In this document: piece after piece, positions 1 through 64,000 of the stretch
Numbering within the stretch: position 1 is the stretch's first letter
How the letters are laid out: the number at the start of each line of letters is the position of its first letter
Origin: a bacterium
GTDB lineage: Bacteria; UBA8248
Assembly: GCA_965204535.1 (NCBI GenBank)
Contig: CBDBEV010000001.1
Span: forward strand, 1,408,001-1,472,000
DNA: 64,000 nucleotides
Direction: 5' to 3'
The notes under the pieces: generated by a model
What the model was told of the DNA's origin: nothing
Databases searched by the model: none
What the model saw: the letters and a program-made list of their open reading frames with translations, nothing else
Program-made: the position numbers and the translations under genes

Positions 1-5
1 TTGTC

Positions 6-1518
6 GGGCCTGTTGAAAAACCCCTGGTTTTGTGATCGTATGGATGTATCCCCCCTCGCCCGAGATGGGAGATTCCCCGATGTTGGACCGCAAGAGGCGC
101 GGGCAGATGGAATTGTTCGTGGCCGGTTCGCTGGAGCAGTTGATTCCCGAAGATTACATATTGTTCCGGGTGAACCGCGTACTGGATTTGAGCTGGCTGC
201 GCGAGGAGGTGGCGGAGTGTTATTGCGCGGACAACGGTCGACCGGGGATCGACCCCGAAGTGGTGGTTCGGTTGATGCTGGCGGGCCTGCTGCTGGGCCA
301 CGTGCACGACCGGCATCTGCTTCGCGAGGCGCAGGTGAACCTGGCGATCCGGTGGTTCATCGGTTACGAGCTGCACGAGGAGTTGCCGGATCATTCGAGC
401 CTGACGCGGATTCGCCAGCGGTGGGGGGAGGCGCGGTTCAAGGAGATATTGCGCCGCACGGTTCAGGCGTGCCTGGAGGCGCAGGTGGCGAAGGGGGAAG
501 TGGTTCACCTGGACGCGTCTTTGATACGCGCGGACGTGAGTTGGGAGAGTCTGGCGGCGCGCCACGCGGAGAAGGTGGTGCGGGAGAACGACTCGGCGGA
601 TGAGACGGGGAAGAAGGGCGGCGGGGGTTCGGGGCCGGTGAGCCGAACGGACCCCGACGCGCGCCTGGCGCGCAAGAGCGCTCGGGCGGGGTTCGAGCCG
701 AGCTACAAGCACCACGCGGTGGTGGACGATGAGCGGGGGGTGGTTCTCGACGTAGAGGTGACGGAGGGGACGTTGAACGAGCGGGAGATGATGGAGCCGC
801 AGTTGGATGCGGTTTGCGAGCTCACGGGTCGCGCGCCCGCGGTGGTGACGGCGGATTCGGGCTATGCGTACTCGAAGGTGTACGGCGCATTGGAGCGGCG
901 TGGCGTCGCCGCGGTGATTCCGGCGAAGAAGGAGCCTTCCCAGAGCCGTGTTCCGCTGCAGTTGTTCCGCTACGACGAGCGGCACAAGGTGGTGAAGTGT
1001 CCGGGCGGCAAGACGCTGCGCCCCCGGAAGGAGACGGAGCGGGGGCGCTACTATGGTTCGAGGACGCGCGATTGCGCGGGCTGCGCGCTGAGGTCGGATT
1101 GTCTTCCCAAGTCGCACACGAGCAGGACGGTGCTGGTTCCGCATGAGTATCCGGCGCTGTTGCGCGCGCGTCGGCGGCACGCGCGCCGGGGGGAGGAGGA
1201 GGGCCGGCTGTGGCGCCGCCACATGTCGCGTTCGGAGGGCTACCACGGCGAAGCGAAGAGTCGGCACGGACTGGCGCGGGCGGTGCGCCGGGGCCTTGCG
1301 AACATGAGGATCCAGGCCTACCTGACGGCGACTGCGGTGAACCTCAAGCGGCTCGCCGCCGCTGTTGCGGCGCGTTTATTCGCGCTCTGGAGGGCCTGGG
1401 CCGCCCGGAGACGCCGTCTGCGCGTTCCTCGCGGCCTCACGCGCCGATTGGGCTTCCTCTCCGCCGCTGCGTGAGCCGCCATACCTCCCGCTTCAAAACG
1501 GGGTTTTTCAACAGCCCC
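6..1518 (+). mobile_element. IS1182-family insertion sequence, copy 1 (1513 bp)
   Basis: TIRs GGGCCTGTTGAAAAACCCC (6-24) and GGGGTTTTTCAACAGCCCC (1500-1518); 5-bp TSD TTGTC at 1-5 and 1519-1523; single transposase ORF. Confidence 0.93.
80..1474 (+). CDS. IS1182-family DDE transposase
   Basis: DUF772-like N-terminus (GRPGIDPEVVVRLML...LPDHSSLTRIRQR), DASLIRAD, SRTDPDA, ADSGY, CxxC zinc motif, C-terminal EAKSRHGL..RRGL; ATG at 80 preferred over ORF-track start 32. Confidence 0.93.
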   Translation: MLDRKRRGQMELFVAGSLEQLIPEDYILFRVNRVLDLSWLREEVAECYCADNGRPGIDPEVVVRLMLAGLLLGHVHDRHLLREAQVNLAIRWFIGYELHEELPDHSSLTRIRQRWGEARFKEILRRTVQACLEAQVAKGEVVHLDASLIRADVSWESLAARHAEKVVRENDSADETGKKGGGGSGPVSRTDPDARLARKSARAGFEPSYKHHAVVDDERGVVLDVEVTEGTLNEREMMEPQLDAVCELTGRAPAVVTADSGYAYSKVYGALERRGVAAVIPAKKEPSQSRVPLQLFRYDERHKVVKCPGGKTLRPRKETERGRYYGSRTRDCAGCALRSDCLPKSHTSRTVLVPHEYPALLRARRRHARRGEEEGRLWRRHMSRSEGYHGEAKSRHGLARAVRRGLANMRIQAYLTATAVNLKRLAAAVAARLFALWRAWAARRRRLRVPRGLTRRLGFLSAAA

Positions 1519-1746
1519 TTGTCAGGGGGGTATGAAAAGGCGACGCCCGCCGCGGGTAGAGGGGCTTTTGTTTTTTCTTGCTCTCTGACAAGGGGGTCTT
1601 TCTTTTTTACCCCCCTGACAAGGGGGGGTAGGGGGGGTTGCCTTTATCCCCTGATAAGGGAGGTTGGGGGTCGAACGCGACCGGAGAGGGAGCGTTCGCT
1701 CCCTTGACAAAGACTTTCTCAACAACCCCCTCAAGGGGAAGTGAAT
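1519..1746. repeat. Right half of family-B REP-like palindrome, then an outer MITE right end and a family-A REP half
   Basis: TTGTCAGGGGGGTA...CCCCCTGACAAGGGGGGGTAGGGGGGGTTG matches 5573-5715 and 42485-42578; CAACAACCCC at 1720-1729 followed by CTCAAGGGGAAGTGAA. Confidence 0.8.
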
Positions 1747-1750
1747 TGCA

Positions 1751-2914
1751 TCATTCCCTTTCTTGCCGCTCCCTCAGGAACGCCCCCACTCTTTCGAGAC
1801 CGGCCTCGATGTTTTCGACCGAGTTGCAGTAGGAAAACCGAAGGAACCCCTCTCCACCCGGCCCGAAATCCGCTCCCGGCGCCACGGCCACGCCGGTGGC
1901 TTCGAGAATTTCTTTTGCCAGTTTCAGGCTGTCCGCCCCGTACGCGCGCGCATCGGCGAAGGCGTAGAACGCGCCCGTCGGCTCATGAAGCATTTTCAGG
2001 CCGATGTCCTCCAGGCGCGCGAGCATGATCTTGCGCCTTTCGTCATAAATCCCGCGCATGCGCTCCGCCTCGGGCACGCCGTCCTTGAGAGCGGCGATCG
2101 CCGCGTGCTGGACGAAGGAATTGGGCGACACGAAATAGTTTTGCTGCAGTATCTCCAGCGGACGGACGTATTCGGGAGGCACGATGAGATAGCCGACCCG
2201 CCAGCCCGTCATGGCGAAATACTTCGAGAAACCGTTGATGACGAAACAATCCTCCGTGAAGTGGAGCGCCGTGTATTCCGCATCCTCGTAGCTGAGTCCG
2301 TGATAAATCTCGTCCGAGACGATGGGAACTCCCAACTCGGCGAGCGCCGCCATGTCCCCTCGCGAGAGCGACGCGCCCGTGGGATTGGACGGCGAGTTGA
2401 TGAGGATGGCCCTGGTGTTCTCGGTGATGCGCTCGCGGACGGCCTCGGCCTTGAGCGCGAAGCCGTGCTCCGCATGGGTAGGGACCCGCACGGGTCTCCC
2501 GCAGGCGGAGAGGATGAAAGCCGGGTAGCAGGCGTAGTGGGGGTCTGAAATGACAATCTCATCGCCCGCATCCACGAGAACGGAGAAGAGCATCAGCAGG
2601 CCCGGGCTCGTGCCGTTCGTCACCACCACGCGTTCGGGAGATACGGATACGCCGTATTTGTGGTTGTAGAATTCCGCGATCGCCTCGCGCAGTTCGGGAA
2701 TCCCCAGAGCTGCCGTGTAGTGGGTGTGGCCGGCGCGCAGGGCGTCCTCGGCGGCGCGGGTGATGACCCCGGGCGTATCGAAATCGGGCTCTCCCACTTC
2801 CAGGTGGATAACATCGCGGCCCTGCGCCTCCAGTTGATGGGCGCGCTCCATGATGTCCATCACCAGGAAGGGCTTGATGCCCGAGATGCGCGCCGGGATG
2901 GAAAATTCCTTCAT
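1751..2914 (-). CDS. PLP-dependent aminotransferase class I/II (aspartate aminotransferase-like)
   Basis: GEPDF, NSPSNPTG, SDEIY, NGFSKYFAMTGWRVG motifs; start MKEFSIP. Confidence 0.92.
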   Translation of the reverse strand: MKEFSIPARISGIKPFLVMDIMERAHQLEAQGRDVIHLEVGEPDFDTPGVITRAAEDALRAGHTHYTAALGIPELREAIAEFYNHKYGVSVSPERVVVTNGTSPGLLMLFSVLVDAGDEIVISDPHYACYPAFILSACGRPVRVPTHAEHGFALKAEAVRERITENTRAILINSPSNPTGASLSRGDMAALAELGVPIVSDEIYHGLSYEDAEYTALHFTEDCFVINGFSKYFAMTGWRVGYLIVPPEYVRPLEILQQNYFVSPNSFVQHAAIAALKDGVPEAERMRGIYDERRKIMLARLEDIGLKMLHEPTGAFYAFADARAYGADSLKLAKEILEATGVAVAPGADFGPGGEGFLRFSYCNSVENIEAGLERVGAFLRERQERE

Positions 2915-3115
2915 GTTTTTTGACCTTTTATGTTTCCAGTTGTTTTTTAAGTGGTTGCTCACCTGCAAGGCTAGTGGTAAAGTGCATTGAACTCAAGACG
3001 TTACACGGATTGATGAACTTTGAATAGGGAATCAGAGAATTTTCCACTCCGGTCTTGTTCCCTGTACGAGGACGGGGTTGCGCACAAATATGGTGGGTAA
3101 GAAGGAGGGAGTCCT

Positions 3116-3409
3116 TTGACGAAAATCGACATCATTAACCTCGTGTCGGACGATACGGGTCTCAGCAAAGTGAAGTCGGAAGAAGCGGTAGAGACGATCA
3201 TCCAGACCATCAAGGAATCCCTCCGCAGCGGCGAGTCGGTTATTCTAAGGCGCTTCGGTTCTTTTCAGGTGAGAACAAAGAACCCTCGCGTGGGGCGCAA
3301 CCCCAAGACGGGTCAGGAGGCGCCCATCAGCGCGCGCCGCGTCGTGCGCTTCAAGGCGGGCAAGCACTTCAAGGATGCGGTGAACGGCGCCGACGTGAGA
3401 TTTCATTGA
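3116..3409 (+). CDS. HU/IHF family DNA-binding protein
   Basis: FGSFQVR..GRNPKTG..FKAGK signature; SD GGAGG upstream of TTG start. Confidence 0.93.
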   Translation: MTKIDIINLVSDDTGLSKVKSEEAVETIIQTIKESLRSGESVILRRFGSFQVRTKNPRVGRNPKTGQEAPISARRVVRFKAGKHFKDAVNGADVRFH

Positions 3410-3430
3410 GCCGGTGATTCTCCCGGCCCC

Positions 3431-4471
3431 CTAGCTTATCAGCATGGCGTCCCCATAGCTGTAGAACCGGTATCCCTCATCAATCGCCTCCACGTATGCG
3501 CCCAGGATTTTCTCCCTGCCGGCGAACGCCGCCACGAGCATGAGCAGGGTCGAGCGCGGCAGGTGGAAATTCGTCAGCATCATGTCCACCAGGTGAAACC
3601 GAAAGCCCGGCCGGATGAACAGCCGGGTGCGGAACTCCCCCGCCTGTAGCGTCCGGCCTCGGGCGGCCGCCTCGATATGTGCGGATTCCAGCGCCCGGAC
3701 CACCGTCGTGCCCACGGCCAGGATTCGCCCGCCGCTTGCTTTCGCATCCTGGATCGAGGCGACGGTCTCTTCGGTGAGAATATAGCTTTCCGCCTCCATC
3801 TCGTGTTCTTCGATGTTTTCCGCCTGAACGGGCCGAAACGTCCCGGCGCCCACGTGGAGGGTGAGCCTCGCGATGCGCGCACCTGCGGCCGAGACCTCTT
3901 CGAGCAGCGTTTCGCTCAGGTGCAGGCCCGCCGTGGGCGCGGCGACCGCGCCGGGGTTTCGGGCGAAGACGGTCTGGTAGCGCTCCTTGTCGACAGCCTC
4001 GGCGCTTCTTTCCAGATAGGGCGGGATCGGCATCTCCCCGAAAGATTCCAGCCATTCGGTGAGGCCGTGCGAGGAGGAGAATTCGAGTTCTCTCTCAAGC
4101 CCCTGGGCCCCGAGCATGGCGCGGTGCGCCTCGTCGAAGACGATCCTTTCGCCTTCGGGCAGGGGGCGGTTGGCGCGCGCCATGGCGCGGAATTTTCCGG
4201 GCGAAAGTTGCTTGAGCAGCAAGACCTCCACCCGGCCGCCGCTCTCCCGCCTGCCGTGAATCCGCCACGGGTTCACCTTCGTGTCGTTGATGACGACCAG
4301 ATCCCCCGGACGCAAATGACGCGGCAGGTCGGTGACCTGGAGATGCGCGAGCGCTTCGCCCTCTCTGGAGAGGTGGAGGAGCCTCGCGTCTCCGCGCCTC
4401 GGCGGCGGGTAGCGGGCGATGAGGTTTTTGGGTAGGTGGTAGTCGAAGTCATCGAGTTTCATGCGCTTCAC
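3431..4471 (-). CDS. queA: S-adenosylmethionine:tRNA ribosyltransferase-isomerase
   Basis: DFDYHLP, NDTKV, RYQTVFA, AAPTAGLH, TNFHLPRSTL, YRFYSYGDAM motifs. Confidence 0.97.
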   Translation of the reverse strand: MKRMKLDDFDYHLPKNLIARYPPPRRGDARLLHLSREGEALAHLQVTDLPRHLRPGDLVVINDTKVNPWRIHGRRESGGRVEVLLLKQLSPGKFRAMARANRPLPEGERIVFDEAHRAMLGAQGLERELEFSSSHGLTEWLESFGEMPIPPYLERSAEAVDKERYQTVFARNPGAVAAPTAGLHLSETLLEEVSAAGARIARLTLHVGAGTFRPVQAENIEEHEMEAESYILTEETVASIQDAKASGGRILAVGTTVVRALESAHIEAAARGRTLQAGEFRTRLFIRPGFRFHLVDMMLTNFHLPRSTLLMLVAAFAGREKILGAYVEAIDEGYRFYSYGDAMLIS

Positions 4472-4506
4472 GCTCTATCCGGTTCCCTTCGGAACGATGC
4501 CCGAAG

Positions 4507-5340
4507 TCAGTCTTCGTCTGCTTCACCCGGGCGGGACGAGACGGCGGCCTCATCCGGCCCGTCTTTTTCTCCCGGATGAAGGAGTTTCCAGATCGCCTGG
4601 CGCAGCACGCCGCGCATCACCCGGACCTCCCTTTCGTCCGGCCCCAGTCTGTCGAGCATCTTTCTGAAAGTCCGGGCCACGCGGTCCGGGTCGTTGTGGG
4701 GGACGAAGCCAATCTGCTCCATGGATTCGAGGAGATGATCCACGAGTCCCTCGATTTCCTCGCGCGATGCGGGCTCGTGTTCATTCGCGCCCTCGCGCTT
4801 CGCATCGCCGACTCCGGGCCGGGCGTTCGGCTGGTTCTGGCAGAACAACTCCCACAAGACGATCAGCACGGCCTGGGAGAGGTTGAACGACTCGCCGTCG
4901 GGCAGTGCCGGGATGAGGAGCCTCTCCTGGCAGAGGCTCAACTCCTCGGTGAACAGGCCCTTGTCCTCCTGCCCGAACACCAGGCCGACTTTCACCCCCG
5001 ATGCGCGCGCGAGCAGAGCGCCAGCGTCCTCTCTCGGGCGCATGGTGGGCTGGCGTTTCCTGCCGAGGCGCCTCGACGTGCCCACCAGCCAGCCGCAATC
5101 GTGCGAGGCCTCGCGAAGACTCGCGAAATGCTTCGCGCCGAGCAGTAAGGGCTGCGCGTTCATGGCCATCGAGCGCGCCTCGACGCTCTTGACGTCGCAT
5201 CCGGGCGAGACGAGGCGCAGGTCCGACAGGCCGAAATGCGACATCACGCGCGCGATGGCGCCCACGTTGCCGGCCCCCCTCGGGCGCACGAGGATGACGG
5301 CGAAATCGGCGTTTTCTTCCAAAGAAACGGGTTCGTCCAT
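4507..5340 (-). CDS. trmJ: TrmJ/LasT-type SPOUT tRNA methyltransferase
   Basis: GNVGAIARVM..FG, VFGQEDKGL, SFNLSQAV and C-terminal EVRVMRG motifs. Confidence 0.85.
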   Translation of the reverse strand: MDEPVSLEENADFAVILVRPRGAGNVGAIARVMSHFGLSDLRLVSPGCDVKSVEARSMAMNAQPLLLGAKHFASLREASHDCGWLVGTSRRLGRKRQPTMRPREDAGALLARASGVKVGLVFGQEDKGLFTEELSLCQERLLIPALPDGESFNLSQAVLIVLWELFCQNQPNARPGVGDAKREGANEHEPASREEIEGLVDHLLESMEQIGFVPHNDPDRVARTFRKMLDRLGPDEREVRVMRGVLRQAIWKLLHPGEKDGPDEAAVSSRPGEADED

Positions 5341-5572
5341 GAGGCGAAATCACCATGTTGGAAAATCTGGAATTTACGGCTCGCCATCGCCGGGTGCAGC
5401 TTTCGTCCATGCTGCCCGACGCAGGCCATGCCCTTTCCTCCTCATAGCACGAAGCGGCCCGGCCTGTCATAAACGAATCGGGTGCGGCGCTGAGTTTCGG
5501 GTGAATCGGTGGTTGCGAATGAATATTCTGCGCTTTTTGCAGGTAGAGGGGATACCCCTCTCGACTGGAAAA

Positions 5573-5715
5573 GCAACCCCCCCTACCCCCCCTTAACAGG
5601 GGGGTAAAAAAGAAGCCCCCGACAAGGGGGAGATATAAAAAGGCGATGCCCACCGCCGATAGAGGGGCTTTTGTTTTTTCTTGCCCCCCTGTTAAGGGGG
5701 GGTAGGGGGGGTTGC
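5573..5715. repeat. Family-B REP-like long palindrome, uninterrupted (empty-site) copy
   Basis: GCAACCCCCCCTACCCCCCCTTAACAGGGGGG ... CCCCCCTGTTAAGGGGGGGTAGGGGGGGTTGC inverted arms; degenerate MITE end follows near 5735-5751. Confidence 0.85.
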
Positions 5716-5825
5716 CTTTATCCCCTGAAAAGGAGACTTTTCCAAAACCCCTTCGGCCGCCGGATTCGCGCCTGAGTCCTTCGGGCGGTGTCATCCGCCT
5801 TGTTTTGGCGTAATATGGACGCGCT

Positions 5826-6218
5826 ATGAGTTCCGACATCACGCGAACATTCGAACGCGGGAACCTGCACGAGTTGGCGGAATTTCTGGTGACGCCCGCC
5901 CGCTCGGGCATTTTTCTCACGAGAAGCCGCATCCGCGCTCTTGCGGGGGAAATGGGCCTGCGCGCGGGCGTTCAGAACCGCGCCAGAATGCTGGAGAACC
6001 TCTTTCGCGAGGCGGGTTCGGACGGTCGGGTGCAGGAACTGCTCGGGCGCATCGACGGGGTGGCGGAAGAGAACCTCGCCCGCTACCGCGCCTGGTCGAA
6101 GGCGTGCCCGCCGTCCAGGGCCGCGTGGCGCGACTGGAGCAAGAAGACGCGAGAGCTGAGGCGCCACCTCAAACAGGCCCGGAAGTGGGCGCGCGCCATG
6201 AAAGAGGAAGTTTCATAA
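5826..6218 (+). CDS. Hypothetical helical protein (130 aa), convergent on torD
   Basis: Plausible protein composition; ATG start; fills the gap between the repeat and torD. Confidence 0.7.
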   Translation: MSSDITRTFERGNLHELAEFLVTPARSGIFLTRSRIRALAGEMGLRAGVQNRARMLENLFREAGSDGRVQELLGRIDGVAEENLARYRAWSKACPPSRAAWRDWSKKTRELRRHLKQARKWARAMKEEVS

Positions 6219-6271
6219 GTCCGGCGGCTCAGGCGCGAAACCCGCGCGGCTCGAACCGACGCCCTCCCTTA

Positions 6272-6910
6272 TCAAAGTATCCCGGCGATGTATTTCCTGT
6301 CCGAGAAGGCGAATTCTCGTATCCATCCGGCGAGTTCGCGGTAGAGATGCGTTTCCGCGTCCTCTTCCATGCTCGACGTGTAGACGGGCATCCAGCGCAT
6401 GAGGTGTTCGTCCATGAACTGCGCGCTCAAGGAGAGTTTTTCCCGCGCGAGGTCGGCGTCTCCATCCTCCCAGGCGTCCGCCTCTTCCGTGGCGAGCCGG
6501 GCCAGGAATTCGAGCTCCACGCTCAGGTGGTCCATCGCCAGGACGCTGGGGTGGGCGAGGCCCTCGCTGCCCCGTCCGGGGTTGTAGCCGCACGCCCGGT
6601 AGAAATCGGCGACCGCATCCGTTCTCTTCGAGTTCAGATGTCCGCTCTCATCCATCAGGGCGGCTTCGTAGGGCGGGGAGGAGAGCACGAAGAGGTTCGT
6701 GAAGTCGACCCGGAGTTTCTGGAGGGCCTCCTCGGTGGCCTCGAACCCTTCGGGGAGGAGGAACGGGTAGTTTTCCCGCAGGAACCCGGCGAGTTCCTTA
6801 TCGAGCGGATCGAGCATCGCCCGCGCCTGCACCCGGTAGAGTTGCGCGCGGAGCCTCGCCTGTTCGGCGTATTCAGCGTGTGAGGCGCGGCGCTTCCAGC
6901 GGAGACTCAT
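6272..6910 (-). CDS. TorD/DmsD-family molybdoenzyme chaperone
   Basis: PPYE and DHLSVELEFL motifs, FMDEHLMRW; ATG at 6910 overlaps the upstream stop (ATGA). Confidence 0.88.
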   Translation of the reverse strand: MSLRWKRRASHAEYAEQARLRAQLYRVQARAMLDPLDKELAGFLRENYPFLLPEGFEATEEALQKLRVDFTNLFVLSSPPYEAALMDESGHLNSKRTDAVADFYRACGYNPGRGSEGLAHPSVLAMDHLSVELEFLARLATEEADAWEDGDADLAREKLSLSAQFMDEHLMRWMPVYTSSMEEDAETHLYRELAGWIREFAFSDRKYIAGIL

Positions 6911-9783
6911 TCGGAGATGGTGTAGGCCTCGGCCTGGGGCTTGTTGGGCCGGGCGAACCACAGCGGACGCCTGAGGTTGTCGGGGCCGGGCGCGGGCTTC
7001 GTCATCTCGAGCCATTGCTTGTAGTGCTCGAAGCTCTTCTTCGTGTCGACGCTGATGTCGCCGTAGCGATCCGCCGCCCCCGCCTTCGTCACCCGCACCT
7101 TCTGGTGCCAGCAGTGCATCCCGCTCACCGGGTCGGGGTTGACCGGGAAGGTGAGGTTCTGGTTCACGCCCACCTCGCGCCACCAGATGCGCTCCGTATC
7201 CGGGTCGTCGCTCTTGAAGGGCTGGACGCCGTGGACCTGTCTCATGGTGTATTCCCCGTCCCCTTTCTCGTCGAGGCGAACGACGGCGGAGGCGATCTTG
7301 GGCGCGCCCTGCTCCTCGCTCAGACGCCAGCGGCCGAGGTGATGCGCCATGGCGACGATGCCGGGCCGAAGACCCTCCGTCACCCAGCATCTCGTGACGA
7401 AATGGCCTATCGCAGTCTCGACTTTCGCGAGGTCGCCCGTGGCAAGCCCCAGGCGTGCGGCGTCGTCCGTATGGAGCCACAGCGGGTTGTTGTGGGTGAT
7501 CTCATAGAGCCACTTCACGGCCGAGCGCGTGTGGATGAGGGTGGCGAGGCGATAGTTGGGAAGCAGGTCGAACTCGTTGTTCTCCCTTTGCATGTCGCGC
7601 CAGTAGACGTGGGTCTTCATGTACTTGGGTATGGCTTCATCGCCCCAGTTCCAGGCCGCCATGGTCGGGCTGTAGAATTCGAGTTTCTTGGACGGGGTGT
7701 GGAAGCCCTCTCTCGCTCTTCCCCGGCTCATGTTGCCGATGAGCGCGCCGTCTTTCCAGACAGACCCCGTCGCCTCGTCCACGTGGGCGTCGTGCATCGC
7801 TTCGTCCGGAAGCTCGTGCATGTGGGGTTCGTACACGTTTTCCTGCACGGCGAAGACGCCGTATTTGCGCATGTATTCCAGCGGCGTCAGGCCTTCTTTC
7901 TCGGCGGCCTCGGGCAGTCCCGGCACGCCGTTCTCGAACATCCACTGGTAGTATTCGTTCACCGTGATCTTCTCGCCCGGCCTGTAGGGACTCTCGAAAT
8001 ACTGCCGGATGCCGAGCGAGCCGTCGGGGTCGATACGCCAGGAGAGTTCGATGTGGAGTTCGTCCTCCTCCCACACCTCGCCGGGGTTCGTCTCGCGCGA
8101 GGTCTCGAACGTCTCGCCCATCTTCTCGCGCAGCGCGCGGAGCACGGGCTGGCGGAAGCCCACCCATTTCGTGGGGTGCGTCTCCTGGCTCTGGTTGTCG
8201 TGGCGTTCCGTCGCGTTGCCCATCGGCAGAATGTAGTCGGCGAACCACGCCGTCTCGCTCCAGGTGGGGGTGAGCGCGACGTGGCAGCCTATCTTGTCGT
8301 GGTCTTTCAGCATCTCCACCCACATGAAGCCGTCGGGGTTCGTCCACACCGGGTTGTAGACCCGCGTGAAGTAGACGTCGACGCTGTGGCCCTTGTCCTT
8401 CACGAGATGGGGCATGAGGAAGCTCATCTCGAAAAACGCGAGGGGGTATTCCCGGGGGAAGAGAAGCTCGTTCCACTCTTTCGGTCCCGGCGCGGGGTTG
8501 GGGTGTTTGGGCACGAACTTGTGCGTGTTCGCCAGGTGGGTTCCGCCCACCGTGCCCACCGCGCCCGTCAGAGACGGCAGGAAGTGCAGACAGCGCGACA
8601 CCTGCCAGCCGTGCAGGTTGCCCGTGGCGGCCGCGCGCCATACGTGGACGCAAAGCCTGCTCCCGGCGCGGGCGACGACCTGCGCGACTTCGGCGATCAA
8701 GTCGGCGGAAACGCCCGTCTCCTCCGCCGCGTACTCGAAGGTGAACTCCGCGTATTCTTCCTTCAGCTTTTCGATGAAGTTCTCGAAACTCGCCTCTTCA
8801 TGGGGGTGGACGGTCCGCATGTATTCGGTCCAGTTAAACCATTCCTCGACGAACTGCGCGTCGAACTGACCGGTGTCGAGCAGGTAGCGCGCGATGGCGA
8901 GCAGAATCGCAGACTCGGTGCCGCTGTAGGCGGGCAGCCAGTAGTCGGCCTTCGCCGCCGTGTTGGAGAGCCTGGGGTCGATGACGATGAGCTTCGCCCC
9001 GCTCGTCTGCGCCTCGATGATGCGCTGGGCCGAGGGGTTGTAGTAGTGGCCCGTGTCGAGGTGGCTGCTGATCAGCAGGATGGCGTCGGCGTTGGTGAAA
9101 TCGGGCGATGGCCTGTCCGAGCCGTTCCAGAGGAACTGGCCGATGCGGGCGGAGGAACTGCACACGTTGGTGTGGCTGTTGTGGCCGTCCACGCCCCAGC
9201 CGGCGAGCGTCTTGAACATGTAGCCGTCCTCGCCGGGGCGTCCCACGTGGTAGATGACGCCGTTTCGCCGCTCCGCCAGAATCGCCTCTCTAATGCGCCC
9301 GGCGATGTCGTCGAGCGCCTCGTCCCAGCTCACGCGCTCCCACTTGCCCTCGCCGCGCTCGCCCACGCGCTTCAGCGGATAGAAGATGCGGTCGGGGTCG
9401 TAGACCTGGTTGAGCGTCACCCAGCCCTTCGCGCAGTTGCGCCCGCGCGAGGCGGGGTGGAGCGGGTTCCCCTCGATTTTCCTGATCTTCATGTCGTCCT
9501 TGTCGACGTAGGCCAGAAGTCCGCAACCCGCCTCGCAGTTGAAGCAAAGGGTCGGGACCAGCGCGTAGTTCCTCGCCACCTTCTGCGGCCATTTGGTGCT
9601 CTCGTATTCCGTCCAGTTGTCCCATTGGTCCGGGCTGGGATAGGAGGTGAGGGCGCCGTTCGTGTTCGTGTAATTGAGTTGTCCCGCCGGAGCCGCGGGC
9701 GGGGCCTTGGCCAGCAGGTCGGGGCGGCCCAGCGAGGCGACGTCGCGCGCGCCCTTGCCGATTTGAAGATGACTTGTGCTCAT
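6907..9783 (-). CDS. Molybdopterin oxidoreductase catalytic subunit (DMSO reductase/MopB superfamily), no Tat signal
   Basis: CFNCEAGC..NCAKG Fe4S4 motif, RVSWDEAL, HTNVC putative Mo ligand, C-terminal LWLHTDDAARLGL molybdopterin-binding domain. Confidence 0.93.
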   Translation of the reverse strand: MSTSHLQIGKGARDVASLGRPDLLAKAPPAAPAGQLNYTNTNGALTSYPSPDQWDNWTEYESTKWPQKVARNYALVPTLCFNCEAGCGLLAYVDKDDMKIRKIEGNPLHPASRGRNCAKGWVTLNQVYDPDRIFYPLKRVGERGEGKWERVSWDEALDDIAGRIREAILAERRNGVIYHVGRPGEDGYMFKTLAGWGVDGHNSHTNVCSSSARIGQFLWNGSDRPSPDFTNADAILLISSHLDTGHYYNPSAQRIIEAQTSGAKLIVIDPRLSNTAAKADYWLPAYSGTESAILLAIARYLLDTGQFDAQFVEEWFNWTEYMRTVHPHEEASFENFIEKLKEEYAEFTFEYAAEETGVSADLIAEVAQVVARAGSRLCVHVWRAAATGNLHGWQVSRCLHFLPSLTGAVGTVGGTHLANTHKFVPKHPNPAPGPKEWNELLFPREYPLAFFEMSFLMPHLVKDKGHSVDVYFTRVYNPVWTNPDGFMWVEMLKDHDKIGCHVALTPTWSETAWFADYILPMGNATERHDNQSQETHPTKWVGFRQPVLRALREKMGETFETSRETNPGEVWEEDELHIELSWRIDPDGSLGIRQYFESPYRPGEKITVNEYYQWMFENGVPGLPEAAEKEGLTPLEYMRKYGVFAVQENVYEPHMHELPDEAMHDAHVDEATGSVWKDGALIGNMSRGRAREGFHTPSKKLEFYSPTMAAWNWGDEAIPKYMKTHVYWRDMQRENNEFDLLPNYRLATLIHTRSAVKWLYEITHNNPLWLHTDDAARLGLATGDLAKVETAIGHFVTRCWVTEGLRPGIVAMAHHLGRWRLSEEQGAPKIASAVVRLDEKGDGEYTMRQVHGVQPFKSDDPDTERIWWREVGVNQNLTFPVNPDPVSGMHCWHQKVRVTKAGAADRYGDISVDTKKSFEHYKQWLEMTKPAPGPDNLRRPLWFARPNKPQAEAYTISE

Positions 9784-9801
9784 GTTCTTGAAACTCCCGT
9801 A

Positions 9802-11322
9802 TTACGAAAGGGGAACGGCCTGACCGGCCTTCACCCAGATTTTGTCCCAAAGATACGCGCCCGCCATGGCCATGACCCCGGCCAGCACCGCGCCGAAACC
9901 GCCGAAGCCGCCCGCCCAGAGAAGAAGCAGGGGCAGAACGCACCCCACGATGATGGCCCCACCCCAGAAATCGTTCTTGAACGGGCCCTTCGTCAGCAGG
10001 TGGATCGCCCGCTCATGCGCGACGGAACCGAAGCGGTGCACGAGAATCGAGAACACCAGAATGCTCAGGTGCAATAAGATCAGAACGGCGAGCAGCCCGC
10101 CCAGGACGCTCAGAGCGGACGCCTGATTCGCGATCGGGAACAGCGTGGCGAACAGAAGCAGGATGGCCGCGCCCTTGATGCCCGATTGCACGCCGATGTC
10201 AAGGGTGTTCTCGCTTCCTTTCCACAAATCGCGCGCCGATGCCTGGGCGAAGAAAAAGCCCGTGTATATCGAGGACAGCACGCCCATCAGAATGGTGGGC
10301 CACAGGATGAGGTTCATGAAGCCTTCCGCGCCGAAGAGCGCGCCCAGCACCCAGAGCAGGGTGAGAACGCCGTCCAGCGCGATGAACCACGTGCCCCACG
10401 CCATCCAGCTTCCCCAGTTCGAGCGCAGCATGATGTAGTAGAACCGTTCGGGCCGCTTGAGGTCGGTGATGAGCACGAACCCCGTGGCGGCGAGGAGGAT
10501 TCCGCTCAGCGCGGGCATCCAGAAGGAGAACAGCGAGCTTTTGAAGCCGAACATCCACAGAAACAGGCTGATGACCAGAAGGCCCGTGCTCGCGCCTTTG
10601 GTCAGCAGGTAGGTGATGATCTTCGTCTCCCAGGGAACCTCGTGGAAGGTGTCGTAGACGGTGCGGCTCTCGCCGGGCTTGTTCTCCCACTCGGGCACGA
10701 CGTCTTCTCGCTCCATGTCCATCTCGCCCTGCTTGTAGATGCCCGACTGGCCCGCCTCGGTGGGGTCCAGGAGCTGGCGGCTGCCCTCGAGATAGTAGAT
10801 GTTGGGCGCCGTGTTGTACTCGGGCTTTCTCACGTGGTAGGGGCGCTGCGTGGTGAGTTTCGATATCTTCGAATCCGCGTCCTCCACGTCGCCGAACACG
10901 CGGCACTGCGTGGGGCAGACCACCACGCAGGCGGGTTCGAGATTCGCTTCGAGGCGGTTCGCGCAGAAGTTGCATTTCTCCGCCGTCATCGTGTTGGGAT
11001 CGATGAAGAGCTGATCGTAGGGACAGGCCGCGATGCAGGACTTGCACCCGATGCACCAGTCCGGGTCGAGGTCCACGATGCCGTCCTTGCGCCGGAAGAG
11101 CGCCTTCGTCGGGCAGATGTTCTGGCAGGGCGCGTCGTCGCACTGGTTGCACAGGACGGGCAGAAATTCCCGCCTCGTGCTCGGGAAGGTGCCTTTTTCG
11201 ACTTCCTTCACCCAGCATCGCCAGACGCCGATGGGAATGTCGTGTTCGGATTTACAGGCGATCGTGCAGGCGTGGCATCCGATGCAGGATTCAAGGTCGA
11301 TCGCCATTGCGTACTTGGGCAT
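9802..11322 (-). CDS. Fused 4Fe-4S ferredoxin (NrfC/DmsB-like) and NrfD/PsrC membrane anchor
   Basis: CIGCHACTIAC, CNQCDDAPC, CIGCKSCIAACP, KCNFC..PAC motifs, then DLKRPERF and about 8 TM helices. Confidence 0.92.
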   Translation of the reverse strand: MPKYAMAIDLESCIGCHACTIACKSEHDIPIGVWRCWVKEVEKGTFPSTRREFLPVLCNQCDDAPCQNICPTKALFRRKDGIVDLDPDWCIGCKSCIAACPYDQLFIDPNTMTAEKCNFCANRLEANLEPACVVVCPTQCRVFGDVEDADSKISKLTTQRPYHVRKPEYNTAPNIYYLEGSRQLLDPTEAGQSGIYKQGEMDMEREDVVPEWENKPGESRTVYDTFHEVPWETKIITYLLTKGASTGLLVISLFLWMFGFKSSLFSFWMPALSGILLAATGFVLITDLKRPERFYYIMLRSNWGSWMAWGTWFIALDGVLTLLWVLGALFGAEGFMNLILWPTILMGVLSSIYTGFFFAQASARDLWKGSENTLDIGVQSGIKGAAILLLFATLFPIANQASALSVLGGLLAVLILLHLSILVFSILVHRFGSVAHERAIHLLTKGPFKNDFWGGAIIVGCVLPLLLLWAGGFGGFGAVLAGVMAMAGAYLWDKIWVKAGQAVPLS

Positions 11323-11470
11323 GAAGATTCCTCACTTGAGATGATGCGCGTTTCTCATATCTTGGTTTTGGTAGTCCAAAGCTAGAACTTTGCGGCGGGC
11401 GTGTCAATTGAGGCAGAGTGATCGGGATTTTTCGCATTTTCGCGCGCTTGGCCGCCGGGGAGGAGACGGG

Positions 11471-12049
11471 GTGACCGGGGAGGGATCGATCAACCACAAG
11501 CTCGCGTATCTGGCGAGGGGCCTCACGCTCGCACGGATTCTTGCAATCCCCCTGTTCGTCTGGGCATTGCTGCGCATCGATTCCGCTCCCGACCTCAAGT
11601 GGCGGATTCTGCTCATCGCTGCTTACGTCTACGCGATCCTGAGCGACCTGATCGACGGCCCGCTGGCGAGACGCGCGGGTGCGAAGAGTTATTTCTGGGG
11701 GCAGGTGGACGCCTTCTCGGACGTGGCCTTCAACGCGGCGGCGCTCGCAGCCGCCGCCTGGGCGGGGCGTATCGGCCCCTGGGCTGCTCTGGGCGTCCTG
11801 GCGCTGGGCGCTCAGTTCCTGTGGCGGTGTCGGGGCGGGGCCGGAATCGAGGACGATTCCCTGCCCGAGGATGCGGCGGGGAAATGGGCGGGGGTGTTTT
11901 TCTATGCCTTGGTGGGCGTCGTCGTCTGCGAGGCGGGTTTATCGTGGAAATGGCTTGCGCCCATATTGCCCTGGCTCGGCCGTCTGGTATTTCTCTACGC
12001 CCTGTACCTGCTCATCCGCAACGCGCGCTCGCCTCAAAGAAGTCTTTAA
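11471..12049 (+). CDS. CDP-alcohol phosphatidyltransferase family protein
   Basis: LTLARI, DLIDGPLARR..G..DAFSD motif; SD AGGAG before GTG at 11471. Confidence 0.85.
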   Translation: MTGEGSINHKLAYLARGLTLARILAIPLFVWALLRIDSAPDLKWRILLIAAYVYAILSDLIDGPLARRAGAKSYFWGQVDAFSDVAFNAAALAAAAWAGRIGPWAALGVLALGAQFLWRCRGGAGIEDDSLPEDAAGKWAGVFFYALVGVVVCEAGLSWKWLAPILPWLGRLVFLYALYLLIRNARSPQRSL

Positions 12050-12050
12050 G

Positions 12051-12368
12051 GGGGCTGTTGAAAAAGCCCGTACAGGGTCCTGCAAGTAGAGGGTTTGTAG
12101 GGACAGGCCCCCGTGCCTGTCCCTGCGAAGCGCAACCACGGAGATGGATATATCCGATACGGGCGGCCACGGGGGGCCGCCCCTACGGGTGAATGCGGTT
12201 TTTGATCGTCATTCCGGCGCATGTTGGTTGACGCCGGCATATGCCAGAACGGCGATCTAAATCGCACCTCTCGCAATGATGAAGAATCAAACGTAGGGAC
12301 AGGTCGCGACCTGTCCCTACACCCCCCTCGCGTCGAACCCTCACTCCTCGGACTTTTCCAACAAACCC
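12051..12368 (+). mobile_element. IS1182-derived MITE carrying GTAG-type REP doublets
   Basis: GGGGCTGTTGAAAAAGCCC left end, degenerate right end TTTTCCAACAAACCC; colinear with 47831-48126; internal GTAGGGACAGGCCCCCGTGCCTGTCC, GGGCGGCCACGGGGGGCCGCCCCTAC, GTAGGGACAGGTCGCGACCTGTCCCTAC. Confidence 0.82.
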
Positions 12369-12370
12369 CC

Positions 12371-13312
12371 TCAGGCGGCGCGCCTCTTTCCGAACAGGTC
12401 CGAATACGCCTTCGGCATGAACAGCAAGCCGATCGTCCCGTTCGCCAGCATGAAGGTGAGGTGGGAGACGAGGCTGTAGGCGAGCAAGTCCGCTTCCGTC
12501 GCGTAGTCCTTGAAGAAGAATATCCACGCCGCCTGGGAGGTTCCCAGATGCGCGACCGTCACCGGAAGCGCGCCGATCATGAAAACGAGCGGCAGGAATG
12601 TCAGAAGCTGCAGCAGCGGTATGTCCATCCCGAAGAGCGTCAGGGCGTATTTGTGCACGAACAGGGAGAGCAGGAAGACGGAGCCCTTGAGCGCCAGGAC
12701 GGTGATGCCCTGACTGAACCGGACGGCCCGGAAGGTGTTGAGCAGGGTGTGGCCGCCGATTTTTGCGCCGCCGGCGCCCAGTCCCCCCCGCGCCACCTGG
12801 GTGATCAGCAGCCAGAAACAGGCCAGCCCGGCGGGCAGGGCGAACAGAAAGAGCGGTGCTCCGCCCGGAAAGGCGATGAGGCCGACCGTGGCGAAGGAGA
12901 TCAGGTTCGTGACTTCGAGCAGGATGAGCATGGCGACCGTGCTCGTGATCTCGGCGAGCGGGGTCTGGAACCTGCGGTGAAAGTAAAGCGCGAGCGCCAC
13001 CTGGGCGAGTTGGGTGTTGATGATGGAGACGACGTAGGTGACGGCGCGCACGGGCAGCAGGGTCGGGAACGTCAGGGGGCCGTGGAACCAGCGGATCATC
13101 CGGCTCAGGACGAAGGTGTCCATCAGGAAGAAACAGATCGAAAAGCACCCCATCACTATGAGGAAGGGCGCGAGCCTCGCCTTCGATATGGCCAGGACGA
13201 ACTCGCCGAACGGGATCCGCCAGAAGATGATGACGAAGATCACGACCGTGAGAGCGATGGGAATGACTCGTCCGGCTTTGCTCGATTGATGCGTATCCTG
13301 GTTTTGCTCCAA
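12371..13312 (-). CDS. Lysylphosphatidylglycerol-synthase TM / flippase-like membrane protein
   Basis: About 8 TM helices; LPVTVAHLGTSQAAW resembles the LPxxxxGxGxxE motif of UPF0104. Confidence 0.75.
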   Translation of the reverse strand: MEQNQDTHQSSKAGRVIPIALTVVIFVIIFWRIPFGEFVLAISKARLAPFLIVMGCFSICFFLMDTFVLSRMIRWFHGPLTFPTLLPVRAVTYVVSIINTQLAQVALALYFHRRFQTPLAEITSTVAMLILLEVTNLISFATVGLIAFPGGAPLFLFALPAGLACFWLLITQVARGGLGAGGAKIGGHTLLNTFRAVRFSQGITVLALKGSVFLLSLFVHKYALTLFGMDIPLLQLLTFLPLVFMIGALPVTVAHLGTSQAAWIFFFKDYATEADLLAYSLVSHLTFMLANGTIGLLFMPKAYSDLFGKRRAA

Positions 13313-13336
13313 AACGAAACTCCTTGAAGGCGCAGG

Positions 13337-14323
13337 CTATCCCTGGTGCGGCAGCGAGAGGTTTAATGTTTCATCTATGCCGGTGCGGGCGATGGGCGCG
13401 GCGCTCTGGGTTTCCTCGTCGTTGCACAGATGCTCGTAAAAAATAATATCGAAAACGGTGCGGCTCATGGGGGAGGAGGGGGAGAGGCGGCTGATGATGC
13501 TCGAAGCGGCCCGGCCCAGTCCCCTCGGAACCGTCAGGACTCTCGGCTGTTTCCCGATCCTCCGTCCGGCGCGGATGAGCAGTTCGCGGTAGAAGAGAGT
13601 CTCCGGCCCCACGAGGTTCATTCGCGCAAGCGGCGCTTCGGGATGAAGAATCGCCCACTCGATCGCGCTTATCACGTCGCCCAGGTATATCGGCTGTATC
13701 CGCACCGCGCCTCCCGCCACGAGGGGGACGACCGAGGAGCTAAGCAGCCGTTTTATCTGGTGCATCGCCGGGGTGTCGGCCCCCAGGATCATGGGCACGC
13801 GTAAGATCGCGCCCGAGGCGAAATTCTCCCCGATCACATCCTCGGCCTGGCCTTTCGTCCGTAAATACTCGTTATTCGACCCGGAATCCGCGCCCGGAAA
13901 ACTTAAATATACGAAGGACTTCACGCCTTGCGCCCGGCTCGCCTCGGCGACGTTTTTCGTGGTGAGCAGGTTCGCCCCGAGCAGGGAATCGCCCGCTCTC
14001 GGAACCAGCGAACCCGCCAGGTGGGCCACGCAGTCGGCGCCTTCCAGGGCTGGCTCAAGGCTTTCTGCGTCGTCGTAGTCCACCTGTATCAGTTCGGCGG
14101 GGAGATCGCGCAGGTTCGTACTCCGGCCCAAGTCCCGGACGAGCGCGCGCAGGCGAACCGGCCCGATAGCCGGATTCCCGCCCAGGCGTTCGATGAGCGC
14201 TTTGCCGACGGCGCCGTTCGCGCCCGTGATGGCGATGTCGATGGATTTTCTCCCGTGAACCGATAAGGCGTCCGTGCGCAGCGGGTTTTGAGCGTCCGCC
14301 GCGATCCGAAAAGCGGGGTTCAC
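13337..14323 (-). CDS. NAD(P)-dependent epimerase/dehydratase (NDUFA9-like SDR)
   Basis: ITGANGAVG Rossmann motif, YLRTKGQAE, IQPIYLGDV; start uncertain. Confidence 0.85.
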   Translation of the reverse strand: MNPAFRIAADAQNPLRTDALSVHGRKSIDIAITGANGAVGKALIERLGGNPAIGPVRLRALVRDLGRSTNLRDLPAELIQVDYDDAESLEPALEGADCVAHLAGSLVPRAGDSLLGANLLTTKNVAEASRAQGVKSFVYLSFPGADSGSNNEYLRTKGQAEDVIGENFASGAILRVPMILGADTPAMHQIKRLLSSSVVPLVAGGAVRIQPIYLGDVISAIEWAILHPEAPLARMNLVGPETLFYRELLIRAGRRIGKQPRVLTVPRGLGRAASSIISRLSPSSPMSRTVFDIIFYEHLCNDEETQSAAPIARTGIDETLNLSLPHQG

Positions 14324-14367
14324 CCTTCTAGGCGGGTAGGTTTGTTCCCTGCTTAGGGCGGCCCCGC

Positions 14368-14395
14368 AAAAAACGGCCGGGCATCAAGCCCGGCC
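14368..14395 (-). terminator. Rho-independent terminator downstream of 14487-14993
   Basis: Minus strand GGCCGGGC-ttgat-GCCCGGCC followed by GTTTTTT. Confidence 0.7.
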
Positions 14396-14486
14396 TCGCT
14401 CTCTGGAGACGCTGTTCTCGTTGGACGGCTCGTTTGCAATGAGCGCCGTTCGTATGTCACGACTCGCGATTTCTTGACGCAGTTTT

Positions 14487-14993
14487 TCAATGGCATCCGA
14501 AAGTCGCAGGCATGTATACTACTTTCGCAATGCTCCCATTCTCAACGAGATAGTCCATGACAATCCCTCTCGTCGGGTATTGTTTCGACCGGACGCATTC
14601 TCCCTTCGCCTCCACTTTCGGGCGGTGCGCCTTGTCGATGTCGTAACGCGCATCCTTTCGGATATAGGTCCCGAGAAACCAACCTGCCACCGTTCTCCTG
14701 ATCGCCCTCTTGTTGAGGAATCGGAACACGTCATTTCCGACATCACTCATGCAACCCGGGTCACGAAACTCGATTGTTCTCACATCCTGATGAGTCGTAT
14801 GCCTCATGTTCGACGGCATAAAGTACAGGTTGGTTTCCTGATAAGACTGCGAGTACCAGCACTTCTTTCCTTTTCCATTCTGAATGAAACCCTCTTTGTT
14901 GAAGCGATGGCTGTATCTGTCCGCGCCTATAGCCACCTGCGCGAACGATACGAACGCAAGCACCAAACCCATAACCAAAACCATCTTTTTCAT
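14487..14993 (-). CDS. Hypothetical secreted protein (visibly lower GC)
   Basis: Signal peptide MKKMVLVMGLVLAFVSFAQVAIGA; SD GAGGAG; four Cys in mature part. Confidence 0.75.
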   Translation of the reverse strand: MKKMVLVMGLVLAFVSFAQVAIGADRYSHRFNKEGFIQNGKGKKCWYSQSYQETNLYFMPSNMRHTTHQDVRTIEFRDPGCMSDVGNDVFRFLNKRAIRRTVAGWFLGTYIRKDARYDIDKAHRPKVEAKGECVRSKQYPTRGIVMDYLVENGSIAKVVYMPATFGCH

Positions 14994-15108
14994 CTTACTC
15001 CTCTTCTAGCAAAAACACAGGTTATTCACGTTTTTCGATCTGCCGACACCTAGGTTCGCACCTTCTCACAGTTCAACAGTATAGGCTCTCTCTGTTGTGG
15101 TCTCCGGC

Positions 15109-16341
15109 CTACACTGTGAGCAGTTCGTGGGTCGGCGCGGTCATCTTCTCGATGGGCAGCCCGTGCGTGCAGGACCCGGCGCAGCTCTGGTGGCTGCAGG
15201 TGAGGCACGCCGATGCGCCCGCGCCCAGCATGGAGTACTCGGCCTTGGCGAATCGCACATCCTCGTAATCCGTCGCATACATGCGGGTGCGGAGCACGTC
15301 CGCGATGGGCACGTTCTCAGGACACGCGCCCGCGCAGTCGTTGCACGCATGGCGGCAGTAGGAGGTTCCGTTCAGCCGCGCGTATTTCTTCAGGATCGGC
15401 ACCTCGCGGCGCGATATCTTCTTCCAGCCCGAAGCGCCCACGAACTCGGTGATGTTGTCCTTGCTCGTCATCGAGATGATGAGCGAGTCCACGTTCGGGT
15501 TCGAGAGCACCCAGCGGAAGGCGGCCTGGGAGAACGTGGCGCCTCCTTTTTCATAAGGCCGCATGTCGTTCAGGCGCGCGCCCATGAGCGTCTTCATGGC
15601 GATGACGCCGATGCCCTTGGCCTTCGCCCGCGCGAGCGCCAGCGGCAGTTTCGGGAACCTGGCGATGAAGTCGAACCCGCGCGTGAAGCGCTGGTAAAAC
15701 GCCGGGTCCTGCCCGAAGTTGTAGGCGATGAGATACACGTCCACGACGCTGTTCTCGGTGCAGTAATCGAGGCACTGGATCAGGTTGCCCGCATGGCCCG
15801 ACATGCCCGAATAGCGGATTTTCCCCTGTTTTTTCGCGAGCGCGACGAACTCGCTCCACTCGGGGTTGCTCATCCTGTCCACGTCGTTCACCGCGTGGTT
15901 GAAATAGACGTCCACGTAATCGGTCTGGAGTTTCTGGAGGCTCTGCTCTAAAGAGCGCATCATCGACTCTTTCTTGTCGCTCGGTCCGGCATGCGTCTTG
16001 GAGGCGATGTAGACCTTGTCGCGCTTGCCCTTGAGCGCGCGGCCGATGGTGGTCTCCGATTCCCCCCAGGAGTAGCTCTCGGCGGTGTCGAAATAGTTGA
16101 TGCCCAGGTCGAGGGCGTGGCGTACGAGGTCCTCCTCATCGGAGCCGAGCCGGCTGCTGCCGAAGGAGATGTCCGACATCTTGATGTCCGTCGTGCCCAG
16201 CGTGACGTAGCGGCGCACCCGGTTCTGCGCGGCGTCAGAGTCCACGGCGCGCGCGAAGGGCAGGAGTCCCGCGCCCAGACCGGCGAAGGCGCCTTTGCGG
16301 ATAAAATCGCGTCTCGGAATGTAGTCGGTATGATGGGGCAT
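15109..16341 (-). CDS. Aldo/keto reductase with Tat-like leader and C-terminal Fe-S cysteines
   Basis: RRDFI leader, GINYFDTAESY, SLQKLQTDYVD, YCRHACNDCAGACP and CLTC motifs. Confidence 0.9.
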   Translation of the reverse strand: MPHHTDYIPRRDFIRKGAFAGLGAGLLPFARAVDSDAAQNRVRRYVTLGTTDIKMSDISFGSSRLGSDEEDLVRHALDLGINYFDTAESYSWGESETTIGRALKGKRDKVYIASKTHAGPSDKKESMMRSLEQSLQKLQTDYVDVYFNHAVNDVDRMSNPEWSEFVALAKKQGKIRYSGMSGHAGNLIQCLDYCTENSVVDVYLIAYNFGQDPAFYQRFTRGFDFIARFPKLPLALARAKAKGIGVIAMKTLMGARLNDMRPYEKGGATFSQAAFRWVLSNPNVDSLIISMTSKDNITEFVGASGWKKISRREVPILKKYARLNGTSYCRHACNDCAGACPENVPIADVLRTRMYATDYEDVRFAKAEYSMLGAGASACLTCSHQSCAGSCTHGLPIEKMTAPTHELLTV

Positions 16342-16460
16342 CGGCGTTCTCCAGGATAGAGAAAGGTGGCGACTCCCTATCTCACCTTATTTTCCCGTCT
16401 TGGTCAATTCGCGATTTTTGTCAGTCTATTTCGGATCATCCACCCCATCAGAGGCTTGAA

Positions 16461-16945
16461 GTTCACTCTCCCCTTGAGGATTGTTGCCGACCGACGAGAA
16501 AGAGATTCACTCCCCCTGAAGCGGCCGCTGAAAAAGCCTGTTTTCGTGATTCGGTGCTTGGAGCCATCCTACGAGAGAGCAAATTCACTCCCCCCTTGAG
16601 GGGGAGTCGAAGAGCTGAGGGCTTAAGCCCGACAGCGATTCGGTGGGGGGGACAATACGGACTGGCGATAAAACGCATTTTACCCCCCACCGATTCAGCC
16701 TTCGCACAAACCGCTCGGCTTCATCGACTCCCCCTCAAGGGGGGAGTGAACTTCAACCTTCGAGATTGTTCGGCGTAGGGACAGGCCCCTGTACCTGACC
16801 TTGCGAGGGACAACCACGGGGGGCAGGACAACCCAAAAGGGTTGTCCCTACGGTTTTGGATTCCCCAAAGGCCTGTATTGCAGATTGCCGGAATGACGGC
16901 AATACGGATCTCGATTGTAGGGGCGGTTCGCGAACCGCCCCTACA
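16461..16945. repeat. REP mosaic including intact family-A element (16584-16750) and GTAG REPs
   Basis: TTCACTCCCCCTTGAGGGGGAGTCGA...TCGACTCCCCCTCAAGGGGGGAGTGAA arms; GTAGGGACAGGCCCC.. and GTAGGGGCGGTTCGCGAACCGCCCCTAC; degenerate MITE end near 16523. Confidence 0.85.
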
Positions 16946-17047
16946 GGTTCACTTCGATACGCGGAGAGGTGTAGCCGGACAGGCACAGTGGCCTGTCCGG
17001 GGACCCATATGTCCGCCCAATAGGCTACGAAACCTGCACCACTTAAA

Positions 17048-18280
17048 TCACGCATCGATGACGCGGAAGCTCCTGTCCTGCGGAATGAGCATCTCCCAGC
17101 CGTTTTCCTTAACGACGACCGAGTATTCGATCTGGTAGCCGCCCAGGCCGAACGTGCCGATGGGCGCCTCGATGTTGATCACCGAATCGACGGGCAGGGG
17201 AATCTCCGAGGTCGTCGGATAGAACGGCCCGTCGTGCTTCGACTCGGGTCCCAGGATGAAGGGGAACTCCCTGGCTTCGAGGCCGATGGTGTGGCCGGCG
17301 AAGGGGGCGTCGAACTCGGGAAAGCGCGACTGGATTCCCCGGACCAGCGCCTGGTATATCTGGTTGCCCGTGCAACCGGCCTTGATGACCTCCAGGCACT
17401 CGTGGAACCCCTCATCGATTCCCTTCCATTCGCGCTGCACCCGCGCGCTCGGCTCGCCGATGGAGCCGCAGCTTCCCGTGTCGGCGTTGTAGTTCTTGTG
17501 GAAAAGGCCGGCGTCGAACATGAAGCCGTCGCCTTTTTCGAGCTTTCTGTCGGTGGGCGGGAAGATGAAGACGCCCCTCGGGCCCGAGTTGAAGTGGAAC
17601 CAGTGCCACATGCCGCCGGGCCGGGCCACCTCCTGACGCCAGACCTCGGCCACCTCGCGCTCGCTCACGCCCTCATGCAGGAAGTCGAACACTTTTTCGA
17701 TGGCGTCTTCGTTCACCTGGGCCGCCTCGCGCAGGCGGTCGAGCTCGTCCGCCGTCTTGACGAGCCGCGTCATCAGGAACAGGCCCGAGCCGGGGATGAA
17801 TTCGCAGCCGGGGAGTTTTTCCTTGAGCGTCTCGAACAGGCTGTCCGGGCAGCCCTCCTCGTCCAGGGCGATTCTGCCGGAGGTGATGCCCCGGTCCTTA
17901 AGTGCTGCGAGGAGGCCGTCCAAGAGCGTCGCGTGCCTGGCCCCGCTGGCGTGAAGTTCGCGGTAGCGCCTCATCTCCTCATCATGCGGCTCGTAGCCTT
18001 CCGGCTCGATGTGGTTCGCCTGTCCGCCCCAGACGTAGACGTTCTCCGCGTGCCCGCCGTAGGCGGCGTAATAGGTGTTGTCCGCGCGGTTCATGATGAG
18101 GTCGGTGCCGGCGTCCGGGTCGTTGGTGATGACGCCGTAGCTTTTTCGCGCGCGGTAGACCCGCTGCGCCCAGCCGATGTGGCCCGTCAGATAGGTGACG
18201 TTCTCGAGCGTTGTGCCGATCATGGCCGCCACGTCGTGTTCTCTCATCAGTTCCAGCGCGCGTTCCCTGTTGTAGAGCAT
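17048..18280 (-). CDS. M24 (Xaa-Pro peptidase/creatinase-like) family protein
   Basis: Creatinase-N start ENVTYLTG, RLVKTADE, DAG..YNADTG, GHTIGLE, NIEAP, QIEYSVVV. Confidence 0.88.
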   Translation of the reverse strand: MLYNRERALELMREHDVAAMIGTTLENVTYLTGHIGWAQRVYRARKSYGVITNDPDAGTDLIMNRADNTYYAAYGGHAENVYVWGGQANHIEPEGYEPHDEEMRRYRELHASGARHATLLDGLLAALKDRGITSGRIALDEEGCPDSLFETLKEKLPGCEFIPGSGLFLMTRLVKTADELDRLREAAQVNEDAIEKVFDFLHEGVSEREVAEVWRQEVARPGGMWHWFHFNSGPRGVFIFPPTDRKLEKGDGFMFDAGLFHKNYNADTGSCGSIGEPSARVQREWKGIDEGFHECLEVIKAGCTGNQIYQALVRGIQSRFPEFDAPFAGHTIGLEAREFPFILGPESKHDGPFYPTTSEIPLPVDSVINIEAPIGTFGLGGYQIEYSVVVKENGWEMLIPQDRSFRVIDA

Positions 18281-18494
18281 GTTTTTCTCCCTGAAAAATT
18301 TCTTTCACTGCACGGAATTTTGTTGGAAAATATCTCGGGGGGAATATGTACCACAACCAAAGCGCATCAAGCGAGGCTGTGCGCCTTGACGGAAAGCGGG
18401 ACGAAGCGCAAGGTTCATTAGAAGTAAGGGTGATTGGCTATTTCTTTGGTTGTGCATCTCTTTGATTCATCATCGTCGTGAGGGGGAGTCGAGC

Positions 18495-19070
18495 GTGGAA
18501 CTGGATCGCGCGAGTGCGGAGGCGCTTTTGTTCGAGTGGACCAAAAGCCCGGGTCTCAGAGCGCACGCCCGGGCGGTGGAGGCCGCCCTGCGCGCCTATG
18601 CGAGGAAATACGGAGAAGACGAGGCGCTTTGGGGCGTCACCGGCCTGCTCCACGACATGGATTACGAAAAGCATCCCTCGCCCGAAGAACACCCCGAGAC
18701 CGGCTGTGCGGTACTGCGCGAGGCGGGTTACCCCGAGGAGATGATACAGGCCATCCTGGGGCATGCGGAGTATCTGAACGTCCCCCGCGAGACGCGCCTC
18801 GCCCAGGCGCTCTTCGCCGTGGACGAACTGGTGGGCCTCATCACCGCCGTCGCCCTGGTGAATCCGGCGAAGGACATCCGCCAGGTGAAGCCGCGAAGCA
18901 TACGGAAAAAATGGAAGGACAAGAATTTCGCCAAGGGCGTGAATCGCGCGGACGTGGAGTTGGGAGCTTCCGAGTTGGGGGTGCCTCTGGAGGAGCACGT
19001 CGCCTTCACGCTCGAAGCCATGCAGGGGGCGGCTGAGGACCTGGGACTCGACGGCTCGCGTGCGGGCTGA
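18495..19070 (+). CDS. HD/HDIG-domain hydrolase
   Basis: HARAVEA, GLLHDMDYE, ALFAVDELVG, FAKGVNR; GTG start with SD GGGGAG. Confidence 0.88.
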   Translation: MELDRASAEALLFEWTKSPGLRAHARAVEAALRAYARKYGEDEALWGVTGLLHDMDYEKHPSPEEHPETGCAVLREAGYPEEMIQAILGHAEYLNVPRETRLAQALFAVDELVGLITAVALVNPAKDIRQVKPRSIRKKWKDKNFAKGVNRADVELGASELGVPLEEHVAFTLEAMQGAAEDLGLDGSRAG

Positions 19071-19107
19071 TGTGTTTGATTTTTTTGAAAAAAAGGTTGA
19101 CTTTGCG

Positions 19108-19136
19108 TTGACGGCTTTAATGGATTTCCGCATAAT
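19108..19136 (+). promoter_or_regulatory. Sigma70-type promoter for korAB
   Basis: TTGACG - 17 bp - CATAAT with an AT-rich upstream tract. Confidence 0.6.
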
Positions 19137-19290
19137 TCGCGCTCGGCTGGTTGGTCGATAACTCGCCACTCGGACTCAAAAAAAGACATGCTCGAAAAAG
19201 ACATGCACGACATATGGTATTTCACGGTGAATAAAACCCTCCACGTGTTCTCCTACACCAGGTCTATCCAATTAAAGGACAACCAAACCA

Positions 19291-21147
19291 ATGGCTGAGT
19301 CTTCAGGTAAAAACGGGGCTGAGAAGCAGCTTGTTGAACTCGAAACGGTGGCGATTCGCTTCGCCGGCGACTCCGGCGACGGGATGCAGCTCACCGGAGA
19401 CAGGTTCACGAACGCGGCGGCCATCGCCGGGAACGATCTGAGCACGTTCCCCGACTTTCCCGCCGAGATTCGCGCCCCGGTCGGGACGCTTGCCGGAGTC
19501 AGCGGGTTCCAGATCAACTTCTCGAGCAGGGACATCCATACGCCGGGCGACGCCGTGGACGTTCTCGTGGCGATGAACCCCGCCGCGCTCAAGACGAGCA
19601 TCGGTGATTTGAAGAGCGGGGGCATCATCATCGCGAACGTCGACAACTTCGGCCAGAAGAACCTGGCCAAGGCCGGCTATGAGTCCAACCCCCTCGAGGA
19701 TGAGGAGTTCAAGAGCAACTATGACATCCACGAGGTGAAGATCACCTCCATGACGCGCCAGGCCCTGGAAGACATGGAGCTTCAGTCCAACCTGGCGGAT
19801 CGGTGCAAGAACTTCTTCGCGCTGGGGCTCATGTACTGGATGTACTCGCGTCCGCTGGAGCCGACCAGGGAGTGGATCGAGGAGAAATTCGGGAAACGAC
19901 CCGAGTTCGTGCAGGCCAACACGCGCGCGCTCGAGGCGGGCTATTTCTTCGGCGAGAACACCGAGGTCTTCACCAGCAACTACATCGTGCGCGAGGCGAC
20001 CTATCCGGCCGGCAGATACAGGAACATCTCGGGCAACGTCGCCCTGGCCTACGGCTTCATCGCGGCGACGAAGAAGATGGGCATCAACCTCTTCTGGGGC
20101 GCATATCCGATTACGCCGGCCAGCGACGTTTTACACGAACTCTCCCGCCACAAGAATTTCGGCGTGCAGACCTTCCAGGCCGAAGATGAAATCGCGGCCG
20201 TATCCGCGGCGCTGGGCGCTTCGTTCACGGGCTCGCTCGGCGTCACTTGCTCCAGCGGCCCCGGCATCGCTCTCAAGGCCGAAGCCATGGGCCTCGGCGT
20301 GATGACGGAGCTTCCCATGGTCATCGCGAACATCCAGCGCGGCGGCCCGAGCACCGGCCTTCCCACGAAGACCGAGCAGGCCGACCTCCTCCAGGTGATG
20401 TTCGGGCGCAACAGCGAAAGCCCGCTGCCGGTCGTGGCGGCGGCCACGCCGGGGGATTGCTTCTGGACGGCGATAGAGGCGAGCCGCCTGGCGGTGAAAT
20501 ACATGACGCCCGTCGTGCTTCTGAGCGATGGCTATCTGGCCAACGGCTCCGAACCCTGGCTGCTGCCCAAGGCGGCGGATATTCCCGAGATGCCCGTGAC
20601 CTTCCGGACGGAGCCGGAAGGTTTTCTTCCCTACCTGCGCGACCCCGAAACGCTGGCGCGTCCGTGGGCGATCCCCGGAACGCCGGGGCTCGAGCACAGG
20701 ATCGGCGGCATCGAGAAGGAAGACCAGACCGGCAACGTCAACTACGAGCCCGAGAACCACGAGTTCATGGTGCGCACGCGCGACGCGAAGATCGCAGGCA
20801 TCGCGAAGGACATCCCGCCGGCGGAGGTCATCGGCGAGGCGAGCGGCAAGGTGCTCGTCATCGGCTGGGGCGGCACCTTCGGCGCCATCACGGCGGCGAT
20901 CGAGGCCTTGCAGGCCCGTGGCGCCTCCGTATCCCAGGTTCATCTGCGTCACCTCAACCCCTTCCCGGCGAACCTGGAAGAAGTGCTCGGCAATTTCGAA
21001 AAAATCCTCGTCCCCGAGTTGAACCTCGGGCAACTCTCCAAGATGCTCCGCTACCAGTATCTGGTCGACACGATCAGCTTCAACAAAATTCAGGGCAAGC
21101 CCTTCAAGGTCGGCGAACTGATTACCAAGATTGAGGAGTTACTCTAA
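19291..21147 (+). CDS. korA: 2-oxoacid:ferredoxin oxidoreductase alpha subunit
   Basis: RFAGDSGDGMQL, YPITPAS, QAEDEIA, QRGGPSTGLPT, PELNLGQL. Confidence 0.93.
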   Translation: MAESSGKNGAEKQLVELETVAIRFAGDSGDGMQLTGDRFTNAAAIAGNDLSTFPDFPAEIRAPVGTLAGVSGFQINFSSRDIHTPGDAVDVLVAMNPAALKTSIGDLKSGGIIIANVDNFGQKNLAKAGYESNPLEDEEFKSNYDIHEVKITSMTRQALEDMELQSNLADRCKNFFALGLMYWMYSRPLEPTREWIEEKFGKRPEFVQANTRALEAGYFFGENTEVFTSNYIVREATYPAGRYRNISGNVALAYGFIAATKKMGINLFWGAYPITPASDVLHELSRHKNFGVQTFQAEDEIAAVSAALGASFTGSLGVTCSSGPGIALKAEAMGLGVMTELPMVIANIQRGGPSTGLPTKTEQADLLQVMFGRNSESPLPVVAAATPGDCFWTAIEASRLAVKYMTPVVLLSDGYLANGSEPWLLPKAADIPEMPVTFRTEPEGFLPYLRDPETLARPWAIPGTPGLEHRIGGIEKEDQTGNVNYEPENHEFMVRTRDAKIAGIAKDIPPAEVIGEASGKVLVIGWGGTFGAITAAIEALQARGASVSQVHLRHLNPFPANLEEVLGNFEKILVPELNLGQLSKMLRYQYLVDTISFNKIQGKPFKVGELITKIEELL

Positions 21148-22170
21148 ATGTCAACGACGACAGCCAAGAATGGCGGGGGTTTGGGCCTCACCCGCAAGGA
21201 TTTTCAGTCCGACCAGGTCGTGCGCTGGTGCCCGGGTTGCGGCGACTACGCGATTCTGGCGCAGATGCAAAAAGTCTTGCCGACGCTCGAGATCCCGCGC
21301 GAGAAGTTCGTGTTCATCTCCGGCATCGGCTGCGCGGCGCGCTTTCCCTACTATATGGACACGTTCGGTTTCCACACCATTCACGGACGCGCGCCTGCGT
21401 TCGCCACCGGCGTGAAGGTGAGCAACCCGGACCTTTCCGTCTGGGTCATCAGCGGCGACGGCGACGCGCTGTCCATCGGCGGAAACCACCTGATCCACTC
21501 CATGCGCCGCAACGTGGGCGTGAAGATCATTCTCTTCAACAACCGCGTGTACGGATTGACCAAGGGCCAGTATTCGCCGACCTCGCTTCTGGGCTCGCGC
21601 ACGAAGTCCACGCCCATCGGCTCGGTGGACTATCCGCTCCACCCGCTGACGCTGGCCCTGGGGGCGGAATGCAGTTTCGTCGCCCGCACGACGGACAGGG
21701 ATCAGAAGCACATGGCCGCGATGTTCGAGGAGATGGCGAACCACGAGGGAACGTCGCTGCTCGAGGTGCTGCAGAACTGCATCGTGTTCAACGACGGCGC
21801 GTGGCACAAGTTCACCGAGAAAGGCATGAAAGAGCAGAACGTGATTTATCTCGAAGACGGCCAGCCCCTCGTCTACGGCCCGGAGGATGAGCGCAAGGGC
21901 ATTTCCCTCGAGGATTACAAGGTCCGCATCGTCGAGGCCGATTCTCCCGACGTCACCGTCCACCGCGTGGACGACGAGGCGGGCGGCTACGCGCATATCC
22001 TGAGCCGGGTCGAACTCGAAGGCGGCCCCGTGCCCCTGGGCGTCCTGCGAAAGGTGGAGCGGCCGCCGTTCGAGGGATTGATGGTGGATCAAGTCGCCGC
22101 GGCCCAGGCGAAAGGCGAGGGCGATATCGACACGCTCTTGAATTCGGGAGATACCTGGGAGCACAGCTAG
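21148..22170 (+). CDS. korB: 2-oxoacid:ferredoxin oxidoreductase beta subunit
   Basis: WCPGCGD, SGIGC, TPP-binding GDGD..NN, YGLTKGQYSPT. Confidence 0.93.
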   Translation: MSTTTAKNGGGLGLTRKDFQSDQVVRWCPGCGDYAILAQMQKVLPTLEIPREKFVFISGIGCAARFPYYMDTFGFHTIHGRAPAFATGVKVSNPDLSVWVISGDGDALSIGGNHLIHSMRRNVGVKIILFNNRVYGLTKGQYSPTSLLGSRTKSTPIGSVDYPLHPLTLALGAECSFVARTTDRDQKHMAAMFEEMANHEGTSLLEVLQNCIVFNDGAWHKFTEKGMKEQNVIYLEDGQPLVYGPEDERKGISLEDYKVRIVEADSPDVTVHRVDDEAGGYAHILSRVELEGGPVPLGVLRKVERPPFEGLMVDQVAAAQAKGEGDIDTLLNSGDTWEHS

Positions 22171-22184
22171 TATTCGTCGCCTCC

Positions 22185-22216
22185 AAGGGCCGCCGGTTTC
22201 CGTTCCGGCGGCCTTT
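22185..22216 (+). terminator. Hairpin terminator after korB
   Basis: GGCCGCCGG / CCGGCGGCC stem followed by TTTCT. Confidence 0.6.
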
Positions 22217-22242
22217 CTCGCGCCTCCGGGCGTCCGGAAACC

Positions 22243-23112
22243 ATGTCCAAAACCTTCACCCTCATGCTGGTTCATGCGCACCCCGACGATGAGTGCAGCA
22301 GCACGGGCGGCCTGATTCTCAGGAGCGCGCGCGAGGGCCACCGCGTCATACTCATCACCTGCACCAACGGCGAGATGGGCAAGATGGAGCATCTCGGCGA
22401 AAACCTCGACCCCGATTCCGAGACGGACCAGGACAGACTCGGGGAGATCAGGCTCGAAGAACTCGAACGGGCGGCGCGGGTATTAGGGGTTTCTGAAGTT
22501 CACGCCCTGGGCTATCGCGATTCGGGCATGGACGGCTGGGAGGGCAACGGGCATCCCCGGGCGTTCAAGAACGCCGATGAGGAAGAAGTCGTCGGCAGAT
22601 TAGCGGGCTACATACGCCGCTATCGCCCCGACGTGGTCGTCACCTACAACGAGCAGGGCGGATACGGCCACCCCGATCACTTGATGGCCAACAAGGTCAC
22701 CACCGAGGCGTTGGAGGCGGCCGCGGACCCCGCCAGATTCCCCGAAGAAGGACGAGAGTCCTGGCGTGTGCCCAAGTTCTACCACACCGCCTGGTCGCGC
22801 ACGAAGATGCTGCGCGCCTGGCGCTGGATGAAGTTGTTCGGGCAGAAAACGCCGCTCGACGATCCCGATTTCCGGGAAGACAAGTACGGGACGCCTGATG
22901 AGTTCATCACCACCCGCGTGAACATCCGCAGGTACCTTCGCCGCAAATGGCGCGCCCTCACCGCGCACAAGAGCCAGATCAACGGGAATTTCTTCTGGTG
23001 GTTCGTCCGCATGACGGGGCGGTGGCTCTACAACGAGGAGACCTTCGTTTGCGCCCAATCGCAAGTAAAGGTTCGAGAGGGCGAAAGATCGGTGTTCGAG
23101 GGCCTGTCCTGA
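22243..23112 (+). CDS. PIG-L/LmbE family deacetylase (Mca/MshB-like)
   Basis: VHAHPDDE, CTNGEMG, GYRDSGM, GGYGHPDH, AHKSQ. Confidence 0.9.
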   Translation: MSKTFTLMLVHAHPDDECSSTGGLILRSAREGHRVILITCTNGEMGKMEHLGENLDPDSETDQDRLGEIRLEELERAARVLGVSEVHALGYRDSGMDGWEGNGHPRAFKNADEEEVVGRLAGYIRRYRPDVVVTYNEQGGYGHPDHLMANKVTTEALEAAADPARFPEEGRESWRVPKFYHTAWSRTKMLRAWRWMKLFGQKTPLDDPDFREDKYGTPDEFITTRVNIRRYLRRKWRALTAHKSQINGNFFWWFVRMTGRWLYNEETFVCAQSQVKVREGERSVFEGLS

Positions 23113-23385
23113 GCCGCCTGGAGGTTGTTGAAACAGTCCCGGAACTCTGGATTTGTCGTATGTAACCGACCTACGAGAGAGAAAAATCACTCCCCCTTTG
23201 AGGGGCATGGCCAAGGAAGAAGGAAGTAAATTCACTCCCCCCTTGAGGGGGAGTCGATGAAGCCGAGCGGTTTATGCGAAGGCTGAATCGGTGGGGGGTA
23301 AAATGCGTTTTATCGCCATTCCGAATCATACCCCCCACCGATTCGGTTTCGGGTTTACACCCTCACCTCATCGACTCCCCCTCAA

Positions 23386-24901
23386 GGGGCTGTTGAAAAA
23401 CCCCTGGTTTTGTGATCGTATGGATGTATTCCCCCTCGCCCGAGATGGGAGTTCCGGAGATGTTGGACCGCAAGAGGCGCGAGCAGATGGACTTGTTCGT
23501 GGCCGGCCCGCTGGAGAAGTTGATTCCCGAAGATCACATATTGCGCCAGGTGGACCGCGTACTGGATTTGAGTTGGCTTCGCGAGGAAGTGGCGGAGTGC
23601 TATTGCGCGGACAACGGTCGACCGGGGATCGACCCGGAAGTGGTGATCCGGTTGATGCTGGCGGGCCTGCTGCTGGGCTACGCGGAGGATCGCCGCCTGC
23701 TGCGCGAGGCGCAGGCGCATCTGGCGGTCCGGTGGTTCATCGGGTACAGGCTGGACGAGGATTTGCCGGATCATTCGAGCCTGACGCGTATCCGTCAACG
23801 CTGGGGGGAGGAGCGGTTCAAGGAGATATTTCGGCGCACGGTTCAGTCTTGCGTGGAGGCGAAGGTGGCGAAGGGAGAAGTGGTTCACATGGACGCGTCT
23901 TTGATACGCGCGGACGTGAGCTGGGAGAGTCTGGCGGAGCGCCACGCGGAGAAGGTGGTGCGGGAGAACGACTCGGAGGATGAGACGGGGAAGAAGGGCG
24001 GCGGCGGGGGTTCGGGTCCGGTGAGCCGAACGGACCCCGACGCGCGCCTGGCGCGCAAGAGCGCTCGGGCGGGGTTCGAGCCGAGCTATAAGCACCACGC
24101 GGTGGTGGACGACGAGCGTGGGGTGGTTCTCGACGTAGAGGTGACGGAGGGGACGTTGAACGAGCGGGAGATGATGGAGCCGCAGTTGGATGCGGTTTGC
24201 GAGCTCACGGGTCGCGCGCCCGCGGTGGTGACGGCGGATAGTGGTTATGCGTATTCGAAGGTGTACGGCGCATTGGAGCGTCGGGGGGTCGCCGCGCTGA
24301 TACCGGCGAAGAAGGAACCCACCCAGAGCCGGGTGCCGTTGCAACTGTTCCGCTACGACGAGCGGAATGAGGTGGTGAAGTGTCCGGGGGGCAAGACGCT
24401 GCGCCCCCGGAAGGAGACGGAGCGGGGGCGCTGGTATGTATCGAGGACCCGCGATTGCGCGGGTTGCGCGCTCAAGGCCGATTGTCTGTCGGCGTCTCGC
24501 ACGAGCAGGGCGGTTCTGATTCCGCACGAGTATCCGGCGCTGTTGCGCGCGCGCCGTCGCCACGCGCGCCGGGGGGAGGAGGAGGGCCGGCTGTGGCGCC
24601 GCCACATGTCGCGTTCGGAGGGCTATCACGGCGAGGCGAAGAGTCGGCACGGACTGGCGCGGGCGGTACGCCGGGGTCTTGCGAACGTGAAGATCCAGGC
24701 CTACCTGACGGCGACTGCGGTGAACCTCAAGCGGCTCGCCGCCGCTGTGGCCGCGGGTTTATTCGCTCTGTGGCGGGCCTGGGCCGCCCGGAAACGCCGA
24801 ATGAGCGCATATCGCGGCCTCACGCGCCGATTGGGCTTCCTCTCCCAGGCCGCGTGAGCCGCCATACATCCCGCTTCAAAACGAGGTTTTTCAACAGCCC
24901 C
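23386..24901 (+). mobile_element. IS1182-family insertion sequence, copy 2 (1516 bp)
   Basis: TIRs GGGGCTGTTGAAAAACCCC / GAGGTTTTTCAACAGCCCC; 5-bp TSD CTCAA at 23381-23385 and 24902-24906; interrupts family-A REP 23231-24918. Confidence 0.94.
23460..24857 (+). CDS. IS1182-family DDE transposase (copy 2)
   Basis: Colinear close paralogue of 80-1474 with one extra Gly. Confidence 0.93.
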   Translation: MLDRKRREQMDLFVAGPLEKLIPEDHILRQVDRVLDLSWLREEVAECYCADNGRPGIDPEVVIRLMLAGLLLGYAEDRRLLREAQAHLAVRWFIGYRLDEDLPDHSSLTRIRQRWGEERFKEIFRRTVQSCVEAKVAKGEVVHMDASLIRADVSWESLAERHAEKVVRENDSEDETGKKGGGGGSGPVSRTDPDARLARKSARAGFEPSYKHHAVVDDERGVVLDVEVTEGTLNEREMMEPQLDAVCELTGRAPAVVTADSGYAYSKVYGALERRGVAALIPAKKEPTQSRVPLQLFRYDERNEVVKCPGGKTLRPRKETERGRWYVSRTRDCAGCALKADCLSASRTSRAVLIPHEYPALLRARRRHARRGEEEGRLWRRHMSRSEGYHGEAKSRHGLARAVRRGLANVKIQAYLTATAVNLKRLAAAVAAGLFALWRAWAARKRRMSAYRGLTRRLGFLSQAA

Positions 24902-25076
24902 CTCAAGGGGGGAGTGAATGGCAATCTCAAGGGAAGAGTGAATCCCGACCTTCTGGATTATTCACCGTAGGGACAGGTCGCGACCTCGGACAGGCCCCTG
25001 TGCCTGTCCGTTACAGATGCGATGCGGTTTTGATCGTCATGACGGCGGTGGTCAATTCCGAGCAGGGAGGGCTTTT

Positions 25077-25475
25077 TCAACAATCCCCGCCGGAAAGGGG
25101 CTTGCTGACTTCGATCAAGAACCCGTTCGGGTCCTTCAGCATGAACATGCGCACGCCCCAGGGGGCGTCGAGTGGCGGGAAAACGGTTTCCGCGCCTTTT
25201 TCCACGAGGACATCATAGGCGCGGTCCACGTCCTCGGGCGAGAGCGTGACGACGACGCCCGAGCCCCTGGGTTCCCGGAGAGGTTCGAGATTCCACTTGC
25301 GCATCTCCTCATCCGGAATCGGCGCGTGGATGACGAGCGAGGTTCCTCCCACGTCATATCGCACGTGTTGTTTCTCCCGGCTCGCTTCTTTCAGTCCCAG
25401 CGTTTCGGTATAAAAACGACACGACGCCTCGTAGTCTTTGGTGATGAGAAAAACGGCGGGCAGCGATTCGAACAA
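25077..25475 (-). CDS. VOC/glyoxalase family protein
   Basis: FYTETLGL, DVDRAY, PWGVRMFMLKDPNGFLIE; stop lies inside a MITE TIR. Confidence 0.88.
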   Translation of the reverse strand: MFESLPAVFLITKDYEASCRFYTETLGLKEASREKQHVRYDVGGTSLVIHAPIPDEEMRKWNLEPLREPRGSGVVVTLSPEDVDRAYDVLVEKGAETVFPPLDAPWGVRMFMLKDPNGFLIEVSKPLSGGDC

Positions 25476-25519
25476 TTCAGACTCCTTGCAGTTCTTATGC
25501 GCTCGTTTGGAGAAAAGGA

Positions 25520-26203
25520 ATGCCCCATCCCCTGGTCGAGCTGAAAGAAGTATCCAAAACCTACGTTGCGGGCGACGTGCTCATCCACGCGCTCAAAGAC
25601 GTGAACTTCCGGGCGGAACAGGGCGAGTTTATCACGGTTTCGGGCCCGAGCGGCTCGGGCAAGAGCACGTTTCTGCACCTGATGGGCGCGGTCGATGCGC
25701 CCTCGAGCGGCGAGGTGTTTCTGGGCGGACGCGAAATATCGCGCCTGAGTGATGAGGGCCTGAGCGAAATTCGCCGCAAAGAGGTGGGCTTCATCCATCA
25801 GTTCTTTCACCTCATGCCGACGATGACGGCTTATGAAAACGTCGCCCTGCCGCTCCTGCTTCAGGGCCGGAAGCGCGCCGAGATCAAGGAGATGGCCGAA
25901 AACGCCCTGGCGCGCGTGGGGCTTGAGAACCGGATGCGGAGCTTCCCGAGGCAACTCTCGGGCGGCGAGATGCAGCGCGTGGCCGTTGCGCGCGCCGTCA
26001 TCCACAAACCCCGTCTCATCCTCGCCGATGAGCCGACGGGAAACCTCGATTCCGAAAACTCGCAAAATGTCCTGGAACTCGTCGCAGAACTCCACAAAGA
26101 AGATGGTTTTACGGTCGTCATGGCGACGCACGACCAGATGCCCATACGCTACGCCACCCGAAAAGTCGGTATCACCGATGGCCGTCTGGAGGAGGGTTGT
26201 TGA
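25520..26203 (+). CDS. ABC transporter ATP-binding protein (LolD/MacB-like)
   Basis: [34 protein letters not shown]. Confidence 0.95.
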
Positions 26204-26474
26204 AAAAGACCTGGCTTCGTGATTCGGTGTATGTAATCGACCGGGGAGGGAATATGTACCCACCCGCGTTTGGTGGCGTAGGGGCGGCCCCCCGTGGCCG
26301 CCCGTATCGAAGATGTCTACCCTCGTGGTTGTCCTGCATCAGGACAGGCACGGGGGCCTGTCCCTGCGGTGTACAATTCGATGATCGGGATGCCCTCCCC
26401 AAAAGGGGTTGTTGCCTTTCCAATCGAGAGTGTTCACCGTCATTCCGGGCGAGAAGGGGTTTTTCAACAACCCC
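26193..26474. mobile_element. IS1182-derived MITE (282 bp) with REP-doublet cargo
   Basis: AGGGTTGTTGAAAAA / TTTTTCAACAACCCC ends; exact 5-bp TSD GGAGG (26188-26192, 26475-26479). Confidence 0.9.
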
Positions 26475-26489
26475 GGAGGCGGCGGGCTG

Positions 26490-29084
26490 ATGAGCCTCAC
26501 CTGTTCCCTCTTGCGTCTTCTCGCCTGGCGGCGCCTCAAGGAAGAGCCGTTTCGCCTGTTGCTCACTTTAGTAGGGGTGGCCCTGGGCGTCGCCGTGTTC
26601 ATCGCCGTCAAGATGGCGAACGAGACTTCCATCCGGGCATTCGAGAATAGTTTGGTCGCCATCTCGGGCAAGACGCAACTGGAAGTCTCCGCGGGCGGTC
26701 TGGGCGTGGATGAAAATCTCATCTTGAGGCTCCGGGCGATGCGGGAGGTGAAAAGGGCGGCGCCTGTCATTCAGCACCACGTCTGGATAAGAAAGGCGGA
26801 TGGCTCAGGGGCCAAATGGCGGCGCGGCGCCCCTTCGCAAGGACGCGCCGTCCTGGCCCTGGGCCTCGATTTGCTGGGGGACAACGATTTCAGGGGCTAT
26901 GAGTTCGAAAATAAGTATTCGCGCGAGGAAATTCTCTCGCGCATCGCCGACCCGCAGGGTCTGTTCATCGCCCGGGGGGTGGCGGATGCGCTGGGCGTCG
27001 GGCGGGGCGATTTCATCGAGGTCGAAGCCGCGCGAAGAATGCGCTTTCGCGTCCAGGGCGTCCTGAAGCCGGAAGGCATGGCGAAATCGATGGACGGCCG
27101 TCTCCTCGTCATGGACATCGGCGTCGCGCAAGAGGTGTTCGAGCGTTTCGGCCGTCTGGACAGGATCGATCTGATTCTCGAAGGTGAAGGCGAAATCGAA
27201 TCGATCCGCGAAAAAATCCGGCGCATTCTACCGCCCGGCGTAGTGGTTGATCGGCCCGCGCGGCGCGGACGCGACGTGGAGAAAATGCTGGCGTCGTTCC
27301 AACTCAATCTCACCGTGCTGAGCGTCATCGCGCTGCTGGTGGGTTGTTTTCTGATCTACAACACGATGTCGGCCTCGGTCTTGCGGCGAAGAGGCGAAAT
27401 CGCCACCCTGCGCTCACTCGGCATGACGGCGAGAGGAATCGTCTTCCTCTACGGGGCGGAGGCGCTTTGCATCGGTCTGGCGGGTTCAGGTCTTGGCGTT
27501 GCGACGGGGGCCTTCATGGCCCAGGGCGCGCTATCGTTCATCTCCCAGACGATCAGGAACCTCTACGCATTTCTGGAGGTGCGGCACGTTTTCTTCGGAG
27601 CGGCGGAGCTTCTTTGGGGATTCGGCGTAGGACTGGCCGTCGCTCTCGTATCGGGTCTTTTCCCGGCGATCGCGGCCTCGCGCCAGAGTCCCCACCAGGG
27701 CATTGTGGAGAGGCGGGGAATCGTGGAGGTGCGTCCCAAAGTTATTGCCGTTTTGATTGCAGGCGCCTTGATCACCGCTCTCTTCGCCTACTGGCTGAAT
27801 CTCCAGGCACTGGCGGGGGGAACCCCCTTACCCGGCTATCTCTCGGCGGCGGCGGTCATCCTGGCCGCCGCGCTCGCGAGTCTGCCGGTCGTCTTGTTTG
27901 GTTCGATCATCATCCGGCGGGTGCTGGGCGGCGTCTTGAAAGCCTGGCTCGCCGCGCACGGTCTGGGCAGGCATCCGCATCGAAACGCGGTCACGCTCTC
28001 CTCACTGGCCATCGCCGTGGCCATGCTGGTGAGCCTCATCATCATGATCGAGAGTTTCCGCGCCACGGTGGAAATCTGGACGCATCAGACGCTGAGAGCC
28101 GACTTCTACGCCGCGCCCGCATCGCGCTTCATCAAGGGTTCGAAGGCGAGCATTTCAGAAGACGCGATCCAGGCCATCGGCGGCGTTTCAGGCGTCGCGG
28201 CGGTCGGTGGCTTCCGGGCCGTTCGCCTGCCCTGGCGCGGGGAGCGCATCACGCTTGCGGGCGGTGATTTTCGCATTGAGGCCGAAAGGGGCAGGCGGTT
28301 GTTCCTGGAGGGCGACTCGAAAGAAACGATCACGAGGGCGAGGACGCGCGGCGAGGCGATAATCACCGAGACGTTCTCGAACTTCTACGGTGTCAAGAAA
28401 GGAGACCTCCTGCGCCTCCCTGCTCCGGGGGGCGAGGTCGCGGTGCGCATTGCGGGCGTGTATTACGATTACACTACGGACGGCGGGTTCGTCGTAGTGG
28501 ATCGCGAATTCCTGAAAAGACACTGGGGGGATGATCGCTTAAGCGCCCTGGCGATATATCTCACGGAAAACGCGCGACCCGACGCGGTGCGTAAATCGCT
28601 CGAAGAAGTTCTTGATCCCACCATGGTGCTCATCTCCAACAGGGGTCTCAAAAAGCGCGTATCGAACATCTTCGATCAGACGTTCGCCATCACCTATGCG
28701 CTGGAGTTCATCGCCGTTCTGGTGGCCCTGCTCGGCGTGGCCACGGGGCTGAGTTCGAACATACTGGAGCGCGTTCACGAAATCGGCGCGCTGCGCGCCA
28801 TGGGTTTGAACCGCAAGGGAATCATCAGCGCCATCATGGGGGAGGCGGTCATTCTGGGCGTACTCTCGGTTTTGGTCGGCCTTGCGGCGGGCGTGTGTCT
28901 GGCGGCCATCCTGATCTTCGTCGTCAACAAGCTCAGTTTCGGCTGGACGATCCAGTATATCTTCGCCTGGAAGGCGATGGCGGCTTATCTTCTCGTCGTG
29001 GTTCTCGCCTCGCTGGCGGCGAGTTGGCTTCCCGCGAGGGCAGCGGCGGGCATCCCCATTCGGGAGGCGTTGAGCGAGGAATGA
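26490..29084 (+). CDS. FtsX/MacB-type ABC permease (duplicated, AttF/G-like)
   Basis: LTLVGVALGVAV, two periplasmic domains, RRGEIATLRSLG and ERVHEIGALRAMG, SFGWTI. Confidence 0.9.
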   Translation: MSLTCSLLRLLAWRRLKEEPFRLLLTLVGVALGVAVFIAVKMANETSIRAFENSLVAISGKTQLEVSAGGLGVDENLILRLRAMREVKRAAPVIQHHVWIRKADGSGAKWRRGAPSQGRAVLALGLDLLGDNDFRGYEFENKYSREEILSRIADPQGLFIARGVADALGVGRGDFIEVEAARRMRFRVQGVLKPEGMAKSMDGRLLVMDIGVAQEVFERFGRLDRIDLILEGEGEIESIREKIRRILPPGVVVDRPARRGRDVEKMLASFQLNLTVLSVIALLVGCFLIYNTMSASVLRRRGEIATLRSLGMTARGIVFLYGAEALCIGLAGSGLGVATGAFMAQGALSFISQTIRNLYAFLEVRHVFFGAAELLWGFGVGLAVALVSGLFPAIAASRQSPHQGIVERRGIVEVRPKVIAVLIAGALITALFAYWLNLQALAGGTPLPGYLSAAAVILAAALASLPVVLFGSIIIRRVLGGVLKAWLAAHGLGRHPHRNAVTLSSLAIAVAMLVSLIIMIESFRATVEIWTHQTLRADFYAAPASRFIKGSKASISEDAIQAIGGVSGVAAVGGFRAVRLPWRGERITLAGGDFRIEAERGRRLFLEGDSKETITRARTRGEAIITETFSNFYGVKKGDLLRLPAPGGEVAVRIAGVYYDYTTDGGFVVVDREFLKRHWGDDRLSALAIYLTENARPDAVRKSLEEVLDPTMVLISNRGLKKRVSNIFDQTFAITYALEFIAVLVALLGVATGLSSNILERVHEIGALRAMGLNRKGIISAIMGEAVILGVLSVLVGLAAGVCLAAILIFVVNKLSFGWTIQYIFAWKAMAAYLLVVVLASLAASWLPARAAAGIPIREALSEE

Positions 29085-30193
29085 AGAAACTTATTCCATC
29101 TCTTCTGGCCGCCGTCATCATCCTGGGCGCAGCGCCCGCGCATCCCGCAAACTGGCGGCAGGCGCTGCCCGGCTATCGCTACCAGTTTCCCAGAGACAAC
29201 GGCGCGCACCAGGCGTTCCGCACGGAGTGGTGGTATTTCTCGGGAAATTTGCAGGATGCCGAGGGCGGGAAATACCCCTTCATGCTCACGTTTTTCAGGG
29301 TGGGGCTTCGTCCGGGAGTGCCCCGGAAGTCGAAAAGCCGCTGGGCGCTCCGGAATCTCTATTTCGGGCATTTCTCGGTTCTTGACGCGAAGCGGAAGAA
29401 ACACCGGTTTTCGGAGCGAATCAGCCGGGGCGAACTCGATCAGGCGGGCGCGTCGGAGAAGGGTCTCAAAGTCTGGCTGCGCGACTGGCGCGCCGAAAGC
29501 ACGGGCGGGGAAGGCGAATCTTCGTTCCGTATAAGCGCGGCGGCGCCCGAGATGAAGCTGCGCCTCGATCTGAAGCCCGCGAAACCCCTCGTGATTCACG
29601 GCGAGGACGGAGTGAGCCGGAAGGCGCCGGGTCCCGGACGCTCCTCTCACTATTATTCGTATACGCGGCTTCTCGCATCGGGCGTCCTCGAATTGGAAGG
29701 AAGGAAGATTGAGGTGCATGGAACGGCGTGGATGGACCATGAGTTCGGCTCGAACCAGTTGACGAAGGATCAGGTGGGGTGGGACTGGCTGAGCCTCCAG
29801 TTGTCCGACGGCCGCGATTTGATGTTATATCTCATGAGACGAAAAGACGGGAGCGTGGAGCCCACGAGCAGCGGCACGCTGGTGGAGGCGGACGGCAGCG
29901 CACGGCATCTGCGCCTCGGGGATTTCCGCTTTCAGGGCACGGGTAGCTGGAAGAGCGAGCGAAGCGGCGCCGTCTATCCCATGGGATGGGAAGTCGAGGT
30001 TCCGGCGCACGGCCTTCGCTTGCGGTTGGAGCCTTACGCCCGCGCGCAGGAGATAGAGTCCAAGGGCAGCACGGGCATCACCTATTGGGAAGGGGGTGTT
30101 TTCGCCGAAGGCGCCTCGGGCGAAAAAAAGCCCACGGGGGTGGGCTTTGTCGAGATGACGGGGTACGCTCCCGAGGGACGACCCAAATTCTGA
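29081..30193 (+). CDS. AttH/CrtC-like lipocalin-fold secreted hydrolase
   Basis: Signal peptide; H..FRTEWWYFSG, SHYYSY, WMDHEF, GWDWLSLQL, YWEG, GFVEMTGY; ATGA overlap with permease. Confidence 0.9.
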   Translation: MKKLIPSLLAAVIILGAAPAHPANWRQALPGYRYQFPRDNGAHQAFRTEWWYFSGNLQDAEGGKYPFMLTFFRVGLRPGVPRKSKSRWALRNLYFGHFSVLDAKRKKHRFSERISRGELDQAGASEKGLKVWLRDWRAESTGGEGESSFRISAAAPEMKLRLDLKPAKPLVIHGEDGVSRKAPGPGRSSHYYSYTRLLASGVLELEGRKIEVHGTAWMDHEFGSNQLTKDQVGWDWLSLQLSDGRDLMLYLMRRKDGSVEPTSSGTLVEADGSARHLRLGDFRFQGTGSWKSERSGAVYPMGWEVEVPAHGLRLRLEPYARAQEIESKGSTGITYWEGGVFAEGASGEKKPTGVGFVEMTGYAPEGRPKF

Positions 30194-30242
30194 TTTTCAT
30201 ACTCCCCTCGGGGAAATGGCTTCGTATGTTTGGAGATGCGAG

Positions 30243-31139
30243 ATGACTGAAAGCGCGAATATCGGGATCGTAGGGCTCGGCCTCATGGGAACGGCCATGA
30301 GCCAGAAGCTGATGGAAGCGGGGCACCGGGTGCGCGGGTTCGACATCGACGGGAGCAGGCTCGATGCGCTCGCCGAGAACGGGGGCACGCCCACGGGCTC
30401 GGCGGCGGAGGCGGCGGAAGACGCGCAGTTCGTCATCATCTCCCTGCTCTACAGCCACGTCGTCCGCGAAAGCTGCCTGGGCGATGGGGGAATTGCGGGC
30501 GTGGCGCGGGACGGCCTCATCGTCATCGACACCTCGACTTCGAGTCCCGATGACTCCGAGAAACTCGGGAAAGACCTCCGCGCCCAAAACATCGGCTTTC
30601 TCGATGCGAGCCTGAGCGGTTCGCGCAACCAGGTGCTCGACGGGCAGATCGTCTCCGTCGTCGGGGGCGAGGAGAGCGATTTCGAGAAGGCGGAGCCGAT
30701 TCTGGCGACGTTCGCCCGCTCCATCCACCACATGGGGCCGTGCGGGGCGGGCGCGCGGACGAAGCTCGTCATCAATCTCGTGCTCGGCCTGACGCGCCTG
30801 GCACTTTCGGAAGGTCTCGTTCTGGGCATGAAATCCGGTCTTGAGATGGAAGGCCTGCTCGAAGTGCTCAAGGACAGCGCGGCCTACAGCAAGGCCATGG
30901 ACCAGCGCGGCCCCCGGATGATCCACGCGGATTACGATAATCCCCTCTCGCGCATCAAACAACACCACAAGGACGTGCGGCTCATGCTGGAGCAGGGCCA
31001 GAAGCTCGGCTCCCCCATGCTGCTCAGTTCCGTGCACCAGCAGGTGCTCCAGGCCGCAGAGTATGGCGGGCTCGCCGATGCGGACACATCGGCCATCATC
31101 GAGGTATTCAGGCGCATGGCGGGCATCCCCTCCCGCTAG
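30243..31139 (+). CDS. 3-hydroxyisobutyrate dehydrogenase family NAD(P)-dependent oxidoreductase
   Basis: IGIVGLGLMG, FLDASLSG, G.GARTKLVIN, KDVRL. Confidence 0.9.
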   Translation: MTESANIGIVGLGLMGTAMSQKLMEAGHRVRGFDIDGSRLDALAENGGTPTGSAAEAAEDAQFVIISLLYSHVVRESCLGDGGIAGVARDGLIVIDTSTSSPDDSEKLGKDLRAQNIGFLDASLSGSRNQVLDGQIVSVVGGEESDFEKAEPILATFARSIHHMGPCGAGARTKLVINLVLGLTRLALSEGLVLGMKSGLEMEGLLEVLKDSAAYSKAMDQRGPRMIHADYDNPLSRIKQHHKDVRLMLEQGQKLGSPMLLSSVHQQVLQAAEYGGLADADTSAIIEVFRRMAGIPSR

Positions 31140-31175
31140 GCGTATGGCTCATACACATTGGAAGGACTCGCAGAC

Positions 31176-32777
31176 ATGGTGAAAAGAATATCCCCGGTCG
31201 TACTGAAGGAATTGATGGAGAGCTCCCGCGCCCACGCCGTGCTCGACGTGCGCGACCCGATGGAGTTTCACGAAAAGCAGATATTCATGACCACGAACGC
31301 CCCGCGCGGCGAGATTGAGTTTCTGGCCGCGCGCCTCGTGCCCGTCAAAGCGACGCCCGTGGTGTGCATGGATGAGGGCGGTTCGAGGGCGGAGCATGTC
31401 GCGGCGCTTCTCGAAGAGTGCGGCTATACGGACGTCTCTGTGCTCGAAGGCGGCCTGGGCGCGTGGGAGGCGCAGGCGTATCCGACGGCTTCGGGAACGA
31501 ACGTGCCGAGCAAGGACTTCGGCGAGCGGATTCACGTGGAAAACGAGGTGCCCGAGATTACGGCGCGAGAGCTATATGAGCTGATCGAGAGCGATGCGCC
31601 GCCGCGCATATTCGACACGAGGACGGAAGTGGAGTTCGAGCGCTTCTGCGTCCCTACCGGGCGGAGCCTGCCCGGGGGCGAACTCATCCTCCACGCATGG
31701 GACCTGGACCAGGACAGGGAGACGCCCCTCATCATCAACTGCGCGGGCCGCACCCGCAGCATCATCGGCACGCAGGCGCTTCACCGGCTGGGCGTCACGC
31801 ACGCGCGCGCGCTCAAAAACGGCGGCATGGGCATCATGCTGGAAGGCTTGCAACTCGATGAGGGGAAACCAAGCGAGATTCCCGCTCCCTCAGACCAAAG
31901 CCGCGCCCACGGGGAGGTGCTCGGCGCGCAGGTGGCCGAAGAGGAGGGGATTCCCTTCGTCTCGGTCGATGAGCTTCGCGCGCTTCAGGCGGAAGCCGAC
32001 TCTAGCACGCTCTATGTGCTCGACGTGCGCCTGGCGCCCGAATTTTCTGACGGTCACATACCGGGGGCCATCTCCATCCCCGGCGGGCAGGCGGCGCAGC
32101 GCACCGACGAGGTGATCGCCGTGCGCGCGGGCAAGGTCGTCGCCTATTGCGACAAGAACGCGCGCGGCGTGATGGCGGCCTACTGGCTGCGCCAGATGGG
32201 GCTCGACGTGAGCGTGCTGCGCGGCGGCCTCACGGCGTGGCGAGAAGCCGGAGGATCGATCGAGAAGCCCAGCGAGGCGGCTTCGGGAGAGAGCCCGGCG
32301 GGAGCGGGGGAAGTTCTTCTTCTCGAACGAGCGCGCGCGCAAACCCGCGCCTATTCGGCGGGGGAGGCGAGCGCCAGGAGGCAGAGGTTTGGCGCAATTT
32401 TGGACGTGGATTTGAGTTCTTCCTTCGAGAAGGGCCATCTGGCGGGGTCCGTATGGGCCTCCAGGGGCCGGCTGGAGGAGGGGGCACCCGAGCGGGCGGT
32501 AAACAAAAGAGCGCGGGTGATGTGCGTTTGCGAGGACGGGCGAAAATCCGCCCTGAGCGCGCTTGCTCTCCAAAGACTCGGCTACCGCAGAGTCGGTTAT
32601 CTCGAAGGCGGCAAGGCGGCCTGGCGGGAAGCGGGGTTTCCTCTCGAAACCGGACGCGAGGGGCTGGATGAACTGCCCAAAGACGTGCAACTGAAACCCT
32701 ACGACATCGGACGCAGCGCGATGGAGGGCTACCTCACCTGGGAGGAGAATCTCGGGAAAAAATACGCGCGCAAGTAA
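31176..32777 (+). CDS. Four-domain rhodanese/sulfurtransferase
   Basis: Four repeats (LDVR..LEGG..AW type); NVPSKDFGE; active-site NCAGRTRS in domain 2. Confidence 0.9.
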   Translation: MVKRISPVVLKELMESSRAHAVLDVRDPMEFHEKQIFMTTNAPRGEIEFLAARLVPVKATPVVCMDEGGSRAEHVAALLEECGYTDVSVLEGGLGAWEAQAYPTASGTNVPSKDFGERIHVENEVPEITARELYELIESDAPPRIFDTRTEVEFERFCVPTGRSLPGGELILHAWDLDQDRETPLIINCAGRTRSIIGTQALHRLGVTHARALKNGGMGIMLEGLQLDEGKPSEIPAPSDQSRAHGEVLGAQVAEEEGIPFVSVDELRALQAEADSSTLYVLDVRLAPEFSDGHIPGAISIPGGQAAQRTDEVIAVRAGKVVAYCDKNARGVMAAYWLRQMGLDVSVLRGGLTAWREAGGSIEKPSEAASGESPAGAGEVLLLERARAQTRAYSAGEASARRQRFGAILDVDLSSSFEKGHLAGSVWASRGRLEEGAPERAVNKRARVMCVCEDGRKSALSALALQRLGYRRVGYLEGGKAAWREAGFPLETGREGLDELPKDVQLKPYDIGRSAMEGYLTWEENLGKKYARK

Positions 32778-32787
32778 CGCGCGGCGT

Positions 32788-33240
32788 CTATTCCGGGTGC
32801 GTGGGGTTCGGCGACAGGCCCGGCTGCTGTTTTCTCGCGTTCAGGGAGGCGATGATCTCCAGTTCCAGATTTTCGTTGTAGGTGTTCACCTGCCTCGGAA
32901 TCGTGAACAAATCCACGATCCACCAGACGCCATAGACGAGCAGGGCGAGCAGGCTTAAGCCTGCTGTCGCGCCGCCCGCCTCGGGGTTCGATTCCGCCAT
33001 GGCGAAGCCGACCACGAAGACGAGAATCAAAACCCACGGGGCGACGACGTAGACGACGCCCGTCGCGATTCTGCCCAGATAGAACTTGTGCAGCCCCAGC
33101 CAACTCAGAAAAAACCAGAGCGCGAATGTGACGCCCGTCGATTTCCGGCGGCGGTCGAGTTCGATGTTGAGGATGTGGAGTTCGCGCTCGTCCAGCGCGC
33201 TCTTGAGCGTGATGAGCCTCTCGCTCTGGTTCATCATCAT
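32788..33240 (-). CDS. TM2-domain membrane protein
   Basis: KS....LWFFL..LGLHKFYLG, WWIVDLFTIP. Confidence 0.88.
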   Translation of the reverse strand: MMMNQSERLITLKSALDERELHILNIELDRRRKSTGVTFALWFFLSWLGLHKFYLGRIATGVVYVVAPWVLILVFVVGFAMAESNPEAGGATAGLSLLALLVYGVWWIVDLFTIPRQVNTYNENLELEIIASLNARKQQPGLSPNPTHPE

Positions 33241-33827
33241 TCGCAGTTGTTATGCCGACGCCACATTTCCGCGTCGTGGCCTTTCGGGACGTTGGCGCAG
33301 GGGTCCACCTTGGAATAGCCCCTGAGCGCGTTATAGGTTCTTATCTGTTTCTCGGAGAGAATTTTCAGCGTTTCGATGTGCGCGGCCAGATGGACGTAGC
33401 GCAATTCCTTTTTCGTTTCGGCGATGGCGTCAAGCGATGTTCGCAGCAGCGCGTCGGTGATGGTTCGGTTGCGAAAACCGCTCTCGAGTCGCCGCTCCAG
33501 ATCGATGAGGCGCTCGCCGTGATGTATCGCCCGGTTCTTCATCCGCCGGTATATGGTGCCGATGGCCGAGCGTTGGCTCTCGTCCAGGCCGATTTCATTT
33601 TTCATCTCCAGCAGGTGGATCGGCCCCGGCACGCCGTTCAACTCCGCCGCCTTGGCCAGCCCCCAGCCGCCGCCGCGCTTGAGCTCGGCGATGTCCTCCG
33701 CCGAAAGACTCTTGATCTCCCGGCTCTGCTGGCCGGCGTATTTGGAGTGATGAGACGATGCGTTCTCGCTCGCCTCTGCGGCGAGGCCGGGCAACAGCAA
33801 TGCAAGAGTCAACAAAACTCTGAACAT
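33237..33827 (-). CDS. Secreted Spy/CpxP-like helical protein
   Basis: Signal peptide; YAGQQSREIKSLS, GLAKAAELNG.PGP.H.LE, YNALRGY; SD AGGAG; ATGA overlap with TM2 gene. Confidence 0.82.
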   Translation of the reverse strand: MFRVLLTLALLLPGLAAEASENASSHHSKYAGQQSREIKSLSAEDIAELKRGGGWGLAKAAELNGVPGPIHLLEMKNEIGLDESQRSAIGTIYRRMKNRAIHHGERLIDLERRLESGFRNRTITDALLRTSLDAIAETKKELRYVHLAAHIETLKILSEKQIRTYNALRGYSKVDPCANVPKGHDAEMWRRHNNCE

Positions 33828-33901
33828 GAATATCTCTCCTTGCGCTTGCTTCCGCCCCGCGTGCGTGGCGAGGCGTCTTTTGCTTTGGCGGCGTTTTCGG
33901 A

Positions 33902-34186
33902 TCAGGCGTTGATGATGCCCGGTTCGTTCTGGCTGATGTCCCACCCTTTCGATTTCATGAAGTCCTTGAATCTTCCCCAGTCGAATTTGCCGGATTCATG
34001 GAACCCGAGGATGGATTCCCGCGACAGGTGTTTCTTCATCCATAGGTAGAGCGGCTCTCCGAGCGTATCGTGGTGTTGGGCGGCGAATTCGACCAGCGGA
34101 ATTCCTTCGGGTTCGAACACGATCCAGTAACTGCTTCTGTATTTTACCAGCTTCAAATCTTCTTCCAAAGGCTTGTGGTCGTTCAT
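33902..34186 (-). CDS. Hypothetical protein (about 94 aa)
   Basis: Globular-looking ORF co-oriented with neighbours; start uncertain. Confidence 0.55.
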   Translation of the reverse strand: MNDHKPLEEDLKLVKYRSSYWIVFEPEGIPLVEFAAQHHDTLGEPLYLWMKKHLSRESILGFHESGKFDWGRFKDFMKSKGWDISQNEPGIINA

Positions 34187-34346
34187 TTTTGTTCGAATCC
34201 TTGTGATGATTGCGGCGGATCCGTGCGGGTTTTCGTTCGATTCGGCGCCTGCGGCCCGCCCGTGATGCGCTCGCGTGTCATGAGAATATAACAAGGCCCC
34301 TTGCGCAATGGAATAAAATAAATTCGAGACCTAAAGCCCGGAACCT

Positions 34347-35009
34347 TCACTCCCATTTTCTGCGCATCATCTTGACGAGTTCTGTTCCCGATTCGCCCGC
34401 GTCGAACCTTCGGGTGAATTCCTCCTCGATTTCCATGACGATTCGGGTTCGCTCGCGCACCCTTTCGGTTTCATCCTTCGGCACGACGGCCACGCCGTCC
34501 GCATCGGTGACCACGATGTCTCCGGGCACGACCCGCACCCCGCAGCATGTGACGGGCACGTCGCGCTCCGCCGCGACCAAGCGCTTCGAGTAGGGCAGGG
34601 GTCTTGGGCCGCGGCACCACACGGGCAGACCCAGTTCCCTGATTTCCAGAACGTCGCGCGCGCGCCCGTCCGTGACGACCCCCGCAGCACCGCGCCTGTG
34701 GATGACGCGTGCCCCGTTGGCCCCCAGAACGGCCATGTCGCTCGCTTCAGTCGCGAGCACGACGAACCTGCCCGGCTCCATCTCCTCGTGCGTCCCGTAG
34801 AGGCTCACGCGGGCGGGGTTCACCTCGCCTTGGACGGGCTCGAAGCGCATGGTGGCCGCGGGTGCTGCGACGCGTTCCTCCGTGAAGGGCGTGAGCGGGG
34901 CGACGTCTTTCATGATGAGGTCGAGACCCAGAAATATCGAGGCGTCCGCGACCGCCGTCGTCGGCGCGCGGGAGAAGAATTCGAGAGCGTCTTCCATGGG
35001 TTTCTCCAT
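34347..35009 (-). CDS. RraA/HMG-aldolase family protein
   Basis: TTAVADA, GVVTDGRARD, V.PGDIVVTDADGVAVVP. Confidence 0.9.
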   Translation of the reverse strand: MEKPMEDALEFFSRAPTTAVADASIFLGLDLIMKDVAPLTPFTEERVAAPAATMRFEPVQGEVNPARVSLYGTHEEMEPGRFVVLATEASDMAVLGANGARVIHRRGAAGVVTDGRARDVLEIRELGLPVWCRGPRPLPYSKRLVAAERDVPVTCCGVRVVPGDIVVTDADGVAVVPKDETERVRERTRIVMEIEEEFTRRFDAGESGTELVKMMRRKWE

Positions 35010-35154
35010 CGGGTGAGAGGCGTGGGTGTGGGGGTTCCTAGGGCGAGGCGCGAATGTTGAAGCAAAGACTATTATGTAATGTGGAGCGGCTTGTCTATAA
35101 TAGCATCGCTTGAAACTTAGATATAGGTTAAGATGAATAAAGCGATGGAGGGGA

Positions 35155-35415
35155 ATGATGTCTCAAAAACGCGCATTTACGGTGAAAGCTGTATGGGACG
35201 AGGAAACGCGGGTTTTTTATTCCGTGAGCGACATCGAAGGGCTCCATATCGAAGCCGTAACGATAGAAGAGTTCGAAGAAATCCTGCAGGACGTAGCGGG
35301 TGAACTCATCGTCGCGAATCATATCAGTACGGATGAATTGGTGCACAAACCCATCAGCGAGTTGATTCCTGCCGTTTTGTGGGAACGCCCGAATATCGAA
35401 GCCATGCCTGCATAA
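35155..35415 (+). CDS. DUF1902 / HicB-like antitoxin
   Basis: VKAVWDEE..V..SDIEGLHIEA.T.EE; TATAAT at 35096-35101 upstream. Confidence 0.8.
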   Translation: MMSQKRAFTVKAVWDEETRVFYSVSDIEGLHIEAVTIEEFEEILQDVAGELIVANHISTDELVHKPISELIPAVLWERPNIEAMPA

Positions 35416-35420
35416 GAAAT

Positions 35421-35615
35421 ATGGGAGATTTTTATAAGCAGGTAACAAGAGAATTGGCTAATCGCGGATTTGCATACTGGAGAGCAGCCAAGGGTTCTCA
35501 TGAACTCTGGCGAAACAGTGCAACCAATAAAAAAGTAATTGTTCCTAGAAAATTAACAAACAGACACACTGTAAATGGTATTTTAAGGGTCGCGGGCAGT
35601 TCTCTAAAAGTTTGA
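35421..35615 (+). CDS. hicA: HicA-family mRNA interferase toxin
   Basis: 64 aa basic protein with KGSHELW and TVNGILRVAG; follows HicB-like gene. Confidence 0.85.
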   Translation: MGDFYKQVTRELANRGFAYWRAAKGSHELWRNSATNKKVIVPRKLTNRHTVNGILRVAGSSLKV

Positions 35616-35741
35616 TTTCTTTCGTTTCTCCGGCTTCCTTGTAAGATTCCTGAAAAAAAATTCTCTTTTTAAGCACCAGAAAGGTGTGGGTGTGAGGATT
35701 GCCTTGCGCTTCGAGAAGTCTCATGTTTGAAATTCTAATCC

Positions 35742-35750
35742 TGATATAAT
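35742..35750 (+). promoter_or_regulatory. Extended -10 promoter upstream of coiled-coil gene
   Basis: TGaTATAAT in an AT-rich tract about 70 bp before the ATG. Confidence 0.5.
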
Positions 35751-35820
35751 AAAGTTTTATTGTACGAGCGTTCCAGAGGACCCAAATGTAAACCCGAGTC
35801 CTTAAGGAGTGCGTGGAAAA

Positions 35821-36093
35821 ATGACTGCCGAAATGATCGAAATCGCCTTTTTCGGAATCTCCGTACTGGCCTACCTTTACCGGATTGAGAGGAAGTTTGA
35901 CAGCCGCCTCTCCGCCCTGGAAGCAAGAGTGTCATCTCTGGAAGCCAGGGTTTCATCCCTGGAAGCGAGCGTGGCATCCCTGACAGCCAGCGTGTCGTCC
36001 CTGGCGGCGAGCATAGCATCCCTGGACGCAAGAGTGTCTCGTCTCGAAGGCATGTTCGAGGGTTATCTGGCGGGACAAAAATCACCTGAATAA
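35821..36093 (+). CDS. Small membrane-anchored coiled-coil protein with heptad repeats
   Basis: N-terminal hydrophobic segment, six 21-nt repeats (35917-36042, LEARVSS-type), then LEG. Confidence 0.8.
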   Translation: MTAEMIEIAFFGISVLAYLYRIERKFDSRLSALEARVSSLEARVSSLEASVASLTASVSSLAASIASLDARVSRLEGMFEGYLAGQKSPE

Positions 36094-36103
36094 TCTAGGG
36101 TCC

Positions 36104-36796
36104 CTAGTCCACGACGGCCACGGCCCGGCAGGGGGAGCCTTCGATACCCGGCATCTTGAGCGGCAGCGCGATAACCTCGAAGCGCTCCTGCGGTATGACG
36201 GAGAGGTTCGTCATGTGCTCGATCTGGATGATCCCGTTCCCCAGCAGCGTCCGGTGGACGACGTAGTTCTCGGGCACGTTTTCGGGAATCTTCTTCACTT
36301 CTTCTTCCTGGAGAAAATCGAAGCCTGCGGCCTTGACCCCCTTGTCCACGAGCCATCTCGCGCCGTCGCCGGTCAGGAAGGGCGAGTTTCTCAAATAAGC
36401 GTCCGAACCCCAGAATTTGTCCGTGAAATCGGTGCGGAGAAGCACGATGTCGTTTTCACGGACGAGTCCGGCATGCGCCTCCATATCCTCGGCGGAGATG
36501 GCCTCATCCGCCCCCTTGGATGAGAAATCGAGCAGACACGCCGGTCCCATGAAGCGGTCGAGCGCCACCTCGTCCGTCGTCTTCCCCCAGCGGTAGATGT
36601 GGCGCGGGCAATCGAGGTGCGTGCCCGCATGGGCGAATATGGAGAGCCAGCTGTCGACGAACACGACGTCGGGTTCTTTTTGGGGTGGAAAATATTTGCG
36701 CCGCACAGAGGTTTCGGCGTTCATCATCTTGCCCACGGCGGCCGCCACGGGGTCCATTTCGTCGTAGTGGGCGAGACTCAAATCGATGATGGGCAT
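36104..36796 (-). CDS. Cyclase family protein (kynurenine formamidase-like)
   Basis: HAGTHLDCP.H, VHRTLL, IEHMTNL, ALPLK..EGSPCRAVA. Confidence 0.9.
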   Translation of the reverse strand: MPIIDLSLAHYDEMDPVAAAVGKMMNAETSVRRKYFPPQKEPDVVFVDSWLSIFAHAGTHLDCPRHIYRWGKTTDEVALDRFMGPACLLDFSSKGADEAISAEDMEAHAGLVRENDIVLLRTDFTDKFWGSDAYLRNSPFLTGDGARWLVDKGVKAAGFDFLQEEEVKKIPENVPENYVVHRTLLGNGIIQIEHMTNLSVIPQERFEVIALPLKMPGIEGSPCRAVAVVD

Positions 36797-36951
36797 GAGA
36801 ACTCCTTAATACCATATGAGTGTCGTGTCATCCTTTGTTTACCGGGCAAGTCGGGGTCATCCTGTCATAAAGGCGGCTTTTTGAAAAACTTATGCAGGGA
36901 AGCCCTGTGGAGTTGTTGAAAAAGCCATCCTCGGTTGTGATTGACCACCAC

Positions 36952-37088
36952 CGTCATTCCGGCGAAAGCCGGAATCCATTTTACGCCTTTTGCCTTTCGT
37001 CAGGGTTCCCGCGCATCGGCGGGGAATGAAACGCCGCTGTTCAATCATCCGCATCCGCAAATGGATTCCGGCTTTCGCCGGAATGACG
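36952..37088. repeat. CGTC-type REP inverted pair, next to a MITE left end (36909)
   Basis: CGTCATTCCGGCGAAAGCCGGAATCCATTT and its exact reverse complement. Confidence 0.88.
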
Positions 37089-37242
37089 TGCAAAGCGAAA
37101 CCCCCGAATTCTGGCACTCCCCCCTGTCCGCCACCTATGCTTTATCGAACCGCCGCCCCGGCGGTAGCGCACCGCTTCTCACGCTCTTGATTAAAGGATA
37201 GTATTTCACTCATCCATTTAACGCAGACCGGAGGGAGGGGGG

Positions 37243-38067
37243 ATGAAAAAAGCGCTTTGCATCGCTCTTCTCGTTTGTTTTCTGGCTGCGCCGGTCGTCG
37301 TTTCCGCCAAATGCTCGCCCGGTCTGGTGCGCCACATGCCCTTCAGGCGAGCGTTTCCCGTATCTTACGTCTATGTAGCGAAAGCCCCGCGCCAAATCAG
37401 CATCCAGTGGTTCGGCCACGCGTTTTTCCGCATCATCTCGCCGGGGGGAATCCGGGTCGTTACCGATCCGTTCTCCCCTCATCGGGGCTATCCCATCCCC
37501 AAGACCAGTCCCCACGTGGCCACCGCGAGCGAGGCGGCGATGAACCACAGTTCCGTCGAGGTGCTGGGCGGAAACCCCGTCGTCTTGCATGGCGTGCTCG
37601 GCTACGGAGAGAAATGGAACGAGGTGGATTACCGGATAGGCGACGTGCGCATCCGCAACGTGCCCATTGTGCAGGGCATGGGTAGTGACGATTTCGACGC
37701 GGGCGAATCGAAGGCTTCTTCTTTTCTCTTCGAGACGGGTGGGCTTTGTATCGCCCACTTGGGGGATCTGGGCTCGCCCATGAACCCCGAACAGTTCAGG
37801 AGGCTGGGGAAGATTCACGTGGCCCTGGCGATCATCTCGGACCCCGGCGCGATGAACCCCAGAGTGATGGCGGATTTCGTCCGCAGACTCGGCCCCAACG
37901 TCGCGATTCCGATGGACGTCCGCTCGCTCGAGGAATTGGACGTATTTCTCGGCGCTTTCAGGCGCGTCCGCAAGCTGGAAAGCGACACCTACGTCTTCAG
38001 CCGCAGGACGCTTCCGCGTCCGACCGAGGTGGTGCTCCTCAAGCACAAGGGGTGGGAGTGGAAGTAG
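37243..38067 (+). CDS. Secreted MBL-fold protein (beta-lactamase superfamily)
   Basis: Signal peptide; IQWFGHAFFRI, VTDPF, IAHLGDLG; canonical HxHxDH is degenerate. Confidence 0.8.
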   Translation: MKKALCIALLVCFLAAPVVVSAKCSPGLVRHMPFRRAFPVSYVYVAKAPRQISIQWFGHAFFRIISPGGIRVVTDPFSPHRGYPIPKTSPHVATASEAAMNHSSVEVLGGNPVVLHGVLGYGEKWNEVDYRIGDVRIRNVPIVQGMGSDDFDAGESKASSFLFETGGLCIAHLGDLGSPMNPEQFRRLGKIHVALAIISDPGAMNPRVMADFVRRLGPNVAIPMDVRSLEELDVFLGAFRRVRKLESDTYVFSRRTLPRPTEVVLLKHKGWEWK

Positions 38068-38091
38068 GGATATCTTGGGTACCTTCCTGCC

Positions 38092-38430
38092 CGTCATTCC
38101 GGCGAATGCCGGAATCCAGGGAATTTGTCTTTCGCCTTTCGTTTTTTGCCGTCATGCCTGACCCATGAGAGAGGCGATGAACCGTCGCCTGTTATGCGCT
38201 CTCATCGGCTCTGGATTCCGGCAATCCCTCCCTCCTCGGTCGGCATTGATTGCCGGAATGACGACACAAGGCGGTTGGTAGGGACAGGCCCCTGTGCCTG
38301 TCCGACAATGGATAACCACGGGGGGTTGTCCCTACGGGGCAACACCAACCTAAGGATACGCATTCCTGTCAGGGGAGGGATCGTGGTTTTGTAGGGGCGT
38401 CCATATACGGACACATAGGTCCGCCCCTAC
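38092..38430. repeat. Cluster of CGTC- and GTAG-type REP pairs between convergent genes
   Basis: CGTCATTCCGGC..GCCGGAATCCAG / CTGGATTCCGGC..GCCGGAATGACG; GTAGGGACAGG..TGTCCCTAC; GTAGGGGCG..CGCCCCTAC. Confidence 0.82.
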
Positions 38431-38486
38431 GAAAAATTCGGTTTTTCGGGAATGCGTTATCAAGAGGTGGAAACGCGCCCGCCGGA

Positions 38487-40769
38487 TCAGCTTTTCTCCG
38501 CCTCCACGCGGTAGCTGTTGAATGTGGCGTTCTCGTATTCGGACAAGGCGTCGCCCGTGAGCTGGTTGGCCGCGCCGTCCTCGGGCAATCCGCCCGCAGG
38601 GACGTGTACGACGCCGGGCCTGATGTTCTCGCTCACCCTGGCCTCGAATACGGACTCTCCATAGTCGTTTTTAAGACGCACGCTGTCGCCGCTTTCGATG
38701 CCCCTTGCGGCGGCGTCTGCCGGATGCAGGGTGGCGACGTTCCAGCCGTGGCGCAGGAGCTTCCTCGCGTTGTTGAAGGTGGAACTCGCGCGGAAATAGG
38801 TTTTCGGCGTGAGGAGTTGCAGCGGGTAGTCCGCCCCATTGTCCGCCGCATATTCTTCCGGCGGGAAATGCGCGGGCACGTGTTGCGGGATATCCTCGAA
38901 GTAGATCTGCGCGCGCCCGTGCGGGGTGTTGAGGTCCCAGCGCGGAGCGGCCTCCGGGATGTCGAGAATGATTTGCCCCTCGGTCTCGAGCCTCTCGATC
39001 GTCACATCCTGAAACCAGGGGAAGCGCGCGTCCGCACGCGCGGCTTCCAGGAGTTCTTCGATCCATTCCCTCGATGATTTCCACGGGAAGTGGGCGCCGT
39101 AGCCCATCTTTTCGGCCAGACGGCAGACGATCTCGAAATCATCGAGCGACTCCCCGCGCGGCGGCATGCCGCCCGTCGAATAGAGCAGGATGTGTTTGGG
39201 CGTCATCTCATGGACGAGGTGAAAAAAGGTATTTCCCGCCTCCATGCCGTCGGTGATCGCGCAGCGCTCGAGCCAGGTGGATGCCGGCAACACCACGTCC
39301 GCGCATTTCGCCGTCGGCGTCATGAAGATGTCCGACACCGCGCAGAAATCGAGTGCGCGCAGGGCGCGCTCGGTCTTGTGCGCGTTGCCGGCCTGCCCGA
39401 CCGGGTTGCCCCACATCACCAGTGCGGCGTGCACGGGGCCGCCGTAGGAGTCGGGGTTCAGGATGGCTTCTCCGATCCGTCCGGTCGGGATGGTGCGCTT
39501 GACCGGATTGGGGACGGCCCAGCGCTCGGTCATCACCTCTACGAGGCCGGTTCCGTCCGCCTTCTCGAAGGGAAAGCCCGCCTCTCGCGCCCCGTGGCGC
39601 AGCACGCCGCCCGAGGCGCCCGCCATGAGGTTCAGGATGTGCAGCGCGCGGACGGCCTGCTCCCCATGCACGGTGCGCTGGTAAGACCCGTAAAAGACGA
39701 TGACTTTTCCTCGCCGCATCGCGTCGGCGATGGCGCGCACGTGCTCCTTTGATACGCCGCATTCGCGCGCCGCGCTCTCGGGCGTCCAAGGTTCGGCGGC
39801 GTCTCTCAGATAATCGAGCGCGGGTCTGCATCCGGTTCCGTTCCACTGGAACGTCCCACTCAAGGCCGGTTTGGCGCAGGCGGCGAACGGCCTGGCCGAA
39901 GCAGTGTCATGATCCCAGACGAGAGGCGCGCCGCTTGGGTTTGTAACGAATCTCGCGGTGTCCGCGTCCACGAGGAACGCGGCGTTGGTCCTCTGCCTGA
40001 GGAAGGTCTCATCCAGCGCGCCCTCTGCGAGGGTGAGGCGCAGCACGGCCAGCGCCAGTGCTGTGTCCGTGGAGGGGCGAATCGGCACGTGAACCTCGCC
40101 GAAGCGCTCCACTGTCCGCGTGCGGAGGGGGTCCACCACGATGAAGCGGCATCCGTTTCTCTTGGCGCTCTGTAAGGACTGGAGCAGGCCGCGGTATCCC
40201 GTCTCCACCGGGTTGTTGCCCCACAGGACGATCCACTCGCAGTCATCGGTCGGCTTGTTGCCCACCTGCCAGTGGCCGAATACGTCGTCGCTCGCGCCCA
40301 GGAATGCCTTCCAGCAGAGGCTGCCGCGCTTGTAGGGCTGCACGGCGCCGCCCCACATGTTCAAGAGCCGCATGATGGTGGCGGGCTCGGCATCGCGTCC
40401 TCCGGGCAGGGTGTGCTGGGCAGAGTAGTGGTACATCATGACGGACTCGTTTCCGCCCTTCGCCTTGGCGTCCTCGAGTCCACCGGCGACGAGTTCGAGC
40501 GCCTCGTCCCAGCTCACGCGCTCGAAGCGGTTCGCGCCGCCCGGCCCCGAGCCCTTCGCACCCACGCGCTTCATCGGGTAGAGGAGCCTGTCGGGGTGGT
40601 GATACCTGTCCGGCAACTGGAACCCCTTGATGCAGGGCTTGATGCGCATCCTGGGATTCGCGCGGAACGAGGAGATATTTTCGCCGCTCGATTCCACCTC
40701 GAAGCTGCAGGGGTTGTTCCCGCAGTGGGGGGAGCAGATCGTATAGGATTTTCGCGTTGCGCCGGACAT
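38487..40769 (-). CDS. Molybdopterin oxidoreductase (DmsA/BisC-like), stand-alone, no Tat signal
   Basis: CSPHCGNNPC..PCIKG, RVSWDEAL, WGNNP, DIFMTPTAKCADVVLP, LHPADAAARGI. Confidence 0.9.
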   Translation of the reverse strand: MSGATRKSYTICSPHCGNNPCSFEVESSGENISSFRANPRMRIKPCIKGFQLPDRYHHPDRLLYPMKRVGAKGSGPGGANRFERVSWDEALELVAGGLEDAKAKGGNESVMMYHYSAQHTLPGGRDAEPATIMRLLNMWGGAVQPYKRGSLCWKAFLGASDDVFGHWQVGNKPTDDCEWIVLWGNNPVETGYRGLLQSLQSAKRNGCRFIVVDPLRTRTVERFGEVHVPIRPSTDTALALAVLRLTLAEGALDETFLRQRTNAAFLVDADTARFVTNPSGAPLVWDHDTASARPFAACAKPALSGTFQWNGTGCRPALDYLRDAAEPWTPESAARECGVSKEHVRAIADAMRRGKVIVFYGSYQRTVHGEQAVRALHILNLMAGASGGVLRHGAREAGFPFEKADGTGLVEVMTERWAVPNPVKRTIPTGRIGEAILNPDSYGGPVHAALVMWGNPVGQAGNAHKTERALRALDFCAVSDIFMTPTAKCADVVLPASTWLERCAITDGMEAGNTFFHLVHEMTPKHILLYSTGGMPPRGESLDDFEIVCRLAEKMGYGAHFPWKSSREWIEELLEAARADARFPWFQDVTIERLETEGQIILDIPEAAPRWDLNTPHGRAQIYFEDIPQHVPAHFPPEEYAADNGADYPLQLLTPKTYFRASSTFNNARKLLRHGWNVATLHPADAAARGIESGDSVRLKNDYGESVFEARVSENIRPGVVHVPAGGLPEDGAANQLTGDALSEYENATFNSYRVEAEKS

Positions 40770-40930
40770 CGCCGCCTCTTCCCGGTTTTCGCACGGGGGC
40801 TACTTTACATGATTTCTCGCGCAAACTAACATAGGGCTTCTTTTGTTTCTGGGCAAATGGCATTTGTCATCATTGAGCGGAAAGCGACGGCGTCGCTTCC
40901 ATTATCCGAACCTTCTGGAGGTATGAGAGC

Positions 40931-42085
40931 ATGAGCACAGACGGAACCGCGCAGGCTGAATACGTGGCCCCCACCTGGGACACGAAGATGCCCTTGCCGT
41001 CGAATCCCGAGACGGGCGAGGACGCGAACGACTACTACATCATCGACTGCGAAACGCACGTGATGCCGGAGGATTACCGGCGCTTCATCAAGTATTTCGA
41101 AGGGACGAAAACCTTCGAGTACGCGCACAAGATGTGCAACCAATGGCAGTGGATCGACCACAGGAACAACAGACCGGCGGCCATCCACCCGGGCATGGAC
41201 TGGCATATCGACAAGATCATCGGCGACATGAACCGCGCGGGCGTGGACCAGATAGCCCTGATGCGCGAGTCGTTCATCGACACGGCGGGCGACAGCGCGC
41301 CGTTCTCCACGAACCAGCACGTCATCGACGCCATCGAGAAATACCCCGACCGCGTCATCGGCGTCTCGAACGTGGGTCCGTTCTCGAAGCGCAAGACAAA
41401 GGATTTCCTCTGGGAGATGGAATACCTCCACGACAACTACAACTTCAAGTTCACCAAGTTCTATCAGCCCGAGGACTGCCCCATCAACGACCGCAGGCTC
41501 TGGCCCGCTTATGAGATGTGCCAGGACAAGGGCATCGTCGCCTTCTTCCACACCGGCATCACCATCCGCCTGGGTCCGACGCGCTATACCCTGCCGATTC
41601 TGCTGGACGAGGTGGCCTCCGACTTCCCGGACCTCAAAATCGTCGCCTACCACGGCGGCTATCCCTATTGGGAAGACCTCGTCATGCTGATGTGGAAACA
41701 CCCGAACGTGTATGTGAGCTACTCGATCCTTCTGCCCTGGCTCATGCGCGCGCCGCACCGGTTCGCCCACATGGTCGGCACGACGCTGCAGATCGTCGGC
41801 CCCGGCCGATTCGTCTGGGGCAGCGACTGGCCGGCTTCTGACCCCTACCAGTCGGTCGAGGCGGTCCTGAAGCTCCATATCGACGAGGAACTGCAGGAGA
41901 AGTGGGGTTATCCCGCCATCACGAAAGAGGACAAGGCGGGCTTCCTGGGCACCACGCTCGCGCACCTCGCGGGCATCGACCCGGTGAAGAACCACCAGAA
42001 ATTCCCCGGCATGAACGGCGCGCCGGAGGGGAAGACGCCGGAGGGCGACATCACCCGCGCCATCATGGCGAAGAACGGCAGCTAG
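40931..42085 (+). CDS. Amidohydrolase_2 family protein
   Basis: IIDCETH, FHTG, DFPDLKIVAYHGG, WGSDWP. Confidence 0.88.
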   Translation: MSTDGTAQAEYVAPTWDTKMPLPSNPETGEDANDYYIIDCETHVMPEDYRRFIKYFEGTKTFEYAHKMCNQWQWIDHRNNRPAAIHPGMDWHIDKIIGDMNRAGVDQIALMRESFIDTAGDSAPFSTNQHVIDAIEKYPDRVIGVSNVGPFSKRKTKDFLWEMEYLHDNYNFKFTKFYQPEDCPINDRRLWPAYEMCQDKGIVAFFHTGITIRLGPTRYTLPILLDEVASDFPDLKIVAYHGGYPYWEDLVMLMWKHPNVYVSYSILLPWLMRAPHRFAHMVGTTLQIVGPGRFVWGSDWPASDPYQSVEAVLKLHIDEELQEKWGYPAITKEDKAGFLGTTLAHLAGIDPVKNHQKFPGMNGAPEGKTPEGDITRAIMAKNGS

Positions 42086-42117
42086 CCCGCAGCCCGGCCT
42101 CTCGCCCCGATAGCATG

Positions 42118-42154
42118 AAACCCCGTCCGGGTTCGCCCGGGCGGGGTTTTGTTT
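42118..42154 (+). terminator. Rho-independent terminator
   Basis: AAACCCCGTCCGGG-ttcg-CCCGGGCGGGGTTT followed by TGTTT. Confidence 0.8.
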
Positions 42155-42248
42155 GGGGAGAAAATCGGGCGGCAACTGTTCGGGGAATGGATTTGGGGGG
42201 GGAATCGCATACATGATTCGACCGCAGGGGACATTGCCTTTACCGCCC

Positions 42249-42808
42249 TTGTCGGGGTTGTTGAAAAAGCCTTTGTCGAAGGAGCAACCCCCCCTACCCC
42301 CCCTTGTCAGGGCTGTTGAAAAAGTCCTGCAATGCCGGAATGACGGCAATGGGATTACGCCTTGGCGAAGGGAGTGTAGGGGCCGCATATATGCGGCCCG
42401 TCGTTGGAAGGCAAAAAGGCCGGGTCGCATATATGCGACCCCTACACAAGAGATCCGCCCGATGAAGGCTTTTTCAACAACCCCTTGTCAGGGGGGTATA
42501 AAAAGGCGATGCGCCCCCGCCGGCAGAGGGGGCTTTGCTTTTTCTTGCCCCCTGACAAGGGGGGGTAGGGGGGGTTGGTTTTGTAGGGACAGGCCCCCGC
42601 GCCTGTCCGGGGTCGCGCTACCAAAACACAATCGCTCGCTCCTCGCTCATGTCAAACCCATCTTTATGGGAGCGCTGCCGACCGTAGGGGCGGTTCGCGA
42701 ACCGCCTCTACAACGGGCGCGGTATTCGCTCGTCATTCCGGCGGTGGTCAATTCCAAGCGAGAAGAGGCTTTTTCAACAACCCCCTAAGGGACTTCTTCA
42801 ACAGCCCC
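42249..42808. mobile_element. Nested MITE/REP complex (outer left end 42254; right ends at 42784 and 42808)
   Basis: Two left and three right IS1182-type TIRs around a family-B palindrome and GTAG REPs. Confidence 0.75.
42309..42484. mobile_element. Inner IS1182-derived MITE (176 bp)
   Basis: AGGGCTGTTGAAAAAG / CTTTTTCAACAACCCC; exact TSD TTGTC (42304-42308, 42485-42489); cargo GTAGGGGCCGCATATATGCGGCCC / GGGTCGCATATATGCGACCCCTAC. Confidence 0.9.
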
Positions 42809-43561
42809 TCACACCTTCCCCATGACGAACTTGATCACCAGGCTCGTGGCGATGAGGAACAGGGCGACCCGGATGAGCCTGAAGAAAAGCGCCTGGTCGA
42901 TGTGCTCGCGGACGCGGATGCCCGCCCAGTACCCGACGTAGACGGGGATGATCGCCAACAGCGCGTTCGTGAAGCGCGGTTTCGTATAAAAGCCCTGGAG
43001 CCAAAGGCTCAGAATGATGACGCACATGCCAGTCGAGTTGAACGCGTTCATCAGGAAGATGAACGGGTTTTTCGCCAGCCTGAGCATGCTGAAGTAAATG
43101 ATGTTGATGGCGCCGCTGATGGTCGTCGTCCCGTATACGAATCCCAGCGTCGCCCCCATGAGGGCGCCCACGATTCTCTGAAAGCCCGCGCCCAACTCCT
43201 TGAAGAAACCCAGGCGGCTCTCCACGAGCAGGTAGATATAGGCCATGACCCCCATCATCAGACGGATGAAATCGGGGTCCCCGAACCCCAGGAACCACAC
43301 GCCGACCGGCATGAACGCCATGGCGACCAGGAGATACAGCCATATCTCCCGGATAGCGCGCCATTCGGAGCGGAGGCGGTAGGTGTCGGTGAAGTTGGAG
43401 ATGAGGAGCGGGAGCGCGAGCAGGGTGACGATTTCCTTGGGGGCGATGAAGAGCGCGAGGAGCGGGGCGGCCACCAGCGGCGTGCCGAAGCCGATGGACC
43501 CCTTCACGAATCCCCCGAAAAAGAGGACGCAGACGACGATGGCGATTTCTATGTCGCTCAT
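42809..43561 (-). CDS. TauE/SafE family sulfite exporter
   Basis: GFVKGSIGFG..V..PLL start, about 8 TM helices, G..G....G repeat. Confidence 0.85.
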   Translation of the reverse strand: MSDIEIAIVVCVLFFGGFVKGSIGFGTPLVAAPLLALFIAPKEIVTLLALPLLISNFTDTYRLRSEWRAIREIWLYLLVAMAFMPVGVWFLGFGDPDFIRLMMGVMAYIYLLVESRLGFFKELGAGFQRIVGALMGATLGFVYGTTTISGAINIIYFSMLRLAKNPFIFLMNAFNSTGMCVIILSLWLQGFYTKPRFTNALLAIIPVYVGYWAGIRVREHIDQALFFRLIRVALFLIATSLVIKFVMGKV

Positions 43562-43599
43562 GTGAATCTCAAGGAAAAAGAGGGGAGTCCGACCCCCAG

Positions 43600-43707
43600 G
43601 GGGCTGTTGAAAAAGTTCCCTTTTCAGGGGGTAGAGGGGGTTGGTTTATGGGGTTTCCCTTTCAAGGGGGTTGCCGTTACCCTCTCAGGGGGTTTTTCAA
43701 CAATCCC
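43600..43707. mobile_element. Minimal MITE (108 bp)
   Basis: GGGGCTGTTGAAAAAG / GTTTTTCAACAATCCC; interior resembles the reverse complement of about 44768-44825; no clean TSD. Confidence 0.7.
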
Positions 43708-43747
43708 GGAAAGGGGGGGGCAACAACCCGCTGGGCAGGGACCCGCC

Positions 43748-44554
43748 TCACCCCGCGATGTCTTCGCCTCCGTCGACGCGAATCAGATCGCCCGTCATCC
43801 ACTGGGTGCCGGAGGCGGCGAGCGTCGCGATGGCGTCGGCCACTTTCTGCGGCGTCGTCAGTTCCCCGTGCGGGTTGATTTTCTTCGTGCCCTCTATCAT
43901 CTCGGCGTTGCCCGGGATCTTGCGGAGCGCGGGCGTGTCCGTGACGCCGGCCTGGATGCTGTTCGCCGTGATGCCCCTGGGCGCCAGTTCGACGGCGAGC
44001 TGGCGGATGTGGCTCTCGAGCGCGGCTTTGGCCGCCGACACGGCGCCGTAGGTTTTCCAGATGCGGTGTCCGCCCGCGCTCGTCATGGCGTAGATGCGGC
44101 CCCCGAAGCCCATGAGGCCGCGCCGCACGAGCGCCTGGGTCCAGTAGACGAGGCTGTTCGCCATGACGTCGAGCGTCATCTCGAGCTGTCTGGGGGTGAT
44201 GGCGTCTTTCTCCTCCTCGGCGATGTAGGGCTTGAGCGTGCCGAAGGCCAGGCTGTGCAGGAGGATGCGCACCGCGCCCTCCGCGTTCTCGCCCAGGTGC
44301 TCCTCGATTTGATCCAGAACGCTCTCGCGCTCCTCGTGGCCCGCCGCGTTCACGTTGAAATAGAGCGATTCGGCGCCGTTCGTCCTGATCTGCTCCCGAA
44401 TGCGCTCCACGTTGGGCAGCGTGGCTTTCCTGTCGAGGTGGACGCCCAGGATGTTCACGCCCAGGCCCGAGAGCTTGAGCGCGTTCGCCTCTCCAAAGCC
44501 GCTGCTCGCTCCCAGTATGAGCGCCCAGCTTCCCGCCAGATCCGAGTTCGACAC
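43748..44554 (-). CDS. SDR oxidoreductase, enoyl-ACP reductase (FabL-like)
   Basis: LILGASSGFG, YGAVSAAKAALE, ANSIQAGVTDTPAL, RVDGG. Confidence 0.85.
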   Translation of the reverse strand: MSNSDLAGSWALILGASSGFGEANALKLSGLGVNILGVHLDRKATLPNVERIREQIRTNGAESLYFNVNAAGHEERESVLDQIEEHLGENAEGAVRILLHSLAFGTLKPYIAEEEKDAITPRQLEMTLDVMANSLVYWTQALVRRGLMGFGGRIYAMTSAGGHRIWKTYGAVSAAKAALESHIRQLAVELAPRGITANSIQAGVTDTPALRKIPGNAEMIEGTKKINPHGELTTPQKVADAIATLAASGTQWMTGDLIRVDGGEDIAG

Positions 44555-44729
44555 GTCTTTCTTCTCCTTTCGAGGCTGCGGTTCGTCGCGTTTTCATTGT
44601 TTATAGCACATCCGGGAGGGATTGGGGGTCAGCCCCGAGTGAGGAGGGAGGGGCTGCTTTTCCGGTCGAAAGGCAAGCGGAGCGGGACAGGGCCCGATAG
44701 TGCATAGGCGACCCCGTCTGCGGCGCAAG

Positions 44730-45341
44730 TGTAGGGGTCGCATATATGCGACCCTGGTTTTTTCGCCTCCCTGAAAGGGTAATGGCAACCCCCTTGAAAG
44801 GGGAATCCCATAAAGGCAACCCCCCTTACCCCCCCTTGTCAGGGGTCAAACGCGAGTGATGAACGAGCGTTTGCATGAGCCATTGACGAGAAACACATCG
44901 TCTTGCAAAACCTCCCTCTTCGGTCGGTTTTGACCCCTGACAAGGGGGGGGTGAATAAGTCTGCGCAGGACCCTGCAAATAGAAGGTTTGTAGGGACAGG
45001 CCCCCGTGCCTGTCCTGATGTGGGGCGGCCACGGGGTCAGACATATATGTCTGACCCCTACGGGAGCCTTGTCGTTCGGGAATCACTCCCCCCTTGAGGG
45101 TCTGGCTTCCCGAGGGGAAAGCCAGACGATGAAGCCGAGCGGTTTGTGCGAAGGCTGACTCGGTGGGGGGTAAAATGCGTTTTATTGCCATTCCGAATTA
45201 TACCCCCCCACCGAATCGCTTTCGGGCTTACGCCCTCAGCTCTTCGTCTGGCTTTCCCCTCGGGAAGCCAGACCCTCAAGGGGGGAGTGATTACGGACTG
45301 GCGCGGTGGTTCTGTAGGGACAGGTCGCGACCTGTCCCTAC
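44730..45341. repeat. REP mosaic including variant family-A element 45081-45292
   Basis: GTAG REPs, family-B arms CCCCCCTTGTCAGGGG..CCCCTGACAAGGGGGGG, segment shared with MITE 12051/47831, family-A core shared with 16584-16750 and 23231-23385. Confidence 0.85.
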
Positions 45342-45714
45342 AGGATCGGCGGACAGGCGCGAGGGCCACGGACAGGCGCCGGGGCCTGCTCCCGCGCTCT
45401 CGGCCCGGATGCGCCCCGCCTCATCGCTTCCCTTCATCGCTCGCGCCTCCCGGGAGTGGCGGCAGGGAAAACGCGAAAATACACGAAAAAGGCATGAAAC
45501 CCCCAAAAAAGGATACAAAAGTAGGGCCGGCCATGATATTATTGATCGATCAAGTAAATGAATGTTCCACCTGAAGGGGAGGCGGACGGCCCCGTCGCGA
45601 AAAATCGCAATACCGGGAAGGGGGGATCAGGAAAATGAGACATCGCTCGAGGGGAGCCCGACGGGGCTTGCAAGCGGAGGCGGCTACGGTCCGTCATCCG
45701 AAGAAGAGGCCGGC

Positions 45715-45905
45715 ATGAGCTCCGGACGGCTGCCCGGCCGCCCCGACGGGCTCGCGCCGGGCCTCGTCCCCGCGGCGCCGGCTCGCCCTTTTCGCTGCCG
45801 GGCGCCTTCGCCTTGCTCGCCGCGTCCGCCTCCGCTGACGTGCTCGTCAGCGACGTCGAGCAGACACGGAGCAGCGCTCCCGATCTTTCGGGCAATCACG
45901 TCACG
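45715..45905 (+). pseudogene. Remnant 5' end of a large secreted protein (choice-of-anchor-R-like start)
   Basis: SD plus ATG at 45715; in a shifted frame GAFALLAASASA-DVLVSDVEQT resembles signal peptide plus VLVSNxGQ; no continuation. Confidence 0.4.
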
Positions 45906-46109
45906 ATCGGGCCTGACCACCGGAACCGACACCGGCGGTTGCACCCTGACGAGCATCGGGTTCGCCCGGGCACGGCGTCACGCTGCGCGGCGCGATTCTC
46001 TGGCAGGGCTCGTCGGCAACGCAGCGTACATGGCCCGAATCGCGAGGCAGGGTGCTGTCGCGCCGTGTCTGGTTTCAGGGCTCCAAATTCCAAATGAGGA
46101 GAAAGTAGC

Positions 46110-47606
46110 ATGAGGATAAACAGATACGCGATTGGACGGGCGGGGACCGCGCTGCTCGCGCTCGTCCTGGTTCTTGGGGGAACGCCGGCCCTGGCGAACT
46201 CCGACAAGATTTCGGACATTGACTTCGAGTTGTCGGTCAGTCCACATCATGAAGGAAAGCTCTATGACCGTCCGACCGCTGTCGGATACATTGTCTGGTG
46301 GCATCGGGAAACGGTTGAGGTGAGGGTCGTCGAGAATGGCCAGAACGTCATGGTATGGGTCGATACAGGTTCCGGGTTCAAGGAGGTGGCCGACCCCGCC
46401 AATCCCGGTACGTATCAAGTCCAGCTCAACCCGGCCGGCGAAGAAACCCTGTTCCAGGTCTGGGTGGAAGAGCGGATTACCAGGAACGGCAAACCGGTCG
46501 TCAGGTACCAGCCAGCCAATCTGGTCATCTACAGGATGCCGTCGCCCCAGGCGCGGGGCGAATCACCATCGGGCAACAAGGGTACGGATTCACCCCTGGG
46601 TGCGCTGCCGAAACCGGCGACGCCTACGGAATCGAACCCGCCCCCCGCTGAGCCGCCCGACGACCCGCCGGGCAGCGACTCTACGGACAGACCCTTGGGT
46701 GCGGCGCCGAAACCGGCGACGCCGACAACGCAGCCCGAGAGCCCGCCGCCGACGCAGCCCGACCCGGTACCGCAGACTTCACTCCAGTCGTCCACCGCCA
46801 CTCCGCGGACAGCCGCCGCACCTCCCGACGACTCCACGACGCCCAGAGAAGCGCTTGAACGCCTCGTCTCGTCATCGAACGCCGAGTTGAGAGCTGAAAC
46901 GCTCGACGGAAAAGCGAGTCTGTGGATGAGCCTGTGGGAGAGACCGGACGTTTTCCGCGGCCCGGGCATGCCCCGTCGCGAGTTGTCGAGCCTGACCGGA
47001 CTGTTCGAGTTGTCGAGCCTGACCGGACTGGAGGCAGGCGCCGAGGACAGCCCGCCACCGGAGTACGAGGACCTGGCGGACCGGCTCGGTGTTTCCCGGG
47101 CGTTCGCGGAAACTTCCAGGGCGTCAGAGGACGTGGAATTGAGCTACCTCCACTACGGCGGGTGGATGGACCACAGCTTCTTCTTCGTCAGCGGCGTCAC
47201 TGCTCGCGATCCTGCAACGGAGAAGGAATCGTTCGGGACGTTCCTCCACTCGATGGGGAATGCGACGGGCGCCAATCCGGTCTCCGGCGGCGCAACGTGG
47301 AAGGGCGCGATGGCCGGGTTCGACGTCAGCGACACCGCGGACAGGGGGAACCTCATCGAGGGCGATGCAACGGTCACCATCGACGACTTCGAGCAGCCGG
47401 TCGTCGACGTGGCCCTCACCGGTCTGCGCGACCGGAACGCCGACCGCGACCGGGCGTCGATCACCTGGGAGGGGGTGCCTCTGGCGGACGGAGCGTTCGC
47501 AAGCTCGGGGCTCCAGGGCCAGTTCTACGGGCCGGACCACGAGGAAGCGGGCGGGGTCTTTCTGCGGGACGGGATCAGCGGAGCCTTCGGCGCGAAGCGC
47601 CAGTGA
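46110..47606 (+). CDS. Secreted protein with Pro/Thr linker and C-terminal TbpB-like beta-barrel
   Basis: Signal peptide (ALA), YGGWMDHSFF, ATWKGAMAG, GQFYGPDHEEAGGVF..GAFGAKR terminus. Confidence 0.82.
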   Translation: MRINRYAIGRAGTALLALVLVLGGTPALANSDKISDIDFELSVSPHHEGKLYDRPTAVGYIVWWHRETVEVRVVENGQNVMVWVDTGSGFKEVADPANPGTYQVQLNPAGEETLFQVWVEERITRNGKPVVRYQPANLVIYRMPSPQARGESPSGNKGTDSPLGALPKPATPTESNPPPAEPPDDPPGSDSTDRPLGAAPKPATPTTQPESPPPTQPDPVPQTSLQSSTATPRTAAAPPDDSTTPREALERLVSSSNAELRAETLDGKASLWMSLWERPDVFRGPGMPRRELSSLTGLFELSSLTGLEAGAEDSPPPEYEDLADRLGVSRAFAETSRASEDVELSYLHYGGWMDHSFFFVSGVTARDPATEKESFGTFLHSMGNATGANPVSGGATWKGAMAGFDVSDTADRGNLIEGDATVTIDDFEQPVVDVALTGLRDRNADRDRASITWEGVPLADGAFASSGLQGQFYGPDHEEAGGVFLRDGISGAFGAKRQ

Positions 47607-47721
47607 GCCGATCCGGACCCCGCCCGCCGGCGCGGGCGGGTGGGGTCGCGCCGGCGGTGAAGGCGGACCCGGTCCTGGAGCCGGGGCTGCGGCCGGCGGA
47701 CGGTGCGCTGGTGCTGACCGG

Positions 47722-48207
47722 GGGGTTGTTGAAAAAGTCCTGATATCGTGATTCCACATATGGAGCCGACCATGGAGGAATGAAACCTTACTCCCCCCTT
47801 GCAGAGCGCCAACCAACCACTCCCCCTCAAGGGTCTGTTGAAAAAGCCCCTGAGGGACCTGCAAACAGAGGGTTCGTAGGGACAGGCCCCTGTGCCTGTC
47901 CGAGGTCCCTGCGGAGCGTAGCCACGGGGATGAACATATACGATGCGGGCGGCCCCATGGGGGTCAGGGCGGCCACAGGGGGCCGCCCCTACGGGAACAT
48001 TGCGGATCGAGGTGAAAGGACGACCAGACCCTCCCCGGCTGTATTCGTCCGTAGGGACAGGTCGCGACCTGTCCCTACACCCCCCTCACGTCGAACACTC
48101 ACTCATCGGGCTTTTTCAACAGACCCCTCAAGGGGGGAGTGATTTTTCTCTCTCGTCGGTCGGTTACATACGACAAATCCAGAGTTCCAGGCTTTTTCAA
48201 CAACCCC
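47722..48207. mobile_element. Outer MITE-like element containing a family-A hairpin
   Basis: GGGGTTGTTGAAAAAG / CTTTTTCAACAACCCC ends; no clean TSD. Confidence 0.65.
47831..48126 (+). mobile_element. Inner IS1182-derived MITE (296 bp) with REP cargo
   Basis: Perfect 19-bp TIR GGGTCTGTTGAAAAAGCCC; exact TSD CTCAA (47826-47830, 48127-48131). Confidence 0.92.
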
Positions 48208-48312
48208 CGACAAGGGAGGCAGGGGGGGTGGTTTTCGAGCCGGGGGCGCATTTGCCCGCATTTGGCGTTACCGGGCATGCGCCCGCGCGGGGCAGGATCG
48301 GGCGCGAGAATT

Positions 48313-48776
48313 GGGAGGAGTTCCGATGGACCCGGGCAGGATGGATCTGGAAAGAAGAAAGCGAACGGACCCGGCGGCCCGGTTTGCTGGCGGCGGACCC
48401 GGCGTTTTCCGCGCGAGGGGAATTCCTGAAAATATCGATAAATTCACGAGGTTTTCCTGTAAATTCCTGAAAATTACTGACCATGCAAGTGGTTGTAACC
48501 AAAAGAGTTATCATGCAAATCTTAGCGTCCCGCACTCAGATATGGCGGCAAAAAAAGTTTTTCGCCGACCCCCGCATTTGCCCGCAACAGCCCGCATTTC
48601 CTCCCGCACCGCATCACGCCGGCAAAGCCTCATTCATCAATCGGCCTTGACCCCCGCATTTGCGCGCATTCGCGCACCCGCGCGGGGGAAGATCGGGCGC
48701 GCGAACCGGGAGGAGTTCCGATGGACCCGGGCAGGATGGATCTGGAAAGAAGAAAGCGAACGGACCCGGCGGCCCG
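48313..48776 (+). repeat. Perfect 69-bp direct repeat (48313-48381 and 48708-48776) bracketing an AT-rich spacer
   Basis: GGGAGGAGTTCCGATGGACCC...GGACCCGGCGGCCCG twice; looser similarity extends about 50 bp upstream. Confidence 0.9.
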
Positions 48777-48787
48777 TGTCGGAACCG

Positions 48788-51070
48788 CTACCCCTCGCCG
48801 GGTTTGGGCATCGTGTAGCCGACGCCGCGCACATTGTGGATGAAGGCCGGCTGTGCGGGGTCGTCGCCGAGCTTGCGGCGGAGTTTCTTCACGAAGTTGC
48901 GCACCGCCTGCACGCTCGCGTCCTCGCGCCTTGACCACACCCGGCGCAGCAGCGCGTCGTGGGTCACCACACGCCCGGCGTTCACCGAGAGCGCGCGCAG
49001 CAGTTCGTACTCGGTGGCGGTGAGTTCCACGGGGCGGCCGCCGACGCTCACGAGCCGCCGCTGGTAGTCGATGGCGAGGTCGCCGAGCGCGAAGGGCTCG
49101 GCCCCCTCGCGGCTTCTGAGCGCGGCTCCGACCCGCGCGGTGAGCTCCGCGGCGGAAAACGGCTTGACGACGTAGTCGGCCGCACCCGCCTCGAGCGCGC
49201 GCACGACGGTCTCCTCTCTCCCGTAGCCCGAGATGAAGATGACCGGCAGGTCGGAGAGTTCGGGCGTCTCGCGCATGAGCTCGACCCCGTCGCGCCCGGG
49301 CAGCATCAGGTCGAGGAGCACGAGGTGCGGCTTTATCGTCCGCACGAGGCGCGCCGCCTCCTCCGGCTCGCCCGTCACGTGCACCGTGTAGCCGGCGCCT
49401 GTGAGCGCCTCGCGGACGTGGCGCAGCGTTTCGGGGTCGTCGTCCACCACCAGGATGGAAGCGGGTTCGCGCGCTCCGACGTCCGTGCGCGGCGGGCCCG
49501 CTACGGCCTCCTCCGCCGCCGGGAGGGTGAAGGTGAAGCGCGCGCCCATGCCCGGCCCCGCGCTCTCGGCCCGGATGCGGCCCCCGTGCGCCTCCACCAG
49601 CCCCCGGCAGATGACGAGCCCCAGGCCGAACCCCGCTGCATCGGAATCGCCTGCCTCGGCGTAACGCCGGAACAGGTGGGGCAGGCGCTCGGGCGCGAAG
49701 CCCCGGCCCTCGTCGGCAACCCACAGCGCCACGCCCGCGTCCTCGCGCGCGGCGCCCACCTCGATGGGCGAGGACTCGGGAGAATGCCGCGCCGCGTTGG
49801 CGATGAGGTTGTTCAGCACCTGCACGATCCGCCGCTCGTCCGCCATCACGCGCGGGAGGTCGGGCGCCAGGTCGACCCGCAGCGTCCGGCGGCCACCGCC
49901 GGCAAGGAACGTCGTCCGCGCCTGCTCGATCAGCTCCGCCGCCTCCACGGCTTCCGTGTCGACAGAGAGCGCGCCCGCGTGGATGCGCCCCGCATCCAGC
50001 AGGTCGCCGATCAGGTCCTGCATCTGGTCGGCCCCCTGCTCGATGATACGGACGAACTGGCGCGTCTCGGCGCGGTCGAACTGGCGCGAAGCGTTCAGAA
50101 GCGCCGACGTCGAGCCCTTGATCGAGGCCAGCGGCGCGCGAAGCTCGTGGCTCACCATGCCCAGGAACTCGATGCGCAGGCGCTCGAGCTCCTCGAGCGG
50201 CGCCAGGTCCTGCATCGTCACCACCACGGACTCCACCTCCTCGTCCGTGCGGATCGGCGTCGCGTTGACCAGCACCCGGACACTGCGCTCCGCGGGGCCC
50301 GAGAGCTCGACCTCCGCGCCTCGCAGCGTCTCGGCGTCCTTCAGATCCGCGAGTGTGACCTCGCGGCCGTCCGCGAGCCGCGCGGTGACCTCCCCGAGCA
50401 CGTCCGCCCCGCTGCTCCCCGGCAGGCCCAGCGCCTCCACCATGCGCCGGGCTTCCAGGTTCAAGGCCGCGGGCTCCGACGTCCGCGCGTAGAACACCGC
50501 CACCCCCACCGGCGAGGTCTCCACCAGGGCTTCGAGGCCCGCTCGCGCGCGGCGCTCCTCGCCGTGCGCGCGGGCGTTCGCGATCGCCCCCGCCGCCTGG
50601 GAGGCGAAGAGCACCAGCAACTCCTCATCCCCGTCCGTGAAGCCCCCGCCCCCCTCCTTGTCCCCCACGAAGAAGTTCCCCATGTGCGCGCCACGGTGGT
50701 GCATCGGCGTGCCCTGGAAGGTCCGGCAAAGGCCCAGCTCGGGCGATAGCCCCAGCGAGCGGATGTGAGCGGGAAAATCGTCCACCCTGAGTGGCCCCTC
50801 CTGATCGCGGAGGTACTCGAACAGCCTGAGCCCGTCGGGCAGGCAGCTCGTCAGGCTGTGCACCTTTTCCGTGCTCAGCCCCGAGGTGACGAACTCCCTG
50901 GGCCCGCCCGACTCGTCCACCGTGGTGATCATGGCGTAGCGCGCGCCCGTGAGCGCGCGGGCGCCCTCGACGACCTCGCGCAGCACGGTCTCCGGCTCCA
51001 GGCTCGCGGTGATCCGCCCGAGCGCCGCGCACAGACGCGAGATGCGTCCCGCCTCTTCGCTTCCGTCCAT
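48788..51070 (-). CDS. Hybrid sensor-regulator: GAF-PAS-HisKA-HATPase-REC-OmpR-type wHTH
   Basis: SHELRAPL, QVLNNLIANA, DEGRG, GLGL; VVDDD, LLDLMLP, KPF; LTATEYELL..VKKLRRKLGD..VRGVGY; ATG at 51070. Confidence 0.92.
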   Translation of the reverse strand: MDGSEEAGRISRLCAALGRITASLEPETVLREVVEGARALTGARYAMITTVDESGGPREFVTSGLSTEKVHSLTSCLPDGLRLFEYLRDQEGPLRVDDFPAHIRSLGLSPELGLCRTFQGTPMHHRGAHMGNFFVGDKEGGGGFTDGDEELLVLFASQAAGAIANARAHGEERRARAGLEALVETSPVGVAVFYARTSEPAALNLEARRMVEALGLPGSSGADVLGEVTARLADGREVTLADLKDAETLRGAEVELSGPAERSVRVLVNATPIRTDEEVESVVVTMQDLAPLEELERLRIEFLGMVSHELRAPLASIKGSTSALLNASRQFDRAETRQFVRIIEQGADQMQDLIGDLLDAGRIHAGALSVDTEAVEAAELIEQARTTFLAGGGRRTLRVDLAPDLPRVMADERRIVQVLNNLIANAARHSPESSPIEVGAAREDAGVALWVADEGRGFAPERLPHLFRRYAEAGDSDAAGFGLGLVICRGLVEAHGGRIRAESAGPGMGARFTFTLPAAEEAVAGPPRTDVGAREPASILVVDDDPETLRHVREALTGAGYTVHVTGEPEEAARLVRTIKPHLVLLDLMLPGRDGVELMRETPELSDLPVIFISGYGREETVVRALEAGAADYVVKPFSAAELTARVGAALRSREGAEPFALGDLAIDYQRRLVSVGGRPVELTATEYELLRALSVNAGRVVTHDALLRRVWSRREDASVQAVRNFVKKLRRKLGDDPAQPAFIHNVRGVGYTMPKPGEG

Positions 51071-51322
51071 CGTTCCCCTCCAGGGCAGAAAAACAGAAGA
51101 ATGCACGTTAACGACATAAAAGTAAAGATATCGGATACGTTGATGATATGCGGCTCTGGTATGATGGAAACAACCGTTCCACCAGAGGGCAGGACCCGGA
51201 AAATGAGACATCGCGTGGAGAGGTTGGCGGGGCTTGCAACCGGTGGCGGCGGTAGAGCGGCGCCGGAAAATATCCGCAAAAGAGATGGTTCAACCTGAGA
51301 CTCTACTGAAGAGAGATTCACC

Positions 51323-51451
51323 ATGGATATCGTGATTTATGTCGTGATTGCGCTTGCCGCCCTTGTCGCCGTGGCCGTTTACCTGGCTCGCTCCGACCGG
51401 AAGGAAGAACCTTGGCGCCTTGCCTGCCTCCCCAAGCAGCCCAAGGGATAG
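51323..51451 (+). CDS. Putative small single-TM protein (42 aa)
   Basis: MDIVIYVVIALAALVAVAVYLARSDRKEEPW...; below ORF-track cutoff. Confidence 0.4.
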   Translation: MDIVIYVVIALAALVAVAVYLARSDRKEEPWRLACLPKQPKG

Positions 51452-51723
51452 GACGAGAAACACCATGACCATCCCTGAAGCGCTCGGGGGTGCGTTCATC
51501 GACCTCCAGGGTTTCGGCAGGCTGAGGGTCGAAGAGAAACCAGCGGATTCTCCGGTGGCGCGATCAGGCATTCAGTCGTCGGGCGCCATGGCAGGGAGTT
51601 TGCGCTGGAATCGTGTCCATCCTTCTACATAGACGGCTACGAGCAAAAGGCCCGTCTTCACGATCGGGAATTGGTGGACCTCTACATTCGGCATACCACT
51701 ATGGTTCAGGTGGGGGGATTGAC

Positions 51724-52725
51724 GTGAAAAACATTCCTGTGCTGCTCGTGATGATGTTTGCGCTTACCGCCTGCATGGGAAGCGGCGGCAGCGCCCCGCC
51801 TGAGGGAGTTCCCATCAAGCTTGAGAGGAATACCGAATTCGACGGCGAGAGCTTGCGGTTTTTCGTGAGCCTGGATGATGGAACCGAGGCTTCCGTCAAC
51901 ACGACCGACGATGTTTACGCCTCCGGGCCCGGGGCAACGCCCATACCCGGCCACCGGGCGAGGACCTGGACGTTCCTCAAGATCACGGATGACGCCACAT
52001 CGGTAGCCCACGCCCTGGTGAGCTGGGACCCGGACGACCCGTCGGACTACCTCATGGCCGGCTGGTGGGCGCGGTTCCCCGACCAGGAGCCGCCGCTTTC
52101 GTTCAAGGGTTTTATGCCGTTCGGGATTATCGACGGTCCGGAACTCGACCATGGCGTCGTGCCGCAGTTGCCGATCGACGGAACGGCCTCATACGCGGGT
52201 CCGGCCGGGGGACTCTATGCATACGTGTTCGGTAGCGACTGGGGAGAGAATGAGGGCGAATTCGTGATCGAGGAATACCAGGGGGCGGTCACCTTGGCCG
52301 TTGACTTCGCGGACGGCACCCTGAAAGGCTGCATCGGGTGCGTGGGCGATCTCGTTACGCAGCGGGGGCATTTCGGCGTTTTCCTGGGCCAGGAGGTGAG
52401 CGACATGCAGGGGGTCGTCAAGGACTACGAACTCCACCTTGCCACGGCGATTATCAGGGAAGACGGCATGTTCAATCGAGACAGGGTGACGTTGAAACAC
52501 CCGGAGCGGACCGTCACGCTAGCGGAGGGGTTCTGGGGCGGGGTCCTTTCCAGCCGCCAGGACACGGACGGGAACCCCCGGCTGGTGATGGGCTTCAGCG
52601 GCGTCGTTTTTGAGGAGAACGACGGCAGCAGAGGCGAGTTAGTCGGGTCTTTCCTGGCGCTGAGCGAGCGGTTCAGGGAGAACGGGGTGTCCCGTTTCCC
52701 GCCCCCTCCTGAAAATGGCAACTGA
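51724..52725 (+). CDS. Lipoprotein with TbpB-like handle/beta-barrel
   Basis: GTG start, lipobox LTA-C, DYLMAGWW, GTASYAGPAGG, VDFADGTLKG, GFWGG..GSF. Confidence 0.78.
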   Translation: MKNIPVLLVMMFALTACMGSGGSAPPEGVPIKLERNTEFDGESLRFFVSLDDGTEASVNTTDDVYASGPGATPIPGHRARTWTFLKITDDATSVAHALVSWDPDDPSDYLMAGWWARFPDQEPPLSFKGFMPFGIIDGPELDHGVVPQLPIDGTASYAGPAGGLYAYVFGSDWGENEGEFVIEEYQGAVTLAVDFADGTLKGCIGCVGDLVTQRGHFGVFLGQEVSDMQGVVKDYELHLATAIIREDGMFNRDRVTLKHPERTVTLAEGFWGGVLSSRQDTDGNPRLVMGFSGVVFEENDGSRGELVGSFLALSERFRENGVSRFPPPPENGN

Positions 52726-52880
52726 TCGATAGACGTGCTTTTTCACCAAAGCGCGCACGCAGGCGTTGGAGCGCGCATTTCGGCTTCTCTCTCGCGCCGG
52801 ACACGAACATCGCCGCAGTGTCGGACTCGGAGATCATCCGAAGCGGCAGGTGAACGAAGAAGCCGCGGGGAGGCAAGAGA

Positions 52881-54194
52881 TTGGGAAAGGGTGTTTGGGG
52901 AGTCGCGGCGTTGTTCGCCGTGTACGCCGCGCTGTACTGGCATCATGTGATCGCTGTGGCTATGCCGCTGCAGGCGCAGTTTTCCTATTTCGCCGGTTCG
53001 TGTTCGGTGATCTGTATGGCGCTGGGCATGGTGTTCTCGGCGCGCCCGCGCGCTATGGAGGCGGCGTTCGGCGGTTTGGACCAGATGTACAGGCTGCACA
53101 AGCATCTCGGCGTCGCCGCCCTGTTGCTGTTCATAGCGCACTACGCGACCGTGCCGGGTGGACCGGAGGGAGACGCCGCGACACTCGGCGCGATTACCGC
53201 TCAAGGAGGCGCGCCCGCGCCAGTGGAGACCGCCGACCGGGAGGAAGGCCTGCCCATCGACCTCTTCGGCCTGGTCGCGATGATCGGCTTCACGCTGCTG
53301 ATCATCATCACGCTGAACCGCAAGATTCCGTATCACATCTGGCTCAGGACCCATCGGTTCATGGGGCTGTTCTTCATCGTGGTCGGCATCCACGTCTTTC
53401 TGGTGCTCCTGGACGGCGAGGAGGTCGCATTCCGCTCGGCTCCGGGCGTCTTCCTTTCGCTGCTCCTGCTCGCGGGACTGGGAGCCTATGCGTACAAGTT
53501 GCTCGTGCATCCGAAGAGGGCGAAACGCCCCTTCACCCTGACCGGGGTCAACAGGCTCGAGCGTGCGACCGAAGTGGTGCTGGAGCCAAAAGACGGAATG
53601 TTTCCCTTCGAGCCGGGGCAGTTCGCCTTCATCACCATCGACGCCGAAGGCTTCCGGGAAGCGCATCCCTTCACCATCTCCTCGGGGGCGAGAGAGGAGA
53701 GGCTTCGCTTCACGATGAAAGTGCTCGGCGACTACACCCGCCGGGTGCGCGAAACGCTGGCCGCGGGCGCCGACGTCGACGTCGAGGGGCCCTACGGACG
53801 GTTCCATCCTCTGAAGGGTCCTGAAAAACAGGTGTGGGTCGCGGGGGGAATCGGGATCACACCGTTCCTCTCAGCACTGCGCACGATGGCGCCGGGACAC
53901 GGCAAGACCGTCCGGCTCTATTACTGCGTGCGCACGGCGAGGGAGGCGCTGTTCTTCAGCGAACTGGAGGCGCGCGCGGACGAGGCGGGCGACGTGAGGA
54001 TCACGCGGTTCGACTCGGGCGCCGGTGCGCGGCTAGACGCGGACATCATCGAGGACGACCTTGATGGTGAATTGAGTGAGTGGAGCTATTATTTCTGCGG
54101 CCCGAAGTCGATGATCGATTCCCTTTCCGGCGCCTTGACCAAACGGGGCGTGCCCGCGCGAAGCATCCATACCGAAGAATTCGAGTTGCGGTGA
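52881..54194 (+). CDS. Ferric reductase-like membrane protein with FAD/NAD-binding domain
   Basis: Heme His motifs (LHKHLG, THRFMG..H), HPFTISS, GPYG, AGGIGITPF, FCGP, EEFE. Confidence 0.9.
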   Translation: MGKGVWGVAALFAVYAALYWHHVIAVAMPLQAQFSYFAGSCSVICMALGMVFSARPRAMEAAFGGLDQMYRLHKHLGVAALLLFIAHYATVPGGPEGDAATLGAITAQGGAPAPVETADREEGLPIDLFGLVAMIGFTLLIIITLNRKIPYHIWLRTHRFMGLFFIVVGIHVFLVLLDGEEVAFRSAPGVFLSLLLLAGLGAYAYKLLVHPKRAKRPFTLTGVNRLERATEVVLEPKDGMFPFEPGQFAFITIDAEGFREAHPFTISSGAREERLRFTMKVLGDYTRRVRETLAAGADVDVEGPYGRFHPLKGPEKQVWVAGGIGITPFLSALRTMAPGHGKTVRLYYCVRTAREALFFSELEARADEAGDVRITRFDSGAGARLDADIIEDDLDGELSEWSYYFCGPKSMIDSLSGALTKRGVPARSIHTEEFELR

Positions 54195-54531
54195 TTGCAC
54201 GTCATGGCACGGTGTCAATGAGCAAGACCCGCCCAGGCCTTATATGTTTTCACAGCCGGATTCCGGATTCACGGCGGGCTGCGATTGCCGTTTCCGGGCA
54301 AGGAACCTGGAAGGACGTGTTCATGACGTTTTCGTAGGCCTTTTTCTCGTGGAAACCCTGTCATTTGTGAAATACACGCAATGGAAAGGACTACAAATCA
54401 TTCCCATCGAGTTTGTGGTGGATGAAAGAAACAACCGGGCGGGGTATGGGGTTTTCAAGTACCTGACGACCCCTTGAAGCGGGAATGCGCCGGTCGAGGT
54501 CTGACGTGGGCGGGAGACGCCGGCGTGCATT

Positions 54532-55818
54532 TCAAAACGAATTCGCCGTGAGGAAGTCATCGATCAGCCGGAACATTTCGCTGAACCTGGGATTGTAGGT
54601 CAGCCGCGCCAGGGCCTCCCCGCTTGGGGCGGCCGCGGCGCCGTCGCCGAACACCTCTCCCCGCCAGGGGCGCGCGGAGGCGAGGCAGCGCGCCACCGCC
54701 TCGGCGCTCGCGCCGGAACTCTGGCCGCAGTTCCGATAGTCGCCGTCCACGCCGTAGTGCGCATTGGCAGGCGCGATATGGATCGATTGGTGGGAGAAAC
54801 CGGCGATCCGCTGTTCGGGCAGGAAACTGTTGCGGTAGCTGATCCGAGAGTCGGCCGGATCGGCCCCCTCCCGCGGGTCGCGGCGATACACGAGCAGCCG
54901 GCTGCCCGAATGAGAGAAGCGGTTCAGGAAGTAGTCGAGATTGGCGGCGGTGTTGATCACGGGGTCATCGGCGCTCTGCGCCATGAATACGGGTGCCGAG
55001 ACGCGGCGCTCTTCCAGCGATCGCGCCAACTCCCGGGTCAGCAGGAACGTTTCCGCAATGGCGTTCACCGGCATCGCCTCATAGCGCGCGTAGTCATCCC
55101 GGGCGTCCCGGTCCAGCCAATCGAAGACATGACGCAGCCAGACCGCCTGGCGGATCCACCAGGCGCGCTCGAGCGCGAGAGCGGGCGAGAATATGAAGGC
55201 CCCGCGCACCGCGGCATCGGTGAGCAAAGCGTGTATGGAGAGCAATCCACCAAGCGAAAAGCCGCCGACGAAGACTTTGTCGACGTCGGTTTGCAGCGTC
55301 TTGAGCCCGAACCGGGTCGCCGCCAGCCAGTCGCCGCGATTCGCGTCTAACAGGTCTCCCGCCCGCGTGCCGTGGCCGGGCAGCAGCATCACCCGAACCA
55401 GAAAGCAGCGCGCCGCGAACGCATCGGCCAGGTCACGCATGGCCAGGGGCATGTCGGACAAACCGTGTAGAAGCAAGACGCCCCGGCCCGGGCGGTCACT
55501 CGCCGCCGGCAGGCATCGATCGGCGGGCGCTCGCTCGAAGGGAGTCGAAGCGGCGAGCTCCGTCTCCACCCGGCGCGGGTCCATATACACCTTGTGGCGT
55601 TCGAGCCTCTTGCGCGTCTGCCGGACATAGTCGCCGAAATCGCGATAACGGCCGGGATCGAACGGCAATCCCTCGCCTGAGGGTTGAAACCGCGCGCCAT
55701 CGGCTTTCGGGCCCGGGGAAGATGTGCCGGCGGAGAGCGATTGGTCGATCGCCACGAATCCAAGCGCGGCAAGCAAACACGCCGCTGCGGCCATCACTCT
55801 CATGGTTACGTTACTCAA
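54532..55818 (-). CDS. Secreted alpha/beta hydrolase (esterase/lysophospholipase-like)
   Basis: LLLHGLSD, LLPGHGT, nucleophile GFSLGG, DPVI, SH. Confidence 0.88.
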   Translation of the reverse strand: MSNVTMRVMAAAACLLAALGFVAIDQSLSAGTSSPGPKADGARFQPSGEGLPFDPGRYRDFGDYVRQTRKRLERHKVYMDPRRVETELAASTPFERAPADRCLPAASDRPGRGVLLLHGLSDMPLAMRDLADAFAARCFLVRVMLLPGHGTRAGDLLDANRGDWLAATRFGLKTLQTDVDKVFVGGFSLGGLLSIHALLTDAAVRGAFIFSPALALERAWWIRQAVWLRHVFDWLDRDARDDYARYEAMPVNAIAETFLLTRELARSLEERRVSAPVFMAQSADDPVINTAANLDYFLNRFSHSGSRLLVYRRDPREGADPADSRISYRNSFLPEQRIAGFSHQSIHIAPANAHYGVDGDYRNCGQSSGASAEAVARCLASARPWRGEVFGDGAAAAPSGEALARLTYNPRFSEMFRLIDDFLTANSF

Positions 55819-56032
55819 CTGTTTCCGCTCCCGGTTTCACTTCACCTTCCGTTCAAGATGCCATCTCCTGCGGTACGCTGCAAATCATTGATCGGGGACG
55901 GTGGACAATTGCCGGGGTGCTTTATCGGATGAGCCGCCTTCTCTTCCTCTTCGTTTTTTCCCGAAGCACGGGTATAATGGCGCTGCTCCAAAGGGTTTTC
56001 TTTCACCAGGGAAGCGCCGTGGGGGTTTCGAG

Positions 56033-57478
56033 ATGGACAGCGCCGGGTTCATCCAAAAGCTGACGGACGTGGTGGGGAAGGAATACATCCACACCGAGCC
56101 GGTGGCGCTCAGGACGTATGACTGCGACGCCCTCACGATCTACAAGGGCGTGCCATCGGCCGTCGTGTTGCCCGAGAGCACCGAGGAAGTCCGCCGAATC
56201 GTCGGGATCTGCCGCGAGTGCCGCGTACCTTTAATCGCCAGGGGCGCGGGCACGGGTCTCTCGGGAGGAGCGACGCCCCTGCCGGGCGGCGTGCTCATCG
56301 TCTTCACGCGGATGAACAGGATCCTGGAAATCGATTATGAGAACCGCCTCGCGCGCGTGCAGACGGGTGTGGTGAACCTACACCTCACGCGGAAGACGCT
56401 GCCGCACGGCTTTCACTACGCGCCCGATCCGTCGAGCCAGGCGGCATGCACCATCGGCGGCAACGCGGCGGAGAACGCGGGCGGCGCGCATTGCCTGAAA
56501 TACGGGATGACCTCGAACCACGTCCTGGAGATGACGGTCGTCCTGCCCACGGGCGAGGTCGTGCACCTGGGCGCGGACGGGGAGGATTCGCCGGGTCTGG
56601 ACCTGCGCGGATTCTTCATTGGTTCGGAGGGCACGTTCGCCGTCATCACGGAACTCACCGTGCGGCTCACGCCGAACCCCGAGAGCGTGCGCACGATGCT
56701 GGCCTGTTTCTCTCAAGTGGGGGATGCGTGCCGGACGGTGAGCGACGTCATTGCCGCAGGCGCCGTTCCCGCCGCGATGGAGTTGATGGACCGCTACACC
56801 ATCGAGGCGGTCGAGACGGTGGTCAAGGCGGGCTATCCCAGGGACGCAGAGGCCGTCTTGCTGATCGAACTCGACGGCCTGCCGTCTTCCATCAAACCGC
56901 TCGAGACCCTGATTCGCGATGTATGCGAAAAAAACCATTGCTCTTCGTTTAATATCGCGCAGACCGAAGAGGAGCGCGAGAGCCTCTGGATGGGCCGGAA
57001 AAAGGCGTTCGGCGCCTTCGGGGTCATTGCGCCCGCCTACTATTGCCTCGACGGCACGGTTCCCCGCTCGAAGCTGGCGCAGGTGCTGGAAGAATTCGAA
57101 AAAATATCCGCCCGCTATGACTTGCGCATCACCAACGTGTTTCATGCCGGGGACGGGAGCCTCCATCCCAACGTTTTATTTGACGATCAGGTGCCCGGGG
57201 AAACCGAGCGGGTGATTGAATGCGGAGCGGAGGTGTTGCGCGCGTGCATACGCGCGGGAGGTGTGCTCTCGGGCGAACACGGCATCGGCATCGAGAAGAT
57301 CAGGGAGATGAAGGAGCAGTTCGATGAACCCACGCTCGGGATCATGGAGCGCGTGCGCGACGCCATCGACGGGGACGGCCTGATGAACCCCGGCAAGATC
57401 ATGCCCGATGAGGAAAACGTGTTCCCGGTCGCTCCCGGCGGCGCCCTCGCCCGGATGGGCGGGGGGATGACGAAATAA
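56033..57478 (+). CDS. glcD: Glycolate oxidase FAD subunit
   Basis: RGAGTGLSGG, PDPSS..CTIGGN.AENAGG..CLKYG, FHAGDG, GEHGIG; TATAAT at 55973. Confidence 0.9.
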   Translation: MDSAGFIQKLTDVVGKEYIHTEPVALRTYDCDALTIYKGVPSAVVLPESTEEVRRIVGICRECRVPLIARGAGTGLSGGATPLPGGVLIVFTRMNRILEIDYENRLARVQTGVVNLHLTRKTLPHGFHYAPDPSSQAACTIGGNAAENAGGAHCLKYGMTSNHVLEMTVVLPTGEVVHLGADGEDSPGLDLRGFFIGSEGTFAVITELTVRLTPNPESVRTMLACFSQVGDACRTVSDVIAAGAVPAAMELMDRYTIEAVETVVKAGYPRDAEAVLLIELDGLPSSIKPLETLIRDVCEKNHCSSFNIAQTEEERESLWMGRKKAFGAFGVIAPAYYCLDGTVPRSKLAQVLEEFEKISARYDLRITNVFHAGDGSLHPNVLFDDQVPGETERVIECGAEVLRACIRAGGVLSGEHGIGIEKIREMKEQFDEPTLGIMERVRDAIDGDGLMNPGKIMPDEENVFPVAPGGALARMGGGMTK

Positions 57479-57483
57479 ATCCC

Positions 57484-58863
57484 GTGGCCCTCAAGCTCGA
57501 TTCGTTCGCCCAAACGATAGAAGCAGACTTAGGCGATTCCGTCCTGTTGTCGGATGAGAGGGCGGAGTCTTTCAAATTGGGCGGCAAAACGCCCTCTTTG
57601 GTGGCGAGTCCCGCCGACCACGAAGCCGTATGCCGCGTTCTCGCGCGCGCGAACGAAGCGGGTCTCGCCGTATTCCCCTGGGGGGGAGGCACGGGCAGGG
57701 GGACGGGATATGCGCCCGAGAGGTACGACGTGGCGCTCTCGCTGGAGCGCATGTCGAAAGCGGTGGAGTTTTTGAAAGACGATCTCACCGCCGTTGTGGA
57801 AGCGGGAATGAGCGTCGAGAATCTAAATAGGTTGACGGGCGCCGAGGGCCAGACGGCGGGTCTCGACCCCCCGCATCCGGGAACCTCCACGGTGGGGGGA
57901 GCCATCATCGCGGATCGTTCGGGTCCCATGCGGGTGCGCTGGGGCAAGGCGCGCGACCGCGTGATGCGCATGAAGGTGGCGCTGGCCGACGGCGCGAGCC
58001 ATACCTATGGCGCGCTGGTGGTGAAAAACGTCACCGGCTACGACATGAACCGCCTCTTGTCAGGAAGCTGGGGGACGCTGGCGGTCGTTACCGAGTTGGC
58101 GATTCGCCTCTACAAGGCTCCCGAACACATTGGAGCGAGAGCGACCTCTTTTTCATCCACAGACGCCGCGTTCAAAGCGGCCAGGGCGCTGATGGCCTCG
58201 CCTCTTATGCCCATTTGGGCGGAAGTACTGGACGATGCGCGCATCGCCTCGCTGGCATCGGGCGGCGGCATCGCCTTGCCCGGCCCCGTCAGTCTGGTGG
58301 CTTCTTTCGGGGATTTTGAAGAAGGGCTGAACGATCAACTGGCCCGCTTCGAGGAAATCCTCGCGAAAGAGGGCGGGAGCGACGTCTTGCGCCTCGACGA
58401 TGAGACAACTTCGCGCCTGGGCCGCGCCCTGGCCGATCCGCCGGGAGGAGATTTCTCCGGCTCCGAAGTGCTCTCTTTTCGGTCATCGGGCCGGCTCGAT
58501 CAACTCCCCCGATTCGCGGAGGCGGCAAGGCGCGCCGCCGATTCGGGGAAATACCGCTGCGCCATCACCGCGCACGCCGGAAGCGGCGTGCTCAGGTGCT
58601 GGCTCGCGCCGGAGTATGAAGAATCCTCCCCGTTCGAGGCGTGGCGCGTCTTCTCCTCCCTTTGCAGGGAGGGCAGGGATGAGTGCCAAGCCCGCTCGGT
58701 ACACCTGCGCCTGGATTCGGGGCCGGACTCGCTCAAGGAACAGGTATCCGTGTGGGGTGAGGACGCGCTCGAACCCGGGGCGCTGCAGGTGATGCGCAAC
58801 ATCAAGAAAACCTATGACCCGAAGGGAACTTTGAGCCCCGGCCGCTTCGTGGGCCGGACCTAG
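57484..58863 (+). CDS. glcE: Glycolate oxidase FAD-binding subunit
   Basis: GGGT, TVGG, VKNVTGYDM.RL..GSWGTL, DPKGTLSPGR; lies between glcD and glcF. Confidence 0.85.
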   Translation: MALKLDSFAQTIEADLGDSVLLSDERAESFKLGGKTPSLVASPADHEAVCRVLARANEAGLAVFPWGGGTGRGTGYAPERYDVALSLERMSKAVEFLKDDLTAVVEAGMSVENLNRLTGAEGQTAGLDPPHPGTSTVGGAIIADRSGPMRVRWGKARDRVMRMKVALADGASHTYGALVVKNVTGYDMNRLLSGSWGTLAVVTELAIRLYKAPEHIGARATSFSSTDAAFKAARALMASPLMPIWAEVLDDARIASLASGGGIALPGPVSLVASFGDFEEGLNDQLARFEEILAKEGGSDVLRLDDETTSRLGRALADPPGGDFSGSEVLSFRSSGRLDQLPRFAEAARRAADSGKYRCAITAHAGSGVLRCWLAPEYEESSPFEAWRVFSSLCREGRDECQARSVHLRLDSGPDSLKEQVSVWGEDALEPGALQVMRNIKKTYDPKGTLSPGRFVGRT

Positions 58864-58877
58864 GAGGAAAGCCCGAA

Positions 58878-60233
58878 TTGGCCACGGACCAAAAAGCAGG
58901 GAACGCGCAGGTTTTTCCCGAATACGAGAACCCCTTCGTCGGCCCGGACGCTCCCGACAGGCGGATGATCCAGCGCTGCATCCATTGCGGGTCCTGCGTG
59001 ACGAGCTGTCCCACCTTCACGCTGCTCGGCAGCGAGATGGACTCCCCGCGCGGGAGAATCTATATCATGCGCATGGTGGCGGACGGGGAGATGGCGCCCG
59101 ACGAGTCGGTGATGAAACACCTCGATCGCTGCCTGGACTGCCGCGCCTGCGAGACGGCGTGTCCGTCGGGCGTGCCCTACGGCTCCCTGATAGAGGCGGC
59201 GCGGGAAGGGCTCGAAAAAATCAGAAAACGCTCCTTCCCGGTGCGGATATTCAGAAGATTTCTTTTCCGCTGGCTTTTGCCGAGCAGGACGCTGCTCAAT
59301 CTGGCGGGCATGGCCACCCGTCTGTACCAGACCACGTTTTTGAAAAACGTGGTGAGGGGGCTGGGTCTTTTGCCAAAAAAGCTGGCGGAACTCGAGCCAC
59401 TGATGCCAGAGGCCCCGCCCGTGTCCTCGATGAGGGCCCTTCCTGCGGAAGTCGCGCCCATCGGGGATGAGAAACACCGCGTCGCCTTCTTCGGCGGGTG
59501 TATTCAGTCCATCCTGTTCGGCGACGTGAACCGGGCCGCCGTACGCGCCCTGGCGGCGAACGGGGTGCGCGTCGTGTTTCCCGCCTCACAGACGTGCTGC
59601 GGCGCGCTGCAGGCGCACGCCGGGGACAGGGCAGCGGCGAGAATCCTGGCGCGCAAGAACCTGGACGCCATCGACGCGGAAGAGTTCGACGCCGTCGTCC
59701 TCGCCGGCGCAGGCTGCGGGGCCACGCTCCATGAATACAGGGATCTGCTCGCGGAGGATCCCGTCTACGCGAGTCACGCTGCGGCATTCAGCGAGAAGGC
59801 GATGGACGTCACCGTTTTTCTATCCAGAATCGGCCTAAGAGAAGCGAACCACCCCGAGCCCCAAAAAATCGCGTATCACCACCCGTGCCACCTGTTTCAC
59901 GCGCTCAAGGTCCGCAAGGAGCCGCTCGAAGTTCTCTCCGCGATCCGAAACCTGGAGATTGCGCCCCTCGAGGAGAGCGACTGGTGCTGCGGCTCCGCCG
60001 GCAGCTACAATCTCACGCAGACGGAGATTTCCATGCAGCTTCTCGACAGGAAGATGGGGCACGTGAAAGACTCCGAAGCGCCTGTGGTCTGTACGGGCAA
60101 TCCCGGTTGTCAGATCCAGATCGCGTTCGGCGCGCGTAAGCGGGACATGGACCTCCGGGTGGTGCATCCCGTCGTCCTGCTGGATGAGGCGTATGAGGCG
60201 GAAGGCGTATATCAAGGCGCGGTGCTTCCATGA
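58878..60233 (+). CDS. glcF: Glycolate oxidase iron-sulfur subunit
   Basis: CIHCGSC..CP, CLDCRACETACPSG, two CCG domains. Confidence 0.9.
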   Translation: MATDQKAGNAQVFPEYENPFVGPDAPDRRMIQRCIHCGSCVTSCPTFTLLGSEMDSPRGRIYIMRMVADGEMAPDESVMKHLDRCLDCRACETACPSGVPYGSLIEAAREGLEKIRKRSFPVRIFRRFLFRWLLPSRTLLNLAGMATRLYQTTFLKNVVRGLGLLPKKLAELEPLMPEAPPVSSMRALPAEVAPIGDEKHRVAFFGGCIQSILFGDVNRAAVRALAANGVRVVFPASQTCCGALQAHAGDRAAARILARKNLDAIDAEEFDAVVLAGAGCGATLHEYRDLLAEDPVYASHAAAFSEKAMDVTVFLSRIGLREANHPEPQKIAYHHPCHLFHALKVRKEPLEVLSAIRNLEIAPLEESDWCCGSAGSYNLTQTEISMQLLDRKMGHVKDSEAPVVCTGNPGCQIQIAFGARKRDMDLRVVHPVVLLDEAYEAEGVYQGAVLP

Positions 60234-60514
60234 CATGTAAGCTGAGAGGAGCACGACCCCTGGAATCGGGCGCTCGCTCGCGGGAAATCTCCGCCGTAGT
60301 CTCCAGGTGGCCGATGCAGGCCAAGAGAACTTGAGGCCGGCCATGAAATCCGGAGTTCCGCTTATCCTCGTTTTCATCATCGCCGTCACCGGGATGGGAC
60401 ATCGGTGAAGGCTTAGGGCTCACTCCCGGCCTCCACGGCAAGCCGGGCCTCGCCGCGGCGGGAGCCGGGAATCGAGTCGCCCCCGCACGTACGCGGCGCG
60501 AACCGGCTGAGGTA

Positions 60515-61639
60515 GTGATGAGATCATCATTCGCATTGATTTTTCTCTGTATGTTCATCGCACTGACGGCGGCTGCGGGCGACGCTGCCGGAGAAGAAAC
60601 CGGCGCCGCCGTACAAGCCGGGGGTTATGCATCCCGCGCCGGCGCCGTTCTGGGGGTCTGGCGCCCGGCCCGGCCGGCGCATACGCCCGAGCACATGGCG
60701 CGGGCGGCGAACCGCTTCCTCCTGATGCTGAACAACGCCCAAAGACGCACCGCCCACTACGATCTGAACAGCCCCGAAAGAACCAGGTGGACCAATGCCC
60801 CGGCCCGCGGGGACGTCGGCGGCGTCGCGCTGGGCGACCTGAACGGCGCGCAGCTTCGCGCATTGCTGGATCTTCTCGCGTCGGTGCTGAGCGAGAAAGG
60901 TTATTACAGGATACGGGACGTCATGCTGGGTGATGACCTGCGCGCCGTGATCGACGGCAGGAGAAATACGGGGGTCGGGATCGAGGCGTTTCGTTTCTCT
61001 GTTTTCGGCGAGCCGTCGGCAACGTCGCGCTGGGCGCTGCAATTGGACGGGCATCATGTCGCGCTGAACATCACGCTAGATGGCGATGCCTGGTCCATGT
61101 CGCCGAGCTTCATCGGCACGTATCCACAGTCATTCTTAGTCGCGGGAGCGCAAATGCGGCCGCTGGCCGCGCAGACGGACCTTGCATTTGAATTCGTGAA
61201 CAGCCTGACGCCTGAGCAACGGAGCCTGGCCGTGATCGGCGTACGGCGAGGCGCCTTGCGGGTCGGAGCCGGCCGGGACGGCGTCGTGCCGGAGCCTGCC
61301 GGCATGCGCTGCGATGCGCTGAACGGAGCGCAGAAGAAAAAGCTTCTCGCCCTGGCCTCGCAGTGGTTCGATCTCATGCCGCCGCGCCATGCGCGAACGC
61401 AGAAGAAGCGGTTTCTCAATGCGCTCGATAAGACGTGGTTCTCCTGGAGCGGACCGCTTGCGGCCGGAAGCGATGTTTCCTGGGCCATACAGGGGCCGTC
61501 CGTCATCATGGAATATGCGAACGACGCGCGGGGAGGCAGCAGCGGGGGCAACCCTGCGGATCACGTGCACACGATCTACCGCGACCTGGAGCGCGAATAC
61601 GGCGGCGGGCTCCTCAACCGTCCCCGTTCACGTCGGTAG
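60515..61639 (+). CDS. Secreted DUF3500-family protein
   Basis: Signal peptide; FGEPS....W..Q.DGHH.ALN, QGPSVIMEY, HVHTIYRD..YG. Confidence 0.85.
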   Translation: MMRSSFALIFLCMFIALTAAAGDAAGEETGAAVQAGGYASRAGAVLGVWRPARPAHTPEHMARAANRFLLMLNNAQRRTAHYDLNSPERTRWTNAPARGDVGGVALGDLNGAQLRALLDLLASVLSEKGYYRIRDVMLGDDLRAVIDGRRNTGVGIEAFRFSVFGEPSATSRWALQLDGHHVALNITLDGDAWSMSPSFIGTYPQSFLVAGAQMRPLAAQTDLAFEFVNSLTPEQRSLAVIGVRRGALRVGAGRDGVVPEPAGMRCDALNGAQKKKLLALASQWFDLMPPRHARTQKKRFLNALDKTWFSWSGPLAAGSDVSWAIQGPSVIMEYANDARGGSSGGNPADHVHTIYRDLEREYGGGLLNRPRSRR

Positions 61640-62852
61640 GCGGGGATTAGAGGTGACAGCATCAGGGAGCAGTGGTGTAGGGAAAACGCCACAAGGAGTC
61701 GAGTCGTGTGCTTTCGTCCTGCGTGCGGTCCCCGCCCTTCGGGCGTCGCCGCCCAAGGAGATGGCGTCGTAGCGGCGCTTGAGCGAACCAACCGGGCCGC
61801 GTCCGGGAGCACGCTTCGCATCGTCATATGAACCTGTTCTGCAGGACGCCTGATGGCGGGCGACAATTTACTCACGATCCACGAATAACCGGCAACGCCA
61901 CAATGGGGTATGTCCGGTTCTTTTTGCAGGCAACGACCGCGTGTCTTTGGGTGTTCCCGGCTCAGCCGACTGAGCCGGGAATGCGACCCTCGAACACAAT
62001 GGCAAATTGGCGCATCGCAGCGCTCCACTCAAAAGGGCGGCACCAACGGACCCCGTCTCCAAGTGCCGGAAAGTGCTTCTCGCCACGGGCGTGTACACGA
62101 ATACCAACCAGTACGAACAGCCATCCCAGCTCCCCGAAAGAAAATATGGTGTCAGTCTCGTTATGATTCCGGCCCTGGAGGCCGAGTTGACATTAAACGC
62201 TCAGAAAGCGTCAGGCCAGGTGTGGCCATGCAAGTATGATGGACAACCCTTCAGCACGGCATCTCTGGCGTTCTCGGAAAGTTGGAGAGAGCGCGCTGAG
62301 AGTTGATGCCGCTTCATATCACCAGACCTCAGGAGAGGGGCTAACCCCTCCAAGCCCTGATTTTCGCAGAGTTGAACACCCCGCCGGCATGCAACCGAGG
62401 TCCCGGGGTGGCGGAGAGACCGGCCTCCACGGATTTGGATAACGCTTCGGCCCGGTGCACGATCCAGTGATGGAATCGGATGGAGGACGTTTTGTTTTCG
62501 GCGCGGTTGAGCCCGTTTCCAGACTGCCCCCGGTCAACGGCGTAGAGCCCCGACTTGTGCCCCGATTCTCCGAGGTCGAACAGCAAAACGAACCGCAACC
62601 TTTACGGGACGCGGGTTCACTGTCCGTTGACCGTCCGCTTCCGATCTTGATCAAACCGGCGCTGCGGGTTGGTTCATTCTCAAGGGCGCGTAGGTTGAAT
62701 CTGCGGTTTTCATGCGTGTGTGCCCGAATCGGCGCGCTTCAAGGGGAAAGGAGCGGCGACGCGCCCCGGCGTATGATATCCGTCTCGAACGGCCACCAGG
62801 GTGAAGCTCCGCTGCATGGACAACGGCCAGCGGAAGAAGGATATCGTTCCCG

Positions 62853-62972
62853 GCCGAGGAATGGGGATTGCGCGCGCGCGACGGCAACCCCTGTCTCGGC
62901 ATCTCCAAGAGTCCGCGGAAGCGCATCGCCCGGTTCATCGATGTGGACAAACTGGCGCTGCTCGGGCGCGCG
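62853..62972 (+). pseudogene. Tyrosine-integrase fragment
   Basis: AEEWGLRARDGNPCLGISKSPRKRIARFIDVDKLALLGRA resembles the segment preceding the catalytic domain of phage-type integrases; no catalytic RHRY residues follow. Confidence 0.6.
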
Positions 62973-63174
62973 GCTGGCAATGTACCCGCTGTCGGGCGGA
63001 CCCGGATGGGCTTGTCTTTGAACAGGTGTATGTCAAGACGCGCGAATCGTTTAGCCGGCGTCACCGGCGAAGCTGATGCCGACCCGCAACGCGGACTCGG
63101 CGCCTACCCACAGCGAAAACGCCGACCTGAGGTTCGTCGGAACGCGCCGGTCCTTGCTGTCCCCGGTACGGACT

Positions 63175-64000
63175 TCAGAATTTCTTCTGCAAGCCGAGCG
63201 AGACACCGTTGCTTCGGCTTTCGCTCTCGTATTCCAGGCCGAAGGCGAATTGCGTGTTTTCTCCAAAGGGCAGGGAATACCCCAGGGCGTAAGTCGTCGC
63301 CGGCCGGCTGCGCAAGCCGATCTCGATCCGGCGACGCTCGAGCGACTGCGAGCGCCCGAGATAGAACGCTTCGGCAAAACCGGCCCCGGTCGCGACGACG
63401 TGGCTGATCCGGGCCCGTCCGCCGCGGATCCCCATTCCCTGACGGGTCGAAAAACGCAGCCTGTCGTTGTTCCGGAATACGCCGCGCCCCTCGATTCCCG
63501 CCGAGCGGCCCGCCGCCCGCAGCCCGGATATGCCGGACAGCATGCCGCCGCTCACGGACACCTTTCCGGCGGCGTGTTCGTAACCCAGGAACACGCGCCA
63601 GTTATCGCCCAGCGCCCTCGACAACAACAACCGGCCCTGGCGGGTCGCGGTCCGGGCGTTTCCCAGCGCGCCGGGGTGCGCCCCCCAGAAGCTGCGGTTT
63701 TCATTGATGTGGGAGACCTCGGCCACGAGGCCGAAACCGCCGCGGCTCATGCGCCACTGCAGGCCGAGCTGCCACCACGGCGTCCGGCTATGGTTGTTTC
63801 CGTCGAGCGCGGCGAACGGCCGCACGCCGGCACCCTGCCCCTCAAAGGCGAACGAGCCCCCGGCGTCGGCGAAGAAGGGGGCGGCGACCGACGGGCCGGT
63901 GGCGTCGAACGCGTCCCATTCCCGCCAGGGGGATTGTTCGCACCCATCGCACAGGCCGTAGCGGAACCGCACTGCGCCCAGCAAGTCGTCCGAATAAACC
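63175..64000 (-). CDS. C-terminal part of an outer-membrane beta-barrel/autotransporter-like protein (5' end outside window)
   Basis: Alternating hydrophobic beta-strands, terminal Phe (LGLQKKF). Confidence 0.6.
   Translation of the reverse strand, partial: VYSDDLLGAVRFRYGLCDGCEQSPWREWDAFDATGPSVAAPFFADAGGSFAFEGQGAGVRPFAALDGNNHSRTPWWQLGLQWRMSRGGFGLVAEVSHINENRSFWGAHPGALGNARTATRQGRLLLSRALGDNWRVFLGYEHAAGKVSVSGGMLSGISGLRAAGRSAGIEGRGVFRNNDRLRFSTRQGMGIRGGRARISHVVATGAGFAEAFYLGRSQSLERRRIEIGLRSRPATTYALGYSLPFGENTQFAFGLEYESESRSNGVSLGLQKKF

Follow-up and report, generated by a model that had tools for sequence, protein, structure and literature searches.

IS1182-family ends form long-lived shells around exchangeable REP cargo in a bacterial genome

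The window that we analysed, a stretch of 64,000 nucleotides from the genome labelled G000, contains two insertion sequences (IS) of the IS1182 family together with many isolated copies of their ends. These ends pair around short non-coding elements, which we call shells, and the shells are often nested in one another. How do such nests form, and what becomes of their contents? The original prediction was that nesting is purely additive: a DDE transposase would mobilise cargo that carries its own landing pads and would spread REP hairpins without a RAYT. This interpretation is partly supported by our analysis of G000 and of its congeners and relatives (genomes with G labels and loci with L labels). 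The host is likely a sponge-associated member of a Nitrospinota-like genus.

The two copies in the window are indeed members of the IS1182 family. Their transposase ORFs (32-1474 and 23412-24857) both exceed the cut-off of the NCBIfam model NF033551 for IS1182 (341 and 348 bits; the cut-off is 270 bits) and contain the domains DUF772 and DDE_Tnp_1_6; the two copies are 91% identical. Each has a single ORF, terminal inverted repeats and a target duplication, and lies in a palindrome. A genome-wide scan identified 24 intact copies in G000. Four copies encode an identical transposase protein, which suggests recent movement and nothing further. All 24 intact copies lie in the loop of a hairpin of family A or family B, which have the form CCCCC(T)-loop-(A)GGGGG, as do 2 interrupted copies. 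The IS enters the loop and 4-6 bp are duplicated: the duplication is exact in 17 of the 24, and the remaining 7 have mismatched half-pads. None of the 24 intact copies targets a GTAG or CGTC REP, so the claim that the hairpins are the insertion targets stands for families A and B and fails for the other REPs. At each junction, the terminal GGGG or CCCC of the IS re-forms the hairpin (the re-formed stems fold, with weak z-scores), and back-to-back end pairs have spacers of 4-8 bp in 6 of 7 cases. Strict loop targeting, with the pad re-formed at each junction, makes this a clean system for IS1182 target choice.

Both copies in the window illustrate this. The first (6-1518, forward strand) lies in the loop of a family-B hairpin with TTGTC duplicated at 1-5 and 1519-1523, and at the orthologous site in G002 and G016 the B hairpin is uninterrupted. 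Around it is an outer shell, whose right part (1519-1729) holds the rest of the family-B unit and terminates in an outer right end at 1715-1729; its left end lies about 500 bp beyond the window (G000:C2:1407500). G002, G016, and G011 have the same outer junctions and differing interiors. The original prediction also placed the element ending at 1729 within a CTCAA hairpin; the element has no exact duplication, and an A half-hairpin is present on its right side alone. The second copy (23386-24901, forward strand) lies in a family-A hairpin loop with a CTCAA duplication. Both of its junctions re-form a CCCC-CTCAA-GGGG hairpin, which is uninterrupted in L007. It is nested in an outer shell (23121-25087; duplication CGCCTG/CGCCGG) whose site is empty in at least 13 relative loci. 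The left end of this shell, GAGGTTGTTGAAACA, is unique among the 627 ends of G000 and is also found in L003, where the interior is different, and in L007.

The original prediction counted about 25 copies of the end in the window. We found 23 matches to the end motif at no more than 2 mismatches, where 0.17 are expected and 0 of 100 shuffles reach 23. Across G000 there are 627 ends (about 19 bp each) and 163 short shells bounded by such ends, and REP-type cargo is present in 160 of these shells. Their interiors are REP-like hairpins and not transposase remnants, as had been claimed: in the scan of G000, IS interior was found in 0 of 163 short shells, and for most ends the likeness to the IS stops after about 20-30 bp. 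Exact target duplications of 4-8 bp are present in only 34 of the 163, well above the permutation mean of 4.1 (maximum 12). Empty orthologous sites, which also support the original proposal, were found in relatives, with an overlap of 5-6 bp. The shells behave like MITEs, with ends in common with an autonomous IS, no coding remnant, target duplications and empty alleles, yet they do not form one MITE family with a fixed internal sequence. The largest clusters at 80% identity or more have 9 members, and 93 of the 163 have no full-length partner.

At least some of these shells seem to be mobile. Seven pairs among the 163 are at least 95% identical over their full length at unrelated loci, which indicates that some short shells moved recently together with their cargo, and would be consistent with mobilisation in trans by the transposase. 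All three exact 5-bp duplications that had been reported for the window were confirmed. A shell with GTAG cargo lies between an ABC ATPase gene and a permease gene (26193-26474, GGAGG duplication); its empty allele is a GCCGCC-TGGA-GGCGGC hairpin. The other two are inside nests, which are arranged as claimed, as is the nest at 23121-25087. In the five-end nest at 42254-42808, an inner element (42309-42484) lies in a B hairpin with a TTGTC duplication and is 98% like an element at G000:C2:1311984. In the nest at 47722-48207, an inner element with GTAG cargo (47831-48126) lies in an A hairpin (CTCAA duplication) within an outer shell; it is 99.7% identical to an element at G000:C2:487791 with different flanks. 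Contigs with unique flanks from the public runs X1 and X2, which may be from the source sample, cross four junctions (23121, 25087, 26193, and 26474) with 0 differences, and congeners have the same junctions, so misassembly of the nests is unlikely. (Some contig joints of this type appeared to skip the second IS copy, and these were rejected as derived from other repeat copies.)

We compared G000 with G002, G016, and G011 using unique flanks. Of 119 comparisons, which share loci and lineages and so are not independent, 96 have an end at the same junction. In 52 of these 96, or 38 of 69 when each distinct end is counted once, the homologous stretch reaches no further than 25 bp into the shell. 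Over positions 1-15 of these 52, the identity is 0.79-1.0, and from position 20 it is at chance level. The old ends are kept and homology is lost at base 15-21. Non-consensus end variants are common to the orthologs in 23 of 37 comparisons (2.9 expected; permutation mean 3.9, maximum 11), and old variants are retained as far in as positions 11-13. Furthermore, 10 of 31 complete shell pairs do not share any interior 12-mer even though their flanks are 88-98% identical, and 6 of these 10 are comparisons with single-contig assemblies. For example, the shell at 12051-12368, with GTAG and CGTC cargo, has no interior 12-mer in common with G002, G016, or G011. Among the matches listed, this site is empty in L008-L010, L012, L013, L015, L019, and L026, whereas L002, L004, L007, and L017 retain its junctions around interiors that differ. 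Similarly, the left junction of 26193-26474 is kept in at least 9 relative loci with mostly different interiors, and relatives have other cargo at the right junction of 5572-5751 (a family-B unit, then a decayed right end at 5737-5751). (The left anchors of the 47722 site, and those of the first IS site in several relatives, gave no usable alignment.) The shells are thus long-lived and their cargo is exchangeable, unlike in a uniform MITE family, and the relatives show that the contents at a given gene boundary change faster than the flanking genes diverge.

The cargo repeats are associated with nuclease genes of their own. G000 encodes a RAYT (L001:1453-2049) that is above the PF01797 cut-off, although under that of NF047646 (63 vs. 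80 bits). It is a Y1 HUH gene framed by GTAG REPs, which lie on both sides and inside, as in a REP-RAYT system (REPtron). G000 also encodes a small stand-alone GIY-YIG protein (a 106-aa ORF, PF01541) with inverted CGTCATTCCGGC repeats flanking both sides, which is the NTS-ssnA-NTS arrangement of Ssn systems, and the same CGTC-framed arrangement is found in L234, L235, and L238. Finally, a DUF559 gene in G000 is framed by B repeats, and A repeats frame a DUF559 gene in congeners. Thus, three nuclease genes of G000 are each framed by their own cargo repeat. About half of the GTAG and CGTC copies in G000 are away from any end. (In a separate scan, the pattern used for GTAG also fits a portion of family B, and the 126 counted there is therefore too high.)

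We propose that fixed end pairs have their cargo replaced by nested insertion into cargo hairpins followed by collapse of the doubled ends, and we give this reading a probability of about one half. The cycle begins with steps seen in the sequence: an IS enters the loop of an A or B hairpin and 4-6 bp are duplicated, its terminal GGGG/CCCC re-forms the hairpin, and back-to-back ends with spacers of 4-8 bp occur. As gene context shows, A and B are the terminal repeats of DUF559 cassettes, GTAG those of the RAYT, and CGTC those of the Ssn-type GIY-YIG gene; the repeats would have originated from these nucleases rather than from the IS. Shells would move in trans with their cargo, as near-identical copies with duplications suggest, and amplify REPs and pads; this step is the positive feedback of the original prediction. 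It agrees with the location of the intact A and B pads in G000, of which 323 of 428 are on the inner side of an end; pure accumulation misses the replacement of interiors. (IS copies are not significantly enriched within shells over pad availability: 21 of 24 IS vs. 323 of 428 pads, p = 0.22.) Old ends persist at orthologous shells, with homology lost at base 15-21. Slippage or short-homology recombination between two ends in direct repeat, one of them old and the other nested and new, would delete the old interior and leave an orphan half-hairpin, and events on both sides would replace the interior wholly.

Intact nests that retain their inner duplication occur in G000 and would fit as intermediates of this cycle. 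Where loci have three ends and no inner duplication, an orphan half-hairpin is found at the inner doubled end in 17 of 25 and at the outer end in 4 of 25. A strict duplication test of the outer ends of these loci gave 2 of 25, which is not above chance (permutation mean 0.9) and lends the cycle no support. Other observations count against it: complete replacement (10 of 31) requires two collapses, or changes in both lineages, and the retention of old variants up to positions 11-13 leaves little room for the crossover.

The main rival is copying from another shell. A cut inside a shell, made by the transposase or by the RAYT, Ssn, or DUF559 nuclease at cargo hairpins, would be repaired from the interior of another shell via the 19-bp ends and REP modules. 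We consider this possible but rather unlikely. It would explain the sharp switch point at the inner edge of the end and the full replacement in 10 of 31 shells. Potential donors exist, as an end-anchored paralogue of at least 50 bp is present elsewhere in G000 for 33 of 38 swapped ends, and the three hairpin-linked nuclease genes could supply the cut. Precise replacement of P elements, with gap repair through the P ends, has been described (PMC3887531): there too the site is kept, the contents are replaced, and terminal repeats serve as the homology. The P-element case is eukaryotic and experimental, whereas gap repair as the route here is putative. A homology of 15-20 bp is short for two distant loci to recombine by a RecA-type process. 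Also, only one side has changed at many loci, and nests that are still intact and orphan half-pads occur often, both as predicted by collapse. Insertion followed by collapse and copying from another shell have an identical end product, and no direct trace separates them.

A broader form of this idea, which we hold only tentatively and think a shade less probable, is that the 19-bp ends are exchange sites of a natural, genome-wide swapping of cassettes. The transposase, or a REP nuclease with repair, would draw on one common pool of hairpin modules to rewrite the interiors of hundreds of permanent shells between genes. If so, this would be a bacterial counterpart of P-element replacement, would link a DDE transposase with three hairpin-nuclease families, and would keep REP families alive after the loss of their own enzymes.

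Alternatively, the transposase might target ends, as in IS30, joining incoming ends or adjacent deletions beside a resident end, with a slip that removes the extra end. Five same-direction end pairs are only 24-27 bp apart, including the right ends of the 42254-42808 nest (42770-42784 and 42794-42808, spaced 24 bp). For IS30, the targeting of ends together with sequence conversion is an established property (PMC9333248), and replacement of stem-loops is described for IS1272, of the IS1182 family (PMC5678879). However, just 5 of 100 same-direction pairs have such a short spacing, IS30 joins outside the end and not at its inner edge, and none of the 24 IS copies is at the inner edge of an end. 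We consider this route improbable.

Purely additive nesting, with REPs spread without RAYT-type enzymes, has a similarly small chance of being the full account. In its favour, the single-contig genome G011 has 408 GTAG REP matches and 386 ends and no RAYT by family or protein query; G002 has 155 CGTC matches and no Ssn hit; G000 has 164 intact A pads, yet only a B-type DUF559 gene was found; and, among 18 congeners, genomes with more ends also have more REPs (rho about 0.9, with kin that are not independent). On the other hand, RAYT-like matches, some of them partial or with stops, are present in 13 of the 18 congeners as well as the RAYT in G000, and G007, which has neither ends nor an IS1182 match, carries a RAYT, an Ssn-like gene, and 107 CGTC and 63 GTAG REP matches. 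The nucleases that appear to be absent may be recent losses or assembly gaps, and the Pfam search for RAYTs was weak, as the protein query gave hits in four genomes that it had not picked up. Also, interiors are replaced and not merely added to. Thus, the nuclease genes of G000 and the REPs in the IS-free G007 weaken the claim that no RAYT is needed. Another reading is that each species acquired its own short elements independently, at hairpins that act as hot spots in all of them, as the small hairpins at empty alleles and the reported reuse of one hairpin target by IS1272/TnSha1 (PMC4923244) might suggest. It is largely refuted and very improbable, because rare end variants are common to orthologous sites (23 of 37 vs. 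2.9 expected) and the AAACA variant, seen in 1 of 627 ends, recurs in L003 and L007.

Several parts of the proposed insertion-and-collapse cycle have precedents. Hairpin targeting is already known for IS1182: some members target palindromes, according to a review cited in PMC5678879 and PMC4923244. IS1272/TnSha1 also encodes a DDE transposase of this family, is bounded by short inverted repeats, and inserts into hairpins. As described in those sources, IS1272 deletes the stem-loop without a duplication, whereas the element here leaves a 4-6 bp duplication at the loop, is confined to two particular repeat families, and is accompanied by non-autonomous shells in the hundreds. In PMC5678879, a pathway that duplicates the loop is also drawn, as a model. 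MITEs of bacteria and archaea (Correia, RUP, ERIC, MaeMITE) are described as non-coding, with ends of a resident IS, target duplications, and nesting, and MITEs partnered with IS1182 occur in Methanosarcina acetivorans (PMC3184786, PMC3852290). In contrast, the shells are not homogeneous (only 7 pairs at 95% or more among 163), and foreign REP interiors are exchanged at fixed loci. IS1397, IS621, and IS1594 insert into repeated palindromes, and BIME/NIME repeats form mosaic intergenic clusters (PMC3184786); in our case, IS ends delimit the mosaics, and the targets are themselves part of the cargo. In GTAG REP-RAYT and CGTC REP (NTS)-Ssn systems, the same tagged palindromes frame a small nuclease gene in inverted orientation (PMC3733652, PMC11893778), but here they ride within shells of an unrelated DDE element. 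The A and B hairpins resemble BoxC and intrastrand triplex motifs in the pattern of C and G runs alone (PMC4666352); they frame DUF559 genes and, in contrast to those motifs, are the sole landing pads of the intact IS. We did not find such a turnover cycle described for bacteria in the literature. The spread and turnover of REP mosaics is usually tied to RAYT alone, and here the brackets supplied by a DDE element are stable, and it would also offer REPs another way to move. Should hairpins between genes influence mRNA stability or termination, then cargo turnover would be a steady source of regulatory change.

We also considered whether a shell has captured a gene. An exact GAGGA duplication surrounds an amidohydrolase gene at G000:C1:1142485-1143981, but capture is not shown, because the gene is also found next to this left flank in G002, G003, G016, and in G008, where no end is present at that site. 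A 20-bp collapsed solo end with a duplication was seen once (L253) and in 0 of the 227 unpaired ends of G000, so we rejected it as a general feature. Within the window, REP clusters in which no IS end was found lie at 16509-16950 (A, GTAG, and CGTC) and at about 38064-38440 and 44731-45350, and an unpaired left end (36909-36923, forward strand) precedes a CGTC doublet. Finally, the 108-bp shell at 43600-43707 has the same junctions in G012, where they enclose a full B unit, which implies that the copy in the window is a deletion derivative.

The window spans C2:1408001-1472000 of the genome under study (4.56 Mb in two contigs, C1 and C2), which contains 24 intact and two interrupted copies of IS1182. 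Both transposase ORFs in the window are IS1182 transposases according to family profile searches, as expected, and the 19-bp terminal motif of the element (the "end") is indeed repeated in the window (23 matches versus 0.17 expected). Genome-wide, we found 627 ends (a reversed-sequence control gave 9), which form 200 pairs: 24 IS copies, 163 elements of under 1 kb, and 13 larger shells, or end-bounded elements. (There were 25 IS-sized pairs, one of which is not an IS.) Conservation beyond the core of the end runs out after four G's. The target duplication is best fit by 5 bp, with 4 and 6 bp also observed, and exact duplications are kept by 17 of the 24 IS copies and by 34 of the 163 short elements (permutation mean 4.1). 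The original prediction that ends pair into short elements with target duplications holds above chance, but most of the short elements have no exact duplication. The three duplications and the nests (one end-bounded element inside another) that it quoted are present in the window sequence, and it was right that the interiors are REP-like rather than transposase remnants: REP-type modules occur in 160 of the 163 short elements, and IS interior occurs in none of them.

All 24 intact IS copies lie in the loop of a hairpin from family A (CCCCC-TCAA-GGGGGG) or family B (CCCCCT-TGTC-AGGGGG and variants), which confirms that hairpins are the insertion targets, and the orthologues of occupied hairpins in relatives are uninterrupted. 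The GGGG/CCCC termini of the IS thus rebuild a small stem around the duplicated loop at each junction (with weak folding z-scores); spacers of this type, 4–8 bp long, separate the ends in 6 of 7 back-to-back pairs. Palindrome targeting is already known in the IS1182 family (excerpts of PMC5678879 and PMC4923244). Three tandem copies lie within 5 kb at C1:164611-169664, partly linked via re-formed junction hairpins, and a congener has a tandem trio (G002:C1:3567714-3572448) at the orthologue of window site 42254-42808. The genome under study also has a second transposase in multiple copies (14 places, all with the same score; e.g., C1:743827-744999). Its protein is 25% identical to that of IS1182, and two of its copies lie within IS1182 elements and interrupt them.

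Window sites 12051, 23121, and 26193 are empty in many relatives, as the original prediction called for. In other relatives, ends occupy the identical junction but enclose something else (an A, B, GTAG, or CGTC module, or one of another type; GTAG and CGTC are REP families). The left end at 23121 is a variant that is present once among the 627 ends, and a compared locus (L003) carries this variant, with an interior that diverges from base 21. We then extended the comparison to congeners (0.8 Mb of G002, 0.4 Mb of G016, and 0.4 Mb of G011) for those ends whose flanks are unique, 358 of 627. An end was at the same junction in 96 of 119 orthologous comparisons, and in 52 of these 96, homology was gone within 25 bp (identity 0.79–1.0 over positions 1–15 and chance level from 20). 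In 37 cases the end had a non-consensus base, and 23 of the orthologues had it too (2.9 expected, permutation maximum 11), or 16 of 29 by distinct ends; orthologous ends therefore descend from a single insertion. Among 35 closed-shell comparisons, the shell was in both genomes in 31, empty in 2, and other in 2. Interior 12-mers in common were none in 10 of the 31 shell pairs, under a quarter in 19, and half or more in 6, against a flank median of 0.72. In 6 of the 10 pairs with none, the partner is a single-contig assembly, which argues against short-read chimeras as the source of swapped interiors. The replacement interiors are ordinary members of the pool: for 33 of 38 swapped ends, the genome under study contains an end-anchored paralogue.

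The predicted self-nesting IS1182/MITE/REP system is real, but its interpretation was correct only in part; shells persist while their cargo of hairpin and REP modules is exchanged. The component parts are all known, judging by hairpin targeting in IS1182 and by excerpts on IS1182-partnered MITEs (PMC3852290), REP-targeting IS elements and mosaics (PMC3184786), RAYT and CGTC repeats (PMC3733652), Ssn systems (PMC11893778), and BoxC-type motifs (PMC4666352). In the full texts searched, mainly open-access papers other than the main IS reviews, there was no account of IS-end shells that outlast the exchange of their REP cargo.

We propose, with a probability of about one half, that shells turn over by nested insertion into a cargo pad (an A or B hairpin) and then deletion between the doubled ends. 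An element that landed in a pad within a shell would double both the left and the right end, each pair being a direct repeat. If the stretch between two doubled ends were then deleted, the old outer end would stay, now leading into new contents and an orphan half-pad (half of a pad hairpin). Deletion between short repeats that flank hairpins is common. In the genome sequence, three-end loci outnumber balanced two-deep nests (37 vs. 11), and an orphan half-hairpin is at the inner doubled end in 17 of 25 informative loci versus 4 of 25 for the outer end. Counting against this, duplications on the outer ends of three-end loci are not above chance, and old end variants are retained up to position 13. 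A break inside the shell, with the interior then copied from another shell, would explain two-sided swaps more simply, and its end products would be identical to those of insertion and deletion; we consider such copying, for which P-element replacement offers a comparison (PMC3887531, in part), less likely, though it is the main rival. It is quite improbable that the transposase targets ends, as is known for IS30 (an excerpt of PMC9333248), which would fit five end pairs spaced 24–27 bp apart.

Each of the four cargo families frames a nuclease gene. A RAYT gene, which the original prediction did not require, is present (C1:983506-984099, minus strand; L001:1453-2049) and is framed by GTAG REPs, which are also read in frame within its coding sequence. 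RAYTs of several congeners have similar in-gene REPs. A GIY-YIG gene of 106 aa (C2:927607-927825, minus strand; L082:1414-1734) lies between CGTC REPs, and Ssn, as described in part of PMC11893778, has the same arrangement of CGTC-type repeats around a small GIY-YIG gene. The flanks of this gene look the same as RAYT flanks in G005, G016, and G018; one site appears to be taken by different REP-nuclease cassettes across genomes (loci L082, L241, L217, L219, L220). Family B frames a DUF559 gene (C2:1232016-1237568; L081), with IS1182 copies inserted in the flanking hairpins to either side; another IS interrupts one of these copies. In congeners, family A frames another type of DUF559. The genus has at least two DUF559 subtypes, each with its specific hairpin family: A-type cassettes with hairpins on both sides (L224, L228), A-like arrays (L223, L225, L226), and B-type cassettes (L229, L231). 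The A-type cargo unit corresponds to the two ends of the DUF559 cassette minus the gene. A fifth cargo family, a CTCA[CT]CCTGAG...TCGAAGG hairpin, is in 20 of the 163 shells (L004, L007, L017, L249, L250; also window 50783).

Do the REPs depend on the IS, as expected if a DDE transposase spreads them? Of the GTAGGGACAGG matches, 148 of 306 are not close to the inside of an end, and the same holds for 137 of 294 CGTC matches. Furthermore, congener G007 has 107 CGTC and 63 GTAG matches and no match to the end motif or to IS1182; therefore, REPs do not need IS1182. Other results do favor spread by the IS: 323 of 428 intact A/B pads are on the inner side of an end; one A pattern and one B pattern gave no match in any of the three genomes without ends that were searched for them; end and REP counts are correlated across 18 congeners (rho = 0.92 and 0.90, with kin not independent); G011 has the most GTAG REPs, yet RAYT was not found in it; and seven pairs of cargo-bearing elements at unrelated loci are at least 95% identical. 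REPs are likely made by other enzymes and then amplified by the IS system.

Close relatives of one window protein carry the database labels Nitrospinota, Nitrospinaceae, or simply bacterium. Public runs that contain part of this DNA include sponge metagenomes, one of which (X4) contains a relative, so the organism likely lives in association with sponges. Window positions 48207-64000, unlike the first 48 kb, have no end motif at up to 2 mismatches and almost no REPs, and may be a recently acquired island. Genes for short, membrane-anchored helical proteins that are rich in repeats and match nothing in Pfam (C1:689230-689823, about a dozen paralogous places, and L001:2400-2699) often adjoin REP clusters, and one is inside a shell in common with G011. 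Near the RAYT gene, repeated GC-rich units with ATCACGAGGCCAGAGGACTCAAC (C1:980700-981300) lie 5' of a secreted-protein gene and are possibly structured RNA leaders.
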